Assembly: GCA_001823155.1 (NCBI GenBank)
Contig: MHTR01000023.1
Location: 1-40,893, forward strand
From: Candidatus Wildermuthbacteria bacterium RIFCSPHIGHO2_01_FULL_48_25
Lineage (GTDB): Bacteria > Patescibacteriota > Minisyncoccia > Minisyncoccales > UBA10102
Direction of reading: 5' to 3'
Length of the DNA: 40,893 nucleotides
Shown: positions 1 to 40,893 of the stretch, piece by piece
Numbering within the stretch: position 1 is the stretch's first letter
Layout: the number at the start of each line of letters is the position of its first letter
Program-made: the position numbers and the translations under genes
Notes under the pieces: generated by a model
What the model saw: the letters and a program-made list of their open reading frames with translations, nothing else
Databases searched by the model: none
Told to the model about the DNA's origin: nothing

Positions 1-234
1 CTTATCTCTGTGGTTATAGAGGTATTTCATTTGCAGCTTCGTGAGCTCTGCTTCGTCAAAATTCTCTCCGGTGTGGAACGTGCGGGAAAGAACCTTTCCT
101 GTTTTGAGGTTTTTAATTCGCGCAGATACCGTGGAACTTCCTCTTCCTTGGAACATCATAGAACTCTCCAGCACCTCGTAGGGCTGGCCCTCGAAAAGAA
201 ACTGCACTCCTTTTTTTAATTCTGTGTGTATCAT
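1..234 (-). CDS. efp: Translation elongation factor P (5' part; runs off window edge)
   Basis: Not in ORF track; manual translation MIHTELKKGVQFLFEGQPYEVLESSMMFQGRGSSTVSARIKNLKTGKVLSRTFHTGENFDEAELTKLQMKYLY matches the EF-P N-terminal KOW-like domain; ATG overlaps fmt stop (ATGA 231-234). Confidence 0.92.
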   Translation of the reverse strand, partial: MIHTELKKGVQFLFEGQPYEVLESSMMFQGRGSSTVSARIKNLKTGKVLSRTFHTGENFDEAELTKLQMKYLYNHRDK

Positions 235-1220
235 ACTTTGGAACCAATAATATCTTTATGACCGAGAAGGAACTCCTTGGAACTCATGGGTTTCTTGCCC
301 TCAAGCTGTAGCTCCTCAATAACCAAGGCGCCTTCCCCGCATTGAATAGCAAGTTTTTTATCTTCGGTCAAGAACACCGTGCCAGGAGTGAACTTGGTCG
401 GGCCAAGTTTCGGGAAACTTGGCCCGACCAAGTTCTGTACCAAGTTTCGATTGAACACTGCAACTTTGAGTATTTTCAAGTTATGACCCTTAAACACCGT
501 GAACGTTCCTGGCCAGGGAGTAAACGCACGCATCTGGCACTCAATTTCTTCTGCTGGCCTATTCCAATCGATCTTTCCATCTTCTTTTGCAAAGATTTTG
601 GTATATGTTGCCCTTGAATCATCTTGGGGAATGGCTTGTATCTTACCCTCAACCCATTGCGGAATTGTTTTGATGAGCAACTCTGCTCCCAGCTCCGCAA
701 GTTTATCACGCAACTCTGGAAAGGTTGGTTTTGAAAATTGAAAATTGAAAATTGAAAATTCTTGCTGCGCAAGTATTGGCCCGTGGTCCATTTTCTCATC
801 CAAAAGCATAATGGTAACTCCTGTTTCTTTATCTCCATTGAGAATGGCGGTATGAACAGGCGAGGGGCCTCGGTATGTTGGCAACAAAGAAGGATGAACA
901 TTCAAGGTACCTTTCTTTGGAACGTCTAAAACTTCTTTGGGAAGAATCGCCCCGTACGAAGCTACCACAAACAGATCGGGAATCAAACTTGGCCCGGCCA
1001 AGTTTGAATCAAACTTGGCCGGGCCAAGTTTCACGGGTTGAGCTACTTCCAAAGAATACTTTTGTGCGGCAACTTTCACTGGTGAGGGAGTGAGTTTTAG
1101 ACTTCTTCCAGCAGGTTTATCCGGAGTAGTCACTACCAAAACAGGCTTTGTATTCGCCTGCACAAGTTTTTCTAATACAGTCGCTCCGAACTCAGAAGTT
1201 CCAAAGAAAACAATGTTCAT
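231..1220 (-). CDS. fmt: Methionyl-tRNA formyltransferase
   Basis: MNIVFFGTSEF, PDKPAGR, NVHPSLLPTYRGPSP, MDHGPIL, RAFTPWPG motifs; start placed at 1220 (ATGA overlap with upstream gene). Confidence 0.96.
   Translation of the reverse strand: MNIVFFGTSEFGATVLEKLVQANTKPVLVVTTPDKPAGRSLKLTPSPVKVAAQKYSLEVAQPVKLGPAKFDSNLAGPSLIPDLFVVASYGAILPKEVLDVPKKGTLNVHPSLLPTYRGPSPVHTAILNGDKETGVTIMLLDEKMDHGPILAQQEFSIFNFQFSKPTFPELRDKLAELGAELLIKTIPQWVEGKIQAIPQDDSRATYTKIFAKEDGKIDWNRPAEEIECQMRAFTPWPGTFTVFKGHNLKILKVAVFNRNLVQNLVGPSFPKLGPTKFTPGTVFLTEDKKLAIQCGEGALVIEELQLEGKKPMSSKEFLLGHKDIIGSKV
390..435. repeat. Inverted doublet of 19-bp palindrome AACTTGG-N5-CCAAGTT inside fmt
   Basis: aacttggtcgggccaagtt (391-409) and aacttggcccgaccaagtt (416-434). 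Confidence 0.9.
731..760. repeat. Heptamer tandem repeat (TTGAAAA)x4 inside fmt
   Basis: ttgaaaa at 731, 738, 745, 752; encodes FSIFNFQFS. Confidence 0.9.
986..1030. repeat. Second palindrome doublet inside fmt
   Basis: aacttggcccggccaagtt (986-1004) and aacttggccgggccaagtt (1012-1030). Confidence 0.9.
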
Positions 1221-1672
1221 TTCACGATTCTCCACTCCATCATCGATTCTTTATCCGCAAACTCCAACCATTCTCCTTCGGGAGTAACCACGAACCACTT
1301 TTTCTTGGTTTCAGACCACACCATGGGGTTGTTCCGGTAAAAGGGTTTTTTCACTACTTCTTTTGGCTTCAACCTGTCGAGTTCCAGCCATTTCTTGAAC
1401 ACGGTTTCAATGGCGTAATCCAAGTTTCTCGACTGCGCCCATTCCGCTACCTTGGTTATGGCTTCTTTTGCGTTTTTGACGGAACCTGCCAGATCAATGA
1501 GCTGTTTCGCGGGCCGCACGAAGCGAGAGTAGATGATTTTTTTCTTCTTTGCGTCTTTCTTTATCTGCTCTATAGAAAGTCCCTTGGTGGAAAAGTAATG
1601 GTTTACCACTTCCTGAATAGGGGAGTCATCGGGTTTTTCTTTCTTTGCTGCTGTCTTTTTCGTTTTCTTCAT
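1217..1672 (-). CDS. Hypothetical basic protein
   Basis: 151 aa ORF, host-like codon usage, translationally coupled to fmt, TAAAAT 6 nt upstream of ATG. Confidence 0.8.
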   Translation of the reverse strand: MKKTKKTAAKKEKPDDSPIQEVVNHYFSTKGLSIEQIKKDAKKKKIIYSRFVRPAKQLIDLAGSVKNAKEAITKVAEWAQSRNLDYAIETVFKKWLELDRLKPKEVVKKPFYRNNPMVWSETKKKWFVVTPEGEWLEFADKESMMEWRIVK

Positions 1673-1711
1673 GAATTGATTTTAGCTTAAAAAGTGGTAC
1701 GATTCAATAAT

Positions 1712-2278
1712 ATGCTGCACAGGATTTTTTTGGCAATAAAACTGCAAAAGGGAATGAAGGAACAGCTTCTGGCGTATCGGGAAAAGTGGCCGGAACTGCC
1801 CGCGCGATGGGCAAAGCAAGAAAACCTGCACCTCACCCTGGCATTCTATGGAAATGCCTCAGACCAGGAGCTTGAGGAGATAAAACAGAAAGTGAGAGAA
1901 GTGGCAAGTAAACACAAACCCTTTTCGCTCAAGCTTTCAAAAATAGTGTACGGCCCCAGTGTTTCGCAAGCGCGCATGCTCTGGGCGGTGGGGGACACCA
2001 CACAAGAACTCGCTTCGCTTCAGCAGGAACTCGCCGTGGCTCTCGAGCGCGTAGAAGAAAGGGAATTTTCACTCCACCTCACCCTGGCCCGATTCAACGA
2101 ATGGGAATTTAAGAAAATCAATCCCGAAGAGCGGCCCGAAGTAAACGAGGACATTTCTTTTGAAATCACGGTGCACTCAGTCGACATTATGGAAAGCAAA
2201 CCTAGAAGAGGCGGGGCTGAGTATAGTGTTGTTGAAAGTTGTAAATTGTCCGCCGGCCGGCGGATTGAAAATTCATGA
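1712..2278 (+). CDS. thpR: RNA 2',3'-cyclic phosphodiesterase (2H phosphoesterase, ThpR/LigT-like)
   Basis: RIFLAI start, two HxT motifs (LHLTLAF, LHLTLAR); ATG at 1712 follows TG-G-TACGAT. Confidence 0.9.
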   Translation: MLHRIFLAIKLQKGMKEQLLAYREKWPELPARWAKQENLHLTLAFYGNASDQELEEIKQKVREVASKHKPFSLKLSKIVYGPSVSQARMLWAVGDTTQELASLQQELAVALERVEEREFSLHLTLARFNEWEFKKINPEERPEVNEDISFEITVHSVDIMESKPRRGGAEYSVVESCKLSAGRRIENS

Positions 2279-3585
2279 AGATTCACTTTATTGGTATCGG
2301 CGGTATTGGGGTTTCGGCTCTGGCAAAATATTATCTCCAGAAAGGCTGGGAGGTTTCTGGGTGCGATTTGGTAAGCACCGAGATAACAGACCAATTAAAA
2401 GAAATGGGGATATCGGTTCGCATTGGAGAACCCGACATTTCTTGCGTTCCTGAAAACGCAGACCGGGTTGTCTACAGCCCCGCTGTTCCAATAGACAATA
2501 TCGAGCGGAAAAAGAAGGAAGCGCAGAGTTATCCCGAAGCTCTAGGAGAACTGACAAAAACCCACTACACCATAGCTGTTTCAGGAACGCATGGAAAGAG
2601 CACCACCAGCTCTATGATCGGGCTCCTTTTGGTGAAAGCAGGATTTGACCCAACAATCATTGTCGGCACGAAGTTGAAAGAGCTGAGAGATTCTAACTGC
2701 AGAGTAGGGAAGTCAAAATACCTTGTCATTGAAGCAGACGAGCACTTTGCTTCTTTTTTGAACTACTGGCCCTCCATACTCGTATTAACTACCGTGGAAG
2801 CAGACCATTTGGATTACTACAAAAACCTCAAGAACATTGTTGAAACGTTCAAGAAATACGTAGGGCACTTGCCAGAAGACGGCTGGCTGGTGGCAAACGA
2901 AAACGATAAGAATATTACAGAAATCAGGAGTGTTGCAGACGCTTCACAAACCATGCTGTTCTCGTTAAAGCAGCAGGAAGCAGAAGAGTTGCGAAAACTC
3001 ATGAAAATACCAGGAGAGCACAACGTTACGAACGCCCTGGCTGCTCTTTCTACCGCCCGAATCCTCACCATTCCCGACGATATCTCTTTCAAAGCACTCT
3101 CCGAATACCAAGGCTCCTGGAGGCGGTTTGAGATTTTCCAGCTTAAAAAGCCAAAACCTTACACGTTGGTATCAGACTATGGCCATCATCCAACGGAAAT
3201 AAAGGTGACGGTGGAGGCGGCAAAACAAAAATGGCCGGATAAACCAATATGGCTCGTGTTCCAGCCTCATCAATACCAAAGAACACATCTTCTATGGGAT
3301 GACTTTGTGAACGTATTGTCCAATCTTCCTGTTGAGAAACTCATTATCACAGATATTTACGATGTGGCAGGCAGAGAAGACCCTGTTGCCAAAGCCAATG
3401 TTTCTTCTGAAAAGCTCGTAAGTGCAGTAAGCGCGTACAAGGGTTCGGTGCTGTATCTCAAAAACAATGAGGAAGCAAAAACATACCTCAAAGAAAACCT
3501 CAAAGGAGGTGAAATTGTCATGGTTATGGGAGCAGGGGATATTTATGGATTGACACGTTCGCTTGAAAAAGAGAAAATATCCTAA
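2275..3585 (+). CDS. murC: UDP-N-acetylmuramate--L-alanine ligase
   Basis: IHFIGIGGIGVSALA, GTHGKSTT, EADE, DHLD, DYGHHPTE, FQPH, MGAGDI. Confidence 0.96.
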   Translation: MKIHFIGIGGIGVSALAKYYLQKGWEVSGCDLVSTEITDQLKEMGISVRIGEPDISCVPENADRVVYSPAVPIDNIERKKKEAQSYPEALGELTKTHYTIAVSGTHGKSTTSSMIGLLLVKAGFDPTIIVGTKLKELRDSNCRVGKSKYLVIEADEHFASFLNYWPSILVLTTVEADHLDYYKNLKNIVETFKKYVGHLPEDGWLVANENDKNITEIRSVADASQTMLFSLKQQEAEELRKLMKIPGEHNVTNALAALSTARILTIPDDISFKALSEYQGSWRRFEIFQLKKPKPYTLVSDYGHHPTEIKVTVEAAKQKWPDKPIWLVFQPHQYQRTHLLWDDFVNVLSNLPVEKLIITDIYDVAGREDPVAKANVSSEKLVSAVSAYKGSVLYLKNNEEAKTYLKENLKGGEIVMVMGAGDIYGLTRSLEKEKIS

Positions 3586-3590
3586 TACAT

Positions 3591-4040
3591 ATGACACTTC
3601 TCGTCATCATTCTCTTAATGGTTCTGGTCGCAGTGATTACGTGGTTTTTTGCTTCACGTTCCGCACGAGCAAAAAGAGCTCCCGAACCAATAACGCCTCC
3701 TCCTGTTCAAAAGCCAAAAGTGATTCTACCCATTCCTCCCCGCGTGGCGCAACCTCCTGCTTCCTTCATCGCAAAGAAACCACTTCCGCCCGTTCCTCCT
3801 CCTTCGTATATTCCCAAACCCTTCGTCGCTTCCGCTCCTCAGGGCCTGCGGCCTACACCTCCGATGCCGCCAAAGCCAGTTGCTCCTCCTCTTCCTCAGA
3901 AACCGCCCGTGGCTGCTGAACCGTTAAAACCGTTTGAACCGCCAACAACTCAAAGGCCCATATTAACACCTCCTCCACCACCTCCAACCCCAAAACCCAA
4001 CACGCCCTCCATGCTTCCTAAGCCGCCTATAGGGTCATGA
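3591..4040 (+). CDS. Membrane-anchored proline-rich protein
   Basis: N-terminal hydrophobic helix followed by Pro-rich low-complexity tail; in operon context. Confidence 0.75.
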   Translation: MTLLVIILLMVLVAVITWFFASRSARAKRAPEPITPPPVQKPKVILPIPPRVAQPPASFIAKKPLPPVPPPSYIPKPFVASAPQGLRPTPPMPPKPVAPPLPQKPPVAAEPLKPFEPPTTQRPILTPPPPPPTPKPNTPSMLPKPPIGS

Positions 4041-4444
4041 AAGAAACAGGCCTTATCTTTCTTGGAATTCTTGTTGTGCTCGCAATCAGCGCGGCAGGTT
4101 TCATATTCCTCAAAAACACTGGGTTACTCAACAACCAAACAGTAAACAACCCCTGCGCAGGCGTTGAAGAACCAGAAAGCGGCGTTATGTGCAAAGACGC
4201 AGTCGCAAGAGCCCTGGAACTGCATCCTGGAAGCGTAAACTCTGTTCAGCTCGCCACAACTGAAGTTGAGGGGGGACCAGGAGAAGCTCCTCAAGATGTT
4301 GAGTTGTGGCTTGTGGATATTAATGTTGAGAACCCAATTGAAACCGAATCTGAAATGATGCAGCGCATTATTGTTGCAGTAGAACCTACTCCAGTCCTTG
4401 GCATCGATTCTTTTGTGTACGAATTCTTCTCCTTTGCCCTATGA
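4037..4444 (+). CDS. Membrane-anchored/exported hypothetical protein
   Basis: N-terminal TM segment, Cys pair, acidic domain; ATGA coupling on both sides. Confidence 0.75.
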   Translation: MKETGLIFLGILVVLAISAAGFIFLKNTGLLNNQTVNNPCAGVEEPESGVMCKDAVARALELHPGSVNSVQLATTEVEGGPGEAPQDVELWLVDINVENPIETESEMMQRIIVAVEPTPVLGIDSFVYEFFSFAL

Positions 4445-7400
4445 AATACTTTCCTCTCTTCATACTCGCCTCGTTTGCACTCCTCATAGCTTTGGTTATA
4501 CCAAGCTACGCCTCTGCCCTCCAATGCTCAGCACAACAAACCACACTCACCTTCACAAGTGAAAGATGCTATGACACCGATGGCACCTACATTGGCTGCA
4601 GCGGAAACAAGGTTTGCCAAGCAAACGGATACTGCTATCAACAAAACACCACAACCACAAACTGGTCGTGCCCTGACACCACGTCTGGTTCTTGCAGCTA
4701 TTCGAGCACCTGTGACGAAAGTGGCGATATTACCACCACGTACTCTTTCTGCGGCTCAAGCCCAGGAACCTGCTCTTCTTCTTCTTCCACCGAGTATGGC
4801 GCGTGCAGCAGAAGTACAAACGGCCAGTCGTGCGGCACAAACCAGGTATGTTCTGGCGGAAGCTGTGTAACATCCTGCGTTTCCAACCAAGGACAGAGCT
4901 GTCCCTCTGGCGCAAACGTCTGCGGCCAGACAAACACAGGAACCATTCAATGCGACGGAACCTGCTCGGCATCTACTCCGTCAAACCCGTCAACCTGTAT
5001 AAACAACGTGGGTGAAACCGGGTACCAATGCCCCTCTGGCTGCACCGTAACAGATAAAACCCTTTCTGTTTCAGTAACCGCAACTCCTTCTTCCGGCCCC
5101 GCTCCTTTGAAAAACGTGAAGATAGACGCTTCTGTGGGAGGAACCGCCACAGGAACCATTACCTACAAACTCGACTGCACCAATGACTTAGTGTTTGACG
5201 CAACCGAAACCTCAAGTTCAACATCCTACACCTTTACCAAGAAATGCGACTACGACACGCCCGGAAATTACACCGTGCGCGTGAATGTCACAAGGCAGAC
5301 TCTCAGCGTCAGCAATACCACCTCTGTGAGCACCTCTCTTGCGTGCGACTCCACCTCCTTTACCTCTTGCTCCAACGCGAAAGACTTTGGAAGTGGGGGA
5401 TCCATAGGAGCCATGTGCGGAGCAGATCAATACTATCAAGCCGTAGTTCCCGCGGGAAACACCTGCGATGTTTTGTTCTCGGTAACTCCCGACTCTTCCT
5501 CCGACTACGACTTGTATGTGGAAAACACGGCTGCTGCCTGCCCTTCAACAAGCGCCTGGGATTGCAAGTCAACGAATGGAACTGGAGCGAATGACCAATG
5601 CACGGCAACCCAGCTGGGGCCGGGAGCCTATAAAGCCCTGGTTCATAAATACAGCGGAAGCGGCATATACTCTGTTGCCTCAAGCGTTTATAACTGCAAG
5701 ATAATAAGCCTTACCTTTCCCTCAACCACATGGCAACGGTTATGGTACGACAACCCAAAAACGAACAACTTCAGTGACGCGAGCTTTCTGGGAGAAACCC
5801 CAAATGAATCATCCTTGCGTTTTGATACCGACTGGGGAGGCGGAACTCTCGCGTATTCGAGAAACAATACGGTTGGCTTTAAGTCAAGCAGAAGCATCAC
5901 GGTAAACCAAAGCGGAACCTATCAATTCGTCATCGGTTCTGATGACGGCGCACAACTCTATGTTGACAACTCTTTGATCATCAACCAGTGGGCCGATGGA
6001 AGCTGGCGCACCAGCACCGGAAGCGTTTCTCTCGCGGCCGGGACACACAACCTCGAGCTTAGATATTACGAAAATACGGGGAATGCAAGAGCATTCTTTA
6101 GCCCTGCAGTATCTATAACCGTTGAGCCTACCGCTATTGTGCAGGGAACGCAGATTACTCTTAGCGCGTACTGCGCGGGGAGCGCATGCGAAGGGAGGAC
6201 TGTTTTTTGGAACCATTCCTCGAGCGGGCCAAGCCCGGGAAGTTGTGTTTTGAGCGGCGGCAGGTGCCAAACCACATTTACCACCGCGGGACTTGGAACA
6301 GGAACCGTGAACTTCTGGGGAACCGTTGATATTTCAAACGACGGCGACACGACCGATGCAGGAGAACGTTCCGCAGATGTGCCGGTGACTATTGGTGCCT
6401 GCGCCAAAAACTATGACCTTATTCAGGATTCTATTAAGGTTGTTGTGCCAATCGCCGGAAGCACAAAAGAATGCACTGTCAACATCAATAGTTCAGGGCA
6501 AGACTTGAGCGACAGCAGTAATGTGAAGTACTACTCGCTCCCGTCGGGAAACGTGCGCACTGTGGAAATGGACGACGACCCTATTGGGGCAGGGGACTGC
6601 GACCTTGACCTTAAATGGACAGCATTTTTTGATGCTCCTTTGCAGGGTAAATTAGATATAGAAAGCAGAGCCGTAGAAAAAGAAGCGCTTCAAGGAACTT
6701 GGCCCTTCCAGACACCTCGAGATTTGTCATTTCAATATAATTTAAGTTCTTCGGAGTGTGTGTTTACGAGTTTTTCACCTGGGACTGCTAAAGATGACAC
6801 AAGCAGTTCAGGAGAAAACGCATGGACCAACCCAACTATATCTACAGACAAAAGAGCAGTCGTGAAAAAACACGGCGTCAAAGCCAACTACGGTAGTAAT
6901 GAAACTGAGAAACAAGTGTTCAGCAATCGGCAATTTACTTTAAAGGAGTGTGTTTCAAACGACCAGTGCAACCCTTCCAGCCTCAATCCAAACTCAGATG
7001 CAAGTTCCACTAAACAAATATGCAACATTGATGCGAATGATAATGGGGTAGGGGATATCACAAGTAATTTCTCCCCGAATACATGTATTGATAGCGTATA
7101 CCCAAGTACAAAAATAACAGGGCTTACGTCTTCGGATTCAGGGATTGCGAGAGGAGAAAAAGGTGGATCCGTATGGCTGCGAGGTCGTGACGGCGGAGGA
7201 AACAGACTTTATACCGCAACTGCAGAATTTAAAGACGACGGGGGAGCAGGACTCCAAACCTGTCTTTTCGCTCTTCGCACAGGAACGCCCGCGACAACCG
7301 TAATAACAAGCAATCAATGGTGCAGTGGTACTACGACTACAAAAAGCTTTACATTCAGCGTAGGGCCGACTGGAGATTGCAATACACAAGAACAAGATAA

Positions 7401-7578
7401 TTGCACAGTCTGGGCGTGGGGAATTGATCGTGCCCAAAACAATGAGATATTTGATGCATATCGAAAGCTTTCGAACTCGTCCCAAGAAAAATCATACCTC
7501 GACTCTTCTACGAGTTTCACTGAGCGTATCAACTACCTTGAAATGGGCGTGGACTACACTCCTCCTACTACTCAATAA
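4441..7578 (+). CDS. Large secreted Cys/Ser/Thr-rich surface protein with PKD-like, PPC-like and PA14 domains
   Basis: Signal peptide (ASA); SGPAPL...YDTPGNYTVRVNVT (PKD); SDYDLYV...PGAYKALV (PPC-like); DWGGG..GSDDGAQLYVD..HNLELRYYENTG (PA14). Confidence 0.85.
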   Translation: MKYFPLFILASFALLIALVIPSYASALQCSAQQTTLTFTSERCYDTDGTYIGCSGNKVCQANGYCYQQNTTTTNWSCPDTTSGSCSYSSTCDESGDITTTYSFCGSSPGTCSSSSSTEYGACSRSTNGQSCGTNQVCSGGSCVTSCVSNQGQSCPSGANVCGQTNTGTIQCDGTCSASTPSNPSTCINNVGETGYQCPSGCTVTDKTLSVSVTATPSSGPAPLKNVKIDASVGGTATGTITYKLDCTNDLVFDATETSSSTSYTFTKKCDYDTPGNYTVRVNVTRQTLSVSNTTSVSTSLACDSTSFTSCSNAKDFGSGGSIGAMCGADQYYQAVVPAGNTCDVLFSVTPDSSSDYDLYVENTAAACPSTSAWDCKSTNGTGANDQCTATQLGPGAYKALVHKYSGSGIYSVASSVYNCKIISLTFPSTTWQRLWYDNPKTNNFSDASFLGETPNESSLRFDTDWGGGTLAYSRNNTVGFKSSRSITVNQSGTYQFVIGSDDGAQLYVDNSLIINQWADGSWRTSTGSVSLAAGTHNLELRYYENTGNARAFFSPAVSITVEPTAIVQGTQITLSAYCAGSACEGRTVFWNHSSSGPSPGSCVLSGGRCQTTFTTAGLGTGTVNFWGTVDISNDGDTTDAGERSADVPVTIGACAKNYDLIQDSIKVVVPIAGSTKECTVNINSSGQDLSDSSNVKYYSLPSGNVRTVEMDDDPIGAGDCDLDLKWTAFFDAPLQGKLDIESRAVEKEALQGTWPFQTPRDLSFQYNLSSSECVFTSFSPGTAKDDTSSSGENAWTNPTISTDKRAVVKKHGVKANYGSNETEKQVFSNRQFTLKECVSNDQCNPSSLNPNSDASSTKQICNIDANDNGVGDITSNFSPNTCIDSVYPSTKITGLTSSDSGIARGEKGGSVWLRGRDGGGNRLYTATAEFKDDGGAGLQTCLFALRTGTPATTVITSNQWCSGTTTTKSFTFSVGPTGDCNTQEQDNCTVWAWGIDRAQNNEIFDAYRKLSNSSQEKSYLDSSTSFTERINYLEMGVDYTPPTTQ

Positions 7579-7600
7579 TTTTGATACTCGGCAAAAGAAA

Positions 7601-7639
7601 AACGGCCTTCTCCTTTCTTGAAGAAAGAAGAAGGCCGTT
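7601..7639. terminator. Intrinsic terminator hairpin between convergent genes
   Basis: aacggccttctcctttctt-g-aagaaagaagaaggccgtt with A-tract upstream. Confidence 0.8.
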
Positions 7640-7658
7640 TGCCCGATTTGGGCTTTAC

Positions 7659-8453
7659 TTACGAACGAACAAGGACTTCATACACCTCCTTGATGGTGAA
7701 GATGGAGTCGTTTGGCGCAGTCGTCGCAATGACAATCCGTGACCAATCTCCCTCGTCAAAGACAGTCAACCCTTGGGCACCCCTCAATCCGAGAAGCCTC
7801 AGACCCTTGGTTGGGTCTTTGCTTTCGTTATACCCAGGAGGTGGCGCAAGTTCGCGCCATGTCTTCCCCTCGTCAAGAGAGTAGACAGGCCGATGAATGC
7901 CACGGGTGACGAAGAGACTCTCCGGAGAACAGTTCTCGATGCAGGTGTCATCCGACCACAGTGCGACCCATGTATTCCCATGGGCAACGATGTAGGAAAG
8001 ACCACCTGGATGCCATTTCTCTGGAGTGCTCGGGTACAGGTACGGTGCATCGAGCTGCATGGTCGCAAACAGCGTCTCGTTCAGTTCATTCCAGGCTTCG
8101 CTGGAAAGGAACTCGGCCTTTTGGTCCGGGTTCTTTACAAATTCCGAGCCGGGCTTCCAGATCGGTTCTACGATCGGCACTTTCGCCGATGCAACCGACA
8201 ACTCACTTACTGGAACCGGTGCCCGAGAAGGCACTCGAACAATGCTGGACTGCTCACGTGTCGCAGGAACTGCAGAGTTGCGAGCGCCTGCGAACACAAC
8301 GAACAGAACTGCCACTGCTACTGCGAAAACCGCGACTACCAAGAAAGACATGGCGAGTGGAACAATCCTGTCCCACCGCACATTCTCGAGGCGGTGCCGC
8401 GTTGCTTCGACGTGATCCGAAGCAGCAATCTGCTCCCGAATCTGGTCTAACAT
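7659..8453 (-). CDS. Membrane-anchored hypothetical protein with one Asp-box
   Basis: GGAGGT SD before ATG 8453; TM helix; SLDEGKTW Asp-box; TTGACA-18-TATAAT upstream. Confidence 0.75.
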   Translation of the reverse strand: MLDQIREQIAASDHVEATRHRLENVRWDRIVPLAMSFLVVAVFAVAVAVLFVVFAGARNSAVPATREQSSIVRVPSRAPVPVSELSVASAKVPIVEPIWKPGSEFVKNPDQKAEFLSSEAWNELNETLFATMQLDAPYLYPSTPEKWHPGGLSYIVAHGNTWVALWSDDTCIENCSPESLFVTRGIHRPVYSLDEGKTWRELAPPPGYNESKDPTKGLRLLGLRGAQGLTVFDEGDWSRIVIATTAPNDSIFTIKEVYEVLVRS

Positions 8454-8597
8454 TTGGCACCTCCATGCCACTTATTTGGTTATGTACGGAAAATCTCCGA
8501 ACTAATACAATTATATACCCATTTGTACCTATTTGTCAAGATGGCAATTTAGAGCATAAAAAAGAGGGCTGGTTTTGACACCAACCCCCACCTGTGC

Positions 8598-9620
8598 CTA
8601 CTGTTGGATAAGTCCCGCAAGCACGGCGTTCTCCCGAGAGAGGAGATAAACTGTTCTCCCTGAAGGAGAAATGGAATGAATTATCCACTTTCCCTCAATG
8701 AGAACTGTGCTTGACTGCTGGGTTTCCGGCCAGTCGCCAATCACCTTGCCGTCGCCATTGAGATCTTGTAGGACCACAACGTCTCCAAGGTTCTTGAACA
8801 TCCCGTATCCGCTCCGTTCCTGGAGCGCGAAGAACCTATCGGTTTCCGAAATTCTTCCGACCCGCACACTCACCGTCTGAATGCCTACGCTCACCGCACT
8901 AACTGGTTGAGCCATCTCTGCGACGATGCGAAGGGCAGTCGGGATATCTCCCTCTTCCCCAAAATCAACGGCGTAGGAATTCACCTCGATTGCGTGGCTC
9001 TGCACAAGAGAATACGCGTACGCATCCGCCAGTGAACCGTTGAGCTCTCTGCCAACGTAGAGCGTCCCCGGGTTTTGGAAACCTTCTGGTAAAGGATCTA
9101 TGATGTCAGCCATTATGGCGAGCATGCCTCGAGATCCAACCCTGAAAACTCCGTAGTAACCAACACCCCTTGCCTGCGGAGCATCCTTCATCTCCAGGGG
9201 CTTCTCTCGCGCGAGTGTCTTTTCCTGCCCCGAGTAACCTCCAAGGATGTTGAGGTCTGCGATGTTGTCCCCCGATATATCAATCGTGGTTATGGCAACA
9301 AGAGGCAACGGGGTAGAAGTAGGCGTTGGCGAAGAGACAGACGCGGCAGTCACTTCTACGGTTGGCACCTGCGTAGGTGCCGAAACCACGGTTGCTCCAA
9401 CAGCGGTCTCTGTTGGCTGCGCCAGGGCTGTACCCGTTGGAACGAACACCGGCGTTGCCGTCGGCTGCGTCAACACTCCAGCTGTCGACGAAACTACAGG
9501 CGTAGAATCAACAGTTGAAACCGGCTTATCGCCACCACTCCGCATCACGAGAAAAGCTACTCCCACTGCTACGAACGCAACGAACACTCCGGTCAAAACC
9601 ATTAACGCTTTACGGCTCAT
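8598..9620 (-). CDS. Membrane-anchored protein with Thr/Pro-rich linker
   Basis: GGAGG SD before ATG 9620 (MSRKALMV); TM helix, TP-rich stalk, C-terminal DLNGDG motif. Confidence 0.75.
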   Translation of the reverse strand: MSRKALMVLTGVFVAFVAVGVAFLVMRSGGDKPVSTVDSTPVVSSTAGVLTQPTATPVFVPTGTALAQPTETAVGATVVSAPTQVPTVEVTAASVSSPTPTSTPLPLVAITTIDISGDNIADLNILGGYSGQEKTLAREKPLEMKDAPQARGVGYYGVFRVGSRGMLAIMADIIDPLPEGFQNPGTLYVGRELNGSLADAYAYSLVQSHAIEVNSYAVDFGEEGDIPTALRIVAEMAQPVSAVSVGIQTVSVRVGRISETDRFFALQERSGYGMFKNLGDVVVLQDLNGDGKVIGDWPETQQSSTVLIEGKWIIHSISPSGRTVYLLSRENAVLAGLIQQ

Positions 9621-9748
9621 GGGTATCCCTCCCCAATACTGAACCTCGCCAGAACATATAACCCGAGATCCGCCATCCACCAACTGGCAGAGCAGACTTC
9701 TCGTAACTACCTCCAGCGAACCATAAATAAAGTCACCTGTCAATTCCA

Positions 9749-9767
9749 AACTAGGGTTACCCTAATT
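9749..9767. repeat. Intergenic 19-bp palindrome singlet
   Basis: aactagggttaccctaatt between divergent accessory genes; half copy at 9783. Confidence 0.75.
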
Positions 9768-9840
9768 TGGATAATTTGGCGAAACTAGGGTATAGTGTGC
9801 GAAGGGTACAAAAGCACATTACACAAAGAAAGGACAGGCG

Positions 9841-10998
9841 ATGACGACGCTACTGGTCACTGGAGCAACAGGCACTGTTGGCCAAATCGTCGTGCGCCTT
9901 CTCCTTGAGAGAGGACACGACGTTATCGCACTTGTGCGGGGAAAAAATGGAGAAAACGCGCAGGAACGCATGAGGAAAATCGTTCCTGGCGCGGAACGCC
10001 TCACGGTTCTTGAGGGAGACATTTTGGAACCGTTCGCGGGAGTGCGCACCGGAGATATAGCGCAGCTCTACGGAAACGTTCACGGGCTCGTGCACAGCGC
10101 GGCAAGCATTAAGTTCATTGAAACCCCAGACAAACTCGTTCACCGAACGAATGTTGAGGGCACCAAGAACGCGCTGAATCTTGCTTCGGCTCTGCGCATT
10201 CCTGCGATCTGTTACGTAGGCACGGCGTACGCCAACGGAAACAAATCGTTCTGCCTCGAAGACGCAGTGCCGGTTGACCCGCTCATTCAGCGAAACGCCT
10301 ATGAACTTTCGAAGGCACTGGCTGAAAAGCTCGTGCGAGAGTCGGGGATCCCATTCTCCATTCTGCGTCCCGCTATTGTCACGGGTGATTACCACACTGG
10401 ATTCACCCCTGAAGTCAATAGCGGATACGGAGGATGGTTCGAGGTCTTGTTCCGCCATGGTAAAGCGATTCAAAAAGAGTGGAAACAGGACCCCCAAAAG
10501 CTTCTGGGGTCGGGAATTCACGTTGACTCGCAGGGAGTCATTACCCTTCCCATTACCATCAGTGCCACCAAGGTGGGACCACTCCACTTGGTGCCACGCG
10601 ATTGGGTGGGAAGCACGCTAGTCGGATTGATTGAGAGCCCAGTACAGAACATGACGTTCCACCTCACGCATCCGAATCCGCCAAGCGTAAAGTTTGTCAT
10701 TGAACAATCCCTGGAACATCTGGGAATACGCGGTTTCAAAATTGGGTCAAGTGACCATGCGCCATCGGGCCGCGCTGGCGCAATTCAAAGAGTCATACAA
10801 GGACAATTGGCGCAGTTTAACCCCTACACGCGCCAGGACGTTCAAAAGTTTTCGAACTCCAACACCAGAGAAGTGCTGGGACCAAGGTGGGTGGCACCGC
10901 CTCCCATTACTCCCGACTATTTCGCGCGACTTCTCGATTACGCAATTTCCCAAAACTTCGGGCGAGAACGGGAACTTGTGAGCACAGGCAGAACGTAA
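9841..10998 (+). CDS. Extended SDR / thioester-reductase-like NAD(P)-dependent oxidoreductase
   Basis: TGATGTVG Rossmann motif, HSAA, NVEGT, YELSK, LRPAIVTGD. Confidence 0.85.
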   Translation: MTTLLVTGATGTVGQIVVRLLLERGHDVIALVRGKNGENAQERMRKIVPGAERLTVLEGDILEPFAGVRTGDIAQLYGNVHGLVHSAASIKFIETPDKLVHRTNVEGTKNALNLASALRIPAICYVGTAYANGNKSFCLEDAVPVDPLIQRNAYELSKALAEKLVRESGIPFSILRPAIVTGDYHTGFTPEVNSGYGGWFEVLFRHGKAIQKEWKQDPQKLLGSGIHVDSQGVITLPITISATKVGPLHLVPRDWVGSTLVGLIESPVQNMTFHLTHPNPPSVKFVIEQSLEHLGIRGFKIGSSDHAPSGRAGAIQRVIQGQLAQFNPYTRQDVQKFSNSNTREVLGPRWVAPPPITPDYFARLLDYAISQNFGRERELVSTGRT

Positions 10999-11037
10999 GT
11001 TCTGCTTTTTTCTTTGCGGAACTGATATAATATCTGA

Positions 11038-12600
11038 ATGAACGTTTTTGCTCTTTCGGGCATTCTTATTGGAACCACGAGCACTGCCATGGCGGTTTTG
11101 ATGATCCTTATTGGAAAGGAAAAGCTCCACCACATTTGGGGCTTGTTTTGCACGGCTGTCGCGGTGTGGGGGTTTGGCGCCTACCAAATAGCAACCACGA
11201 GTAATATTGCGCAGGCAGAACTCTGGTGGAGAATAACGCACCTCGGAGTTATTTTCATCCCCATTCTGTTCATGCACTTTGTATCAGAGTTCTTAAAACT
11301 CAAAAACAAGCCCTTCATTGTTTCTCTCTATACCCTTGGCTTCTTGTTCTTAGCTCTCAACGCGAAAGGGGATCTCTTCATTGCCAGCATGCGCTGGGTG
11401 TTCAACCAGTTTTACTATGACTCGCCCCCAGGCATTTTCTACATTCCTTTCACTTTCTTTTTCATAGGGTTGGTCATCTTGAGCCATTATATTCTCTGGA
11501 GAGCATTGAGAACCGCAACGGGGTTGAAGAAAAAGCAGATCCAGTATTTTTTCGCGGGCATGCTCGTAAGTTTCGCAGGTGGCAGTTTGAGCTTCCTTCC
11601 TGTGTACGGAATAGATTTTTATCCCATATTCAACCTGTTTGCCTTTCTCTACACCCCTATTCTCACCTTTGCCATTTTGCGAAAACAGCTGTTTGACATA
11701 CGGCTTGTGTTAACCCAGTTCTTGGTAGGAGCCATTGCTATTCTTTTACTCTTCAACTTCTTCACCTCTTCTTCGTTCTTTGAATACGCGTGGAAAGGAA
11801 CTTTATTTGTGGCTTTCTTGCTCGCGGGATACTTACTTATCAAGAGCGTGCTTAATGAGATTCGAATACGTGAGCAATTGGAAGAGGCGCTCACAAAACT
11901 CAAAGAGCTCGACAAAGCAAAGTCTGAATTCCTTTCCATTGCTTCGCACCAACTGCGAGCGCCGTTAACTGCCATTAAAGGATACTTATCCATGCTCATG
12001 GAAGGAACGTATGGAACAGTGGGGGAACAACAAAAGAGGCCCATGCAGAACGTGTATGATTCAAACGAGCGCATGATAAAACTCGTCAACGACTTGTTGA
12101 ACATTTCGCGCATTGAATCAGGAAAGGTGGAGATGAAAATGGAAGAGGGGAGTGTTGAAAAAATTCTGGAGAGCGTGGTGCAGGAACTTCAGGTAAAGGC
12201 GCACGAAAAACGCTTGGACCTGGTATTCGAAAAACCACAAAGTCCTTTATCTCTTTTCCGCTTTGATAAAGAAAAGATGCGCAATGTGGTGCTGAATCTC
12301 GTGGATAACGCCATTCACTACACAGAGCAGGGCAGCGTAAAGGTACAAGCCAGACAAACCGCGCAAAACACGATTATCTCGGTTACGGACACAGGGCTTG
12401 GCATGCGAGAAGAAGAAATAGCGCGGTTGTTCCAGAGCTTTACCAGAGGTGAAACAGGGAACAGGGCATGGGCAGAGGGTTCGGGTTTGGGCCTCTATAT
12501 CGCGAAACAATTCGTTGCTTTGCACAGGGGGAGGATATGGGCGGAGAGCAAAGGACAAGGCAAAGGTTCAACCTTTTTTGTGGAATTGCCTCTGGCATAA
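11038..12600 (+). CDS. Sensor histidine kinase with multi-TM (HisKA_7TM-like) N-terminus
   Basis: ASHQLRAPL H-box, NLVDNAIHYT N-box, DTGLGM, GSGLGL, GKGSTF. Confidence 0.93.
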   Translation: MNVFALSGILIGTTSTAMAVLMILIGKEKLHHIWGLFCTAVAVWGFGAYQIATTSNIAQAELWWRITHLGVIFIPILFMHFVSEFLKLKNKPFIVSLYTLGFLFLALNAKGDLFIASMRWVFNQFYYDSPPGIFYIPFTFFFIGLVILSHYILWRALRTATGLKKKQIQYFFAGMLVSFAGGSLSFLPVYGIDFYPIFNLFAFLYTPILTFAILRKQLFDIRLVLTQFLVGAIAILLLFNFFTSSSFFEYAWKGTLFVAFLLAGYLLIKSVLNEIRIREQLEEALTKLKELDKAKSEFLSIASHQLRAPLTAIKGYLSMLMEGTYGTVGEQQKRPMQNVYDSNERMIKLVNDLLNISRIESGKVEMKMEEGSVEKILESVVQELQVKAHEKRLDLVFEKPQSPLSLFRFDKEKMRNVVLNLVDNAIHYTEQGSVKVQARQTAQNTIISVTDTGLGMREEEIARLFQSFTRGETGNRAWAEGSGLGLYIAKQFVALHRGRIWAESKGQGKGSTFFVELPLA

Positions 12601-12623
12601 CCTAATGATATACTGGCACAAGC

Positions 12624-14042
12624 ATGCAACGAACATTGAGCTCAGAAACGCTTTCCCAAGTTGGGAAAACCGTGAAACTCGCGGGCTGGATACAAACCCG
12701 CAGAGACCACGGCAAAATCATCTTTTTTGACCTTCGGGATTCTGGAGGTATTTTGCAGTTGGTATGCACGCCCCAGGAAAAGGAGGTATATGAGCTCGCG
12801 CAGACGTTGAGATCCGAGTGGGTGGTAGAGGTTGAGGGCGAAGTGAAAGAACGGCCAGACGCAATGAAGAACGCGGAGCTGGCTACCGGAAACGTTGAGG
12901 TAGGAGTGAAAAAGCTTGTGGTGCTCTCTGAAGCCAAAACTCCGCCCTTTCCTATTGATACTCCTGGATACGACATTGATGAGGAAACGCGGTTGAAATA
13001 CCGGTACCTGGATTTACGAAGACCCCGGCTCCAGAAAAACCTCAAACTGCGTTCCGAATATGTGAAAGCGGTGCGCGAATACCTTTTCAGCAAGGGATTT
13101 TTGGAAATTGAAACTCCGCTTTTAACCAAATCCACCCCCGAGGGTTCACGCGACTTTGTAGTTCCAAGCAGAGCACAGCCTGGAAAGTTCTACGCACTTC
13201 CTCAAAGCCCTCAGCAATACAAACAACTGCTCATGGTTGCCGGGTTTGAAAAGTATTTCCAGATAGCGCGGGCTTTGCGCGACGAAGACCCCAGAGCAGA
13301 CAGGGGATTTGAGCACAGCCAGGTAGACTTGGAAATGAGTTTTGTGGGAATGGAAGACGTCATGAACGTGGTGGAAGAGATGACCGTGTTCGCGGTGGAG
13401 AAAATCGGAGGGAACATAGCAAAAAAACCGTTCCCTGTGTTTACCTATGAAGAAGCAATGAAACAATTCGGGGCAGACAAGTTTGATTTGAGAACCGAAC
13501 AAGAAAAGAAAGAGGGGATACTGAGTTTTGCCTGGGTTGTGAGCTTTCCATTCTTTGAAAAAGACAAAACAGGCAAATGGACGTTCACGCACAACCCGTT
13601 TTCAGCTCCTTTGAACGAAGAACATGAAGCAATGCTTTTGAAAGGAAAGGATATTGAGAAAATCATAACTTCGCAGTATGACCTGGTGTGCAACGGTCTT
13701 GAGGTTGCAGGAGGAAGCTTGAGAACGCATAAGCCCAATGTGCTGAGAGCAGTGTTCAAAACAATGGGGTACAAAGAACAGGAGATCGAGGAACAGTTCG
13801 GGCACATGCTGGAAGCATTCTCACACGGCGCTCCTCCGCACGGCGGATGCGCGCAGGGATTTGAACGACTACTCATGGCATTCCTGGGAGAGGAGTATCT
13901 GAGAGAAGTACAGGCATTTCCCCAAACAGGCCAGGGAAGAACCTCTGTTATGGATGCACCAAGCGAACTGTCTGAAGCGCAATTGAAAGAACTCCACTTA
14001 AAGGTGCAAAACCCTTCGACTAAACTCAGGGCAGGGAAATGA
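12624..14042 (+). CDS. aspS: Aspartate--tRNA ligase (short form lacking GAD insertion domain)
   Basis: RRDHG, YRYLDLRR, LPQSPQQYKQLLM, RDEDPRADR, APPHGG. Confidence 0.96.
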   Translation: MQRTLSSETLSQVGKTVKLAGWIQTRRDHGKIIFFDLRDSGGILQLVCTPQEKEVYELAQTLRSEWVVEVEGEVKERPDAMKNAELATGNVEVGVKKLVVLSEAKTPPFPIDTPGYDIDEETRLKYRYLDLRRPRLQKNLKLRSEYVKAVREYLFSKGFLEIETPLLTKSTPEGSRDFVVPSRAQPGKFYALPQSPQQYKQLLMVAGFEKYFQIARALRDEDPRADRGFEHSQVDLEMSFVGMEDVMNVVEEMTVFAVEKIGGNIAKKPFPVFTYEEAMKQFGADKFDLRTEQEKKEGILSFAWVVSFPFFEKDKTGKWTFTHNPFSAPLNEEHEAMLLKGKDIEKIITSQYDLVCNGLEVAGGSLRTHKPNVLRAVFKTMGYKEQEIEEQFGHMLEAFSHGAPPHGGCAQGFERLLMAFLGEEYLREVQAFPQTGQGRTSVMDAPSELSEAQLKELHLKVQNPSTKLRAGK

Positions 14043-15025
14043 CAAAGAACACCTTCTACTTTTTCGCGGCGTTCCTCTTGAGTATGCCTTTGTTCATGGG
14101 CATGAATACTGTTTCAAGCACCATTGAAAACACCTACTTTTTAGCAGAACTCTCCAAAAACCCCGAGGTGCTGGCAGCAACAACCGCAAACGCAGTGCTC
14201 CAGAGCGCTTTTTTTGAGGAACAGCCGTTTCGCAACACGTCAGTTCCTTTAACTGAAGTTTCTGCAAAGGCGGCGTTCTCCTTGTTTGTCAACAAACAGG
14301 GGAATACGAATGTGCTCTTTGCCAAAAACCAGCACGAGGCCCTTCCCATTGCGAGCTTAACCAAGTTGATGACTGCTTTGGTTGTTGAAACGTATTATCC
14401 ACAAGAAGAAATAATCACCATAACCAAAGAAGCCATACAAAAAGAAGAAAACACAGGGAACTTCAATATTGGAGAGCAGTTTTTGGTAAAAGACTTGCTT
14501 CGCTCTCTTTTAGTTGAATCATCCAACGACGCCGCAGCTGCCTTTGCCCTGCAGTGGGGACGGGAAACCTTTTTGCACGCAATGAATGAAAAAGCGGAAC
14601 AGCTTTCACTCGAACACACCTCGTTCGTAGACGAAGCAGGGGTAGACCCCAACGAAGGAGAACTCATAAACCGCGCAACCGCAAAAGACCTGGCTGAACT
14701 TTCCCGCTTTGTCATGGAAAACCACCCTGAAGTGTTTTCACTCTTGAGTATGACGTCTGCCGAATTGAGAACAGCTGAGGGAAAACTGCACCACACCGTG
14801 AAAACAACCAATGATTTATTGATTTCGAATGGTTGGGAGACAAAGGTGCTGGGAGGAAAAACCGGCTGGACCCCCAAAGCAAATGGATGCCTGCTCTTGA
14901 TCCTAGAGTCACCCGACGGAAAAGGATACCTTGTAAACGTTATCCTGGGGGCCCAAGACAGGTTCGCCGAAATGAAAACCATGGTGAACTGGGTATTTGA
15001 CGCATACGAATGGAAACAACCATGA
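14039..15025 (+). CDS. D-alanyl-D-alanine carboxypeptidase (peptidase S11)
   Basis: SxxK (ASLTK), SxN (SSN), KTG motifs; N-terminal anchor. Confidence 0.92.
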   Translation: MTKNTFYFFAAFLLSMPLFMGMNTVSSTIENTYFLAELSKNPEVLAATTANAVLQSAFFEEQPFRNTSVPLTEVSAKAAFSLFVNKQGNTNVLFAKNQHEALPIASLTKLMTALVVETYYPQEEIITITKEAIQKEENTGNFNIGEQFLVKDLLRSLLVESSNDAAAAFALQWGRETFLHAMNEKAEQLSLEHTSFVDEAGVDPNEGELINRATAKDLAELSRFVMENHPEVFSLLSMTSAELRTAEGKLHHTVKTTNDLLISNGWETKVLGGKTGWTPKANGCLLLILESPDGKGYLVNVILGAQDRFAEMKTMVNWVFDAYEWKQP

Positions 15026-16122
15026 TTCCAGAACCCTCGCTCAATATTATTAAAATAGCAGTAGCGGGATTCTCCGCGTTCGTGCTTGCTTTGCTCTTCA
15101 CTCCCGGCCTCATACGCATTATGTACAAATACCGGCTCTGGAGAAAAGACGTTCGAACCAAGGCTTTGGGCGGAGGAGAGGTTCCCTTTTTCCAGAAGTT
15201 CCACGGAGAAGGGGAAACTGGCATTCCGCGCTTTGGGGGACTGCTTATTTGGATTGTGCCCCCCGTACTCGCTCTTATCTTCTGGCTCCTTTCGTTTACG
15301 GGTATTGGATTTTTAGAAAAGCTCAACTTCCTTTCCCGCGCCCAAACATGGCTTCCTTTAGCAACCTTGTTAGCAGCTTCCGCAGTAGGGTTTTTGGATG
15401 ACATGCTCCAGGTGGTGCTCAAACCCTCAAAGGATTTCTTTGGAAAGCTTTGGGAAGTACTGGGAAAACACGCAGGAGGAGGGCTTTCTTTAAAATACCG
15501 CTTCTTCTTGGTTGCTTTGATTGGCTTGGTGGGCGCCTGGTGGTTCTTTTACAAGCTTGAGTTCACCACTCTGCTTATCCCAGGGGTTGGAAACTTTGAT
15601 ATTGGCATTTGGTATCTTCCCTTGTTCGTGCTCGTTATGCTGGCCACCTACAGTGGGGGAGTTATCGACGGCTTGGATGGCCTAGCTGGCGGCACGTTTG
15701 CCGCCATATTCACCTCATTTGGCATTATTGCTGTTTCAAACTCGCAGATCGATCTAGCCGCGTTCTCCATTGCCATGGCAGGCGCTCTGTTTGCGTTTTT
15801 GTGGTTCAATATTCCCCCTGCCAAGTTCTACATGGGAGAAACCGGCATGATCGGGCTTACCGCCACCTTGACAGTTGTTGCCTTCCTGACCGATTCAGTC
15901 GCGGTGCTGCCGATTATAGGGATTCTGCTTGTCATGGAATCAGGCTCTGTCATTATTCAGCTGCTCTCAAAGAAGTTCCGCAAAAAGAAACTGTTTTTGG
16001 CAGCTCCCATTCACCACCACTTTGAGGCTCTGGGCTGGCCCCACTACAAGGTAACCATGCGCTTCTGGATTATTGGCGTGGTGAGTGCTATTGTGGGGGT
16101 GGCAATACGATTACTGGGCTAA
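15022..16122 (+). CDS. mraY: Phospho-N-acetylmuramoyl-pentapeptide transferase
   Basis: GFLDD, DGLDGL, FLWFNIPPAKFYMGETG, APIHHHFE; ATGA coupling at 15022. Confidence 0.95.
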   Translation: MIPEPSLNIIKIAVAGFSAFVLALLFTPGLIRIMYKYRLWRKDVRTKALGGGEVPFFQKFHGEGETGIPRFGGLLIWIVPPVLALIFWLLSFTGIGFLEKLNFLSRAQTWLPLATLLAASAVGFLDDMLQVVLKPSKDFFGKLWEVLGKHAGGGLSLKYRFFLVALIGLVGAWWFFYKLEFTTLLIPGVGNFDIGIWYLPLFVLVMLATYSGGVIDGLDGLAGGTFAAIFTSFGIIAVSNSQIDLAAFSIAMAGALFAFLWFNIPPAKFYMGETGMIGLTATLTVVAFLTDSVAVLPIIGILLVMESGSVIIQLLSKKFRKKKLFLAAPIHHHFEALGWPHYKVTMRFWIIGVVSAIVGVAIRLLG

Positions 16123-16140
16123 GTTAATGGAAAAGTAAAA

Positions 16141-17484
16141 GTGCAAAAATCAAAATTACAACTTAAAGTTGAAAAATTACGAGGAAGATATCCTCGGTTT
16201 TTTTATCGCGGCTATCGACACGAAGTCAAAGGAAAGAACTTAGAAATTACTTTTTACTTTGAAGTTCCGCCCGACATTCGATTCCACCCCAAGGTTGTAA
16301 TCAAAAACATTCCCCAAACTAAGCGAAGCTTAGTTGGACTTGAGAATCTTGTGTTTCAGCTTGGACTTATGGAAATCCCAAGTTACTGGAAAGCAACCTC
16401 GAGCCCTGAAATTGTTATTGAAGCAGGTTCTTTGAATAAAGAACAAGTAGCGTGGTGGAAAGACCTCATACTGAAGGGAATGGGGGAGTATTTCTTTCAA
16501 AACAAAATTGATTTCACCACGCCAAACTTCCTTAGCATATCTTCGGTTGGAGTTCATCCTTGGCCCGACCAAGAAAATCCTTGGTCGGGCCAAGGAAAAC
16601 CCTCTTCCCAAACCTTAGTGCCAGTTGGGGGCGGGAAAGACGGGGTGGTAACGCTCAAACTGCTTAAAAAGGGAAATATGGATATTACGCCCCTTCTTTT
16701 GAATCCAAAGCCTGAGCAAATGAAAATCCTTAGCCTGGCTAAGGCAGGAGAACCAATTGTGGTAGAGAGAATTATTGACCCAAAGCTTTTGGAGCTCAAC
16801 AAAAAAAGATATCTAAATGGGCACACGCCGTTTTCCGCGTATCTTGCGTTTCTCACGGTTTTGGCCGCGGCGCTCTTTGGCCATAAATACATCGCGCTTT
16901 CTAATGAACGAAGTTCCAATGAAGGAAATGTAAAGTACCTGGGAAAGGTTATCAATCATCAGTACTCAAAAACATTCGAGTTTGAGAAAAAGTTTCGTGA
17001 ATACAATAAGAAATACTTGGCGAAAAATATTGAATACTTCAGCTTTTTGAGACCCTTGTATGAACTGCAAATCGCAAACATATTCTCGCGGTATCCAAAA
17101 TACTTCCCGGTATTCCTGAGTTGCAATGAAGCACGGAAAACAAAGTCGGGCACACAAAGGGGAACAGGGGAGTGGTGTGGAAAATGCCCCAAGTGCCTCT
17201 TTGTATTTCTTGCTCTCTATCCTTTTATGGGAAAAAAACGCACAGTTGCCATATTCAAAAAAGATCTCCTTGAAGATAGAAAACTCAAACCTCTTCTAGA
17301 TGAACTTACAGGCAAAAGAAAATTCAAACCCTTTGAATGTGTAGGCACTATTGAAGAAAGCAAAGCCGCGCTTGCCCTCGCTTTGGGGAAAATACACGAC
17401 CACAAGATTCTGCATACTTGGAATAGCCAACACTTTTTGCCTTCGGTTTTCCAAAAATTACTTAGGCGAGCCATTGACAAATAG
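16141..17484 (+). CDS. murL: UDP-N-acetylmuramoyl-L-alanyl-L-glutamate epimerase (MurL-like)
   Basis: SYWKA, GGGKD, NGHTPFSA, SNERS, NHQYSK, SCN, WCGKCPKC, KPFECVG; located in the mur cluster next to murD. Confidence 0.85.
   Translation: MQKSKLQLKVEKLRGRYPRFFYRGYRHEVKGKNLEITFYFEVPPDIRFHPKVVIKNIPQTKRSLVGLENLVFQLGLMEIPSYWKATSSPEIVIEAGSLNKEQVAWWKDLILKGMGEYFFQNKIDFTTPNFLSISSVGVHPWPDQENPWSGQGKPSSQTLVPVGGGKDGVVTLKLLKKGNMDITPLLLNPKPEQMKILSLAKAGEPIVVERIIDPKLLELNKKRYLNGHTPFSAYLAFLTVLAAALFGHKYIALSNERSSNEGNVKYLGKVINHQYSKTFEFEKKFREYNKKYLAKNIEYFSFLRPLYELQIANIFSRYPKYFPVFLSCNEARKTKSGTQRGTGEWCGKCPKCLFVFLALYPFMGKKRTVAIFKKDLLEDRKLKPLLDELTGKRKFKPFECVGTIEESKAALALALGKIHDHKILHTWNSQHFLPSVFQKLLRRAIDK
16558..16595. 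repeat. Palindrome doublet inside murL
   Basis: ccttggcccgaccaag-aaaat-ccttggtcgggccaagg; encodes PWPDQENPWSGQG. Confidence 0.88.
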
Positions 17485-17551
17485 GCAGGGTTAGCTAATA
17501 ATGTCCAAACGGGTACTTGGGGTTCATCGTAGGTACGGAGGATACGATACC

Positions 17552-17887
17552 TTGTCCACAGTAGTGACTGCTTTCGACGTCGTCCCCGGAAGGATCGCGG
17601 AGAAGGATCTCAAGGCAGGCAATGTTGTGCGAATCCCCTTGAAGGACGCACAAGATCCATGGCCAGAAGAGGTCGAAGGCCACATCTTGGCCGCAAATCC
17701 GATCCGAAATGGAACCGGTGCGGTTCCGACGGAAATCGACGTACTCGGAGTAGCCTACGTACTCGGCTTGATACAGTTTTTCAAGGGGGTACTCATCGTG
17801 GTGGCAAGCACCGGAGGAGGTGAAATCTGCTTCTCCCCGACCCTGGGGTGGTTCGTCGCTAAAAAGAGGAGGGCTCCGGCTCTCTAG
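17552..17887 (+). CDS. Orphan hypothetical protein in promoter-terminator cassette between murL and murD
   Basis: TTGACA at 17474, GGAGGA SD before TTG 17552 (alternative ATG 17501), terminator 17917-17948. Confidence 0.6.
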   Translation: MSTVVTAFDVVPGRIAEKDLKAGNVVRIPLKDAQDPWPEEVEGHILAANPIRNGTGAVPTEIDVLGVAYVLGLIQFFKGVLIVVASTGGGEICFSPTLGWFVAKKRRAPAL

Positions 17888-17916
17888 TAGTCCCCGAGCA
17901 ACATCGCTCGTGGAGG

Positions 17917-17948
17917 GGAGAGTCCAACCGGACTCTCCGTTTTTATTT
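17917..17948 (+). terminator. Intrinsic terminator
   Basis: ggagagtcc-aacc-ggactctcc then gtttttattt. Confidence 0.85.
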
Positions 17949-17967
17949 AACTAGGCCTCGCCTAGTT
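17949..17967. repeat. Intergenic 19-bp palindrome singlet
   Basis: aactaggcctcgcctagtt followed by atccac. Confidence 0.85.
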
Positions 17968-18001
17968 ATCCACCCCTTTTTTATGCTAAAATAGCGAAAT
18001 A

Positions 18002-19264
18002 ATGCGCGTACAAGACCTCAAAGATAAAAAAATCCTTATTCTGGGCTTTGGTAGGGAAGGGAAAGATACCCTTTTGTTTTTGCGAAAGTATTTCTCAAAA
18101 AAGAAGATTGGTATTGCAGACCAAAAGCAGGGGAGCGGGTACCTTAAGAAAATCAAGGATTACGACGTTATTATCAAGAGCCCCGGAGTTCCTAACTGGA
18201 AAATCGCTCCGTTCTTGAAGAAAAAACAAGTTGTAACCTCACAAACCGACATATTCTTCAGTGAATGCCCGGGAACCATTATTGGGGTTACCGGAACAAA
18301 AGGTAAAAGCACTACAGCTTCTATGATATATGGCGTTTTGAGAAGCGGAGGAGTGCGAGCGCATTTGCTGGGGAATATTGGGGAGCCAGTCCTTTCACAC
18401 CTTGCAAAGGCAAAACCAGAGGATGTCTTTGTATACGAACTTTCGAGTTTTCAACTCGAAAATCTAAGGAAAAGCCCGCATATTGCAGTACTCCTGAACG
18501 TATACCCAGAACACCTCGACCATCACCAAAGCCACGCAAAGTACGCGTGGGCAAAAGCACGCATTGCAATGTATCAAACACCAACCGATTTCCTTATCTA
18601 CAACCAAGACAGTAAAGTTGTTTCAACCATCGCAAAACTCTCAAAAGCCCAAAAGCTTCCATTCAAACTTGGCCCGACCAAGTTATCCACAACTTGGTCG
18701 GGCCAAGTTTCACGCCCGGTTTTGGCCTCGGTTAAGCCTGCGAGAATTGTAGGAGAACTTTTTGGAATACCAAAACAGAAAATCGAAAGGGCTATTAAGA
18801 ACTTCAAGCCCTTGGAGCATCGCTTGGAAAAAGTAGGGGAATGGAAGGGGATTACTTTCTATAACGATTCTTTGGCAACAATCCCAGAGGCAACAGTAGC
18901 CGCGCTCGACGCGTTGGGGACAAATGTTTCAACACTCATTGCCGGCGGATATGATAGGGGATTGGATATGAAAAAACTGGGGGAGCGGATAAAGAAAAGT
19001 AACATAAAAACGCTCATTCTTTTCCCAACAACAGGAACAAAAATACTGCAAAGCATAAAGAGGCCCCCTCAATCATTTTTCGCAAAAGATATGAAAGAAG
19101 CGGTGCGGTTGGCGTACTTGCACACACCAAAAAAGAAAATCTGTTTATTAAGCCCTGCTGCTTCCAGTTTCAATATGTTCAAAGATTACAAAGATAGGGG
19201 AGAGCAGTTTAAAAAGTGGGTGGCGTATTATGGAAAGAGGAAAAAAATATCTTTTCAAGCCTGA
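18002..19264 (+). CDS. murD: UDP-N-acetylmuramoyl-L-alanine--glutamate ligase (probably MurD2 type given murL)
   Basis: LGFGREG, KSPG, GTKGKSTT, ELSSFQL, EHLDHH, HRLE, NDSLAT, SPAASSF. Confidence 0.95.
   Translation: MRVQDLKDKKILILGFGREGKDTLLFLRKYFSKKKIGIADQKQGSGYLKKIKDYDVIIKSPGVPNWKIAPFLKKKQVVTSQTDIFFSECPGTIIGVTGTKGKSTTASMIYGVLRSGGVRAHLLGNIGEPVLSHLAKAKPEDVFVYELSSFQLENLRKSPHIAVLLNVYPEHLDHHQSHAKYAWAKARIAMYQTPTDFLIYNQDSKVVSTIAKLSKAQKLPFKLGPTKLSTTWSGQVSRPVLASVKPARIVGELFGIPKQKIERAIKNFKPLEHRLEKVGEWKGITFYNDSLATIPEATVAALDALGTNVSTLIAGGYDRGLDMKKLGERIKKSNIKTLILFPTTGTKILQSIKRPPQSFFAKDMKEAVRLAYLHTPKKKICLLSPAASSFNMFKDYKDRGEQFKKWVAYYGKRKKISFQA
18666..18709. repeat. Palindrome doublet inside murD
   Basis: aacttggcccgaccaagtt-atccac-aacttggtcgggccaagtt; encodes KLGPTKLSTTWSGQV. 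Confidence 0.9.
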
Positions 19265-20360
19265 AGGCTCATCAAAGCCTGAACGGCCTGACCTTTGGCT
19301 CTTGGGTTCAGCTTCTGCTCTTGTTGTGTTTGGCGTCCTCATTTTAGCCAGCGTTTCATCCTCATTCTCTTTGGAGCGCACAGGCACTGCTTTTTACTAT
19401 TTGAACCACCAGCTGCTGTTTGGGTTGCTCCCAGGGCTGCTCCTGGGATTCATTGCCTATCGCATTCCTTTGGAGCGTATTCGCAAAGGAAGCTTGCTCT
19501 TTTTGCTGTTCACCATAGTTTTGCTAATCATGGTGTTCCTTCCCGTGATAGGCGAAGAGGTAAAGGGAGCGTACCGGTGGATTTTCGTGGGTTCGTTTTC
19601 GTTCCAGCCCTCGGAGCTCTTGAAACTTTCTTCCATTCTCTACTTGGCTGCGTTCCTGGCTGCCCGGCGCGAAAAAGAAAAAACAGGGCCTACGTTCCTT
19701 CCTTTTGTGGCTGTTATGGGAGTCATGAGTTTGCTACTCATTCTACAGCCCGACGTGAGCACTCTGGGAATCATAGCGCTGGTGGGATTGCTGCTCTACT
19801 TTTTGAGCGGCACGCCGCTCTGGCACTTCTTACTCATGCTCGGGGGTGGAATCGCGGCCCTCCTTGTTTTAGTTCGCCTGGCTCCGTATCGATTAAGCAG
19901 GTTAACCACGTTCCTTGATCCGGAACTCGACCCCTTAGGAAAAGGGTACCAGATAAAGCAGGCGCTTATTGGTATTGGTTCGGGAGGATTGACCGGAGTA
20001 GGCCTTGGACTATCATTCCAAAAGTTCGGCGTACTCCCAGAACCCATTTCAGACTCCATTTTCGCGGTGTTTGCTGAGGAAACAGGGTTTCTGGGCGCCC
20101 TGTTCCTCATTCTTTTGTTCTTGCTGTTTGCCTGGAGAAGTTTTGTGGTCGCGGGCCGGCTGAACGACATCTTTCTCAAACTCACGGCGCTTGGCATCAC
20201 CCTTTGGATAACCCTGCAAGCATTGATTAACATGGGAGCAATGACAGGAATTTTTCCCTTAACAGGAATACCGCTTCCATTCATTAGTTATGGCGGGTCT
20301 GCCCTGCTTGTGGAGTTGCTCGGTCTTGGAATATTGCTTAACATATCTAGAAGAGCATGA
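19230..20360 (+). CDS. ftsW: SEDS peptidoglycan polymerase FtsW
   Basis: GAYRW, FQPSE, LQPD, GYQ..Q, LPE..SD, PLTGIPLPFISYGGS; upstream of murG. Confidence 0.93.
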   Translation: MERGKKYLFKPEGSSKPERPDLWLLGSASALVVFGVLILASVSSSFSLERTGTAFYYLNHQLLFGLLPGLLLGFIAYRIPLERIRKGSLLFLLFTIVLLIMVFLPVIGEEVKGAYRWIFVGSFSFQPSELLKLSSILYLAAFLAARREKEKTGPTFLPFVAVMGVMSLLLILQPDVSTLGIIALVGLLLYFLSGTPLWHFLLMLGGGIAALLVLVRLAPYRLSRLTTFLDPELDPLGKGYQIKQALIGIGSGGLTGVGLGLSFQKFGVLPEPISDSIFAVFAEETGFLGALFLILLFLLFAWRSFVVAGRLNDIFLKLTALGITLWITLQALINMGAMTGIFPLTGIPLPFISYGGSALLVELLGLGILLNISRRA

Positions 20361-21481
20361 AGATACTATTTACCGGAGGAGGCACGGGTGGGCATGTCGT
20401 CCCGTTGGTCGCGGTGGCGCGCGCGCTTTTTGAAATGAAGCGGGAAGAGGATTTGGATCTGTTCTATCTTGGCCCCAAAGACGCGTTTGGAGACATGCTT
20501 CTTTCGCAAGAAGGCATTGGCATTTTCCATGTTTCAGCAGGAAAACTGAGAAGGTATGGGGGAGCAAAAGCCATTCTCCAAAATATCGTTGACGTTCTAT
20601 TCAAGAATCCCTTGGGATTTTTGCAGGCGTTCTGGAAACTCTTTTTCCTGGCTCCAGACCTCATCTTCAGCAAAGGGGGATATGGTTCACTTCCCACAAC
20701 CATAGCTGGCTGGCTTTTGGGTGTTCCTATCTTTTTACATGAATCAGACAGCGTGCCGGGTTTGGCTAACCGCATTGCTGCAAAATTCTCCACCATGATA
20801 TTCACCTCGTTTCCACGAAATGAGCATTTTCCCAAAGCAAAAACATTGCTTCTCGGAAACCCTGTTCGAACAGAAGTACTCAAGGGCTCCAAAGACCAGG
20901 CGACGCAGTTCTTTCACTTAGAAGGCCAAAAACCCTTGGTATTTATCATGGGAGGGTCGCAAGGCGCAAAGCGCGTCAATGAAATGCTTTTGATTATTTT
21001 AGAAGAAGCACTTAAAACATTTGAAATAATCCACCAAACTGGGGAGAAAAACTACCCAGGCATGAAACAGGAAACAGACGCGGTGCTGAGCGAAGAAGCG
21101 AGAAAAGCCTATCATGCTGTTCCATTCCTCAAAGAAACAGAACTGCGTGACGCATATGCCGCAGCAGACTTGGTAGTGGCGCGAGCCGGCTCGGGCTCAA
21201 TATTCGAAATAGCCGCGGTGGGGAAACCCGCAATACTCATTCCGCTTCCAGAATCAGCCCAGAATCATCAGGTAACAAACGCCTACGAATACGCGAGAAC
21301 AGGGACGGCAGCTGTTTTGGAAGAAGCAAACCTTACCCCGCATTTCTTTCTTGAAAAGGTGAAAAATCTGCTGCAAAATCCCCAAGAGTTGGAAAAGATG
21401 GCTTTTGCCGCGCGAAGCTTTGCCAAACCAGGAGCTGCGAATAATATCGCAAAATATCTCCTGCAGTACCTTGCAAGATAG
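20357..21481 (+). CDS. murG: Undecaprenyl-PP-MurNAc-pentapeptide GlcNAc transferase
   Basis: GGGTGGH, KGGY, HESD..PGLAN, GNPVR, GGSQGA, RAGS, HQ..NA. Confidence 0.96.
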   Translation: MKILFTGGGTGGHVVPLVAVARALFEMKREEDLDLFYLGPKDAFGDMLLSQEGIGIFHVSAGKLRRYGGAKAILQNIVDVLFKNPLGFLQAFWKLFFLAPDLIFSKGGYGSLPTTIAGWLLGVPIFLHESDSVPGLANRIAAKFSTMIFTSFPRNEHFPKAKTLLLGNPVRTEVLKGSKDQATQFFHLEGQKPLVFIMGGSQGAKRVNEMLLIILEEALKTFEIIHQTGEKNYPGMKQETDAVLSEEARKAYHAVPFLKETELRDAYAAADLVVARAGSGSIFEIAAVGKPAILIPLPESAQNHQVTNAYEYARTGTAAVLEEANLTPHFFLEKVKNLLQNPQELEKMAFAARSFAKPGAANNIAKYLLQYLAR

Positions 21482-21529
21482 GGGAGTGTGTGATAAAAAA
21501 TGCAGCAGAGATAAGGGAGGTAACCGGCT

Positions 21530-21706
21530 TTGGTAAACATACATTCGCTCGACACTAATTCGGCCGAGGAAGAATCTTCCCCTGCCCCTGGGAATACGCA
21601 GGTGATGGTTCGGACCACCCGCCAATGGATGGCCTACTACGAACCAGAATTGCAACTGGCAGAAGATTGGGCCACCGCATCGGATGACCCAACTGCGGCG
21701 ACCTAA
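21530..21706 (+). CDS. Small acidic orphan protein (58 aa), below ORF-track cutoff
   Basis: TTGCAA-17-TAAAAA promoter, GGAGGT SD, TTG start, stop TAA inside terminator loop gcggcga-cctaac-tcgccgc. Confidence 0.55.
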   Translation: MVNIHSLDTNSAEEESSPAPGNTQVMVRTTRQWMAYYEPELQLAEDWATASDDPTAAT

Positions 21707-21749
21707 CTCGCCGCCTTTTCTTTTTCTCCAAAAGTGGTACTTTAAAGCA

Positions 21750-23186
21750 ATGGATAAGGTACGAACAAGATTTGCCCCATCACCCACGGGGCCGCTGCAT
21801 ATGGGAAACGTGAGGACTGCACTATTTAACTATCTTTTTGCGAGAAACCAAAAAGGGGATTTTGTGCTGCGCATTGAAGATACAGACAAAGAACGTTCTG
21901 AAAAGCAGTGGGAAGATGACCTCTTGGAAAACCTCAAATGGCTGGGTTTGAACTGGAACGAAGGAGTAGAAAAAGGAGGACCTTACGAATCGTATCGACA
22001 AAGCGAAAGAACGGATCTGTATGAAAAGTACCTTAAGAAACTCTTGGATGAAAAGAAAGCGTATTATTGCTTTTGCACTGAAGAAGAGCTCGAAGCGCAA
22101 AGACAGGAGCAAATGAGCAGGGGAGAGGCGCCCCGCTACAGGGGGACATGTAGACAATTGACAATTGACCAACAACAAAAGCAACTAAAGGCAGGAACGC
22201 CTTCTGTGATCCGCTTTATCATGGAAGTAAAACCTTTGGCCTTCGAAGATCTTGTTCGAGGTAAAGTTCAGTTCGACACCGGTTTGATAGGGGATACCGT
22301 TGTTGCAAAAGACCTCAAAACTCCTTTGTATAACTTCTCGGTGGTCATTGATGACTTTGAGATGAAAATCACTCACGTTATTCGCGGTGAAGACCATATC
22401 GCGAATACTCCAAAGCAAATACTGCTTCAAGAAGCCCTTAGCTTCCCCAGGCCCGTGTATATCCATTTGCCGCTTATTCTCGCAGAAGACCGCACCAAAT
22501 TAAGTAAACGACACGGAGACAACTCTGTTACTCGTTTTCGAAAAGAAGGATACTTGCCTGAAGCCGTAGTAAACTTCTTGGCTCTCTTGGGCTGGAACCC
22601 AGGCGACGAACGAGAGATCTTTTCTTTGGAAGAGTTGGTAAAAGAGTTTTCTGTTGAAAAAATACAAAAAGCAGGCGCAGTGTTTAATGTAAAGCGCTTG
22701 GATTGGATCAATGGCGCGTATATTAGGAAAAAAACTCCAAAGGAGCTCGCGGAACTCTCAAAACCATACCTTCCCGAGGGCGTGAAAACAGAAGATGTAG
22801 AAAAAGTCATAGTATTATACCAAGCGCGGCTGAAAAAAATGTCTGAAATAACAGAACTTGCTGATTTCTTTTTCGCAAAAGAACTGAAATATGACAAAAA
22901 AATGCTTATCTGGAAAGGAGCAGGGGAGCAGAAAACGCGAGAAGCCCTGGAGCAGGTTCAGAAAATACTTTTGGAAGTGAAAGAAAAAGATTGGAACAAA
23001 GAAAAATTGCAGGAAATATTAATGCCAGAAGCTGAAAAAGTAGGGGATAGGGGGCTTTTGCTTTGGCCCTTGAGAGTTGCATTAACAGGAAAGGAAGCAT
23101 CGGCAGGGCCATTTGAGGTTGCACAAGCCCTGGGGAAAACAAAAACCTTGCAACGAATTGAAGAAGCGCGTACACTAATACAATGA
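21750..23186 (+). CDS. gltX: Glutamate--tRNA ligase
   Basis: RTRFAPSPTG-LHMGN (HIGH), LRIEDTD, HVIRGEDH, KLSKR; ATG 21750. Confidence 0.97.
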   Translation: MDKVRTRFAPSPTGPLHMGNVRTALFNYLFARNQKGDFVLRIEDTDKERSEKQWEDDLLENLKWLGLNWNEGVEKGGPYESYRQSERTDLYEKYLKKLLDEKKAYYCFCTEEELEAQRQEQMSRGEAPRYRGTCRQLTIDQQQKQLKAGTPSVIRFIMEVKPLAFEDLVRGKVQFDTGLIGDTVVAKDLKTPLYNFSVVIDDFEMKITHVIRGEDHIANTPKQILLQEALSFPRPVYIHLPLILAEDRTKLSKRHGDNSVTRFRKEGYLPEAVVNFLALLGWNPGDEREIFSLEELVKEFSVEKIQKAGAVFNVKRLDWINGAYIRKKTPKELAELSKPYLPEGVKTEDVEKVIVLYQARLKKMSEITELADFFFAKELKYDKKMLIWKGAGEQKTREALEQVQKILLEVKEKDWNKEKLQEILMPEAEKVGDRGLLLWPLRVALTGKEASAGPFEVAQALGKTKTLQRIEEARTLIQ

Positions 23187-23434
23187 GTTTGAAACGACTT
23201 GCAATTCTTTTCATCATTCTGTACTTCTTGCCTGTGGTACTAGGCCAAGTATCTGCAACGCCTTTGGTTGACGGGTTCAAGAGTTTCTCATTGCCCGCCA
23301 TTTGGGAGGGGTTCACAACGGTCTTAGACCAGAATATAGAGTTTTACCTGGGTTGGCTTACCCCGTGGATAGATAAGGCTAAGAACATCCTCAGAGGTAA
23401 CTTACCACCCGAAACCCAACAGTTCGTGCCCTAG
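23183..23434 (+). CDS. Small membrane/exported hypothetical protein
   Basis: Hydrophobic N-terminus, ATGA coupling to gltX, followed by hairpin gccctaga/tctagggc. Confidence 0.65.
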   Translation: MSLKRLAILFIILYFLPVVLGQVSATPLVDGFKSFSLPAIWEGFTTVLDQNIEFYLGWLTPWIDKAKNILRGNLPPETQQFVP

Positions 23435-23484
23435 ACCCCTTCTAGGGCTTTAAAATGCCTTATTTTACTCTCAAAAAGCAGCCC

Positions 23485-23513
23485 TTGACACGGTTATAGG
23501 GGAGGGTTATTGT
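23485..23513 (+). promoter_or_regulatory. Sigma70 promoter of xer gene
   Basis: TTGACA-17bp-TATTGT. Confidence 0.7.
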
Positions 23514-23524
23514 GAATATAGGAT

Positions 23525-23552
23525 AGGTCGCACAATATAGGTTAAGCGACTT
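23525..23552. other. dif-like Xer recombination site
   Basis: AGGTCGCACAA-TATAGG-TTAAGCGACTT, 11-6-11 imperfect inverted repeat immediately upstream of xer. Confidence 0.7.
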
Positions 23553-23596
23553 TTAAGATATAAAAGGTTCCGGAGTTGCACAATAAGCACTTCCCT

Positions 23597-24550
23597 ATGG
23601 AAAAATCAAAAAAGCCAATACTTGAACATATAGTTGATTTTCTTGATTACTGCGAAGTAGAACGCGGATTGTCCAGCAAAACTCAAGAGAATTATAATCA
23701 CTATCTCAAGAAGTTCTCTACCTGGCTCTCTTCCAAAAACCGCCAAGGCCTTCTTCCAGCTGACTTTACTGCCCAGGATGTCTGGGATTATAGGCTTTAC
23801 TTGTCTCGGCACCAGGATAAGGCTGGCAAAAGCCTGTCTAAGCTCACCCAGAACTACTATTTAATAGCCCTGCGAGCCCTTCTGGGCTACTTTGTAGCCA
23901 AAGACATAGTTTCACTGCCTCCAGAGAAAGTAACCCTGCCAAAGGACGCAGACAAGGAGAAAACCATCAAGTTCTTAAACCTAGAACAGATCCAGAAGCT
24001 TTTGGATGCACCAGATGCTACAAACCCCTCTGGACTACGGGATAAAGTGATCCTGGAAGCCTTGTTTTCCACTGGTTTGCGTATTGCAGAACTCATAGCA
24101 CTCAACAAGGAACAATTTGATTTCAGTTCAGATAAAAAGGACTTTGAGTTAAGTGTTATTGGTAAAGGTTCCAGAGCCAGAACCGTGTACTTTTCAGAAC
24201 GGGCTTTGGAATGGCTTAAAAAGTATCTCAATACGCGCAAAGACAAGCAAAAGGCTTTGTTTATCAACTACAGGGGCCGAACTAAGGAAGAAAACCGGCT
24301 CACAAGCCGTTCTATCGAAAGAATGATGAAGAAGTACTCAATCAAAGCCGGCATTCCCCTATTCACTACTCCTCATACCCTACGCCATTCATACGCAACT
24401 GATTTGCTTGAGCAAGGTGTAGACCTCCGCACCATTCAAGAATTCCTGGGTCACAAAAACATTGTGACCACCCAAATCTACACCCACGTCACCAACAAAC
24501 GCCTCCGAGATATTCATCGTCAATTCCACAGCGGCAAAAACCTTAAGTAA
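23597..24550 (+). CDS. Xer-family tyrosine recombinase
   Basis: N-terminal SAM-like domain (ERGLSSKTQENY); catalytic R (TGLRIAE), K (GKG), HTLRH, LGH, TTQIY; ATG 23597. Confidence 0.93.
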   Translation: MEKSKKPILEHIVDFLDYCEVERGLSSKTQENYNHYLKKFSTWLSSKNRQGLLPADFTAQDVWDYRLYLSRHQDKAGKSLSKLTQNYYLIALRALLGYFVAKDIVSLPPEKVTLPKDADKEKTIKFLNLEQIQKLLDAPDATNPSGLRDKVILEALFSTGLRIAELIALNKEQFDFSSDKKDFELSVIGKGSRARTVYFSERALEWLKKYLNTRKDKQKALFINYRGRTKEENRLTSRSIERMMKKYSIKAGIPLFTTPHTLRHSYATDLLEQGVDLRTIQEFLGHKNIVTTQIYTHVTNKRLRDIHRQFHSGKNLK

Positions 24551-24669
24551 AACTAGGCCCGGCCTAGTATAAGTTCCACCTAGTGTGTGGATTATATAAA
24601 GCGCCCATACAAGGGCGCCTACAATATAAACTAAGCTCCGCTTAGTTATCCACACCTAGGTGGAACTTA
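24551..24669. repeat. Nested palindrome cluster / MITE-like element after xer
   Basis: 19-bp palindromes at 24551 and 24629; ~24-bp imperfect terminal IR taagttccacctag(t)gtgtggat ... atccacacctaggtggaactta. Confidence 0.75.
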
Positions 24670-24767
24670 ATCACAAGTCGCCTGCGGTCTTTTTCTTTGT
24701 TGAAATAAAAACACTGATAAGATGTCTCCTATCAGTGATACATACCTTGGGGATTAACCCTAGGGCA

Positions 24768-24998
24768 TCATGCCCCCAACCGTCCCCTTTCCCTTAGAGC
24801 AATCTCGAGTATGTCGCTTATCATGCCCCGTGGAGTTGCCACCGGTTTACCATCTTGCGCAACCACGTATTGCTCGTCGGGTGTGTGAGGCACGAAAACG
24901 AGCGTGGATCTCCTGCCGGTTCTCCGCTCCCATTCGCAAAGAGCGTCGAGAAGCCGCACCATTGCTGTGTCACATTCTGGATCCCTGTGATGAACCAC
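24768..24998 (-). CDS. Small orphan protein in cassette
   Basis: AAGGAGG SD, TTGACT-16-TAAGAT, terminator cactgata/tatcagtg plus TTTTATTT at 24703-24738. Confidence 0.7.
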   Translation of the reverse strand: MVHHRDPECDTAMVRLLDALCEWERRTGRRSTLVFVPHTPDEQYVVAQDGKPVATPRGMISDILEIALRERGRLGA

Positions 24999-25072
24999 GT
25001 TTTGCCTCCTTGAGCCTAGCTGACGCTATCTTAATCATAAAGAACAAAAAGTCAAGAATGTCGCACAATGTA

Positions 25073-25091
25073 AACTAGGGTTACCCTAGTT
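25073..25091. repeat. Intergenic 19-bp palindrome singlet
   Basis: aactagggttaccctagtt. Confidence 0.85.
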
Positions 25092-25096
25092 TTGGA

Positions 25097-25309
25097 CTAC
25101 TCCCCCACTTCGAAGACTTTTTGGCGGGAAACAAAGCCAGAAACGAGTTTCACAGGTTTGTGAAGATATTCTGTTAAAGCTTTCTCAATTGCCCTGTTCG
25201 CTCTCCCCTCTTTTGGCGGCTCCTTCACCGAAACCACGAAATGCGCTTCATCAATTTTCTCAATCCCCTCTTCCCTCGCCCCCGGCTTCGCTTTTATAAA
25301 GATTTTCAT
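25097..25309 (-). CDS. DUF167 (YggU-like) protein
   Basis: KAKPGA, VSVKEPPKEGRAN, LVSG..SRQK. Confidence 0.88.
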   Translation of the reverse strand: MKIFIKAKPGAREEGIEKIDEAHFVVSVKEPPKEGRANRAIEKALTEYLHKPVKLVSGFVSRQKVFEVGE

Positions 25310-25338
25310 ACACTTACACTAAGGAACCTCGCATAATG

Positions 25339-25899
25339 TTACCTCTTCGTGATTATACCCAAAAAGGCATCTAAGATGACTGGGTATTCCTTATCATTAA
25401 AATGTCCCCTGCCCTGTTCTATAATCGATCTGGCACCAAGTTTTTCTCGGAACAAAGCGTTGTGTTTTACCAATACCCAAGGATCGTCTGTTGAGTGAAT
25501 AGCTACAAAACTACTGCAATGTTTCTTAATTCTCTCCCAATCAATAGGAGTTTCAAAGAAACCTATCAGTTCATTTTTGTAATCTGCGTATTCCAAGTTA
25601 GAACCAAACCCTGCTACCAGAACAGTTCCACCGATCTTCTGATCATCTTGCAGTGTTTCTAAATAACGCAAAATAGTAATGCAACCCAAACTGTGCCCGA
25701 TAAAATAGGTATCTTGGTTTGGAGTTCCCACTGCTTCGGTAAGGTAAGAAACCCAGGCATCCATTTTTGGGTTCATCGGGTCTGGCATGGCAGGAGCAAT
25801 GACGTTGAACCCCTTCTGCTCGAGCTCTTTTTTAATCCAAACAAACCAGTCCTTTTCTGGATTCCCCTCCCACCCGTGTATAAGAAATACACGCTTCAT
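25339..25899 (-). CDS. RBBP9/YdeN-family alpha/beta hydrolase
   Basis: IHGWEG, GHSLG nucleophile elbow, HSTDDPWV, GHF. Confidence 0.9.
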   Translation of the reverse strand: MKRVFLIHGWEGNPEKDWFVWIKKELEQKGFNVIAPAMPDPMNPKMDAWVSYLTEAVGTPNQDTYFIGHSLGCITILRYLETLQDDQKIGGTVLVAGFGSNLEYADYKNELIGFFETPIDWERIKKHCSSFVAIHSTDDPWVLVKHNALFREKLGARSIIEQGRGHFNDKEYPVILDAFLGIITKR

Positions 25900-26014
25900 G
25901 GAAGTATCCTACCAAAAAATCGCCCGGGAGCCAACTGATTGACAACGGAAAGCTCAGCGAGTATAAAGGAGGCGCGAGAGGTATGCCTCTTGCATACAAG
26001 AAGGAGGTGAGGGT

Positions 26015-26629
26015 ATGCCCTCAACTAAAGGACTGAAACTGCTCGTTCGCACAACCCAGCCCGATTACGGAGAATGGCTCGAGCTACTAGAGGCTCGAAG
26101 AGTCCTTCTCAAGCCGCACTTCGACTCGATCACGCTTCGCAAATTGGGAGACGTTGAATGTCTCCGTTCGGGAAACTCCGCCACGCGACTCGGTTTCGCT
26201 CGTCCCTTAGTAGGAGACAAGCGTTTCTCGCTGGAAACGCAGGGTGTTTTCGCCACCATCTGGAAATGCACCTACGTCCCTCATAGCGGATATCAGGCAC
26301 CTCCAGGAGGTGTATCCTCGCCAGACGGTATTCTGCATTTCTGGGGCCTGACTCGTGATGCGCTCTGGATTCTCGTGGCAGTGCAATTCAAGGGGGAACC
26401 GGGATACAAGAACTATGGTCTCCAGATTGCTGTCTCGGTAGATATCCAAGAAGCAACCCCCGCACGCATCGTTGAGAAAACAGAGCGTACTGCGCTAGAG
26501 ATCTGGCGAAGGCTCGGCGAGACGGCCCGAAGTTGGCTTCAAGAACGCCAAATACTGTACCAGCATATACAGAACCTCACCACGCAGATTGCCATGGAGG
26601 AACAGGCACTCGCCTTGATAGAAGAATAG
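26015..26629 (+). CDS. Orphan protein in cassette
   Basis: TTGACA(25939)-17-TATAAA, AAGGAGGTGA SD, terminator 26636-26670. Confidence 0.75.
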   Translation: MPSTKGLKLLVRTTQPDYGEWLELLEARRVLLKPHFDSITLRKLGDVECLRSGNSATRLGFARPLVGDKRFSLETQGVFATIWKCTYVPHSGYQAPPGGVSSPDGILHFWGLTRDALWILVAVQFKGEPGYKNYGLQIAVSVDIQEATPARIVEKTERTALEIWRRLGETARSWLQERQILYQHIQNLTTQIAMEEQALALIEE

Positions 26630-26707
26630 TTGGAAAGGCCTTGAAGTTCGACTTCGAGGCCGTTTTTATTAAGGCAATAAAAACCATCGAACTCGCCACA
26701 TGAAATC

Positions 26708-26736
26708 TTGACAATTTTAACTTCCTAATGTACAAT
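26708..26736 (+). promoter_or_regulatory. Near-consensus sigma70 promoter
   Basis: TTGACA-17bp-TACAAT. Confidence 0.8.
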
Positions 26737-26742
26737 ACGCAG

Positions 26743-26885
26743 TGCCCCGGCTCGAGCATGCACCCGGCACACGCCGGAACCAAAGCGAGCCTGATACGCC
26801 AGCTCGACCGAATGCAGTTCAACACGTAGAACCAGCTCCCCGTTCAACCCAGCCCCCGTGCGAACGCATCGGGGGCTTACTATTA
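26743..26885 (+). ncRNA. Candidate structured small RNA (~140 nt)
   Basis: Strong promoter, four hairpins, terminal GC-rich stem agcccccg/cgggggct, no SD-led ORF. Confidence 0.4.
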
Positions 26886-26908
26886 GGAAAGTGAGTTTTT
26901 TATGCCAA

Positions 26909-26927
26909 AACTAGGGTAACCCTAGTT
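26909..26927. repeat. Intergenic 19-bp palindrome singlet
   Basis: aactagggtaaccctagtt. Confidence 0.85.
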
Positions 26928-26991
26928 TAAATGAAACGGGGCGAACTAAAGACGAAGGATGAGAGTGTTAGACGCCGAGCGTCTAACATCT

Positions 26992-27023
26992 ACGAAATTA
27001 AAAAGAAAGTCAAGGAAATAAAA
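26992..27023. repeat. Cassette-junction repeat, copy 1
   Basis: acgaaattaaaaagaaagtcaaggaaataaaa, 30/32 identical to 29733-29764. Confidence 0.85.
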
Positions 27024-27077
27024 AGAGGCTGCAACATGTGCTGCAGCCCTGCGATTGAAACGAGGATTACTCCTCGT

Positions 27078-27686
27078 CTACTGGGTCCATTGGTCGTTGA
27101 GCCCGAATCCGGGCGCTCCGACCTTGGACTGAAGCCCGTGGAAGCCGCCCACCGGGTCGTTGTACACCTCCTGGATGACCGTGTACTGACCCCAAAGCGG
27201 GCTACCCGGACCGGTCCAGACGATCTTCACGAAGTACGTGTAGTGGGCGTCCTGCGTTCCGTCGCCATCTGAGTCGTAGTCGCCCTCATTCTGGTTTGTG
27301 AGCCATCCCAGACTGATACCACCGACAACTCCGTCCACCAGACCACGGTCGAGTTTTCCGTCGCCGTCACAGTCAACGTTGGCTAGCCAGGCATCGCTCC
27401 ACTTCATGATCAGACTGTCGTCTGCGAAGTCGCTGGTGTCGTTCCCGATGACGCGGTCAAAGGCGTCGTAGGTGCCGACGAACAGATGAGCCTGGTAGTT
27501 GTACCCGTACTGGTCAAATCCAACCTGCACGGGATTGCCGGCGTTGTCGCTGATGGTGCCACCCTGAATAGTGGCGCATCCGACATTGGGCCCTCCTCTT
27601 GCGAGCACGCTGGGAGCTCCAAGGAGCCCCACTGTCAGAACAAGTGCCAGTATCAGAAACCAGAACCCGAAACGAAACTTCTTCAT
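27078..27686 (-). CDS. Secreted acidic protein with DxDGDG Ca-binding-like motifs
   Basis: Signal peptide, DCDGDG and DSDGDG, TTGACA-17-TAATAT promoter, own terminator. Confidence 0.8.
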   Translation of the reverse strand: MKKFRFGFWFLILALVLTVGLLGAPSVLARGGPNVGCATIQGGTISDNAGNPVQVGFDQYGYNYQAHLFVGTYDAFDRVIGNDTSDFADDSLIMKWSDAWLANVDCDGDGKLDRGLVDGVVGGISLGWLTNQNEGDYDSDGDGTQDAHYTYFVKIVWTGPGSPLWGQYTVIQEVYNDPVGGFHGLQSKVGAPGFGLNDQWTQ

Positions 27687-27823
27687 ATCCCCCTATCCTT
27701 CCTAAATGGCCCGCACCTATATTACAAGGAAACCAGTCTTCTGTCAAAAGTCTGCTAAGGAAATATACTCAACAAAACAAAAAACCACCGCATAGCGCGA
27801 TGGTTTTTTGTTAGAACTGCGTG

Positions 27824-28021
27824 TTAGGCTCGTGTCACGTTCTGGGCGCTTGGTCCTTTCTCTCCGTCAACGACGTCGAAAGAAACGCTGTCACCCACTT
27901 TGAGCTCTTCGTACGTCACGCCGCTCAAATCTTTGGAATGGAAGAAAAGATCCTTTGCTTCGCCTTCGCGGGCAATGAATCCAAACCCCCTATCCGTAAG
28001 TGTCTTGATTGTTCCTGTCAT
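27824..28021 (-). CDS. Cold-shock protein (CspA family)
   Basis: RGFGFI (RNP1), LFFH (RNP2), GEKGPSAQNV; TTGACA-17-TAGTAT, ~70 nt 5'UTR, terminator 27779-27810. Confidence 0.95.
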   Translation of the reverse strand: MTGTIKTLTDRGFGFIAREGEAKDLFFHSKDLSGVTYEELKVGDSVSFDVVDGEKGPSAQNVTRA

Positions 28022-28122
28022 AGGTTTACGTTCAATGTTATGTTATCTTGCTTTTCTTCAGAAACCCGACCCCGTCTCTTAGTCTTCAAGCATATGGATA
28101 CTACCATACATATTATACCCTG

Positions 28123-29271
28123 TCAAGGTTTTCTTAAATATTCCTTCCCCTTGAGCTGTTCAGGCAGTAAATCTTCTTTAGTATATTTCTCATAGTCTTT
28201 CCCATACTCCAGCTCTTCCATAAGCTTGGTTGGAGCATTTCTCAATTTCAAGGGAACAGGCAGGTTGCCGTATTCTTTCACATCACCCGCGGCTTTGAAA
28301 TACGCGTCATACGCGCTCCTGTCTTTTTTGCACTGGCACAAGTACGCGACTCCGTGCGCGAGGTTTATGGCGCACTCGGGCAGGCCTATTATCTCAACCG
28401 CGCGAAAAACCCCGTTGGCAACAACAAGAGCGGTTGGCTGGGCTAAACCAATGTCTTCTGAAGCAAAGATAACCATTCTTCGTGCTATGAACTTCGGGTC
28501 TTCTCCCGCGTCTATCATTCGGGCCAGATAATACAGGGCCGCGTTGGGCTGTGACGCTCTCATGCTCTTAATAAAAGCTGAAATGGTGTTGTAGTGCTCC
28601 TCGCCCTTTTTGTCATAGCGCAGGAACTTTGCCTGGAGCGTATCTTTGAGTGTCTCTAATGTAATCGTACCGTACAGTTCTTTGGTATTCTCAAGCATTG
28701 AAATCGCTTGTCTCGCGTCTCCGTTTGCCATGGCAACGAGCCAGTCTGTAGCGGTCTTGTCGAGCTTAAACCCCGTCTGCTTTATTACTTTTGCCATTTC
28801 CGCGCCTGAAAGTTCGTTGAGCACGAACACCCTGCAACGCGAGAGCAAAGGAGAAATGACCTCAAAGCTCGGGTTTTCGGTTGTGGCTCCAACCAATGTT
28901 ATTTCCCCAGTTTCAACATATGGCAAAAGAAAATCCTGCTGGGCTTTGTTGAACCTGTGTATCTCGTCTAAAAACAGTACCTTTGGCCGTGCTACTTGCC
29001 CTGAGCCTGTCGAAGGGTCCTGCACGATCTTCTTAATGTCTGCTTTGCCCGCTGATACCGCGGAAAGCTCATAAAGTTTCGCGTTAAGACTCTTTGCGTA
29101 TATCTTTGCCAGGGTTGTTTTGCCAGAACCCGGCGGGCCCCACAGAATAAAGGAAAATAAGTGTTTTTGGGCAATGGCAACATTCAAGGGCTTACCTTCC
29201 CCTACCAGATGTTCCTGGCCAAAAAACTCTTTTAAGCTCTTTGGCCTTATCTTTGAAGCTAAGGGTTCCAT
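28123..29271 (-). CDS. rarA: Replication-associated recombination protein A (MgsA/RarA AAA+)
   Basis: PLASKIRP, GPPGSGKTT, LDEIHRFNKAQQD, GATTENPSF, SAFIKSMR, ASEDIG, LRNAPT. Confidence 0.96.
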   Translation of the reverse strand: MEPLASKIRPKSLKEFFGQEHLVGEGKPLNVAIAQKHLFSFILWGPPGSGKTTLAKIYAKSLNAKLYELSAVSAGKADIKKIVQDPSTGSGQVARPKVLFLDEIHRFNKAQQDFLLPYVETGEITLVGATTENPSFEVISPLLSRCRVFVLNELSGAEMAKVIKQTGFKLDKTATDWLVAMANGDARQAISMLENTKELYGTITLETLKDTLQAKFLRYDKKGEEHYNTISAFIKSMRASQPNAALYYLARMIDAGEDPKFIARRMVIFASEDIGLAQPTALVVANGVFRAVEIIGLPECAINLAHGVAYLCQCKKDRSAYDAYFKAAGDVKEYGNLPVPLKLRNAPTKLMEELEYGKDYEKYTKEDLLPEQLKGKEYLRKP

Positions 29272-29308
29272 GAAGCTATGGTACCCCTGAACAAACGCAA
29301 ATAAAAGA

Positions 29309-29328
29309 GGGACGAGGTTAGTCGTCCC
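29309..29328 (-). terminator. Terminator hairpin, identical to 29766-29785
   Basis: gggacgaggttagtcgtccc preceded by gcaaataaaa. Confidence 0.85.
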
Positions 29329-29334
29329 AGGACG

Positions 29335-29691
29335 TTAGTTCCACTGCGCGTTTCGCGCGCCAGGTGGTGCTGAAGACATTGGAACCATAGTGAGGTACAG
29401 CCATTGAAGATCTTCGGGGTCAAAATCCTCTATGTCCCGTGTTCGAACGATGTAGTCTACGGTTGCCTTTCCGTAAACCGTGTCGAGCTCTGCGTGGAAC
29501 AAAATGCCGAAAATGGCGCCGAAACCAGCTGTCTTGGACTGGGTTTCGACCACTCCCTCAAGGTCATCGGTGACAACACGAACCCTTCCTTTGTTTTCCC
29601 TATACATGGAACAAGCAGTCCTGAATAGGAACGTGCGCATCTCGCTGGTCAGATTTGCTCCGCCCACGGTGAAACAGAATATTTTGTGCAC
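29335..29691 (-). CDS. Orphan protein in cassette
   Basis: 118 aa, TTGACT-16-TACACT promoter, GGGGGTG SD-like, own terminator. Confidence 0.7.
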   Translation of the reverse strand: MHKIFCFTVGGANLTSEMRTFLFRTACSMYRENKGRVRVVTDDLEGVVETQSKTAGFGAIFGILFHAELDTVYGKATVDYIVRTRDIEDFDPEDLQWLYLTMVPMSSAPPGARNAQWN

Positions 29692-29732
29692 TCAACACCC
29701 CCATTCACGCACAAGAAGCTAGGGGTAGTGTA

Positions 29733-29785
29733 ACGAAATTGAAAAGAAAGTCAAGCAAATAAAATGGGACGAGGTTAGTCGTCCC
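29733..29785. repeat. Cassette-junction repeat copy 2 plus duplicated terminator
   Basis: acgaaattgaaaagaaagtcaagcaaataaaa then gggacgaggttagtcgtccc. Confidence 0.85.
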
Positions 29786-29945
29786 TGTTGGTTGCGTCTG
29801 CGCGCTGCACGTCGGGGCTGTTGCAGTCGGGGCATACCAGGTCGTGGCAGCCCGAAGGCGAGGGCTGAAAATCTTCTGGGTGCGCCGTGAAGCCGCAAGC
29901 ACTGCACACTGCTTTTGGGCCTTGCTGAACGGTTTCAGTCGGCAA
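29775..29945 (-). CDS. Small zinc-ribbon protein (56 aa)
   Basis: AAGGAG SD before TTG 29945; CSAC...CPDCNS; stop in terminator loop. Confidence 0.65.
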   Translation of the reverse strand: MPTETVQQGPKAVCSACGFTAHPEDFQPSPSGCHDLVCPDCNSPDVQRADATNRDD

Positions 29946-30117
29946 CTCGCTCGTCTCCTTCTGACGCATCGCCCGCCAGTACAACATTCACGCTGCCGCA
30001 GTCGGGACATTCGAGCATGTCGCCATTGACCGTGAAAATGGGAAGGAAAGAGCTGACAGAAGCAGTATGTGAACAGTCGTAACACGTTGCGCTTGGGAGC
30101 TCATCGAGCATAACCAT
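29935..30117 (-). CDS. Small zinc-ribbon protein (60 aa)
   Basis: AGGAGG SD; CYDC...CPDCGS; TTGACA-16-TACAGT promoter. Confidence 0.7.
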   Translation of the reverse strand: MVMLDELPSATCYDCSHTASVSSFLPIFTVNGDMLECPDCGSVNVVLAGDASEGDERVAD

Positions 30118-30278
30118 GGCCTGCCTCCTGTGGTTTTATCTACTGTATCTAGCCAGCATACTTTGTCAACTAAAGCTTGACTTTTAGTCTAATTGTTTTA
30201 TAGTTACGGTACTTCTTTACGTTCAATAAGAAGCTGTTTTTTGACAATTGAAGCAAAGTACGAAGAAAGGAGGCGCAT

Positions 30279-31970
30279 GTGTCGGTATCGCTCGTTCCCG
30301 TTGAATCGTTTTTTAGCCTCGCAAAAGCTGCAGAACTGTGGGATGAAACCACTCTCGGCAACAAGACCTTCCGCGAACAGATTACGGAGCGCGCAGAGCT
30401 GAACAGGCGCCTTCAAAACGTCCTGGACTCTCTGCCCCGGCCGGATATTCCTCTTGAAACCGCAATCGACCAAGGACACCTCACCGAAGAGCAGGCAGCA
30501 GGCCTGTACTCGTCCCTGAGCGGCTTACTGTCTGAACGTGACTACAGACGGCTTGTCTTGTACTTTCCTTTTGAGCTCATGCCAAAAAAGGCATGGCGTG
30601 CTCCAGGGGAAAAACTCAAGCAGGCTGTGGAACAATTCAGGCATGCGTATATGGAGGCATGGAAAAGCCTTCTCTCGGCGCATGACGTGCGCGCAAACTT
30701 TACCGATGGCGACGTGCTTGAGATAGAGTTGCGCGAAAGCGATCTGCCCCGCGTGGTAAAAGCTGCTCACCTCATTCCAGTACTCATTGAAAAAGGCTGG
30801 ATGACGGTTGAGGACGCAGAAAGACTCGCGAAAGAAATCAAAGACCAAACTTTGCGAGACAGCGTTGCTGACGCGCTTTCAGCTGTTCGGGGCACACTCA
30901 AACCAGAGCAGCCCGAAGCAGTAAAAAACACCGCGCCTATCACCGAAAAACGCGCGGCGTGGCTGAAAAAGCGTGAGCGCGAAGAGGCAGTTGATGCCTT
31001 GAGCGAACACGTAAGCAAACTGATTATCCAGGGCAAACGTGCGGACGCAAGCCAGGAAGTGCTGACTGAAGGAATCAGGAAAACGGTTGAGTCAATTGCC
31101 GCAGTCGACCTCGAAAAAGCGCGCGCGCTGTACGCGCAGCACAGGGCAACCCTGCTGAAGCTCTGGGAAAGCGATTCCTCTGACGTAAAGGATGCTCTCG
31201 TAAAGACTTTTCGCCGGTTCTGCCACCTCGGCATTGTCGACGAAAAACAACTTGCAGAACTCAACATCGCTCGCCCGAAGCTGGAAGGACCATTCTCCGA
31301 AAACCTGAACTTCATCACGAACCTGGTTGACATGCATGGGATGGTTTCGTCCATTGAATCAACGCGCGAACTATCCAACCTCATCTACCCCGTGGTTCTC
31401 GTGTATGGTTCCCGTCTGAATGGATACGGCACGCGGAACTCAGACATTGATGTCGCGGTGTTTGTGAGGCCAGGAACACCCTTTGTAATCCGACAAAGGC
31501 TGCAGGAACTCCTCGCGCGAACCTTCAGCCATGTGCTCATCCCAAACGTGGTTGAGTTCTGGCTCGAGGAAAGAAATGGATTGCTTAGGGTTCGGGATTT
31601 TGAAAGCCCTGACGTGTCGCTGGGAGAAAGCTACTGGACACACGCCCTGTTCGGAGCCGCGTGGATAGGGCCAAAGCCCGTCATACGCGAGCTCTGCCTA
31701 CGACTGCTGCTTCCCTACCTCTCTGACACAAGCGGCACGCTCCACAGACAGAACGCGCGAAGGCTGTATCTTGAGAGCCTTGAAAGCGCTTCCCTGCAGT
31801 ACCGGCTCATGCACAACGGGTACGAAAGATTCTTCGCCCGCTACGGCGCGCCGTACCCCGACAGCGTTGACGGCAAGAGCGCCTTCTGGGATTCAGGCTA
31901 CAGGTGGCTCGCGACAAAGCTCTTTTTGAGCAAGGTCTTTCTGCCCAAACTCCCTGCTCCCCTAATATAA
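30279..31970 (+). CDS. Large protein with C-terminal pol-beta-type nucleotidyltransferase domain
   Basis: VVLVYGSRLNGYGTRNSDIDVAVFV (GS..DxD), third acid in VVEFW; AAGGAGG SD; helical N-terminal two-thirds. Confidence 0.8.
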   Translation: MSVSLVPVESFFSLAKAAELWDETTLGNKTFREQITERAELNRRLQNVLDSLPRPDIPLETAIDQGHLTEEQAAGLYSSLSGLLSERDYRRLVLYFPFELMPKKAWRAPGEKLKQAVEQFRHAYMEAWKSLLSAHDVRANFTDGDVLEIELRESDLPRVVKAAHLIPVLIEKGWMTVEDAERLAKEIKDQTLRDSVADALSAVRGTLKPEQPEAVKNTAPITEKRAAWLKKREREEAVDALSEHVSKLIIQGKRADASQEVLTEGIRKTVESIAAVDLEKARALYAQHRATLLKLWESDSSDVKDALVKTFRRFCHLGIVDEKQLAELNIARPKLEGPFSENLNFITNLVDMHGMVSSIESTRELSNLIYPVVLVYGSRLNGYGTRNSDIDVAVFVRPGTPFVIRQRLQELLARTFSHVLIPNVVEFWLEERNGLLRVRDFESPDVSLGESYWTHALFGAAWIGPKPVIRELCLRLLLPYLSDTSGTLHRQNARRLYLESLESASLQYRLMHNGYERFFARYGAPYPDSVDGKSAFWDSGYRWLATKLFLSKVFLPKLPAPLI

Positions 31971-31972
31971 CG

Positions 31973-32041
31973 ACCGTTAGTTCCCAGCTAACGGTTTTTT
32001 GTTTAGAAATAAAAGGGGCCAAGCATTCGTATGCTTGGCCC
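31973..32041. terminator. Back-to-back terminators of convergent units
   Basis: accgttag/ctaacggt+T-tract (plus) and gggccaagcat/atgcttggccc+TTTTATTT (minus). Confidence 0.85.
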
Positions 32042-32068
32042 TGCCCGTTCCTTTTACGGGCTAAAGAA

Positions 32069-33205
32069 CTAGATGCGCCCCTTCCGATCGGCGCCAATGC
32101 CGCTTGGCATTCTGCCGCCTGCGTAGCTGTTGCTCAGCTGATCCCAGGGGATCTGGGAGCCGAGCATGTACAGGGCACCGAAGTACTGGAGCTCTTCGTT
32201 GCCCGCCGGCTGGTCCTTGACGCCCATGATAGAGAGGACGAAACGCGTCAGGTTGTTCTCGAGCCGTGGGTAGGTGGCTGAAACCGCCACTCCCAGCTGC
32301 TTGAGCATCTGCTCGCGATTCGCGGCGCCGATCATGCCGGGCAATCGAGGGTTCTCCAGAGCTTCCTTGACCTTGACTGCGTCGTAGGCGAGGGCGGCTG
32401 CGATCTGCACGCCGGTTCCCGCGAACACCCTATTGATGGCATCTGCGACTGCGTCAGCATGGTCGCGCAGCACTCCGGTTTCTGGCGGCGATATCATGCC
32501 CGGAGGTATGACGTTCCCGCCACCAGAGCTGGCCATGAGAACGCTCATCATCATGGCCGGATTCGCAGCACCCTGCATCCAGGCCGACTGCCACGAACGC
32601 AGCTGCTCAAAGAAGGCGGCGATCGCGGGCCAGAGATGTTCGTCAACTCGGCCGAGCAACTGCTTTCTCCTGGTCTCGGTCACGTAGTTGCCGTCGAAAC
32701 CCTCGAGGGCCTCGAAGATCTCGGCGTAGTTGCGGCGCGTCATGTCTCGGCGAAGCTTGAAGAACGCGGGGTCAACCTGTTCGTCGTTCTCGTCGGCGAA
32801 TCGTTCCATGGCCTTCACCAGAAGGTTAAGAACATCGAAGAGTCCCACGCGAGACGCAAGCGCCGCGCGAACCGCCGAGATGACACTCGACTGGTCAACC
32901 TTGAGAACACCTCCGGCCTTGAGCGCCTCGAGCCACGAGCTGTCGCTCGGAACTGCCGGAAGCACCGCATCGAACGAAACAGCCACTGCGGCTGTTTCGC
33001 TTGCGGGCCGGGCCGGCGCGAGTGCCGAGACCAACTTCCTTGCCGGCAGCTTTTTCATTCCAGCTGCAACAAGATCGTCCTCGGTCAAGCCGGCCAGATC
33101 TTCCACTGTCGAAGCGCCCAGGTCTGTTTTGATCTTTTCGATCACGTCAACCGGCACGCCTAGTTCCTCCAGCCTGCTCTTTACCTGGTCCGTATCTACT
33201 GCCAC
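32069..33205 (-). CDS. Hypothetical protein with N-terminal SAM-like domain
   Basis: LEELGV...VEDLAGLTEDDLVAAGMKKLPARKLVSAL resembles a SAM domain; GGAG SD; last gene of operon. Confidence 0.75.
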   Translation of the reverse strand: MAVDTDQVKSRLEELGVPVDVIEKIKTDLGASTVEDLAGLTEDDLVAAGMKKLPARKLVSALAPARPASETAAVAVSFDAVLPAVPSDSSWLEALKAGGVLKVDQSSVISAVRAALASRVGLFDVLNLLVKAMERFADENDEQVDPAFFKLRRDMTRRNYAEIFEALEGFDGNYVTETRRKQLLGRVDEHLWPAIAAFFEQLRSWQSAWMQGAANPAMMMSVLMASSGGGNVIPPGMISPPETGVLRDHADAVADAINRVFAGTGVQIAAALAYDAVKVKEALENPRLPGMIGAANREQMLKQLGVAVSATYPRLENNLTRFVLSIMGVKDQPAGNEELQYFGALYMLGSQIPWDQLSNSYAGGRMPSGIGADRKGRI

Positions 33206-33220
33206 TGTCGCTCTCCTTCC

Positions 33221-34606
33221 TTACCTGCACACCTTGTCTTGCTCGGTTGGTCCGAATGAAACCATTCGGACTGGCACTCCCAATGCTCCATTGAGAACGT
33301 TTGCGCAGAGCGAGTATAGCTCGTCGCGCCCGGCCTCAGACGGAATCTCGAGAGTGGTGACTATGGGCTTAGAAGCCAAAACCTGCTTACCCAAACGTTC
33401 CTGGTACTCGAGGTGCTCTTCGTCTTCTCCTCCTTTGACGTTCAGCGCTCCCTTCTCTGTGAAGTACTCGGGATTCTCGGCGTTCGCGTAGCGATCGCAA
33501 AGATCCCACCTTTTATTGGCCATGATCTGGTCGAACCAGGTAACAGCCAACCCGTTGAAGGCCTCTGAACCTCCGCAGGCCTCTATGGCGTAGCGGAGCA
33601 GAACAAGATCAAGGGGGCCAACGCGCACTTTTCCTTGGTACCGGTTCTCTTCTTTGTGGCTGCCAGGCAGCAGGCTTTCGGCCATAGCTGCGTCTGCAGT
33701 TGGAAGAGGCCCGGCACCGTGGCGAATGGCGTAGGCCCGGAACACACCGATGCTCACCGTTTCTTCGCCATATCCAGCCTCTCTGAGCATTGCTTTTGCA
33801 AAGCGCGGCAGCGTTCGGATTGCGCTGGTATGGGGGTGGAAACCGCGGTAGCGATCCGTGAGCACCCCATGCGAGCTTTCGACCACGACCACGCCGTCTC
33901 GAGAAAGGATCTCTCGCTCGAGATACTCGCGGTCAACGATCGTAGCTTGCCGGGATACTTCTTTGAATTGCTCCGCGCAGTAGCTCAGGAAGTCGTCGTC
34001 GTACAGACGGCCGACTTCCAGTTTTACCTGGTGAAGGTCATGAGGAAGAAACTCAGGGATCATGCTTGTGGTGTCGCGCCGCACCTGTTCTCGAATTGCA
34101 ACAAGCCGGTCTCTGATATCGAGCCGCGAAAGGTCGCGAACCCGAATCGTCAAACCTGGGTGCCGCTCCGAATAGCGATACGCCTCACCTACTCCTGTGC
34201 CGATCGTACCGCGGGGGTTCTTGCCCCGCGCCATTTCTTTGAGGCGCGAAGCAATCCCGTGGTACGGCGTGGCACAGAGCACGTCCCTGTCTACCGTGAG
34301 CATGCTGAAGGGATCGTGAATCCCGTGTTCGTACCGAAGCGCGCTGGCTTCGTTCAGCAAACCCACAGGGGAAGCCACCATGCGAGGAGAAAGATACGTC
34401 CTTACTCCTTCGAATGTGCCACAGCCCCATTGGCTGAATGCAAAGCGTTCACCCCTTGAGGTGCAAACGCCGTGGCTTCCCTGAGCTCCTCCGACCTTCA
34501 CAACGGTGTGGGCACGCATCATTGTTGTGATTTTGTGCACCACACCGCCTTTGCCGCCGTCACCCGGACCAAGATCGGTGACGGTGTATACTTTTTTCAC
34601 CGCCAC
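33221..34606 (-). CDS. Divergent adenylosuccinate synthetase (PurA-fold) protein
   Basis: DLGPGDGGKG, GGAQGSHG, GTIGTGVGEAY, VESSHGVLTD, RAYAIRHGAGPLPT, RVGPLD, LAVTWFD, VSFGP colinear with PurA motifs. Confidence 0.88.
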   Translation of the reverse strand: MAVKKVYTVTDLGPGDGGKGGVVHKITTMMRAHTVVKVGGAQGSHGVCTSRGERFAFSQWGCGTFEGVRTYLSPRMVASPVGLLNEASALRYEHGIHDPFSMLTVDRDVLCATPYHGIASRLKEMARGKNPRGTIGTGVGEAYRYSERHPGLTIRVRDLSRLDIRDRLVAIREQVRRDTTSMIPEFLPHDLHQVKLEVGRLYDDDFLSYCAEQFKEVSRQATIVDREYLEREILSRDGVVVVESSHGVLTDRYRGFHPHTSAIRTLPRFAKAMLREAGYGEETVSIGVFRAYAIRHGAGPLPTADAAMAESLLPGSHKEENRYQGKVRVGPLDLVLLRYAIEACGGSEAFNGLAVTWFDQIMANKRWDLCDRYANAENPEYFTEKGALNVKGGEDEEHLEYQERLGKQVLASKPIVTTLEIPSEAGRDELYSLCANVLNGALGVPVRMVSFGPTEQDKVCR

Positions 34607-34620
34607 CTCTCATCTCCTTC

Positions 34621-35742
34621 CTAGAGCCACTTGGGCCCTTCGGGGTCGCCGCTTTCTTCCGAAGGCGCGCCCTCTGAATCGACTTCGCTCGGGTCGATCG
34701 GCCAGACATCGGTCTTTTCCCTGAACAGATCACCCTTTTGCGGCCGCTTGCCAAAGTTGGGCAGAGCTGCCTGGGCGCCTATGGGGATGTTGGCGACAGA
34801 ACGCACGATCCTTTTCGCGTCGTCCCTTTCAACGTTGTTTTCCTGGAGGAACTCCTCAACACTGCTAAGGTCGAGAGTTCCTTCGGTAAGGCCGATGATC
34901 GCAGCCTGCACCTGGGGCAGAAGCTCTGTGCTTGGCAGAACGACCACGCGCTCTGCGCCGAACACTCCTGTCCAGAACCGCGTTGTACTCGGGGCGTCTC
35001 CGACCTGCAGGAAAAAGGCGTGCGCCCGTTTCAGCAGGTCCTGGACAACCTCCATCGTACTCGGCAGGTCACGGGAATCCACCTTGTGGCCGTTCTCGGC
35101 CACTTTTTCGAACACCTCGGGACCGAAAATGCGGCGGAGCTGACTCTCGTCGAGCCAATCGCGGCCCGGCGCGTCCGACACCGTAAAGTCGTACCCCTTG
35201 AGGTCGATCCGAACGATGTACACAGCAGTCAAGAAAGCAGCGCCGAACAATCCATAATGCGGATCTTCGGGCGCATCGCCGCCTGCCCGTTCGGGAACCA
35301 TGAGCGTAAGCTGTTCAACGATTTTTTCGGCCACCATCTCGAACTGCGGCCGGCACAGAACGAACCTGTCTCCTACGTCGCCAAAGATCCCGATCGCGCT
35401 CTGAAGATCGTAGCCAGGCAGCACGCCGCTGCACAGCTCGTAGTCTTTCGGCAGAACGCGAAGGGCAATGTCAACATTGCCACCCATGCTGCCGGTTGTG
35501 TCCACGCGAACTTCTTTTGGTATTGGCGTGCCAACCGTGAGAACCCAGAGGCCGTCTGCTCGCTTTTCGAGTCGCGGCAGCGATCGGCGGATCACGCCGT
35601 AGCCTGCCGGATCGACAAGCGGATTCAACGTGCCAGTTTCACGGGCTACTTGCTCTGCCCGGAACGTCGCGGGGCCACTCTTTGGTACGAATGTTTCAGC
35701 TGCCAGCGAGTAGGCTTCGCGCGAGAACGTTCTCTTTCCCAT
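34621..35742 (-). CDS. vWA-domain protein
   Basis: MIDAS-like VDTTGSM, IFGD, GGDAPED, VSDAP. Confidence 0.8.
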   Translation of the reverse strand: MGKRTFSREAYSLAAETFVPKSGPATFRAEQVARETGTLNPLVDPAGYGVIRRSLPRLEKRADGLWVLTVGTPIPKEVRVDTTGSMGGNVDIALRVLPKDYELCSGVLPGYDLQSAIGIFGDVGDRFVLCRPQFEMVAEKIVEQLTLMVPERAGGDAPEDPHYGLFGAAFLTAVYIVRIDLKGYDFTVSDAPGRDWLDESQLRRIFGPEVFEKVAENGHKVDSRDLPSTMEVVQDLLKRAHAFFLQVGDAPSTTRFWTGVFGAERVVVLPSTELLPQVQAAIIGLTEGTLDLSSVEEFLQENNVERDDAKRIVRSVANIPIGAQAALPNFGKRPQKGDLFREKTDVWPIDPSEVDSEGAPSEESGDPEGPKWL

Positions 35743-35744
35743 GG

Positions 35745-36572
35745 TCAGTTCTCCTCTTCATTCCTCAACGGTTTAGTGGTGAATGGATGGTACTTGCGCT
35801 CCCAGAGCGCATCGACCAATGCGTAGAACTCCTTGTGTGCTTGTTCTGCGTCTCGCATGCCTCCTCGTGCCAGATGTAGGACGAAATCGGTATACGCCTT
35901 GGTGCTGTTGTCTGGGAATGTGCCTGTTTCCAGTTCACCTCCCAGCACGACAACAACCGCTTGGGCGGCTTTTGAGATCTGCAAACTCTGCGTTTCTCTT
36001 GGGACCGCTTCGGGAAATACCTGCGCTGTTGACCAATCGAAGATCAGCACATAGTGCAGCTTCGGCTCGATCAAGACGTTGTTCCCGGTCGCTTCAATGG
36101 AGAATCCCTCACTGAACGCAAATACGAGCAGTTTGAGAAGTTTCCCCATGATCCACGCGCTGGTGCGCTCGTCAACACGAAGCCTGTCTTTGGCCGTGAT
36201 GTTGCTCAATGGCACCATGCTCCTCACATCCCCTACGTTCCTAAACGCAAGGATGTTGATGTGCCGCGCTCCCTGTTCTTGGGAAACGAAGCTGTCTACA
36301 AGTTCGGGAAACCCGAGCTTGTAGTTAAGCATGGCTTCGGGATCCTTCTTCACACGCGCGTACTCTTCTTCAAGCTCATCAGCATAGCGCTCAAGCTCTT
36401 TTAGAACGTAGGCTGTGCGCTGAAGACCGCCGTTGTTAGCTGTCGCAAGCGCAATCTGCAAAAGGCACTGACTCCCTGCTTCGTCGCGGCAGAGGTAGAG
36501 CCGGTAGGTACCGGTCTCTGCCACCTGCTTGCCGACTTGGTATAGGTGAAAATCGTTCCGTATTTCTATCAC
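35745..36572 (-). CDS. Protein-kinase-fold protein, probably catalytically degenerate
   Basis: YQVGKQVAETGTYRLY, CLLQIA, FPELVDSF, NNVLI, LIFDWS; GGAGG SD before GTG 36572. Confidence 0.7.
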   Translation of the reverse strand: MIEIRNDFHLYQVGKQVAETGTYRLYLCRDEAGSQCLLQIALATANNGGLQRTAYVLKELERYADELEEEYARVKKDPEAMLNYKLGFPELVDSFVSQEQGARHINILAFRNVGDVRSMVPLSNITAKDRLRVDERTSAWIMGKLLKLLVFAFSEGFSIEATGNNVLIEPKLHYVLIFDWSTAQVFPEAVPRETQSLQISKAAQAVVVVLGGELETGTFPDNSTKAYTDFVLHLARGGMRDAEQAHKEFYALVDALWERKYHPFTTKPLRNEEEN

Positions 36573-36725
36573 GAAATTCCCCTCCGCTTGACTCTTTTCC
36601 AGATATCTATTGTCAAGGTTCAGCAGCAAAACCCTACCAGTTTTGTATTAAATTGTCAAGGTTCGCCCGGGCTTCAAAGAAGTCCAGGCGGCTAACTCCC
36701 GGTCAGACGTCCGAACTCCTTTAGA

Positions 36726-37406
36726 TCAAAGAAATTGAAAGAACTCTGTTTGCCTTTTCGCAAACTTGTGGAGTGCCGCAGGCCTGTTTGCCCCTCCCCT
36801 CTTTTCTCCTCCAGTAGGCCGTACCAGGTTGAGCGCGAAAAGCTTCTTCCGGAAGTTGCGCTTGTCAAACTTCTTTCGCAGCACAACTTCGTAAACTTCT
36901 TGCAGTTCGCCTAAGGTAAATTGGGGCTTCAAGAATCCTTGGGCTATAGTGGAATACCCAAGCTTTGCCTCAAGACGCTCCAAGCCCTTTTTCACGATTT
37001 CGTTGTGATCGTATGCAAGGTTGAGAAGGCGTTTTGCATCTTTCCAGTATACTTTTCTCGCATTGAGGCTTTTGGAAATTGCTTCTGGAGAAACTAACAC
37101 AAGATATGCCACAGATACCACCCTGCCTCTTGGGTCGCGATTGACCGAACTGAACGTGTACAACTGCTCGATATAGGAAGGGACAACGCCTGTCTTGCCT
37201 TTTAAATGGCGGCGAACCGACGCATCGGCGGTTTCATGGGGGCGTATCAAACCGCCAGGCACGCCGAGCATATGCTTATAAAAAGGTGGTATATGCACAT
37301 CGATCAAAAGAACCTTGAGAATTTTTTCGTGAATAGTAAAAATGACCACGTCGGTGGCTAAGACCGCGAAGTGGAGTTCTTTGGTACTTGGCTTCTTTCG
37401 TTTCAT
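36726..37406 (-). CDS. NrtR-family regulator (Nudix-like plus winged HTH)
   Basis: ATDVVIFT, PGG, EQLYTF..RDPRGRVVSVAY, LAYDH, FTLGELQEVYE, DKRNFRKK, RPAAL; Nudix box degenerate. Confidence 0.92.
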   Translation of the reverse strand: MKRKKPSTKELHFAVLATDVVIFTIHEKILKVLLIDVHIPPFYKHMLGVPGGLIRPHETADASVRRHLKGKTGVVPSYIEQLYTFSSVNRDPRGRVVSVAYLVLVSPEAISKSLNARKVYWKDAKRLLNLAYDHNEIVKKGLERLEAKLGYSTIAQGFLKPQFTLGELQEVYEVVLRKKFDKRNFRKKLFALNLVRPTGGEKRGGANRPAALHKFAKRQTEFFQFL

Positions 37407-37411
37407 TATAC

Positions 37412-37433
37412 TTAGTGTATAACTATACACGAA
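37412..37433. promoter_or_regulatory. Candidate NrtR operator (autoregulatory)
   Basis: TTAGTGTATA-AC-TATACACGAA palindrome overlapping TTGACA-18-TACACT promoter of the NrtR gene. Confidence 0.65.
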
Positions 37434-37520
37434 GTGCTGTCAAGAGCTGAAGAAATAAAAGCGGGCGGGGAATGGTGGTAAACCATCCCAGCCCGTTTGT
37501 TTGCTGGCCGAATCCGTTGT

Positions 37521-38327
37521 TCAGATAACGTTCTCGTGCCGCAGGAACACCTCTGTTTCAGAAATAAGCCATTCCTCGTGGCCCTTGAACTGGTGATCTC
37601 CACGCGGCGTGATGCGCACGTCTGCCCATATATCGAGATCACCGAATTTCTCCGACAACTCATACGGTATCACCTCGTCATTCCTACTGTGAATGACGAG
37701 CGTGGGAGTCGTGAAGCTTGTTGCAAGAAGAGACTCGAGGCGATCCCACTGCCTTGTGTCTTCCATATCGTCCCAGGTTCGGGTTTGGGGCTTGCCCCGC
37801 CTTAGGTAACTTACCTCGCCCATTTCCCGGAACGAGGCCTCGTTCACTCCCACTTCTGCGATGCGAGTGAGAAACCGCGCGTAGTTGCCCCATGCAGGCG
37901 CCACGAGAATACACGCGACAACCTTACGCACGGCAACCTTACGAAACTGGCGAGTTGCTGCCCACGCAAAGGAAACAAATGCTCCCCTGCTGTGCCCCCA
38001 GAGAACGACTTTGCCGTCTTCTGGCACAAGGGTCTGGATCACGAGATCCAAGTCGACGCGACTCTGGGTAATGGTCGCGTCGAGATGGGGCTCGGAGTCG
38101 CCGTCTTCGTCGCGCAGATCGAATGCTGCGAACGACCAGCCCAACCGTTCAGCAAGTTCGCACAAATGGGCCCAACGAGCGCCCTTGCGCTTACTCTGCG
38201 AGTGTCCCCCGTGAACACCAATCATCCAGTGCTCGAGGTCTCGCCGGTCAACGGTCGCGGCAAGCCTGGTGTCTCCGCTTGTAATCCACTCGGGCTCACG
38301 TTGAGCGTACTCCTGAACGTTTACCAA
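37521..38327 (-). CDS. Alpha/beta hydrolase
   Basis: GVHGG, GHSRG, HSRNDEVIP, GDHQF; TTG start at 38327 after AAGGGGG (longer ORF overlaps the divergent gene). Confidence 0.8.
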   Translation of the reverse strand: MVNVQEYAQREPEWITSGDTRLAATVDRRDLEHWMIGVHGGHSQSKRKGARWAHLCELAERLGWSFAAFDLRDEDGDSEPHLDATITQSRVDLDLVIQTLVPEDGKVVLWGHSRGAFVSFAWAATRQFRKVAVRKVVACILVAPAWGNYARFLTRIAEVGVNEASFREMGEVSYLRRGKPQTRTWDDMEDTRQWDRLESLLATSFTTPTLVIHSRNDEVIPYELSEKFGDLDIWADVRITPRGDHQFKGHEEWLISETEVFLRHENVI

Positions 38328-38456
38328 TCTATCCCCCTTTTGTAAAACCACGTCGTGTGCTACTGCAACAGAAATACCACGTTTATTGCTATAAGTCAAC
38401 TCTTGTAAAAACTGGAGATATGGGGTATAGGAATCATGCAAAGGAGGATAGCTGCT

Positions 38457-39029
38457 TTGACAATTACATTCAAGAACCTCGACGAAGAAAGCACACAACT
38501 GCTCTACGACTTTTGCGTAGGAGTTTACCTCGACGGAGAATGTTACGCGTTTGCCGTCGCGCTCCAACAAAATCTTGATTGGCCCATAGTAGGCCTCACA
38601 CACGGGGGAACCATACGCCACGCACTTTTGCAAAGACCTGATGGAGGCCTGTTTGACGCACGCGGCCCGATAAAGAGCAAGGATGTCGGCAAACCCTTTG
38701 GCGTGCCGCCTCCCTACGATCTGAAACCGGTAAAAGAAAGTGACCTAAGGAAGGTCAGGCCGATACAGGAATTGAGCATTGCGCGGGCTTTGGACGTTGC
38801 GCAAAGATTGTGGCCCGATCTTCCCTGGAAAAACGGAATGCGCGAGCGTGCGCGCAGATTCGCAGAAGCGCTTGAGGTATTGAGTCGGAGGCACGGCATC
38901 TGGATTCGGGGCAAAGTACCAGCAGCGCCGCCAGTACTGGTGCTTGCACAAGGAGACGAGGCAGGGTATGTTCTTTCTCCCACTCTCGGTAATCCTTCAA
39001 TCTGCACTCTGGACCAAACACTCGCTTGA
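38457..39029 (+). CDS. Hypothetical protein with papain/transglutaminase-like Cys-His-Asp pattern
   Basis: GECYAFAVAL, RHAL, LFDARG; AAGGAGG SD before TTG 38457 (alternative ATG 38436). Confidence 0.7.
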   Translation: MTITFKNLDEESTQLLYDFCVGVYLDGECYAFAVALQQNLDWPIVGLTHGGTIRHALLQRPDGGLFDARGPIKSKDVGKPFGVPPPYDLKPVKESDLRKVRPIQELSIARALDVAQRLWPDLPWKNGMRERARRFAEALEVLSRRHGIWIRGKVPAAPPVLVLAQGDEAGYVLSPTLGNPSICTLDQTLA

Positions 39030-39039
39030 TGCTTCACTG

Positions 39040-39105
39040 CCGGGAGACACCACAATCTCCCGGCCTTTTTATTGAAATAAAAACGGCGAGTTGAAACTCA
39101 CCGCC
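39040..39105. terminator. Back-to-back terminators
   Basis: gccgggaga/tctcccggc+ttttt att (plus); ggcgag../ctcaccgcc with aaataaaaa (minus). Confidence 0.8.
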
Positions 39106-39123
39106 TTGTCGAACCGAGAACTA

Positions 39124-39765
39124 TCAGGGGTGCTCAGCGCGGCTAATGTGCGTAACCACTATTCTGGTCATTCGCGGCACATGCCGGGCCACTTCTCTTA
39201 CAGAGGCCTGTACAGGTTCTGGTAGGCGTGTCAGAGCTTTTTTCCCTTCCCGAATGCGCTCTTGCCGCAAGTTGCACACCCGCCCGGCAGAAGAATCGGC
39301 AAAGCCGGTGTCAGGGTTGTGCCATTTGTCTGCGAAGCGACTCTCCGACGACCGGGGCAAAAGATTCCTCATCATTGCCCCGAGGAAATCCGCGTCAAGC
39401 TTTTCACGGTTCTTCCCGACCGCCTCCCAAAGTGCTTCCCAAAGGATTTCTTCGATATCCGCCTCTGAACCAAATCCTTTCTTGGGAATCACTGGCCAGG
39501 TATCTGCGAACGCCACAATCATGGCGCCTGCTATGCATGTGTACGCCCACGGCCGCCGGACCGGACACTTTCGGTGACCGATTCCCGCAACAACTAGTGC
39601 TGCCACACAGTTCCGCTCAAATTCCCACTCGGGCCAGCGTACTCGATGCATTTCTTGGTAGCTGTGTATGGATTTGCGGCCGAACCATTGTTTATATTCA
39701 GAACTTGGCCCTGTATGAGCAGGATAACGCGGAAGTTCCAGTTTGTTCTCGGCTGTTAAGACCAT
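39124..39765 (-). CDS. Orphan protein in cassette
   Basis: GGAGG SD before ATG 39765; TTGACG-17-TACTGT promoter. Confidence 0.65.
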   Translation of the reverse strand: MVLTAENKLELPRYPAHTGPSSEYKQWFGRKSIHSYQEMHRVRWPEWEFERNCVAALVVAGIGHRKCPVRRPWAYTCIAGAMIVAFADTWPVIPKKGFGSEADIEEILWEALWEAVGKNREKLDADFLGAMMRNLLPRSSESRFADKWHNPDTGFADSSAGRVCNLRQERIREGKKALTRLPEPVQASVREVARHVPRMTRIVVTHISRAEHP

Positions 39766-39851
39766 GTCTACGGCCTCCCTCCCTATTTTCCTTTCCACTC
39801 GCTACTGCCTAAACAGTATCGAATTCTCTTGTCTTCGTCAAGCGCCGAATG

Positions 39852-39880
39852 TTGACAGTATAAGCTACTTCTAGTATACT
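39852..39880 (+). promoter_or_regulatory. Near-consensus sigma70 promoter
   Basis: TTGACA-17bp-TATACT. Confidence 0.85.
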
Positions 39881-39886
39881 CTTTTC

Positions 39887-40072
39887 AGCGTCGAGACGGC
39901 CATCAAAAAGAGTCTGGACAACTCGGCTCATCTCGTACCTCAGAGGTCTGGCCTCGGAATTACTCCGAACGCAAGCAGGTTGATACTGTGCACGGAGTCA
40001 GCCCTCCGTTCCAGGTCAGGCCCTCTGAAAAGTCCATACCGTCTCAATTATCTGGGTTGAGACGGTTTTTTA
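39887..40072 (+). ncRNA. Candidate structured small RNA (~185 nt)
   Basis: Strong promoter, 5' gagacgg complementary to 3' ccgtctc, internal hairpins, terminator accgtctcaa/ttgagacggt+T-tract, no SD-led ORF. Confidence 0.5.
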
Positions 40073-40078
40073 TTTCTC

Positions 40079-40893
40079 TTATTGCGAGAGGCAGGCGTTG
40101 AAACTAGACACCTGCTGGTTGTATTGCACCACCAATACCTTGGTTGCCTCAATGAGTTCGTTGTACTGAGCCACAAGCGCGTTATACGCATCCACTTTCT
40201 GATTGTATTCCTCTCCCCTTTTGGGCTTTGTGTTTTCAAGCTCTTCTCTCAAGCTCAACATCTCTTGCTGTAGTACATCTAAATTGAGTTCAAATGCTTC
40301 TATCTGCGCTCGCAAAGTAGGAGCAGGCTCGGGACAGGCAGAAAGCGGCTTTCCGAATATTTGAACAGCAAGCCACCGAGAGTTTCCCTCAAACATGCCT
40401 TTTCCAACCGCAATGCCAATTTCGCGATACTTTGAGTTTAAAATGTTGGCCCGGTGCCCAGGGCTGTTCATCCACGCCTCAACCAGTTTCTCGTCATCCT
40501 CGAAATTTCCCAAAGCAAGATTCTCTCCTATAGTAATGAATTCATACCCCGCAAGAGTAGCCAAGTCTCCGGCAGATTGGCCGATAGGTGAAACATGAGC
40601 AAAATATTGGCGCTCAAACATATCTTCCAGCTTTGCAAAAGCCGCAACGCGCAACTGTTCATTTGCTTTCAAGGGTTGCAATCCAAAGGTAACACGCTGG
40701 GTATTGGTCCACTCAAGAACTCCTCCTGTGGTCAAAAGCGAGCTTGGAGCGTCAACAATACTCCTCAAAGGAGGAGGCGCGGAAATGATCCTTTCCAGTT
40801 CTTTCAAAAGCTCTTGCGGGCTCGCGACGTCAAAGCTCTCATCTTTGATGCTCTGGAATTGAGAAAAGCCAGGGCTGCCTTGCAGGAGAAAAT
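40079..40893 (-). CDS. CAP (SCP) domain protein with C-terminal coiled coil; 5' end beyond window
   Basis: TNTQR, YFAH, GENLA, WMNSPGHRANIL, VQIFG; frame stays open to 40893. Confidence 0.92.
   Translation of the reverse strand, partial: FLLQGSPGFSQFQSIKDESFDVASPQELLKELERIISAPPPLRSIVDAPSSLLTTGGVLEWTNTQRVTFGLQPLKANEQLRVAAFAKLEDMFERQYFAHVSPIGQSAGDLATLAGYEFITIGENLALGNFEDDEKLVEAWMNSPGHRANILNSKYREIGIAVGKGMFEGNSRWLAVQIFGKPLSACPEPAPTLRAQIEAFELNLDVLQQEMLSLREELENTKPKRGEEYNQKVDAYNALVAQYNELIEATKVLVVQYNQQVSSFNACLSQ

Follow-up and report, generated by a model that had tools for sequence, protein, structure and literature searches.

The window analyzed here, a contig of 40,893 nucleotides that makes up 7.9% of the compact genome (about 0.5-0.6 Mb) of a groundwater bacterium, most probably carries ordinary transcription units built around horizontally acquired or fast-evolving accessory genes that reside at permissive sites between operons. 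An earlier note on this DNA had proposed an undescribed gene-shuffling system that recombines DNA at the promoter and terminator ends of these units. A new cassette-shuffling system, if true, would be a major find, but the evidence instead favors ordinary expression signals. What emerges is a very small genome in which newly gained or foreign genes sit as insulated one-gene units along the seams of conserved operons. Such seams are used even within the cell-wall gene cluster, and the cargo found at the same seams differs by lineage.

The backbone genes around the units are arranged in the order HisK-AspS-DacA-MraY-MurL-MurD-FtsW-MurG-GltX-Xer...CSD-RarA. These flanking genes are conserved and syntenic across relatives, with the HisK-to-Xer stretch recovered from the genomes of 10 relatives (11 segments) and, in metagenomes, its genes found individually at as many as 72 of 80 loci. 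The nearest relative found has a MurG identity of 75%, and the nearest as judged by GltX stands at 66%. One of the backbone genes encodes an Xer-type tyrosine recombinase (unit 23485..24568, gene 23576-24550, plus strand) that adjoins gltX and is kept in relatives. This protein scores 234 and 232 with the XerC and XerD models, respectively, and only 110.6 bits on the integron-integrase model TIGR02249, below the cut-off of 265, and it is a syntenic housekeeping gene. Another backbone gene forms the cold-shock protein unit (27780..28126, minus strand), which has its own terminator and a promoter, TTGACA-17-TAGTAT, that overlaps the rarA stop codon.

The genes between these landmarks are accessory, differ in base composition from their surroundings, and vary at junctions that relatives share. 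Mean GC content is 54.4% for 16 orphans versus 46.5% for 18 backbone genes. Of six accessory proteins tested against 35 other genomes of the family, three are found in none and three in a single one, whereas MurG, taken for comparison, was found in 17 of 18, and a search for the accessory proteins at the 80 metagenome loci returned no match. The gene content of a given interval differs among relatives and strains: a gap of more than 250 nt is present at MurL|MurD in 8 of 26 relatives, at MurG|GltX in 9 of 72, at FtsW|MurG in 4 of 61, and at AspS|DacA in none of 18. The ORFs inserted at the backbone junctions of relatives are unrelated apart from three pairs. Thus, the description of self-contained accessory genes amid conserved genes in the earlier note was well founded.

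Several units lie in the left part of the window and in the mur cluster. The hyp270 unit (7600..8539, minus strand) has a promoter, TTGACA-18-TATAAT (8539>8510), a terminator with a 19-bp stem (7600-7640), and a membrane-anchored ORF of 270 aa (7659-8471) with a relative, 31% identical, in 1 of 35 other family genomes. Beside it is the hyp383 unit (8564..9743, minus strand), with an ORF at 8598-9749, a terminator at 8564-8589, and TTGACA at 9743; the ORF likely starts further in than 9749. The murL/murD interval contains the hyp128 unit (17474..17947, plus strand), whose promoter (TTGACA-17-AATAAT) overlaps the murL stop codon and the ATG, and whose ORF (17501-17887) is followed by a terminator (17917-17938) and TTTTTATTT. 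This ORF has a GC content of 55.6% and is flanked by DNA of 41.7% and 43.3%, and a search among 5.8 billion proteins yielded no homologues besides hyp128 itself. Between the unit and murD (17949..17991) are a copy of a palindromic repeat, AACTAGGCCTCGCCTAGTTATCCAC, and then an extended -10 element, TGCTAAAAT. Equivalent restart promoters exist in relatives, and relatives with short gaps keep the extended -10 element immediately 5′ of murD. In relatives of other genera, inserts end in a hairpin plus TTTTTTTATT and then an extended -10 element. Because the tail (T-run-A-TT) and the restart promoter also occur in other genera, they represent a lineage-wide signal style.

The right part of the window is more crowded. 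A small minus-strand unit (24704..25055) carries TTGACT-16-TAAGAT, a 76-aa ORF (24768-24998), and a terminator (24712-24737) followed by TTTTTATTT. The hyp204 unit (25939..26670, plus strand) has TTGACA-17-TATAAA, AAGGAGG, an ORF at 26015-26629, and a terminator (26637-26661) with GTTTTTATT; its protein has 14 homologues and is found in none of 35 other family genomes. On the minus strand is the hyp202 unit (27017..27747; TTGACA-17-TAATAT; terminator 27026-27049 plus CTTTTTATTT), which encodes a secreted 202-aa protein (27078-27686, GC 58.8%). Two further minus-strand units adjoin each other: the hyp118 unit (29300..29754; TTGACT-16-TACACT; ORF 29335-29691; terminator 29309-29328) and a unit with two small zinc-ribbon-like ORFs (29758..30169; ORFs 29935-30117 and 29775-29987 or shorter), whose terminator (29766-29785) has exactly the same sequence as the hyp118 one. 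Divergent from the promoter of the latter is the plus-strand unit for a 563-aa protein with a nucleotidyltransferase domain (30177..31996). A four-gene operon on the minus strand (32008..36659, GC 52-61%) includes hyp294, hyp373, a divergent PurA-like gene, and hyp378, and has a single terminator (32016-32041). Lastly, the hyp197 unit (38436..39073, plus strand; terminator 39039-39064 plus CTTTTTATT) stands back to back with the hyp224 unit (39075..39841, minus strand; terminator at about 39084-39103). Most units hold an ORF, usually one gene, and two plus-strand units hold none. One of these (26708..26935; TTGACA-17-TACAAT; about 190 nt; z -3.71) ends at a palindrome (26908-26928), and the other (39852..40075; TTGACA-17-TATACT; about 150 nt; z -4.83) ends with a terminator (40038-40066) plus TTTTTATTT. 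Three ORFs previously assigned as orphans (24770-25078, 26742-26894, and 29705-30085) look spurious, and their places are taken by the 76-aa minus-strand ORF, the first ORF-less unit, and the two zinc-ribbon-like ORFs, respectively.

The sequence motifs that mark the unit edges do exist. Each of the 12 TTGAC positions in the earlier note is present on the strand given, as are all 11 TTTTATT positions to within 2 nt. In murL (17474) and rarA (28126), a -35 box overlaps the stop codon. The end of murG has no TTGAC, and the closest site resembling a promoter there is TTGCCA-16-TAATAT at 21420. By itself, TTGAC shows no enrichment (95 observed versus 96.95 +/- 9.59 expected). TTTTATT occurs 15 times versus 8.04 +/- 2.30 expected, and none of 100 shuffles reaches 15. 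Full promoter-like sites number 37 in positions 7000-26999 and 28 in positions 21000-40893, compared with 18.2 +/- 4.1 and 12.2 +/- 4.0 in shuffled sequence, and terminator-like sites number 46 versus 26.0 +/- 5.5 and 44 versus 25.3 +/- 4.9 in the same two intervals. Both sigma-70-type promoters and hairpin terminators thus occur at roughly double the frequency seen after shuffling. A -10 partner passing the scan (9-12 of 12 matches) accompanies 8 of the 12 listed TTGAC sites. GC-rich hairpins followed by T-runs stand at gene 3′ ends as expected of intrinsic terminators, and bidirectional terminators and back-to-back divergent promoters are also present. Across the genome, a crude ORF map places 46 matches to the strict promoter pattern in 35.0 kb of intergenic DNA and 48 in 479.7 kb of coding DNA, a 13.1-fold difference in density. 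It is reasonable to conclude from these patterns that the motifs probably work as promoters and terminators.

Some features of these signals could be taken to favor an undescribed system that moves promoter-to-terminator modules and uses the -35 box and the hairpin with its T-tail as boundaries. Eleven units in the region have promoter scores of at least 10 of 12, with hexamers 16-18 nt apart, and 9 of the 11 are accessory, while the strict pattern is found at none of 34 tRNA/tmRNA genes. The contig, at 7.9% of the genome, accounts for 16 of the 94 matches to the strict pattern, for 24 of the 157 sites that resemble terminators, and for 8 of 20 terminators with a TTTTATT tail (the other 12 are on other contigs). 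Among the inserts of relatives, 6 of 28 (5 independent) begin with a strict promoter no more than 40 nt from the upstream stop codon. Furthermore, a 32-nt stretch of terminator tail, -35 box, and spacer recurs at 26992-27023 and 29733-29764 with 94% identity, and a 20-nt terminator hairpin at 29309 has an exact second copy at 29766; therefore, some junction DNA has been copied. However, the Xer and cold-shock backbone genes have promoters of the same type as the accessory units (10 of 12), and alignment of 18 promoter regions on the -35 box revealed no shared sequence beyond the -35 and -10 elements, with at most 0.5 bit of information per column upstream of -35. No second locus was found for any unit. 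A 6-nt box and variable hairpins would offer too little for site-specific recognition, and the sole recombinase is the syntenic Xer protein described above.

Three joints in metagenome contigs reveal where breakpoints fall. The best-supported one (26671>27766) was seen in runs X3, X7, and X11 (3 of 4 runs, three studies), whose contigs have 17 nt in place of the 1094-nt segment 26672..27765, and it cleanly drops the first ORF-less unit and the hyp202 unit whole. Its left breakpoint is 1 nt past TTTTATT, as the shuffling proposal would have it, but its right breakpoint is 19 nt beyond the -35 box. At the other two joints (21483>21732 and 24572>25099), the breakpoints coincide with a stop codon or with palindromes, and not with TTGAC or TTTTATT. 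The earlier note had named two outcomes that would speak for ordinary monocistronic genes. One, breakpoints unrelated to the motifs, is seen at two of the three readable joints; the other, the same genes fixed in place among relatives, is not what we observe.

The hyp202 unit bears on the same question. Two of 36 family genomes carry its gene, in differing contexts, and the contigs of co-occurring relatives lack it. Its product matches proteins from archaeal bins and from long contigs of other phyla at 57-79% identity. As a yardstick, MurG identity inside the order is only 49-63%, one 75% relative aside. At 52 examined loci from many phyla, hyp202 is solitary with its own terminator, and these loci display no recurring neighbor (a given one is common to three loci at most) and no pattern of mobility genes, which might befit a mobile module. 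Yet nucleotide similarity to 70 loci ends within the coding sequence (27084-27586), short of both promoter and terminator. With no conserved core and no second locus, and with breakpoints mostly elsewhere, the notion that promoter and terminator ends are recombination boundaries is not supported, and we judge a system of this kind to be exceedingly improbable. The observations that favor it also follow from genome compaction and selection for insulated expression. Where a genome is compact, sharply bounded promoters and terminators should be read with caution, and not as recombination sites.

The earlier statement that transposases, terminal repeats, and attC sites are absent was incomplete. 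It is correct that unit ends share no attC-like site, but the Xer gene, palindromes, a 28-nt inverted pair, and a 106-nt repeat are all present, and the real junction repeats are the short palindromes and the 106-nt structured repeat. The palindrome ACTAGG-N5-CCTAGT has 5 copies versus 0.04 expected. Among 39 short palindromes counted, those at five window junctions (9750, 17950, 24552, 25074, and 26910) include three that separate a backbone gene from an accessory unit. A perfect 21-nt palindrome, AAACTAGGGTTACCCTAGTTT, is located at 25068..25095, the left arm of the 28-nt inverted pair (25068-25095 and 26905-26932), which flanks 1.8 kb and encloses the backbone gene DUF167. The Y-shaped 106-nt repeat (24566..24671, minus strand) is one of six genome copies with 89-92% identity, and 10 of its 43 pairs have compensatory changes. 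Dispersed copies with foldback ends, as in MITE/REP-like repeats, are found for both the 106-nt element and the palindromes.

Perhaps such hairpin repeats (ACTWRG..CYWAGT palindromes and the 106-nt repeat) mark the sites of gain and loss, through a hairpin-recognizing enzyme or through recombination between repeats. Because palindrome copies also sit in frame within genes, the palindromes do insert, and joint 24572>25099, which lacks both the 76-aa unit and the 106-nt repeat, ends at two palindromes with 16 intervening letters that include half a palindrome. However, this joint was seen in run X3 only, at a depth of 4.3 and with 85% likeness, and a repeat at another place might be its source. 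The best-supported joint is not at palindromes, and the majority of unit boundaries lack such a repeat. Furthermore, no enzyme is tied to the repeats: the sole small GIY-YIG gene of the genome was examined as a candidate, and its ends differ. We therefore regard a general role of the repeats in unit turnover as unlikely.

Base composition raises the prospect that the right half of the window (about 24.7-40.9 kb) came from a donor of higher GC content as a single large island or a few of them, whose genes would all carry the signal style of that donor. GC content is 51-59% from 26 kb on versus 44-49% in the mur region, and TTTTATT terminators are concentrated in the right half. Set against this are backbone genes of normal GC (DUF167, the cold-shock gene, and RarA) that are interleaved with the units, and hyp128, hyp270, and hyp383, which lie far to the left. 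Phyletic spreads also differ, from an ORFan through 14 homologues and 320 representatives to 2202 homologues, the tail style is shared by relatives, and one strain variant at the level of units was seen. A single-donor origin is thus very unlikely.

The units were also compared with known modular systems. In integrons, most cassettes lack a promoter and are read from a common one, and they terminate in attC sites, imperfect palindromes that have a conserved core in common. Like them, the units here are small one-gene modules in series with a tyrosine recombinase gene nearby, but each is driven by a promoter of its own, both strands are used, and the recombinase is Xer-like, syntenic, and fails the integron-integrase model. 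Integron attC sites at unit ends were rejected, as the ends are unrelated hairpins except for the one duplicated terminator. The pdif modules of Acinetobacter plasmids consist of genes between inverted XerC/XerD sites of 28 bp with an 11-6-11 layout. Small gene modules, an Xer protein in the cell, and one inverted 28-nt pair around 1.8 kb are points of likeness, whereas only 3 copies exist here, all on this contig. We rejected pdif-like modules on the grounds that the palindrome centers are 1-5 nt rather than 11-6-11 and that the sole inverted pair encloses DUF167. REP/MITE-like hairpin repeats are matched by the multi-copy palindromes and the 106-nt foldback, which occur in spacers and in frame and have compensatory changes, but these are not the TTGAC/TTTTATT unit boundaries, and the 106-nt family has almost no presence beyond this genome, with only one of 40 relatives showing a weak match.

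Ordinary monocistronic units agree with those seen here in their -35 and -10 boxes at 16-18 nt, Shine-Dalgarno sequence, ORF, GC-rich hairpin, and T-run. The only departures are that the T-run here usually has one A (TTTTTATTT) and that several -10 boxes end 6-9 nt before the start codon. Oliveira et al. (2017, PMC5635113) describe many gene-gain hotspots between core genes that are without mobile-element genes and involve homologous recombination in the flanks. The spots here are alike in having variable genes in syntenic flanks and no spot-specific integrase or transposase, and they differ in holding one gene (0.4-1.6 kb) and in lying, in some cases, within the mur/dcw cluster at operon-internal boundaries.

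Under our preferred explanation of ordinary transcription units at permissive sites, each accessory gene or small RNA would have its own sigma-70-type promoter, ribosome-binding site, and intrinsic terminator. The proposed promoter form is TTGACA, 16-18 nt, and TAnnnT, often with TG/GT just 5′, and the terminator T-run would carry one A. The edges look sharp because the terminator tail touches the next -35 box or the stop codon of a neighbor, and unit ends touch such signals because the genome has almost no spare DNA. Accessory genes may settle where insertion is tolerated, at the boundaries of conserved units, as between the murL stop codon and the resident murD promoter. We infer that gain and loss would proceed by generic recombination, either homologous exchange via conserved flanks or illegitimate insertion/deletion, with no need for a site-specific reaction at promoter or terminator signals.

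It is also worth considering, though we think it doubtful, that a pool of autonomous one-gene modules is exchanged among unrelated groundwater microbes, with no mobility gene in the module, and enters at transcription-unit boundaries. Terminator-type hairpins or dispersed palindromes might then be the entry points. The best example for such a pool is hyp202, which we flag here as a small secreted protein that is unusually widespread across phyla.

The arrangement described in the earlier note, in which a TTGAC promoter precedes an orphan ORF that is followed by a hairpin and TTTTATT, is real. It is very probably explained by ordinary (predicted) promoters and terminators that surround accessory genes at seams where one conserved transcription unit of this very compact genome meets the next. 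All 12 TTGAC and all 11 TTTTATT positions reported for this pattern are present in the sequence. The TTGAC pentamer by itself is not enriched (95 versus 96.95 ± 9.59 expected); TTTTATT is enriched (15 versus 8.04 ± 2.30 expected), and a count of 15 was reached in 0 of 100 shuffles. Full promoter-like sites exceed expectation in two overlapping scans (37 versus 18.2 ± 4.1; 28 versus 12.2 ± 4.0), as do terminator-like sites in the same two scans (46 versus 26.0 ± 5.5; 44 versus 25.3 ± 4.9). In the per-gene table, 10 to 12 of 12 hexamer matches are found for 11 units, which are those of the accessory proteins hyp270, hyp128, hyp204, and hyp202 (named by length in amino acids), the Xer, cold-shock, nucleotidyltransferase, and NrtR genes, a small zinc-ribbon unit, and the units beginning at 26708 and 39852. 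At the end of most accessory units, a hairpin precedes a T-run that contains one A.

Genome-wide, spacers carry the strict promoter pattern at 13.1 times the density seen in ORFs, and 16 of the 94 matches to this pattern fall on the window contig. TTTTATT occurs in 20 of 157 terminator-like sites, eight of them on this contig, which is thus rich in such units without being unique. As 'core' controls, tRNA genes gave no strict promoter upstream (0 of 34), though several near matches were seen. For several genes (HisK, AspS, MurD, RarA, an 83-aa gene, NrtR, and the gene for the 294-aa protein hyp294), the end of the best −10 box is just 1-9 nt from the annotated start codon, a distance that points to mRNAs with no leader or a very short one, or to wrongly set starts.

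Some details of the original description require revision. A −35 box does overlap the stop codons of murL (17474) and rarA (28126), whereas no TTGAC is present at the end of murG, for which the same overlap had been proposed. Three of the supposed orphan ORFs look spurious; in their place stand a 76-aa ORF on the minus strand, a unit with no ORF, and a pair of small zinc-ribbon-like ORFs. The unit at 39852-40075 likewise lacks an ORF. Furthermore, the statement that transposases, terminal repeats, and attC sites are absent overlooked a recombinase gene and genuine repeats in the window.

The window is one entire contig of a genome of 514,678 bases in 23 contigs that is 82.5% complete; genomes of relatives range from 0.3 to 1.1 Mb, and the metagenome runs that contain the organism are from groundwater and soil. 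In runs X1-X8, 58-98% of sampled words are present. Genes were named by Pfam and NCBIfam matches. These include HisK (11038-12600), AspS (12624-14042), the D-Ala-D-Ala carboxypeptidase DacA (14039-15025), MraY (15010-16122), a MurL-like protein (16141-17484), MurD (18002-19264), FtsW (19230-20360), MurG (20357-21481), GltX (ORF 21684-23186, where the alignment of relatives begins only at residue 26, about 21759), a Xer-type tyrosine recombinase (23576-24550), DUF167 (25097-25309), a cold-shock protein (27824-28021), and RarA (28123-29271). A serine hydrolase, a nucleotidyltransferase-domain protein, a divergent PurA-like protein, an NrtR-like regulator, an alpha/beta hydrolase, and a CAP-domain protein were also recognized. 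The other ORFs of the window match no Pfam or NCBIfam family, there are no tRNA genes in the window, and an Rfam search of its whole length gave no match at E ≤ 0.1. PADLOC, applied to 10 accessory proteins, returned nothing above noise.

Gene order was examined by using the window proteins as tblastn queries on regions of about 40 kb surrounding murG, taken from 10 genomes of relatives (11 segments). These relatives retain the order HisK-AspS-DacA-MraY-MurL-MurD-FtsW-MurG-GltX-(83-aa protein)-Xer, and some of them have RarA, the cold-shock gene, and DUF167 close by. Similarly, 80 metagenome loci retrieved with GltX preserve this backbone (MurG in 72, FtsW in 57, Xer in 49, and MurD in 46), and in these 80 loci no match was found to the family-less window proteins or to anything right of Xer. 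Identity is at best 66% in the GltX metagenome scan, and 75% for MurG in the closest species genome, where the gene is on a 3-kb contig, so syntenic comparison is possible at the level of gene order only.

The accessory genes behave differently from this backbone. A search of 35 other family genomes detected no counterpart of hyp204, hyp118, or the nucleotidyltransferase, and a counterpart of hyp202, hyp270, and the PurA-like protein in one genome each, the last two at just 30-31% identity; the genomes searched are 74-100% complete, such that a miss is not a proven absence. MurG is present in 17 of 18 family genomes. Database spread varies widely, from hyp128, which finds only itself among 5.8 billion proteins, to hyp204 (14 homologues), hyp118 (320 cluster representatives), and hyp202 (2202 homologues). 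Mean GC content is 54.4% for 16 orphans versus 46.5% for 18 backbone genes, and hyp128 (55.6%) is flanked by murL (41.7%) and murD (43.3%).

Accessory genes turn over at these seams, and the same junctions are occupied by other DNA in other lineages. Among relatives and metagenome loci, gaps of more than 250 nt occur at MurL-MurD (8 of 26), MurG-GltX (9 of 72), FtsW-MurG (4 of 61), DacA-MraY (2 of 24), MraY-MurL (1 of 21), and MurD-FtsW (1 of 45), with none at AspS-DacA (0 of 18). The ORFs inside these gaps are mutually unrelated save for three pairs, and they do not resemble the window proteins. The closest relative, on its 3-kb contig, carries an unrelated 162-aa unit at FtsW-MurG, where the window has no unit. 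A strict promoter lies within 40 nt past the upstream stop codon in 6 of 28 inserts in relatives, five of which are independent. Many of these inserts terminate in a hairpin and TTTTTTTATT, followed by an extended −10 ahead of the downstream backbone gene, and the one-A terminator tail is therefore a style of the whole group. Where the MurL-MurD gap is short in relatives, an extended −10 is still immediately 5′ of murD. Its retention indicates that murD has a predicted resident promoter, and that foreign units are placed between the murL stop codon and that promoter. The 211-nt MurL-MurD gap of one relative (G001) contains an apparent tRNA gene, then a terminator and a restart promoter; if this candidate, judged by eye, is correct, the seam also accepts RNA genes.

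The nearest described frame for these units is that of PMC5635113, which describes many gene-gain hotspots between core genes that lack mobile-element genes, with homologous recombination in the flanks.

A more specific proposal in the earlier note was that promoter and terminator ends act as recombination boundaries, and several results speak against it. When 18 promoter regions were aligned on the −35 box, information was present only in the −35, in a G/T that immediately precedes the −10, and in the −10 itself, and each column upstream of the −35 held at most 0.5 bit. When 23 spacer segments were compared with the entire genome by BLAST, no shared unit ends emerged, barring a 32-nt stretch, a 20-nt hairpin, and hairpin repeat families. 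The 32-nt stretch, which spans a terminator tail, −35, and spacer, is duplicated at 26992-27023 and 29733-29764 with 94% identity, and the −10 is lost in the first copy. The terminator hairpin is identical at 29309-29328 and 29766-29785, the ends of two adjoining units. Together, these two duplications indicate that junction DNA has been copied locally.

For strain-level evidence, contigs from four runs of four studies were aligned to 17400-37399 at ≥85% likeness, a level at which joints may stem from other organisms or repeats; gaps in the cover of runs X9 and X11 are uninformative. In three runs, X3 (depth 16.8), X7 (4.93), and X11 (4.75), position 26671 is followed, after 17 other letters, by 27766, with a side of 30-34 nt, such that neither the ORF-less unit at 26708 nor that of hyp202 is present. 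These contigs align only partly within hyp204, and hence their source is a diverged relative rather than the same strain. The left breakpoint does agree with the proposal, being 1 nt past the TTTTATT of the hyp204 terminator. However, the right breakpoint is 19 nt beyond the hyp202 −35, just before the terminator of the cold-shock gene, and all DNA between the two flanking terminators is gone. Two joints in X3 also depart from the motifs. In one contig (depth 10.3), only 3 letters separate 21483 from 21732, so that the 248-nt non-coding murG-gltX spacer (21484-21731) is lacking; neither end of this joint has TTGAC or TTTTATT. Another (depth 4.3) joins 24572 to 25099, skipping the 76-aa unit together with a 106-nt repeat; this joint has its ends at two palindromes.

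Two other joints, 24568 to 26966 and 22671 to 30035, were set aside. They may be repeat artefacts or come from other organisms, and are suspect because 26965-26988 is a repeated hairpin with copies on contigs C14, C21, and C22 of this genome. A further joint, 29272 to 27776, shows only that relatives carry the cold-shock gene upstream of rarA, as G001 does.

The tyrosine recombinase (23576-24550) scores 234 bits with the XerC model and 232 with the XerD model, both below cut-offs, and 110.6 bits with the integron-integrase model, for which the cut-off is 265. Its position after gltX is conserved in relatives, and we consider it to be a probable housekeeping dimer-resolution enzyme.

The 106-nt repeat (24566-24671, minus strand) has six copies with 89-92% identity, the other five residing at C5:16689-16794, C6:14747-14852, C7:15686-15792, C13:32811-32916, and C22:91-196. 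It folds into a Y shape, in which a long stem carries two inner hairpins (z = −9.06), and compensatory changes affect 10 of 43 predicted pairs. Rfam returned only chance-level rows for this repeat, and a covariance model gave a single match among 40 relatives, a weak one. Its GGTGTGGATAA arm could be read, by resemblance, as a Xer or DnaA site, a reading undermined by the six copies of the repeat. A link to a GIY-YIG element was rejected, because the one small GIY-YIG gene of this genome (C6:5805-6005) has different inverted ends and shows no similarity to the repeat.

Palindromes of the form ACTAGG-N5-CCTAGT number five in the window, versus 0.04 expected, and 13 in the genome; a wider scan found 39 of this kind, 15 of which are within ORFs on a crude ORF map. 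Perfect palindrome pairs of the AAACTTGGCCCGnCCAAGTTT type lie in frame within genes, at 18660-18714 in murD, 385-435 and 980-1031 in the gene at 231-1235, and 16318-16334 and 16553-16573 in murL. Those in murD encode residues 220-238, a loop where relatives show gaps or unrelated residues. A 21-nt perfect palindrome, AAACTAGGGTWACCCTAGTTT, has three copies (9748-9768, 25072-25092, and 26908-26928), all on the window contig. Two of these constitute a 28-nt inverted pair enclosing 1.8 kb (DUF167, the hydrolase, and hyp204). Two copies are located just upstream of −35 boxes, and the NrtR-like gene is on the same contig; this palindrome might be an operator for a regulator.

Among the accessory proteins, hyp202 (27078-27686, minus strand) is a secreted protein of 202 amino acids with DxDxDG-like motifs. 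It belongs to no Pfam or NCBIfam family, gave no usable Atlas match, and had 0 matches at E ≤ 1 in a PDB profile search; its AlphaFold model (mean pLDDT 60.3, pTM 0.43) is too poor for a fold search. Its homologues reach 80% identity and occur in many bacterial phyla and some archaeal bins; short contigs may be mis-binned. In species genomes, identities of 57-79% are found to candidate-phyla bacteria, Chloroflexota, Actinomycetota, and others, on contigs that include some of 127-443 kb. Viral contigs scanned with the single protein gave no relative, and those scanned with the alignment gave one weak match (35% over residues 11-105). Two of 36 family genomes carry the gene, in differing contexts, and no neighbour recurs, any one being common to at most 3 of 52 loci. 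It is thus a gene that is often transferred and always stands alone. At the nucleotide level, similarity to the window extends only over 27084-27586, within the coding sequence, and the ends of the transferred DNA are not visible at this divergence.

Two plus-strand units that run from promoter to terminator have no credible ORF. The unit at 39852-40075 has a fold z-score of −4.83, and within that at 26708-26935, the segment 26742-26935 folds at z = −3.71. Both gave only chance-level rows in Rfam, and a DNA search for 39850-40075 in 30 relatives did not find it. These units are candidate small RNAs.

The four-gene operon at 32069-36629 (minus strand) has a GC content of 52-61%, versus 48% for the genome. 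It encodes the 294-aa protein hyp294, which appears to be kinase-like by our own reading of its sequence, a 373-aa protein, the PurA-like protein, and a 378-aa protein. The PurA-like protein is very divergent, scoring 83 bits against an adenylosuccinate-synthetase cut-off of 402, and its single match in the other family genomes has 30% identity. PADLOC found no match to the operon. Genes change strand near 25 kb, and a local maximum of cumulative GC skew lies at 24 kb, yet the skew also drops from 0 to 12 kb, and the signal for a replication terminus within the window is not clean. Elsewhere in the genome, a dispersed repeat, ACTTCG...CTCAGTGCCTTCGGCC, is located downstream of several tRNA genes and the tmRNA gene (C6:21285, C6:32843, C13:35097 for tmRNA, and C14:15122).

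Follow-up and report, generated by a model that had tools for sequence, protein, structure and literature searches.

We analyzed a stretch of 40,893 nucleotides (the window) from Candidatus Wildermuthbacteria bacterium RIFCSPHIGHO2_01_FULL_48_25 (contig MHTR01000023.1). It carried an operon on the reverse strand, in which one gene encoded a protein resembling adenylosuccinate synthetase (PurA), and a nucleotidyltransferase gene convergent with this operon. The following features were identified:

30279..31970, forward strand: Pol-beta-type nucleotidyltransferase, 563 aa, convergent with the operon; PF01909 and PF18765 at residues 372–407
31972..31996, forward strand: terminator-like hairpin 3' of the nucleotidyltransferase gene, 11-pair stem, then TTTTGTTT
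32016..32041, reverse strand: terminator-like hairpin 3' of the last operon gene, 11-pair stem with 7 GC pairs, T-rich tail
32069..33205, reverse strand: 378-aa protein with an N-terminal HhH/SAM-like domain, a linker and a helical C-terminal domain
33221..34606, reverse strand: PurA-like enzyme, 461 aa, GTG start
34621..35742, reverse strand: vWA-fold protein, 373 aa, MIDAS-like D81-x-T83-x-S85, acidic tail
35745..36629, reverse strand: kinase-fold protein; the true start is probably GTG at 36572
36726..37430, reverse strand: NrtR-like regulator (Nudix and winged helix); the true start is probably ATG at 37406
37410..37435, no strand: 26-bp palindrome, candidate NrtR operator, core GTGTATA-AC-TATACAC, overlapping the nrtR promoter
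37414..37443, reverse strand: sigma-70-like promoter, TTGACA-18-TACACT, 10 of 12 consensus positions; a pattern match only

A pseudokinase, a vWA protein, the PurA-like enzyme, an HhH/helical protein and the convergent nucleotidyltransferase constitute a conserved gene set. Among core-family loci of metagenomes and genomes with sufficient flanking sequence, the vWA gene was present in 30 of 35, the kinase-like gene in 29 of 32, the HhH gene in 27 of 29, and the nucleotidyltransferase gene in all 25. Natural fusions were also found: in two protein clusters (P0269 and P0317) the nucleotidyltransferase was joined end to end with a PurA-like domain (E 6e-47 and 1e-54, respectively), and in one cluster (P0241) the HhH protein was joined with such a domain (49% identity, E 1e-115). 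The occurrence of these fusions elsewhere indicates that the PurA-like enzyme is functionally coupled to both proteins.

The vWA protein had no Pfam match. Its model (pLDDT 83) matched integrin beta I-like and NorD VWA domains in Foldseek (E 1e-6), and comparison with gp261 of mycobacteriophage Sebata gave an hhalign probability of 99.8% (E 2.6e-28). The C-terminal Trp-Leu of this protein was almost invariant in the alignment of homologues. The kinase-fold protein matched PHROG 3043 ‘kinase’ (E 2e-7) and the Ser/Thr kinase gp260 of Sebata (BLASTP, E 4e-11); its homologues aligned only from residue 30 onwards. Judging from the alignment, in which the VAIK lysine is replaced by glutamine and the HRD aspartate is absent, it is probably catalytically dead. 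The term pseudokinase is not valid for the whole clade, because the kinase of some distant variants (L036) retains the catalytic residues. J-domain HPD motifs were present in the kinases of locus L037 and of Sebata. The HhH protein matched SAM_TNK (E 0.0016, below the Pfam cut-off) and gave no usable match in a protein atlas search; a PDB sequence search with this protein and the nucleotidyltransferase returned nothing significant. No module protein was matched by PADLOC, thus the module is not a catalogued defence system.

The PurA-like protein matched 210 phage records, 201 of which were Mycobacterium phages, and the kinase–vWA–PurA-like core recurred in approximately 200 mycobacteriophages. 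The gene order in Sebata was kinase, vWA, an 88-aa ORF and PurA-like. A complete PurA-like ORF was present in 73 of 80 viral-contig loci, and near these 73 ORFs a vWA-like gene was found in 58 cases and a kinase-like gene in 52. The HhH protein was matched in 3 of the 80 viral loci (in L121 and L131 alone it adjoins the PurA-like gene), and two loci matched the nucleotidyltransferase. The three-gene core looks phage-borne. The largest unassigned neighbour cluster in the viral loci (16 loci) was considered as a diverged vWA protein and rejected (hhalign probability 0.1%); it may be a spurious antisense ORF.

Fold, clade and active site of the PurA-like protein

PF00709 spanned residues 15–456 of the PurA-like protein (Pfam, E 5.4e-35). 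The scores against the purA equivalogs of NCBIfam were far below the cut-offs: 83.2 bits vs. 402 for NF002223 and 77.4 vs. 395.55 for TIGR00184. Identity with E. coli PurA was 25%, vs. 34–49% for 21 canonical PurAs of the same phylum. The best Foldseek matches of the AlphaFold model (pLDDT 82) were all PurA structures, with TMq of 0.67–0.70, and the PurZ/DgsS structures (7ODX, 6TNH) matched at TMq of about 0.5, below the long PurAs. The PurA fold is complete in this protein, yet it is neither a PurA nor a PurZ.

The tree comprised 37 rows, including the 21 same-phylum PurAs, E. coli PurA and PurZ of phage phiVC8. Fourteen rows (the window protein, its core family, G311, G086 and phage Sebata) formed a clade with support of 100/100 and a branch length of 2.06; the 21 PurAs and the E. 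coli enzyme fell apart from it, and phiVC8 PurZ lay outside it on its own long branch. At E <= 1e-30 the family was matched by 1,778 representatives of clustering at 50% identity. Among the best 150 of these matches, RHG was found in 134 of the 137 full-length proteins and TTG[RK] in 1 of 137. The clade is a large, uncharacterised sister group of PurA. In an even sample of the phylum, few genomes carried the core family (3 of 401, the source genome among them), and two distant members were found besides.

A single PF00709 gene was present in the source genome and in each of four carriers. The adenylosuccinate lyase gene purB (TIGR00928) was found neither in the source genome (82.5% complete) nor in any of the four carriers (98–100% complete), while the same search recovered it in 14 of 14 reference genomes. 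The proposal that a PurA-fold enzyme has been repurposed is upheld by the separation of the clade from both PurA and PurZ and by this lack of purB in the five genomes. No description of the clade or the module was found in the freely accessible literature searched; the only mentions found were genome announcements listing a ‘PurA-like’ gene (PMC9476963).

Motif positions were set by HMMER and MAFFT alignment with E. coli PurA. Five PurA motifs were changed, each where the sequence-only reading had placed it: GDEGKGK to GDGGKGG (residues 15–21), NAGHT to QGSHG (42–46), EGAQG to ESSHG (243–247), the aspartate loop GATTGRRRR to ENRYQGKV-R (320–328) and TKLD to TWFD (356–359). All five changes were invariant across 20 aligned homologues with 61–79% identity, so they represent family traits and not chance substitutions.

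The catalytic Asp and His, described as kept, are indeed D16 and H45 (D13 and H41 of E. coli PurA), and the P-loop Lys is K19 (K16). Conservation was counted in 140 clade members: 50 core, 17 distant and 73 viral. The catalytic Asp was kept in 47 core (3 gaps), 16 distant and 73 viral proteins (136/140 overall), the P-loop Lys in 47, 17 and 73, respectively, and the catalytic His in 49, 17 and 73 (139/140). The residues D333, S414 and G416 of E. coli PurA correspond to D359, S450 and G452, and K331 is replaced by Trp. The D333 equivalent was Asp in 50 core, 16 distant and 73 viral proteins (139/140). We take D333 of TKLD and S414-x-G416 to be the guanine determinants of E. coli PurA; since the TKLD aspartate and the C-terminal S-x-G are kept, the PurA-like enzyme probably still uses GTP. 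The GTP-specificity motif reported as lost is altered, but its guanine-specifying aspartate persists. The further suggestion of a non-GTP donor finds no support, as this Asp and S-x-G are conserved across the clade; PurZ, which uses ATP or dATP according to the available text of PMC8342488, lacks the D333 equivalent in our alignment. Overall, the clade appears to retain the phosphoryl-transfer set: the lysine of the P-loop, both catalytic residues (Asp and His), the site for Mg and GTP, and the Asp that specifies guanine.

The aspartate loop has been lost, as claimed. Presumably T300, T301 and R305 are aspartate-binding residues of E. coli PurA. R303 also belongs to the aspartate-binding loop (PMC8342488, available text). 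In the PurA-like enzyme T300, T301 and R303 are replaced by Y323, Q324 and K326, respectively, and R305 falls in a one-residue deletion. The residue at the T301 position was Gln in 46 of 50 core, 16 of 17 distant and 70 of 73 viral proteins. By alignment, an aromatic-Gln-Gly loop appears to stand in place of the aspartate loop in the clade; the substituted region (residues 295–327) was modelled with pLDDT below 50.

The altered IMP pocket was missed by the sequence-only reading. In E. coli numbering, the changes were N38Q, T129I, R131T, R143H, Q224H and V273H, and only T128 (T134) and T239 (S261) were kept. The residues N38, T129, R143, Q224 and V273, which we take to be IMP contacts of E. coli PurA, correspond to Q42, I135, H149, H246 and H296; of these, T129 and R143 presumably hold the free 5'-phosphate of IMP. 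The histidine at the V273 position was present in all 140 clade members. The residue pattern thus points to an enzyme with both substrate pockets rebuilt and the GTP-driven catalytic core kept. Ligation of a different amine to a nucleotide had been proposed; the acceptor pocket is remodelled as well, so the proposal may be wrong on the acceptor too.

Regulatory region and modelled vWA complex

The NrtR-like regulator matched NrtR_WHD (E 1e-18) and NUDIX (E 1.7e-6) in Pfam and scored 124 bits with NF050029 (NCBIfam), under the 400-bit cut-off. The module lies downstream of this gene and the operon is not preceded by a strong terminator; transcription of the module in the source genome probably starts at the nrtR promoter. 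The arms of the 26-bp palindrome were 92% complementary; the window contained no second match, and no further exact copy occurred in the 0.51-Mb assembly. The NrtR operator has the core GT-N7-AC, and members of the NrtR family control non-NAD pathways too (PMC2330246, available text). The GTGTATAnTATACAC sites, located 117–208 bp upstream of the kinase-like gene in four loci (L035, L048, L055 and L057), fit this core, whereas the window palindrome is GT-N8-AC with a 2-nt centre and occurs at the nrtR promoter only; a search directly upstream of the window kinase-like gene found no NrtR-type palindrome.

An NrtR-like gene was located nearby in 7 of 20 core loci, 1 of 9 distant loci and 7 viral loci. 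Among the other neighbours in viral loci, NrtR-like and NAMPT-like genes were among the commonest (7 loci each); NAMPT or NAPRTase genes were only occasional neighbours of the module. A gene of the NAPRTase family was absent from phage Sebata and from all five carrier genomes. The NrtR promoter and the NAD-salvage neighbours in some relatives suggest a role of the module in NAD/ADP-ribose-linked nucleotide metabolism, although this link is only partial. We also considered the PurA-like enzyme as a replacement for NadE. A true NadE was encoded in 1 of 5 carriers, but the NAPRTase-family supplier of its substrate in 0 of 5, and this assignment was left unsupported.

The modelled complex of the PurA-like enzyme with the vWA protein had an ipSAE of 0.72, vs. 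0.00 for the best of three controls. Of 157 solved complexes, 116 scored at least this high, as did 2 of 215 mismatched pairs; these counts are rough, since the alignments were self-made. The runs agreed in at least 92% of contacts, with a partner pLDDT of at least 88. The modelled interface uses W372 and L373 of the vWA protein, i.e., the independently conserved terminal Trp-Leu, which is predicted to dock onto the PurA-like enzyme, and the MIDAS face lies outside this interface.

Proposed function and comparison with known systems

The rebuilt pockets and the fixed gene set in ultrasmall bacteria and large phages imply that the PurA-like enzyme very probably catalyses a reaction without prior description. 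We consider it an active enzyme of PurA fold that depends on GTP, yields a product other than adenylosuccinate and acts together with its module partners (probability about 0.6). By analogy with PurA, the gamma-phosphate of GTP would be moved onto an oxygen of an acceptor other than IMP, and a nitrogen nucleophile other than aspartate would then displace the phosphate. The enzyme would hold the vWA protein by its C-terminal Trp-Leu, leaving the vWA metal site free for a further ligand, and would work coupled to the module nucleotidyltransferase and HhH protein. In the source genome, the promoter of the ADP-ribose-responsive NrtR would drive the module.

Modification of a macromolecule is possible, with somewhat poor odds: the partners (the vWA metal site, HhH and, in other variants, a J-domain kinase) would recruit a protein or nucleic acid, GTP would activate a carbonyl oxygen of a base or side chain, and an amine would be coupled to it. 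The loss of T129 and R143, which would hold the 5'-phosphate of IMP, the free MIDAS face, partners that are typical interaction modules (vWA fold, HhH, and the HPD motifs of L037 and Sebata), and a polynucleotide kinase gene near the Sebata triad all agree with it. However, our analysis points to no target, the HhH and nucleotidyltransferase genes are missing from most phage versions, and the NrtR and NAMPT links point to small-molecule metabolism. The protein might instead be a GTP-binding switch or scaffold that regulates the vWA and kinase partners and has no ligase chemistry. In favour are the remodelling of both substrate pockets, the regulatory look of the partners and the membership of PurA in a P-loop class that includes GTPase switches; nevertheless, this is improbable, because the base Asp (136/140) and the acid His (139/140) are kept, neither of which is needed for mere GTP binding. 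New invariant residues also line the former substrate loops (the V273-position His in 140/140, the aromatic residue and Gln at T300/T301), a pattern easier to reconcile with a new substrate than with none.

A true though highly diverged adenylosuccinate synthetase, supplying AMP in a reduced genome, would accord with the lack of any other PF00709 gene in the source genome and with the public label ‘adenylosuccinate synthetase’ carried by the relatives. Such an assignment is highly improbable in view of the 83-bit score against a cut-off of 402, the replaced aspartate loop and IMP contacts, the absence of purB from all five genomes searched, the position of same-phylum canonical PurAs, themselves 34–49% identical to the E. 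coli enzyme, in a different clade, and the location of the gene in a non-purine module that phages share. The annotation ‘2-aminooxy adenylosuccinate synthetase’, given to the best PHROG match (phrog_1211, 155.8 bits) and to the RefSeq copies of the matching mycobacteriophage records, would imply a PurZ-type enzyme producing the 2-aminoadenine precursor for a Z-genome. This is hardly credible: PurZ falls outside the clade, its structures match worse than those of long PurAs, no MazG-like or HD-type dATPase was detected among the window ORFs scanned, and PurZ still uses aspartate (PMC8342488, available text), the binding loop for which is gone here.

Compared with PurA (EC 6.3.4.4; E. coli structures 1ADE and 1CG1), the PurA-like enzyme has the same full-length fold, P-loop Lys, catalytic Asp and His, RxGxGP, guanine Asp and S-x-G, and therefore probably the same chemistry, in which GTP phosphorylates an oxygen and an amine displaces the phosphate. 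It differs in the aspartate loop, the IMP contacts and its separate clade. Adenylosuccinate lyase, the pathway partner of PurA, was not found in the carrier genomes searched, and unlike PurA the PurA-like enzyme has a vWA protein alongside. PurZ/DgsS (PDB 6FM1, 7ODX) is, like this clade, a phage-carried enzyme of the PurA superfamily retargeted to a new substrate. It is shorter (343 aa in phiVC8 vs. 461 aa), keeps aspartate as the amine (PMC8342488, available text) and has DatZ and MazZ as partners in place of the vWA protein and kinase; no MazG or HD-type dNTPase family was found by Pfam among the 30 window ORFs. The TerY-P triad consists of the vWA protein TerY, a Ser/Thr kinase and a PP2C phosphatase. 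The module shares with it a vWA gene adjoining a eukaryote-type kinase-fold gene, but the third place is occupied by the PurA-like enzyme, the kinase of the window has neither the Lys nor the HRD Asp, and the window yielded no PP2C domain.

The phage NAD+ reconstitution pathways NARP1–3 (Adps and Namat; NAMPT and NMNAT; PnuC and NadR) are described in bioRxiv 10.1101/2024.02.11.579819 and PMC13464706; in the available text of both papers the words adenylosuccinate, PurA and vWA do not occur. They are also phage-borne modules of nucleotide metabolism, and some relatives of the PurA-like gene adjoin NAMPT-like and NrtR-like genes, but none of their enzymes is among the five conserved module genes (Pfam). 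The PurA-like enzyme with its fused or neighbouring nucleotidyltransferase could conceivably form a fourth route rebuilding NAD+ or a related dinucleotide out of breakdown products, induced by ADP-ribose via NrtR and carried by jumbo phages against NAD-depleting immunity of the host. In it, GTP would phosphorylate an oxygen of an acceptor of the ADP-ribose or pyridine-nucleotide type, and a ring nitrogen or that of ammonia (nicotinamide or NH3), with the aromatic-Gln loop holding the nucleophile, would displace the phosphate. We regard this as a long shot.

To our knowledge, a single reaction was for a long time ascribed to PurA chemistry. That it can be retargeted is evident from PurZ. This clade would add a third retargeting on a much larger scale (1,778 clusters at 50% identity), hosted by ultrasmall bacteria and by phages of up to about 0.5 Mb, in which both substrates appear changed and there is an apparently obligate protein partner. 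The docking of the vWA Trp-Leu predicted by the model and the natural fusions to the nucleotidyltransferase and the HhH protein are newly seen here. Handles for experiments are the predicted docking peptide, two Rosetta-stone fusions, the candidate operator and the cultivable mycobacteriophages with the core. The gene context of the PurA-like enzyme (vWA partner, pseudokinase, nucleotidyltransferase, NrtR and phage relatives) had escaped the sequence-only reading. Finally, the database label ‘adenylosuccinate synthetase’ wrongly credits purine-salvage capacity to genomes without the rest of the pathway.

Sequence features and phylogenetic position of the PurA-like enzyme

The PurA-like enzyme is encoded by a real ORF within a minus-strand gene set, toward which a nucleotidyltransferase gene is directed.

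Features of the module region in the window
37410–37435: 26-bp palindrome, core GTGTATA-AC-TATACAC, overlapping a promoter-like element
36726–37430, minus strand: NrtR-like regulator (Nudix and winged helix), first in minus-strand order
35745–36629, minus strand: kinase-fold protein, second in order
34621–35742, minus strand: vWA protein, third, before the PurA-like enzyme
33221–34606, minus strand: PurA-like enzyme, 461 aa
32069–33205, minus strand: HhH/helical protein, 378 aa, after the PurA-like enzyme
32016–32041: terminator-like hairpin after the HhH/helical gene
30279–31970: Pol-beta-type nucleotidyltransferase, converging on the minus-strand gene set

PF00709 covered residues 15–456 of the enzyme, i.e., its full length (Pfam, E 5.4e-35). 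Residues were compared with PDB chains by HMMER and with the E. coli K-12 purA product by MAFFT. All five motif changes described in the sequence-only reading were present: GDGGKGG (residues 15–21), QGSHG (42–46), ESSHG (243–247), ENRYQGKV-R (320–328) in place of GATTGRRRR of E. coli PurA, and TWFD (356–359). The catalytic Asp and His were kept, as that reading had stated, and aligned as D16 and H45. The substituted strings were invariant among 20 homologues (61–79% identity) and are therefore selected features. The functional roles of E. coli PurA residues used here, other than that of R303, are presumed. The role of R303, a residue of the aspartate loop, is given in PMC8342488.

The supposed loss of the GTP-specificity motif was only half confirmed: K331 is replaced with Trp, whereas D359, the Asp that reads guanine, and S450-x-G452 are kept. 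The MAFFT alignment placed no such Asp in phiVC8 PurZ, a member of the PurZ family, which uses ATP or dATP according to PMC8342488. With D359 and S450-x-G452 retained, the donor is probably still GTP, contrary to the suggestion of a non-GTP donor, while the proposal of a different amine was borne out by the residue pattern. The acceptor pocket was altered too (N38Q, T129I, R131T, R143H, Q224H, and V273H in E. coli numbering), and the acceptor probably differs from that of PurA. The initial observation was essentially right and its interpretation partly so, for the amine but probably not for the donor.

Judging from equivalog scores, the tree, the structure match, and a lyase search without a match in the carriers, the enzyme is neither PurA nor PurZ. 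The enzyme scored 83 and 77 bits with the NCBI purA equivalog models versus the required 402 and 396; its identity to E. coli PurA was 25%. The AlphaFold model (pLDDT 82, pTM 0.85) matched long PurA structures with TMq of 0.67–0.70 and PurZ/DgsS with only ~0.5; the substituted loop lies within residues 295–327, a low-confidence region of the model. Maximum-likelihood analysis of 37 sequences placed the enzyme in a separate 100/100 clade (branch 2.06) with ten core relatives, proteins of the genomes G311 and G086, and a protein of mycobacteriophage Sebata. Canonical PurAs were all outside this clade, and phiVC8 PurZ stood alone on a very long branch, its placement being unreliable. A family-profile search of 401 genomes sampled evenly from the same phylum gave matches in 26, five of them strong: the genome of the window, G015, G389, and, more distantly related, G311 and G086. 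Ordinary PurAs (34–49% identity to E. coli PurA) were encoded by the remaining 21. Each of the five carriers had one PF00709 gene, the PurA-like one. Adenylosuccinate lyase was found neither in the genome of the window (82.5% complete) nor in the four other carriers (98–100% complete); the same search matched 14/14 control genomes.

When 1.84 billion representatives were searched with a profile, 1778 matched at E ≤ 1e-30; among the best 150 of these, 134 of 137 full-length proteins contained RHG, a motif of this clade, and one contained a TTG[RK] string. We aligned 140 clade members (50 core, including the window protein, 17 distant, and 73 from viral contigs), leaving out ORFs below 350 aa and loci without a complete gene by the simple ORF caller. 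The P-loop Lys was present in 137/140, the catalytic Asp in 136/140 (three of the misses being gaps), and the catalytic His and the D333 equivalent in 139/140 each. The V273 position was His in all 140 members, the T300 position was aromatic in 134, and the T301 position was Gln in 132. Judging from these residues, the clade looks catalytically alive, and a new reaction, not a dead scaffold, is favored by the retained chemistry together with the residues that have become fixed in the former substrate loops. The reading with the most support is that the enzyme is an active, GTP-dependent ligase from a large, undescribed sister clade of PurA; our literature search found no published description of the clade or of the module.

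Composition and spread of the module

The vWA protein (373 aa) had no Pfam match; its model (pLDDT 83) matched integrin beta I-like and NorD VWA domains, and a D-x-T-x-S motif resembling MIDAS, the metal site of this fold, was present. In the kinase-fold protein, the VAIK Lys is replaced with Gln and the HRD Asp is absent, so this protein is probably inactive. Distant versions either kept the same residues or had a J domain, including its HPD motif, at the N terminus.

We gathered 86 loci (80 metagenome, 5 genome, and the window), 68 of them with a complete PurA-like ORF; the counts below cover the 67 other than the window. Among core-family loci (≥43% identity) with enough flanking DNA, the nucleotidyltransferase was found in 25/25, the HhH gene in 27/29, the kinase-like gene in 29/32, the vWA gene in 30/35, and the NrtR-like gene in 7/20; distant loci contained vWA in 10/14, kinase-like in 4/13, and nucleotidyltransferase genes in 7/11. 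Some absences may be technical because ORF calling was crude. In one distant variant (locus L036 of G311, 7693–14411), the gene order was vWA, PurA-like, an apparently active protein kinase with a J domain, another vWA, pyruvate-kinase-barrel-like protein, and class-I glutamine amidotransferase; a PK-barrel/HpcH-like neighbor also occurred in six metagenome loci. Another (L037 of G086, 11378–13896) had, next to its kinase, vWA, and PurA-like genes, a phosphoribulokinase/uridine-kinase-family gene and a Nudix gene.

Searching 50,697 phage records by tblastn returned 210 matches with ~34% identity over 99% of the PurA-like protein; Mycobacterium phages accounted for 201 of these. The gene order in Sebata was Ser/Thr kinase (E 4e-11 with the window kinase-fold protein), 340-aa protein, 88-aa ORF, and PurA-like gene (E 1e-58 with the window enzyme). 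The 340-aa protein matched the vWA family by hhalign (probability 99.8%), although significance was not reached with plain BLASTP (E 0.88). Relatives of the enzyme were encoded by 211 IMG/VR stretches. The best 80 loci were used for context, 73 of them with a complete ORF and many on contigs of 100–500 kb; RHG was found in 73/73 and TTGR in 0/73. Nearby, mostly directly upstream, were a vWA-like gene in 58 and a kinase-like gene in 52 of the 73. The HhH protein was matched in 3/80 and the nucleotidyltransferase in 2/80; L121 and L131 were the only loci in which both adjoined the PurA-like gene. These counts indicate that the three-gene core belongs mainly to large phages and that ultrasmall bacteria have the five-gene version; the module would move between these phages and bacteria. 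Lateral spread fits the GC3 contrast (0.61–0.74 in module genes versus 0.42–0.57 in most other window genes) and the rarity in the phylum sample.

The highest GC3 among the scored window ORFs, 0.74, belonged to the module HhH gene; the second-highest, 0.73, like that of module genes, was found for a 202-aa ORF without a Pfam match (27078–27686). Between the accessory region of the module and the block of cell-wall/aaRS genes is a tyrosine recombinase gene (23576–24550; Phage_integrase, E 2.8e-43).

Predicted vWA–enzyme complex and natural fusions

The ligase may work in complex with a vWA adaptor and be coupled to the nucleotidyltransferase. The modelled enzyme–vWA complex scored 0.72, the best of three controls scoring 0.00; this mark was reached by 116/157 solved complexes and 2/215 mismatched pairs, counts that are only a rough guide because our own alignments were used for the complex. 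Contact agreement between runs was at least 92% and partner pLDDT at least 88. In its best-defined contacts, the model places the last two vWA residues, W372 and L373, in a predicted pocket of enzyme residues 26–31, 284, 351–352, 447, and 460, while vWA residues 41–60 would contact enzyme residues 88–98; the MIDAS residues are predicted outside the interface. The C-terminal Trp-Leu, located behind a variable acidic linker, was conserved in 15/18 alignment rows, except for L003 (ending in Trp-Ala) and the most distant relatives, L036 and L037. Model and conservation thus agree on Trp-Leu, which had been noted in the alignment before modelling.

Two proteins, separate representatives at 50% identity, joined a PurA-like domain to a full-length nucleotidyltransferase homologue: P0269 (1129 aa, E 6e-47) and P0317 (1102 aa, E 1e-54). 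They are not a read-through of the window arrangement, as those two genes converge. P0241 (859 aa) combined the PurA-like domain with the HhH protein (49% identity, E 1e-115); it comes from a single contig and could be of read-through origin. PurA-like P0292 (700 aa) had a C-terminal extension of ~230 aa matching neither module proteins nor Pfam.

Proposed regulation and a possible link to NAD

In the window, the module would sit under an ADP-ribose-sensing regulator. The palindrome, present in one exact copy in the assembly, shortly precedes the probable start codon of nrtR (ATG at 37406). A hairpin scan of the window found no strong terminator between nrtR and the operon, which makes their co-transcription plausible. 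PMC2330246 reports NrtR operators with a GT-N7-AC core and release of NrtR from DNA by ADP-ribose. A search for GTGTATAnTATACAC with up to 2 mismatches in 864 kb gave 18 hits at 17 sites, since one site was scored with two different spacings. Such putative sites, which fit the GT-N7-AC core, were located 117–208 bp upstream of the kinase-like gene (L035, L048, L055, and L057), upstream of the nucleotidyltransferase (L057), and upstream of nrtR (L083); the window palindrome is one base longer at its center than this core.

NAD-salvage genes adjoin the module in some loci: NAMPT in L003, NAPRTase in three metagenome loci, NAMPT-like and NrtR-like genes in seven viral loci each, and Nudix genes in L035 and L037. 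A tight link to NAD is argued against by the absence of a NAPRTase-family gene from Sebata and the five carriers and of any known enzyme of NARP1–3, the phage NAD+ reconstitution pathways, from the module. Word searches of two NARP papers (bioRxiv 10.1101/2024.02.11.579819; PMC13464706) found no mention of PurA or vWA.

One-mismatch copies of the candidate operator core occurred elsewhere in the genome of the window, on contigs C13 (19010–19023) and C21 (26971–26983). Upstream of the likely kinase-like start, a 13-nt direct repeat, GAACCTTGACAAT, with TTGACA in each copy, was found at 36652–36664 and 36609–36621 on the minus strand. The gap separating the MgsA-like gene from the nucleotidyltransferase gene contains two identical 20-nt hairpins, GGGACGAGGTTAGTCGTCCC (29309–29328 and 29766–29785), at a distance of 457 bp; each resembles a terminator when scored on the minus strand.
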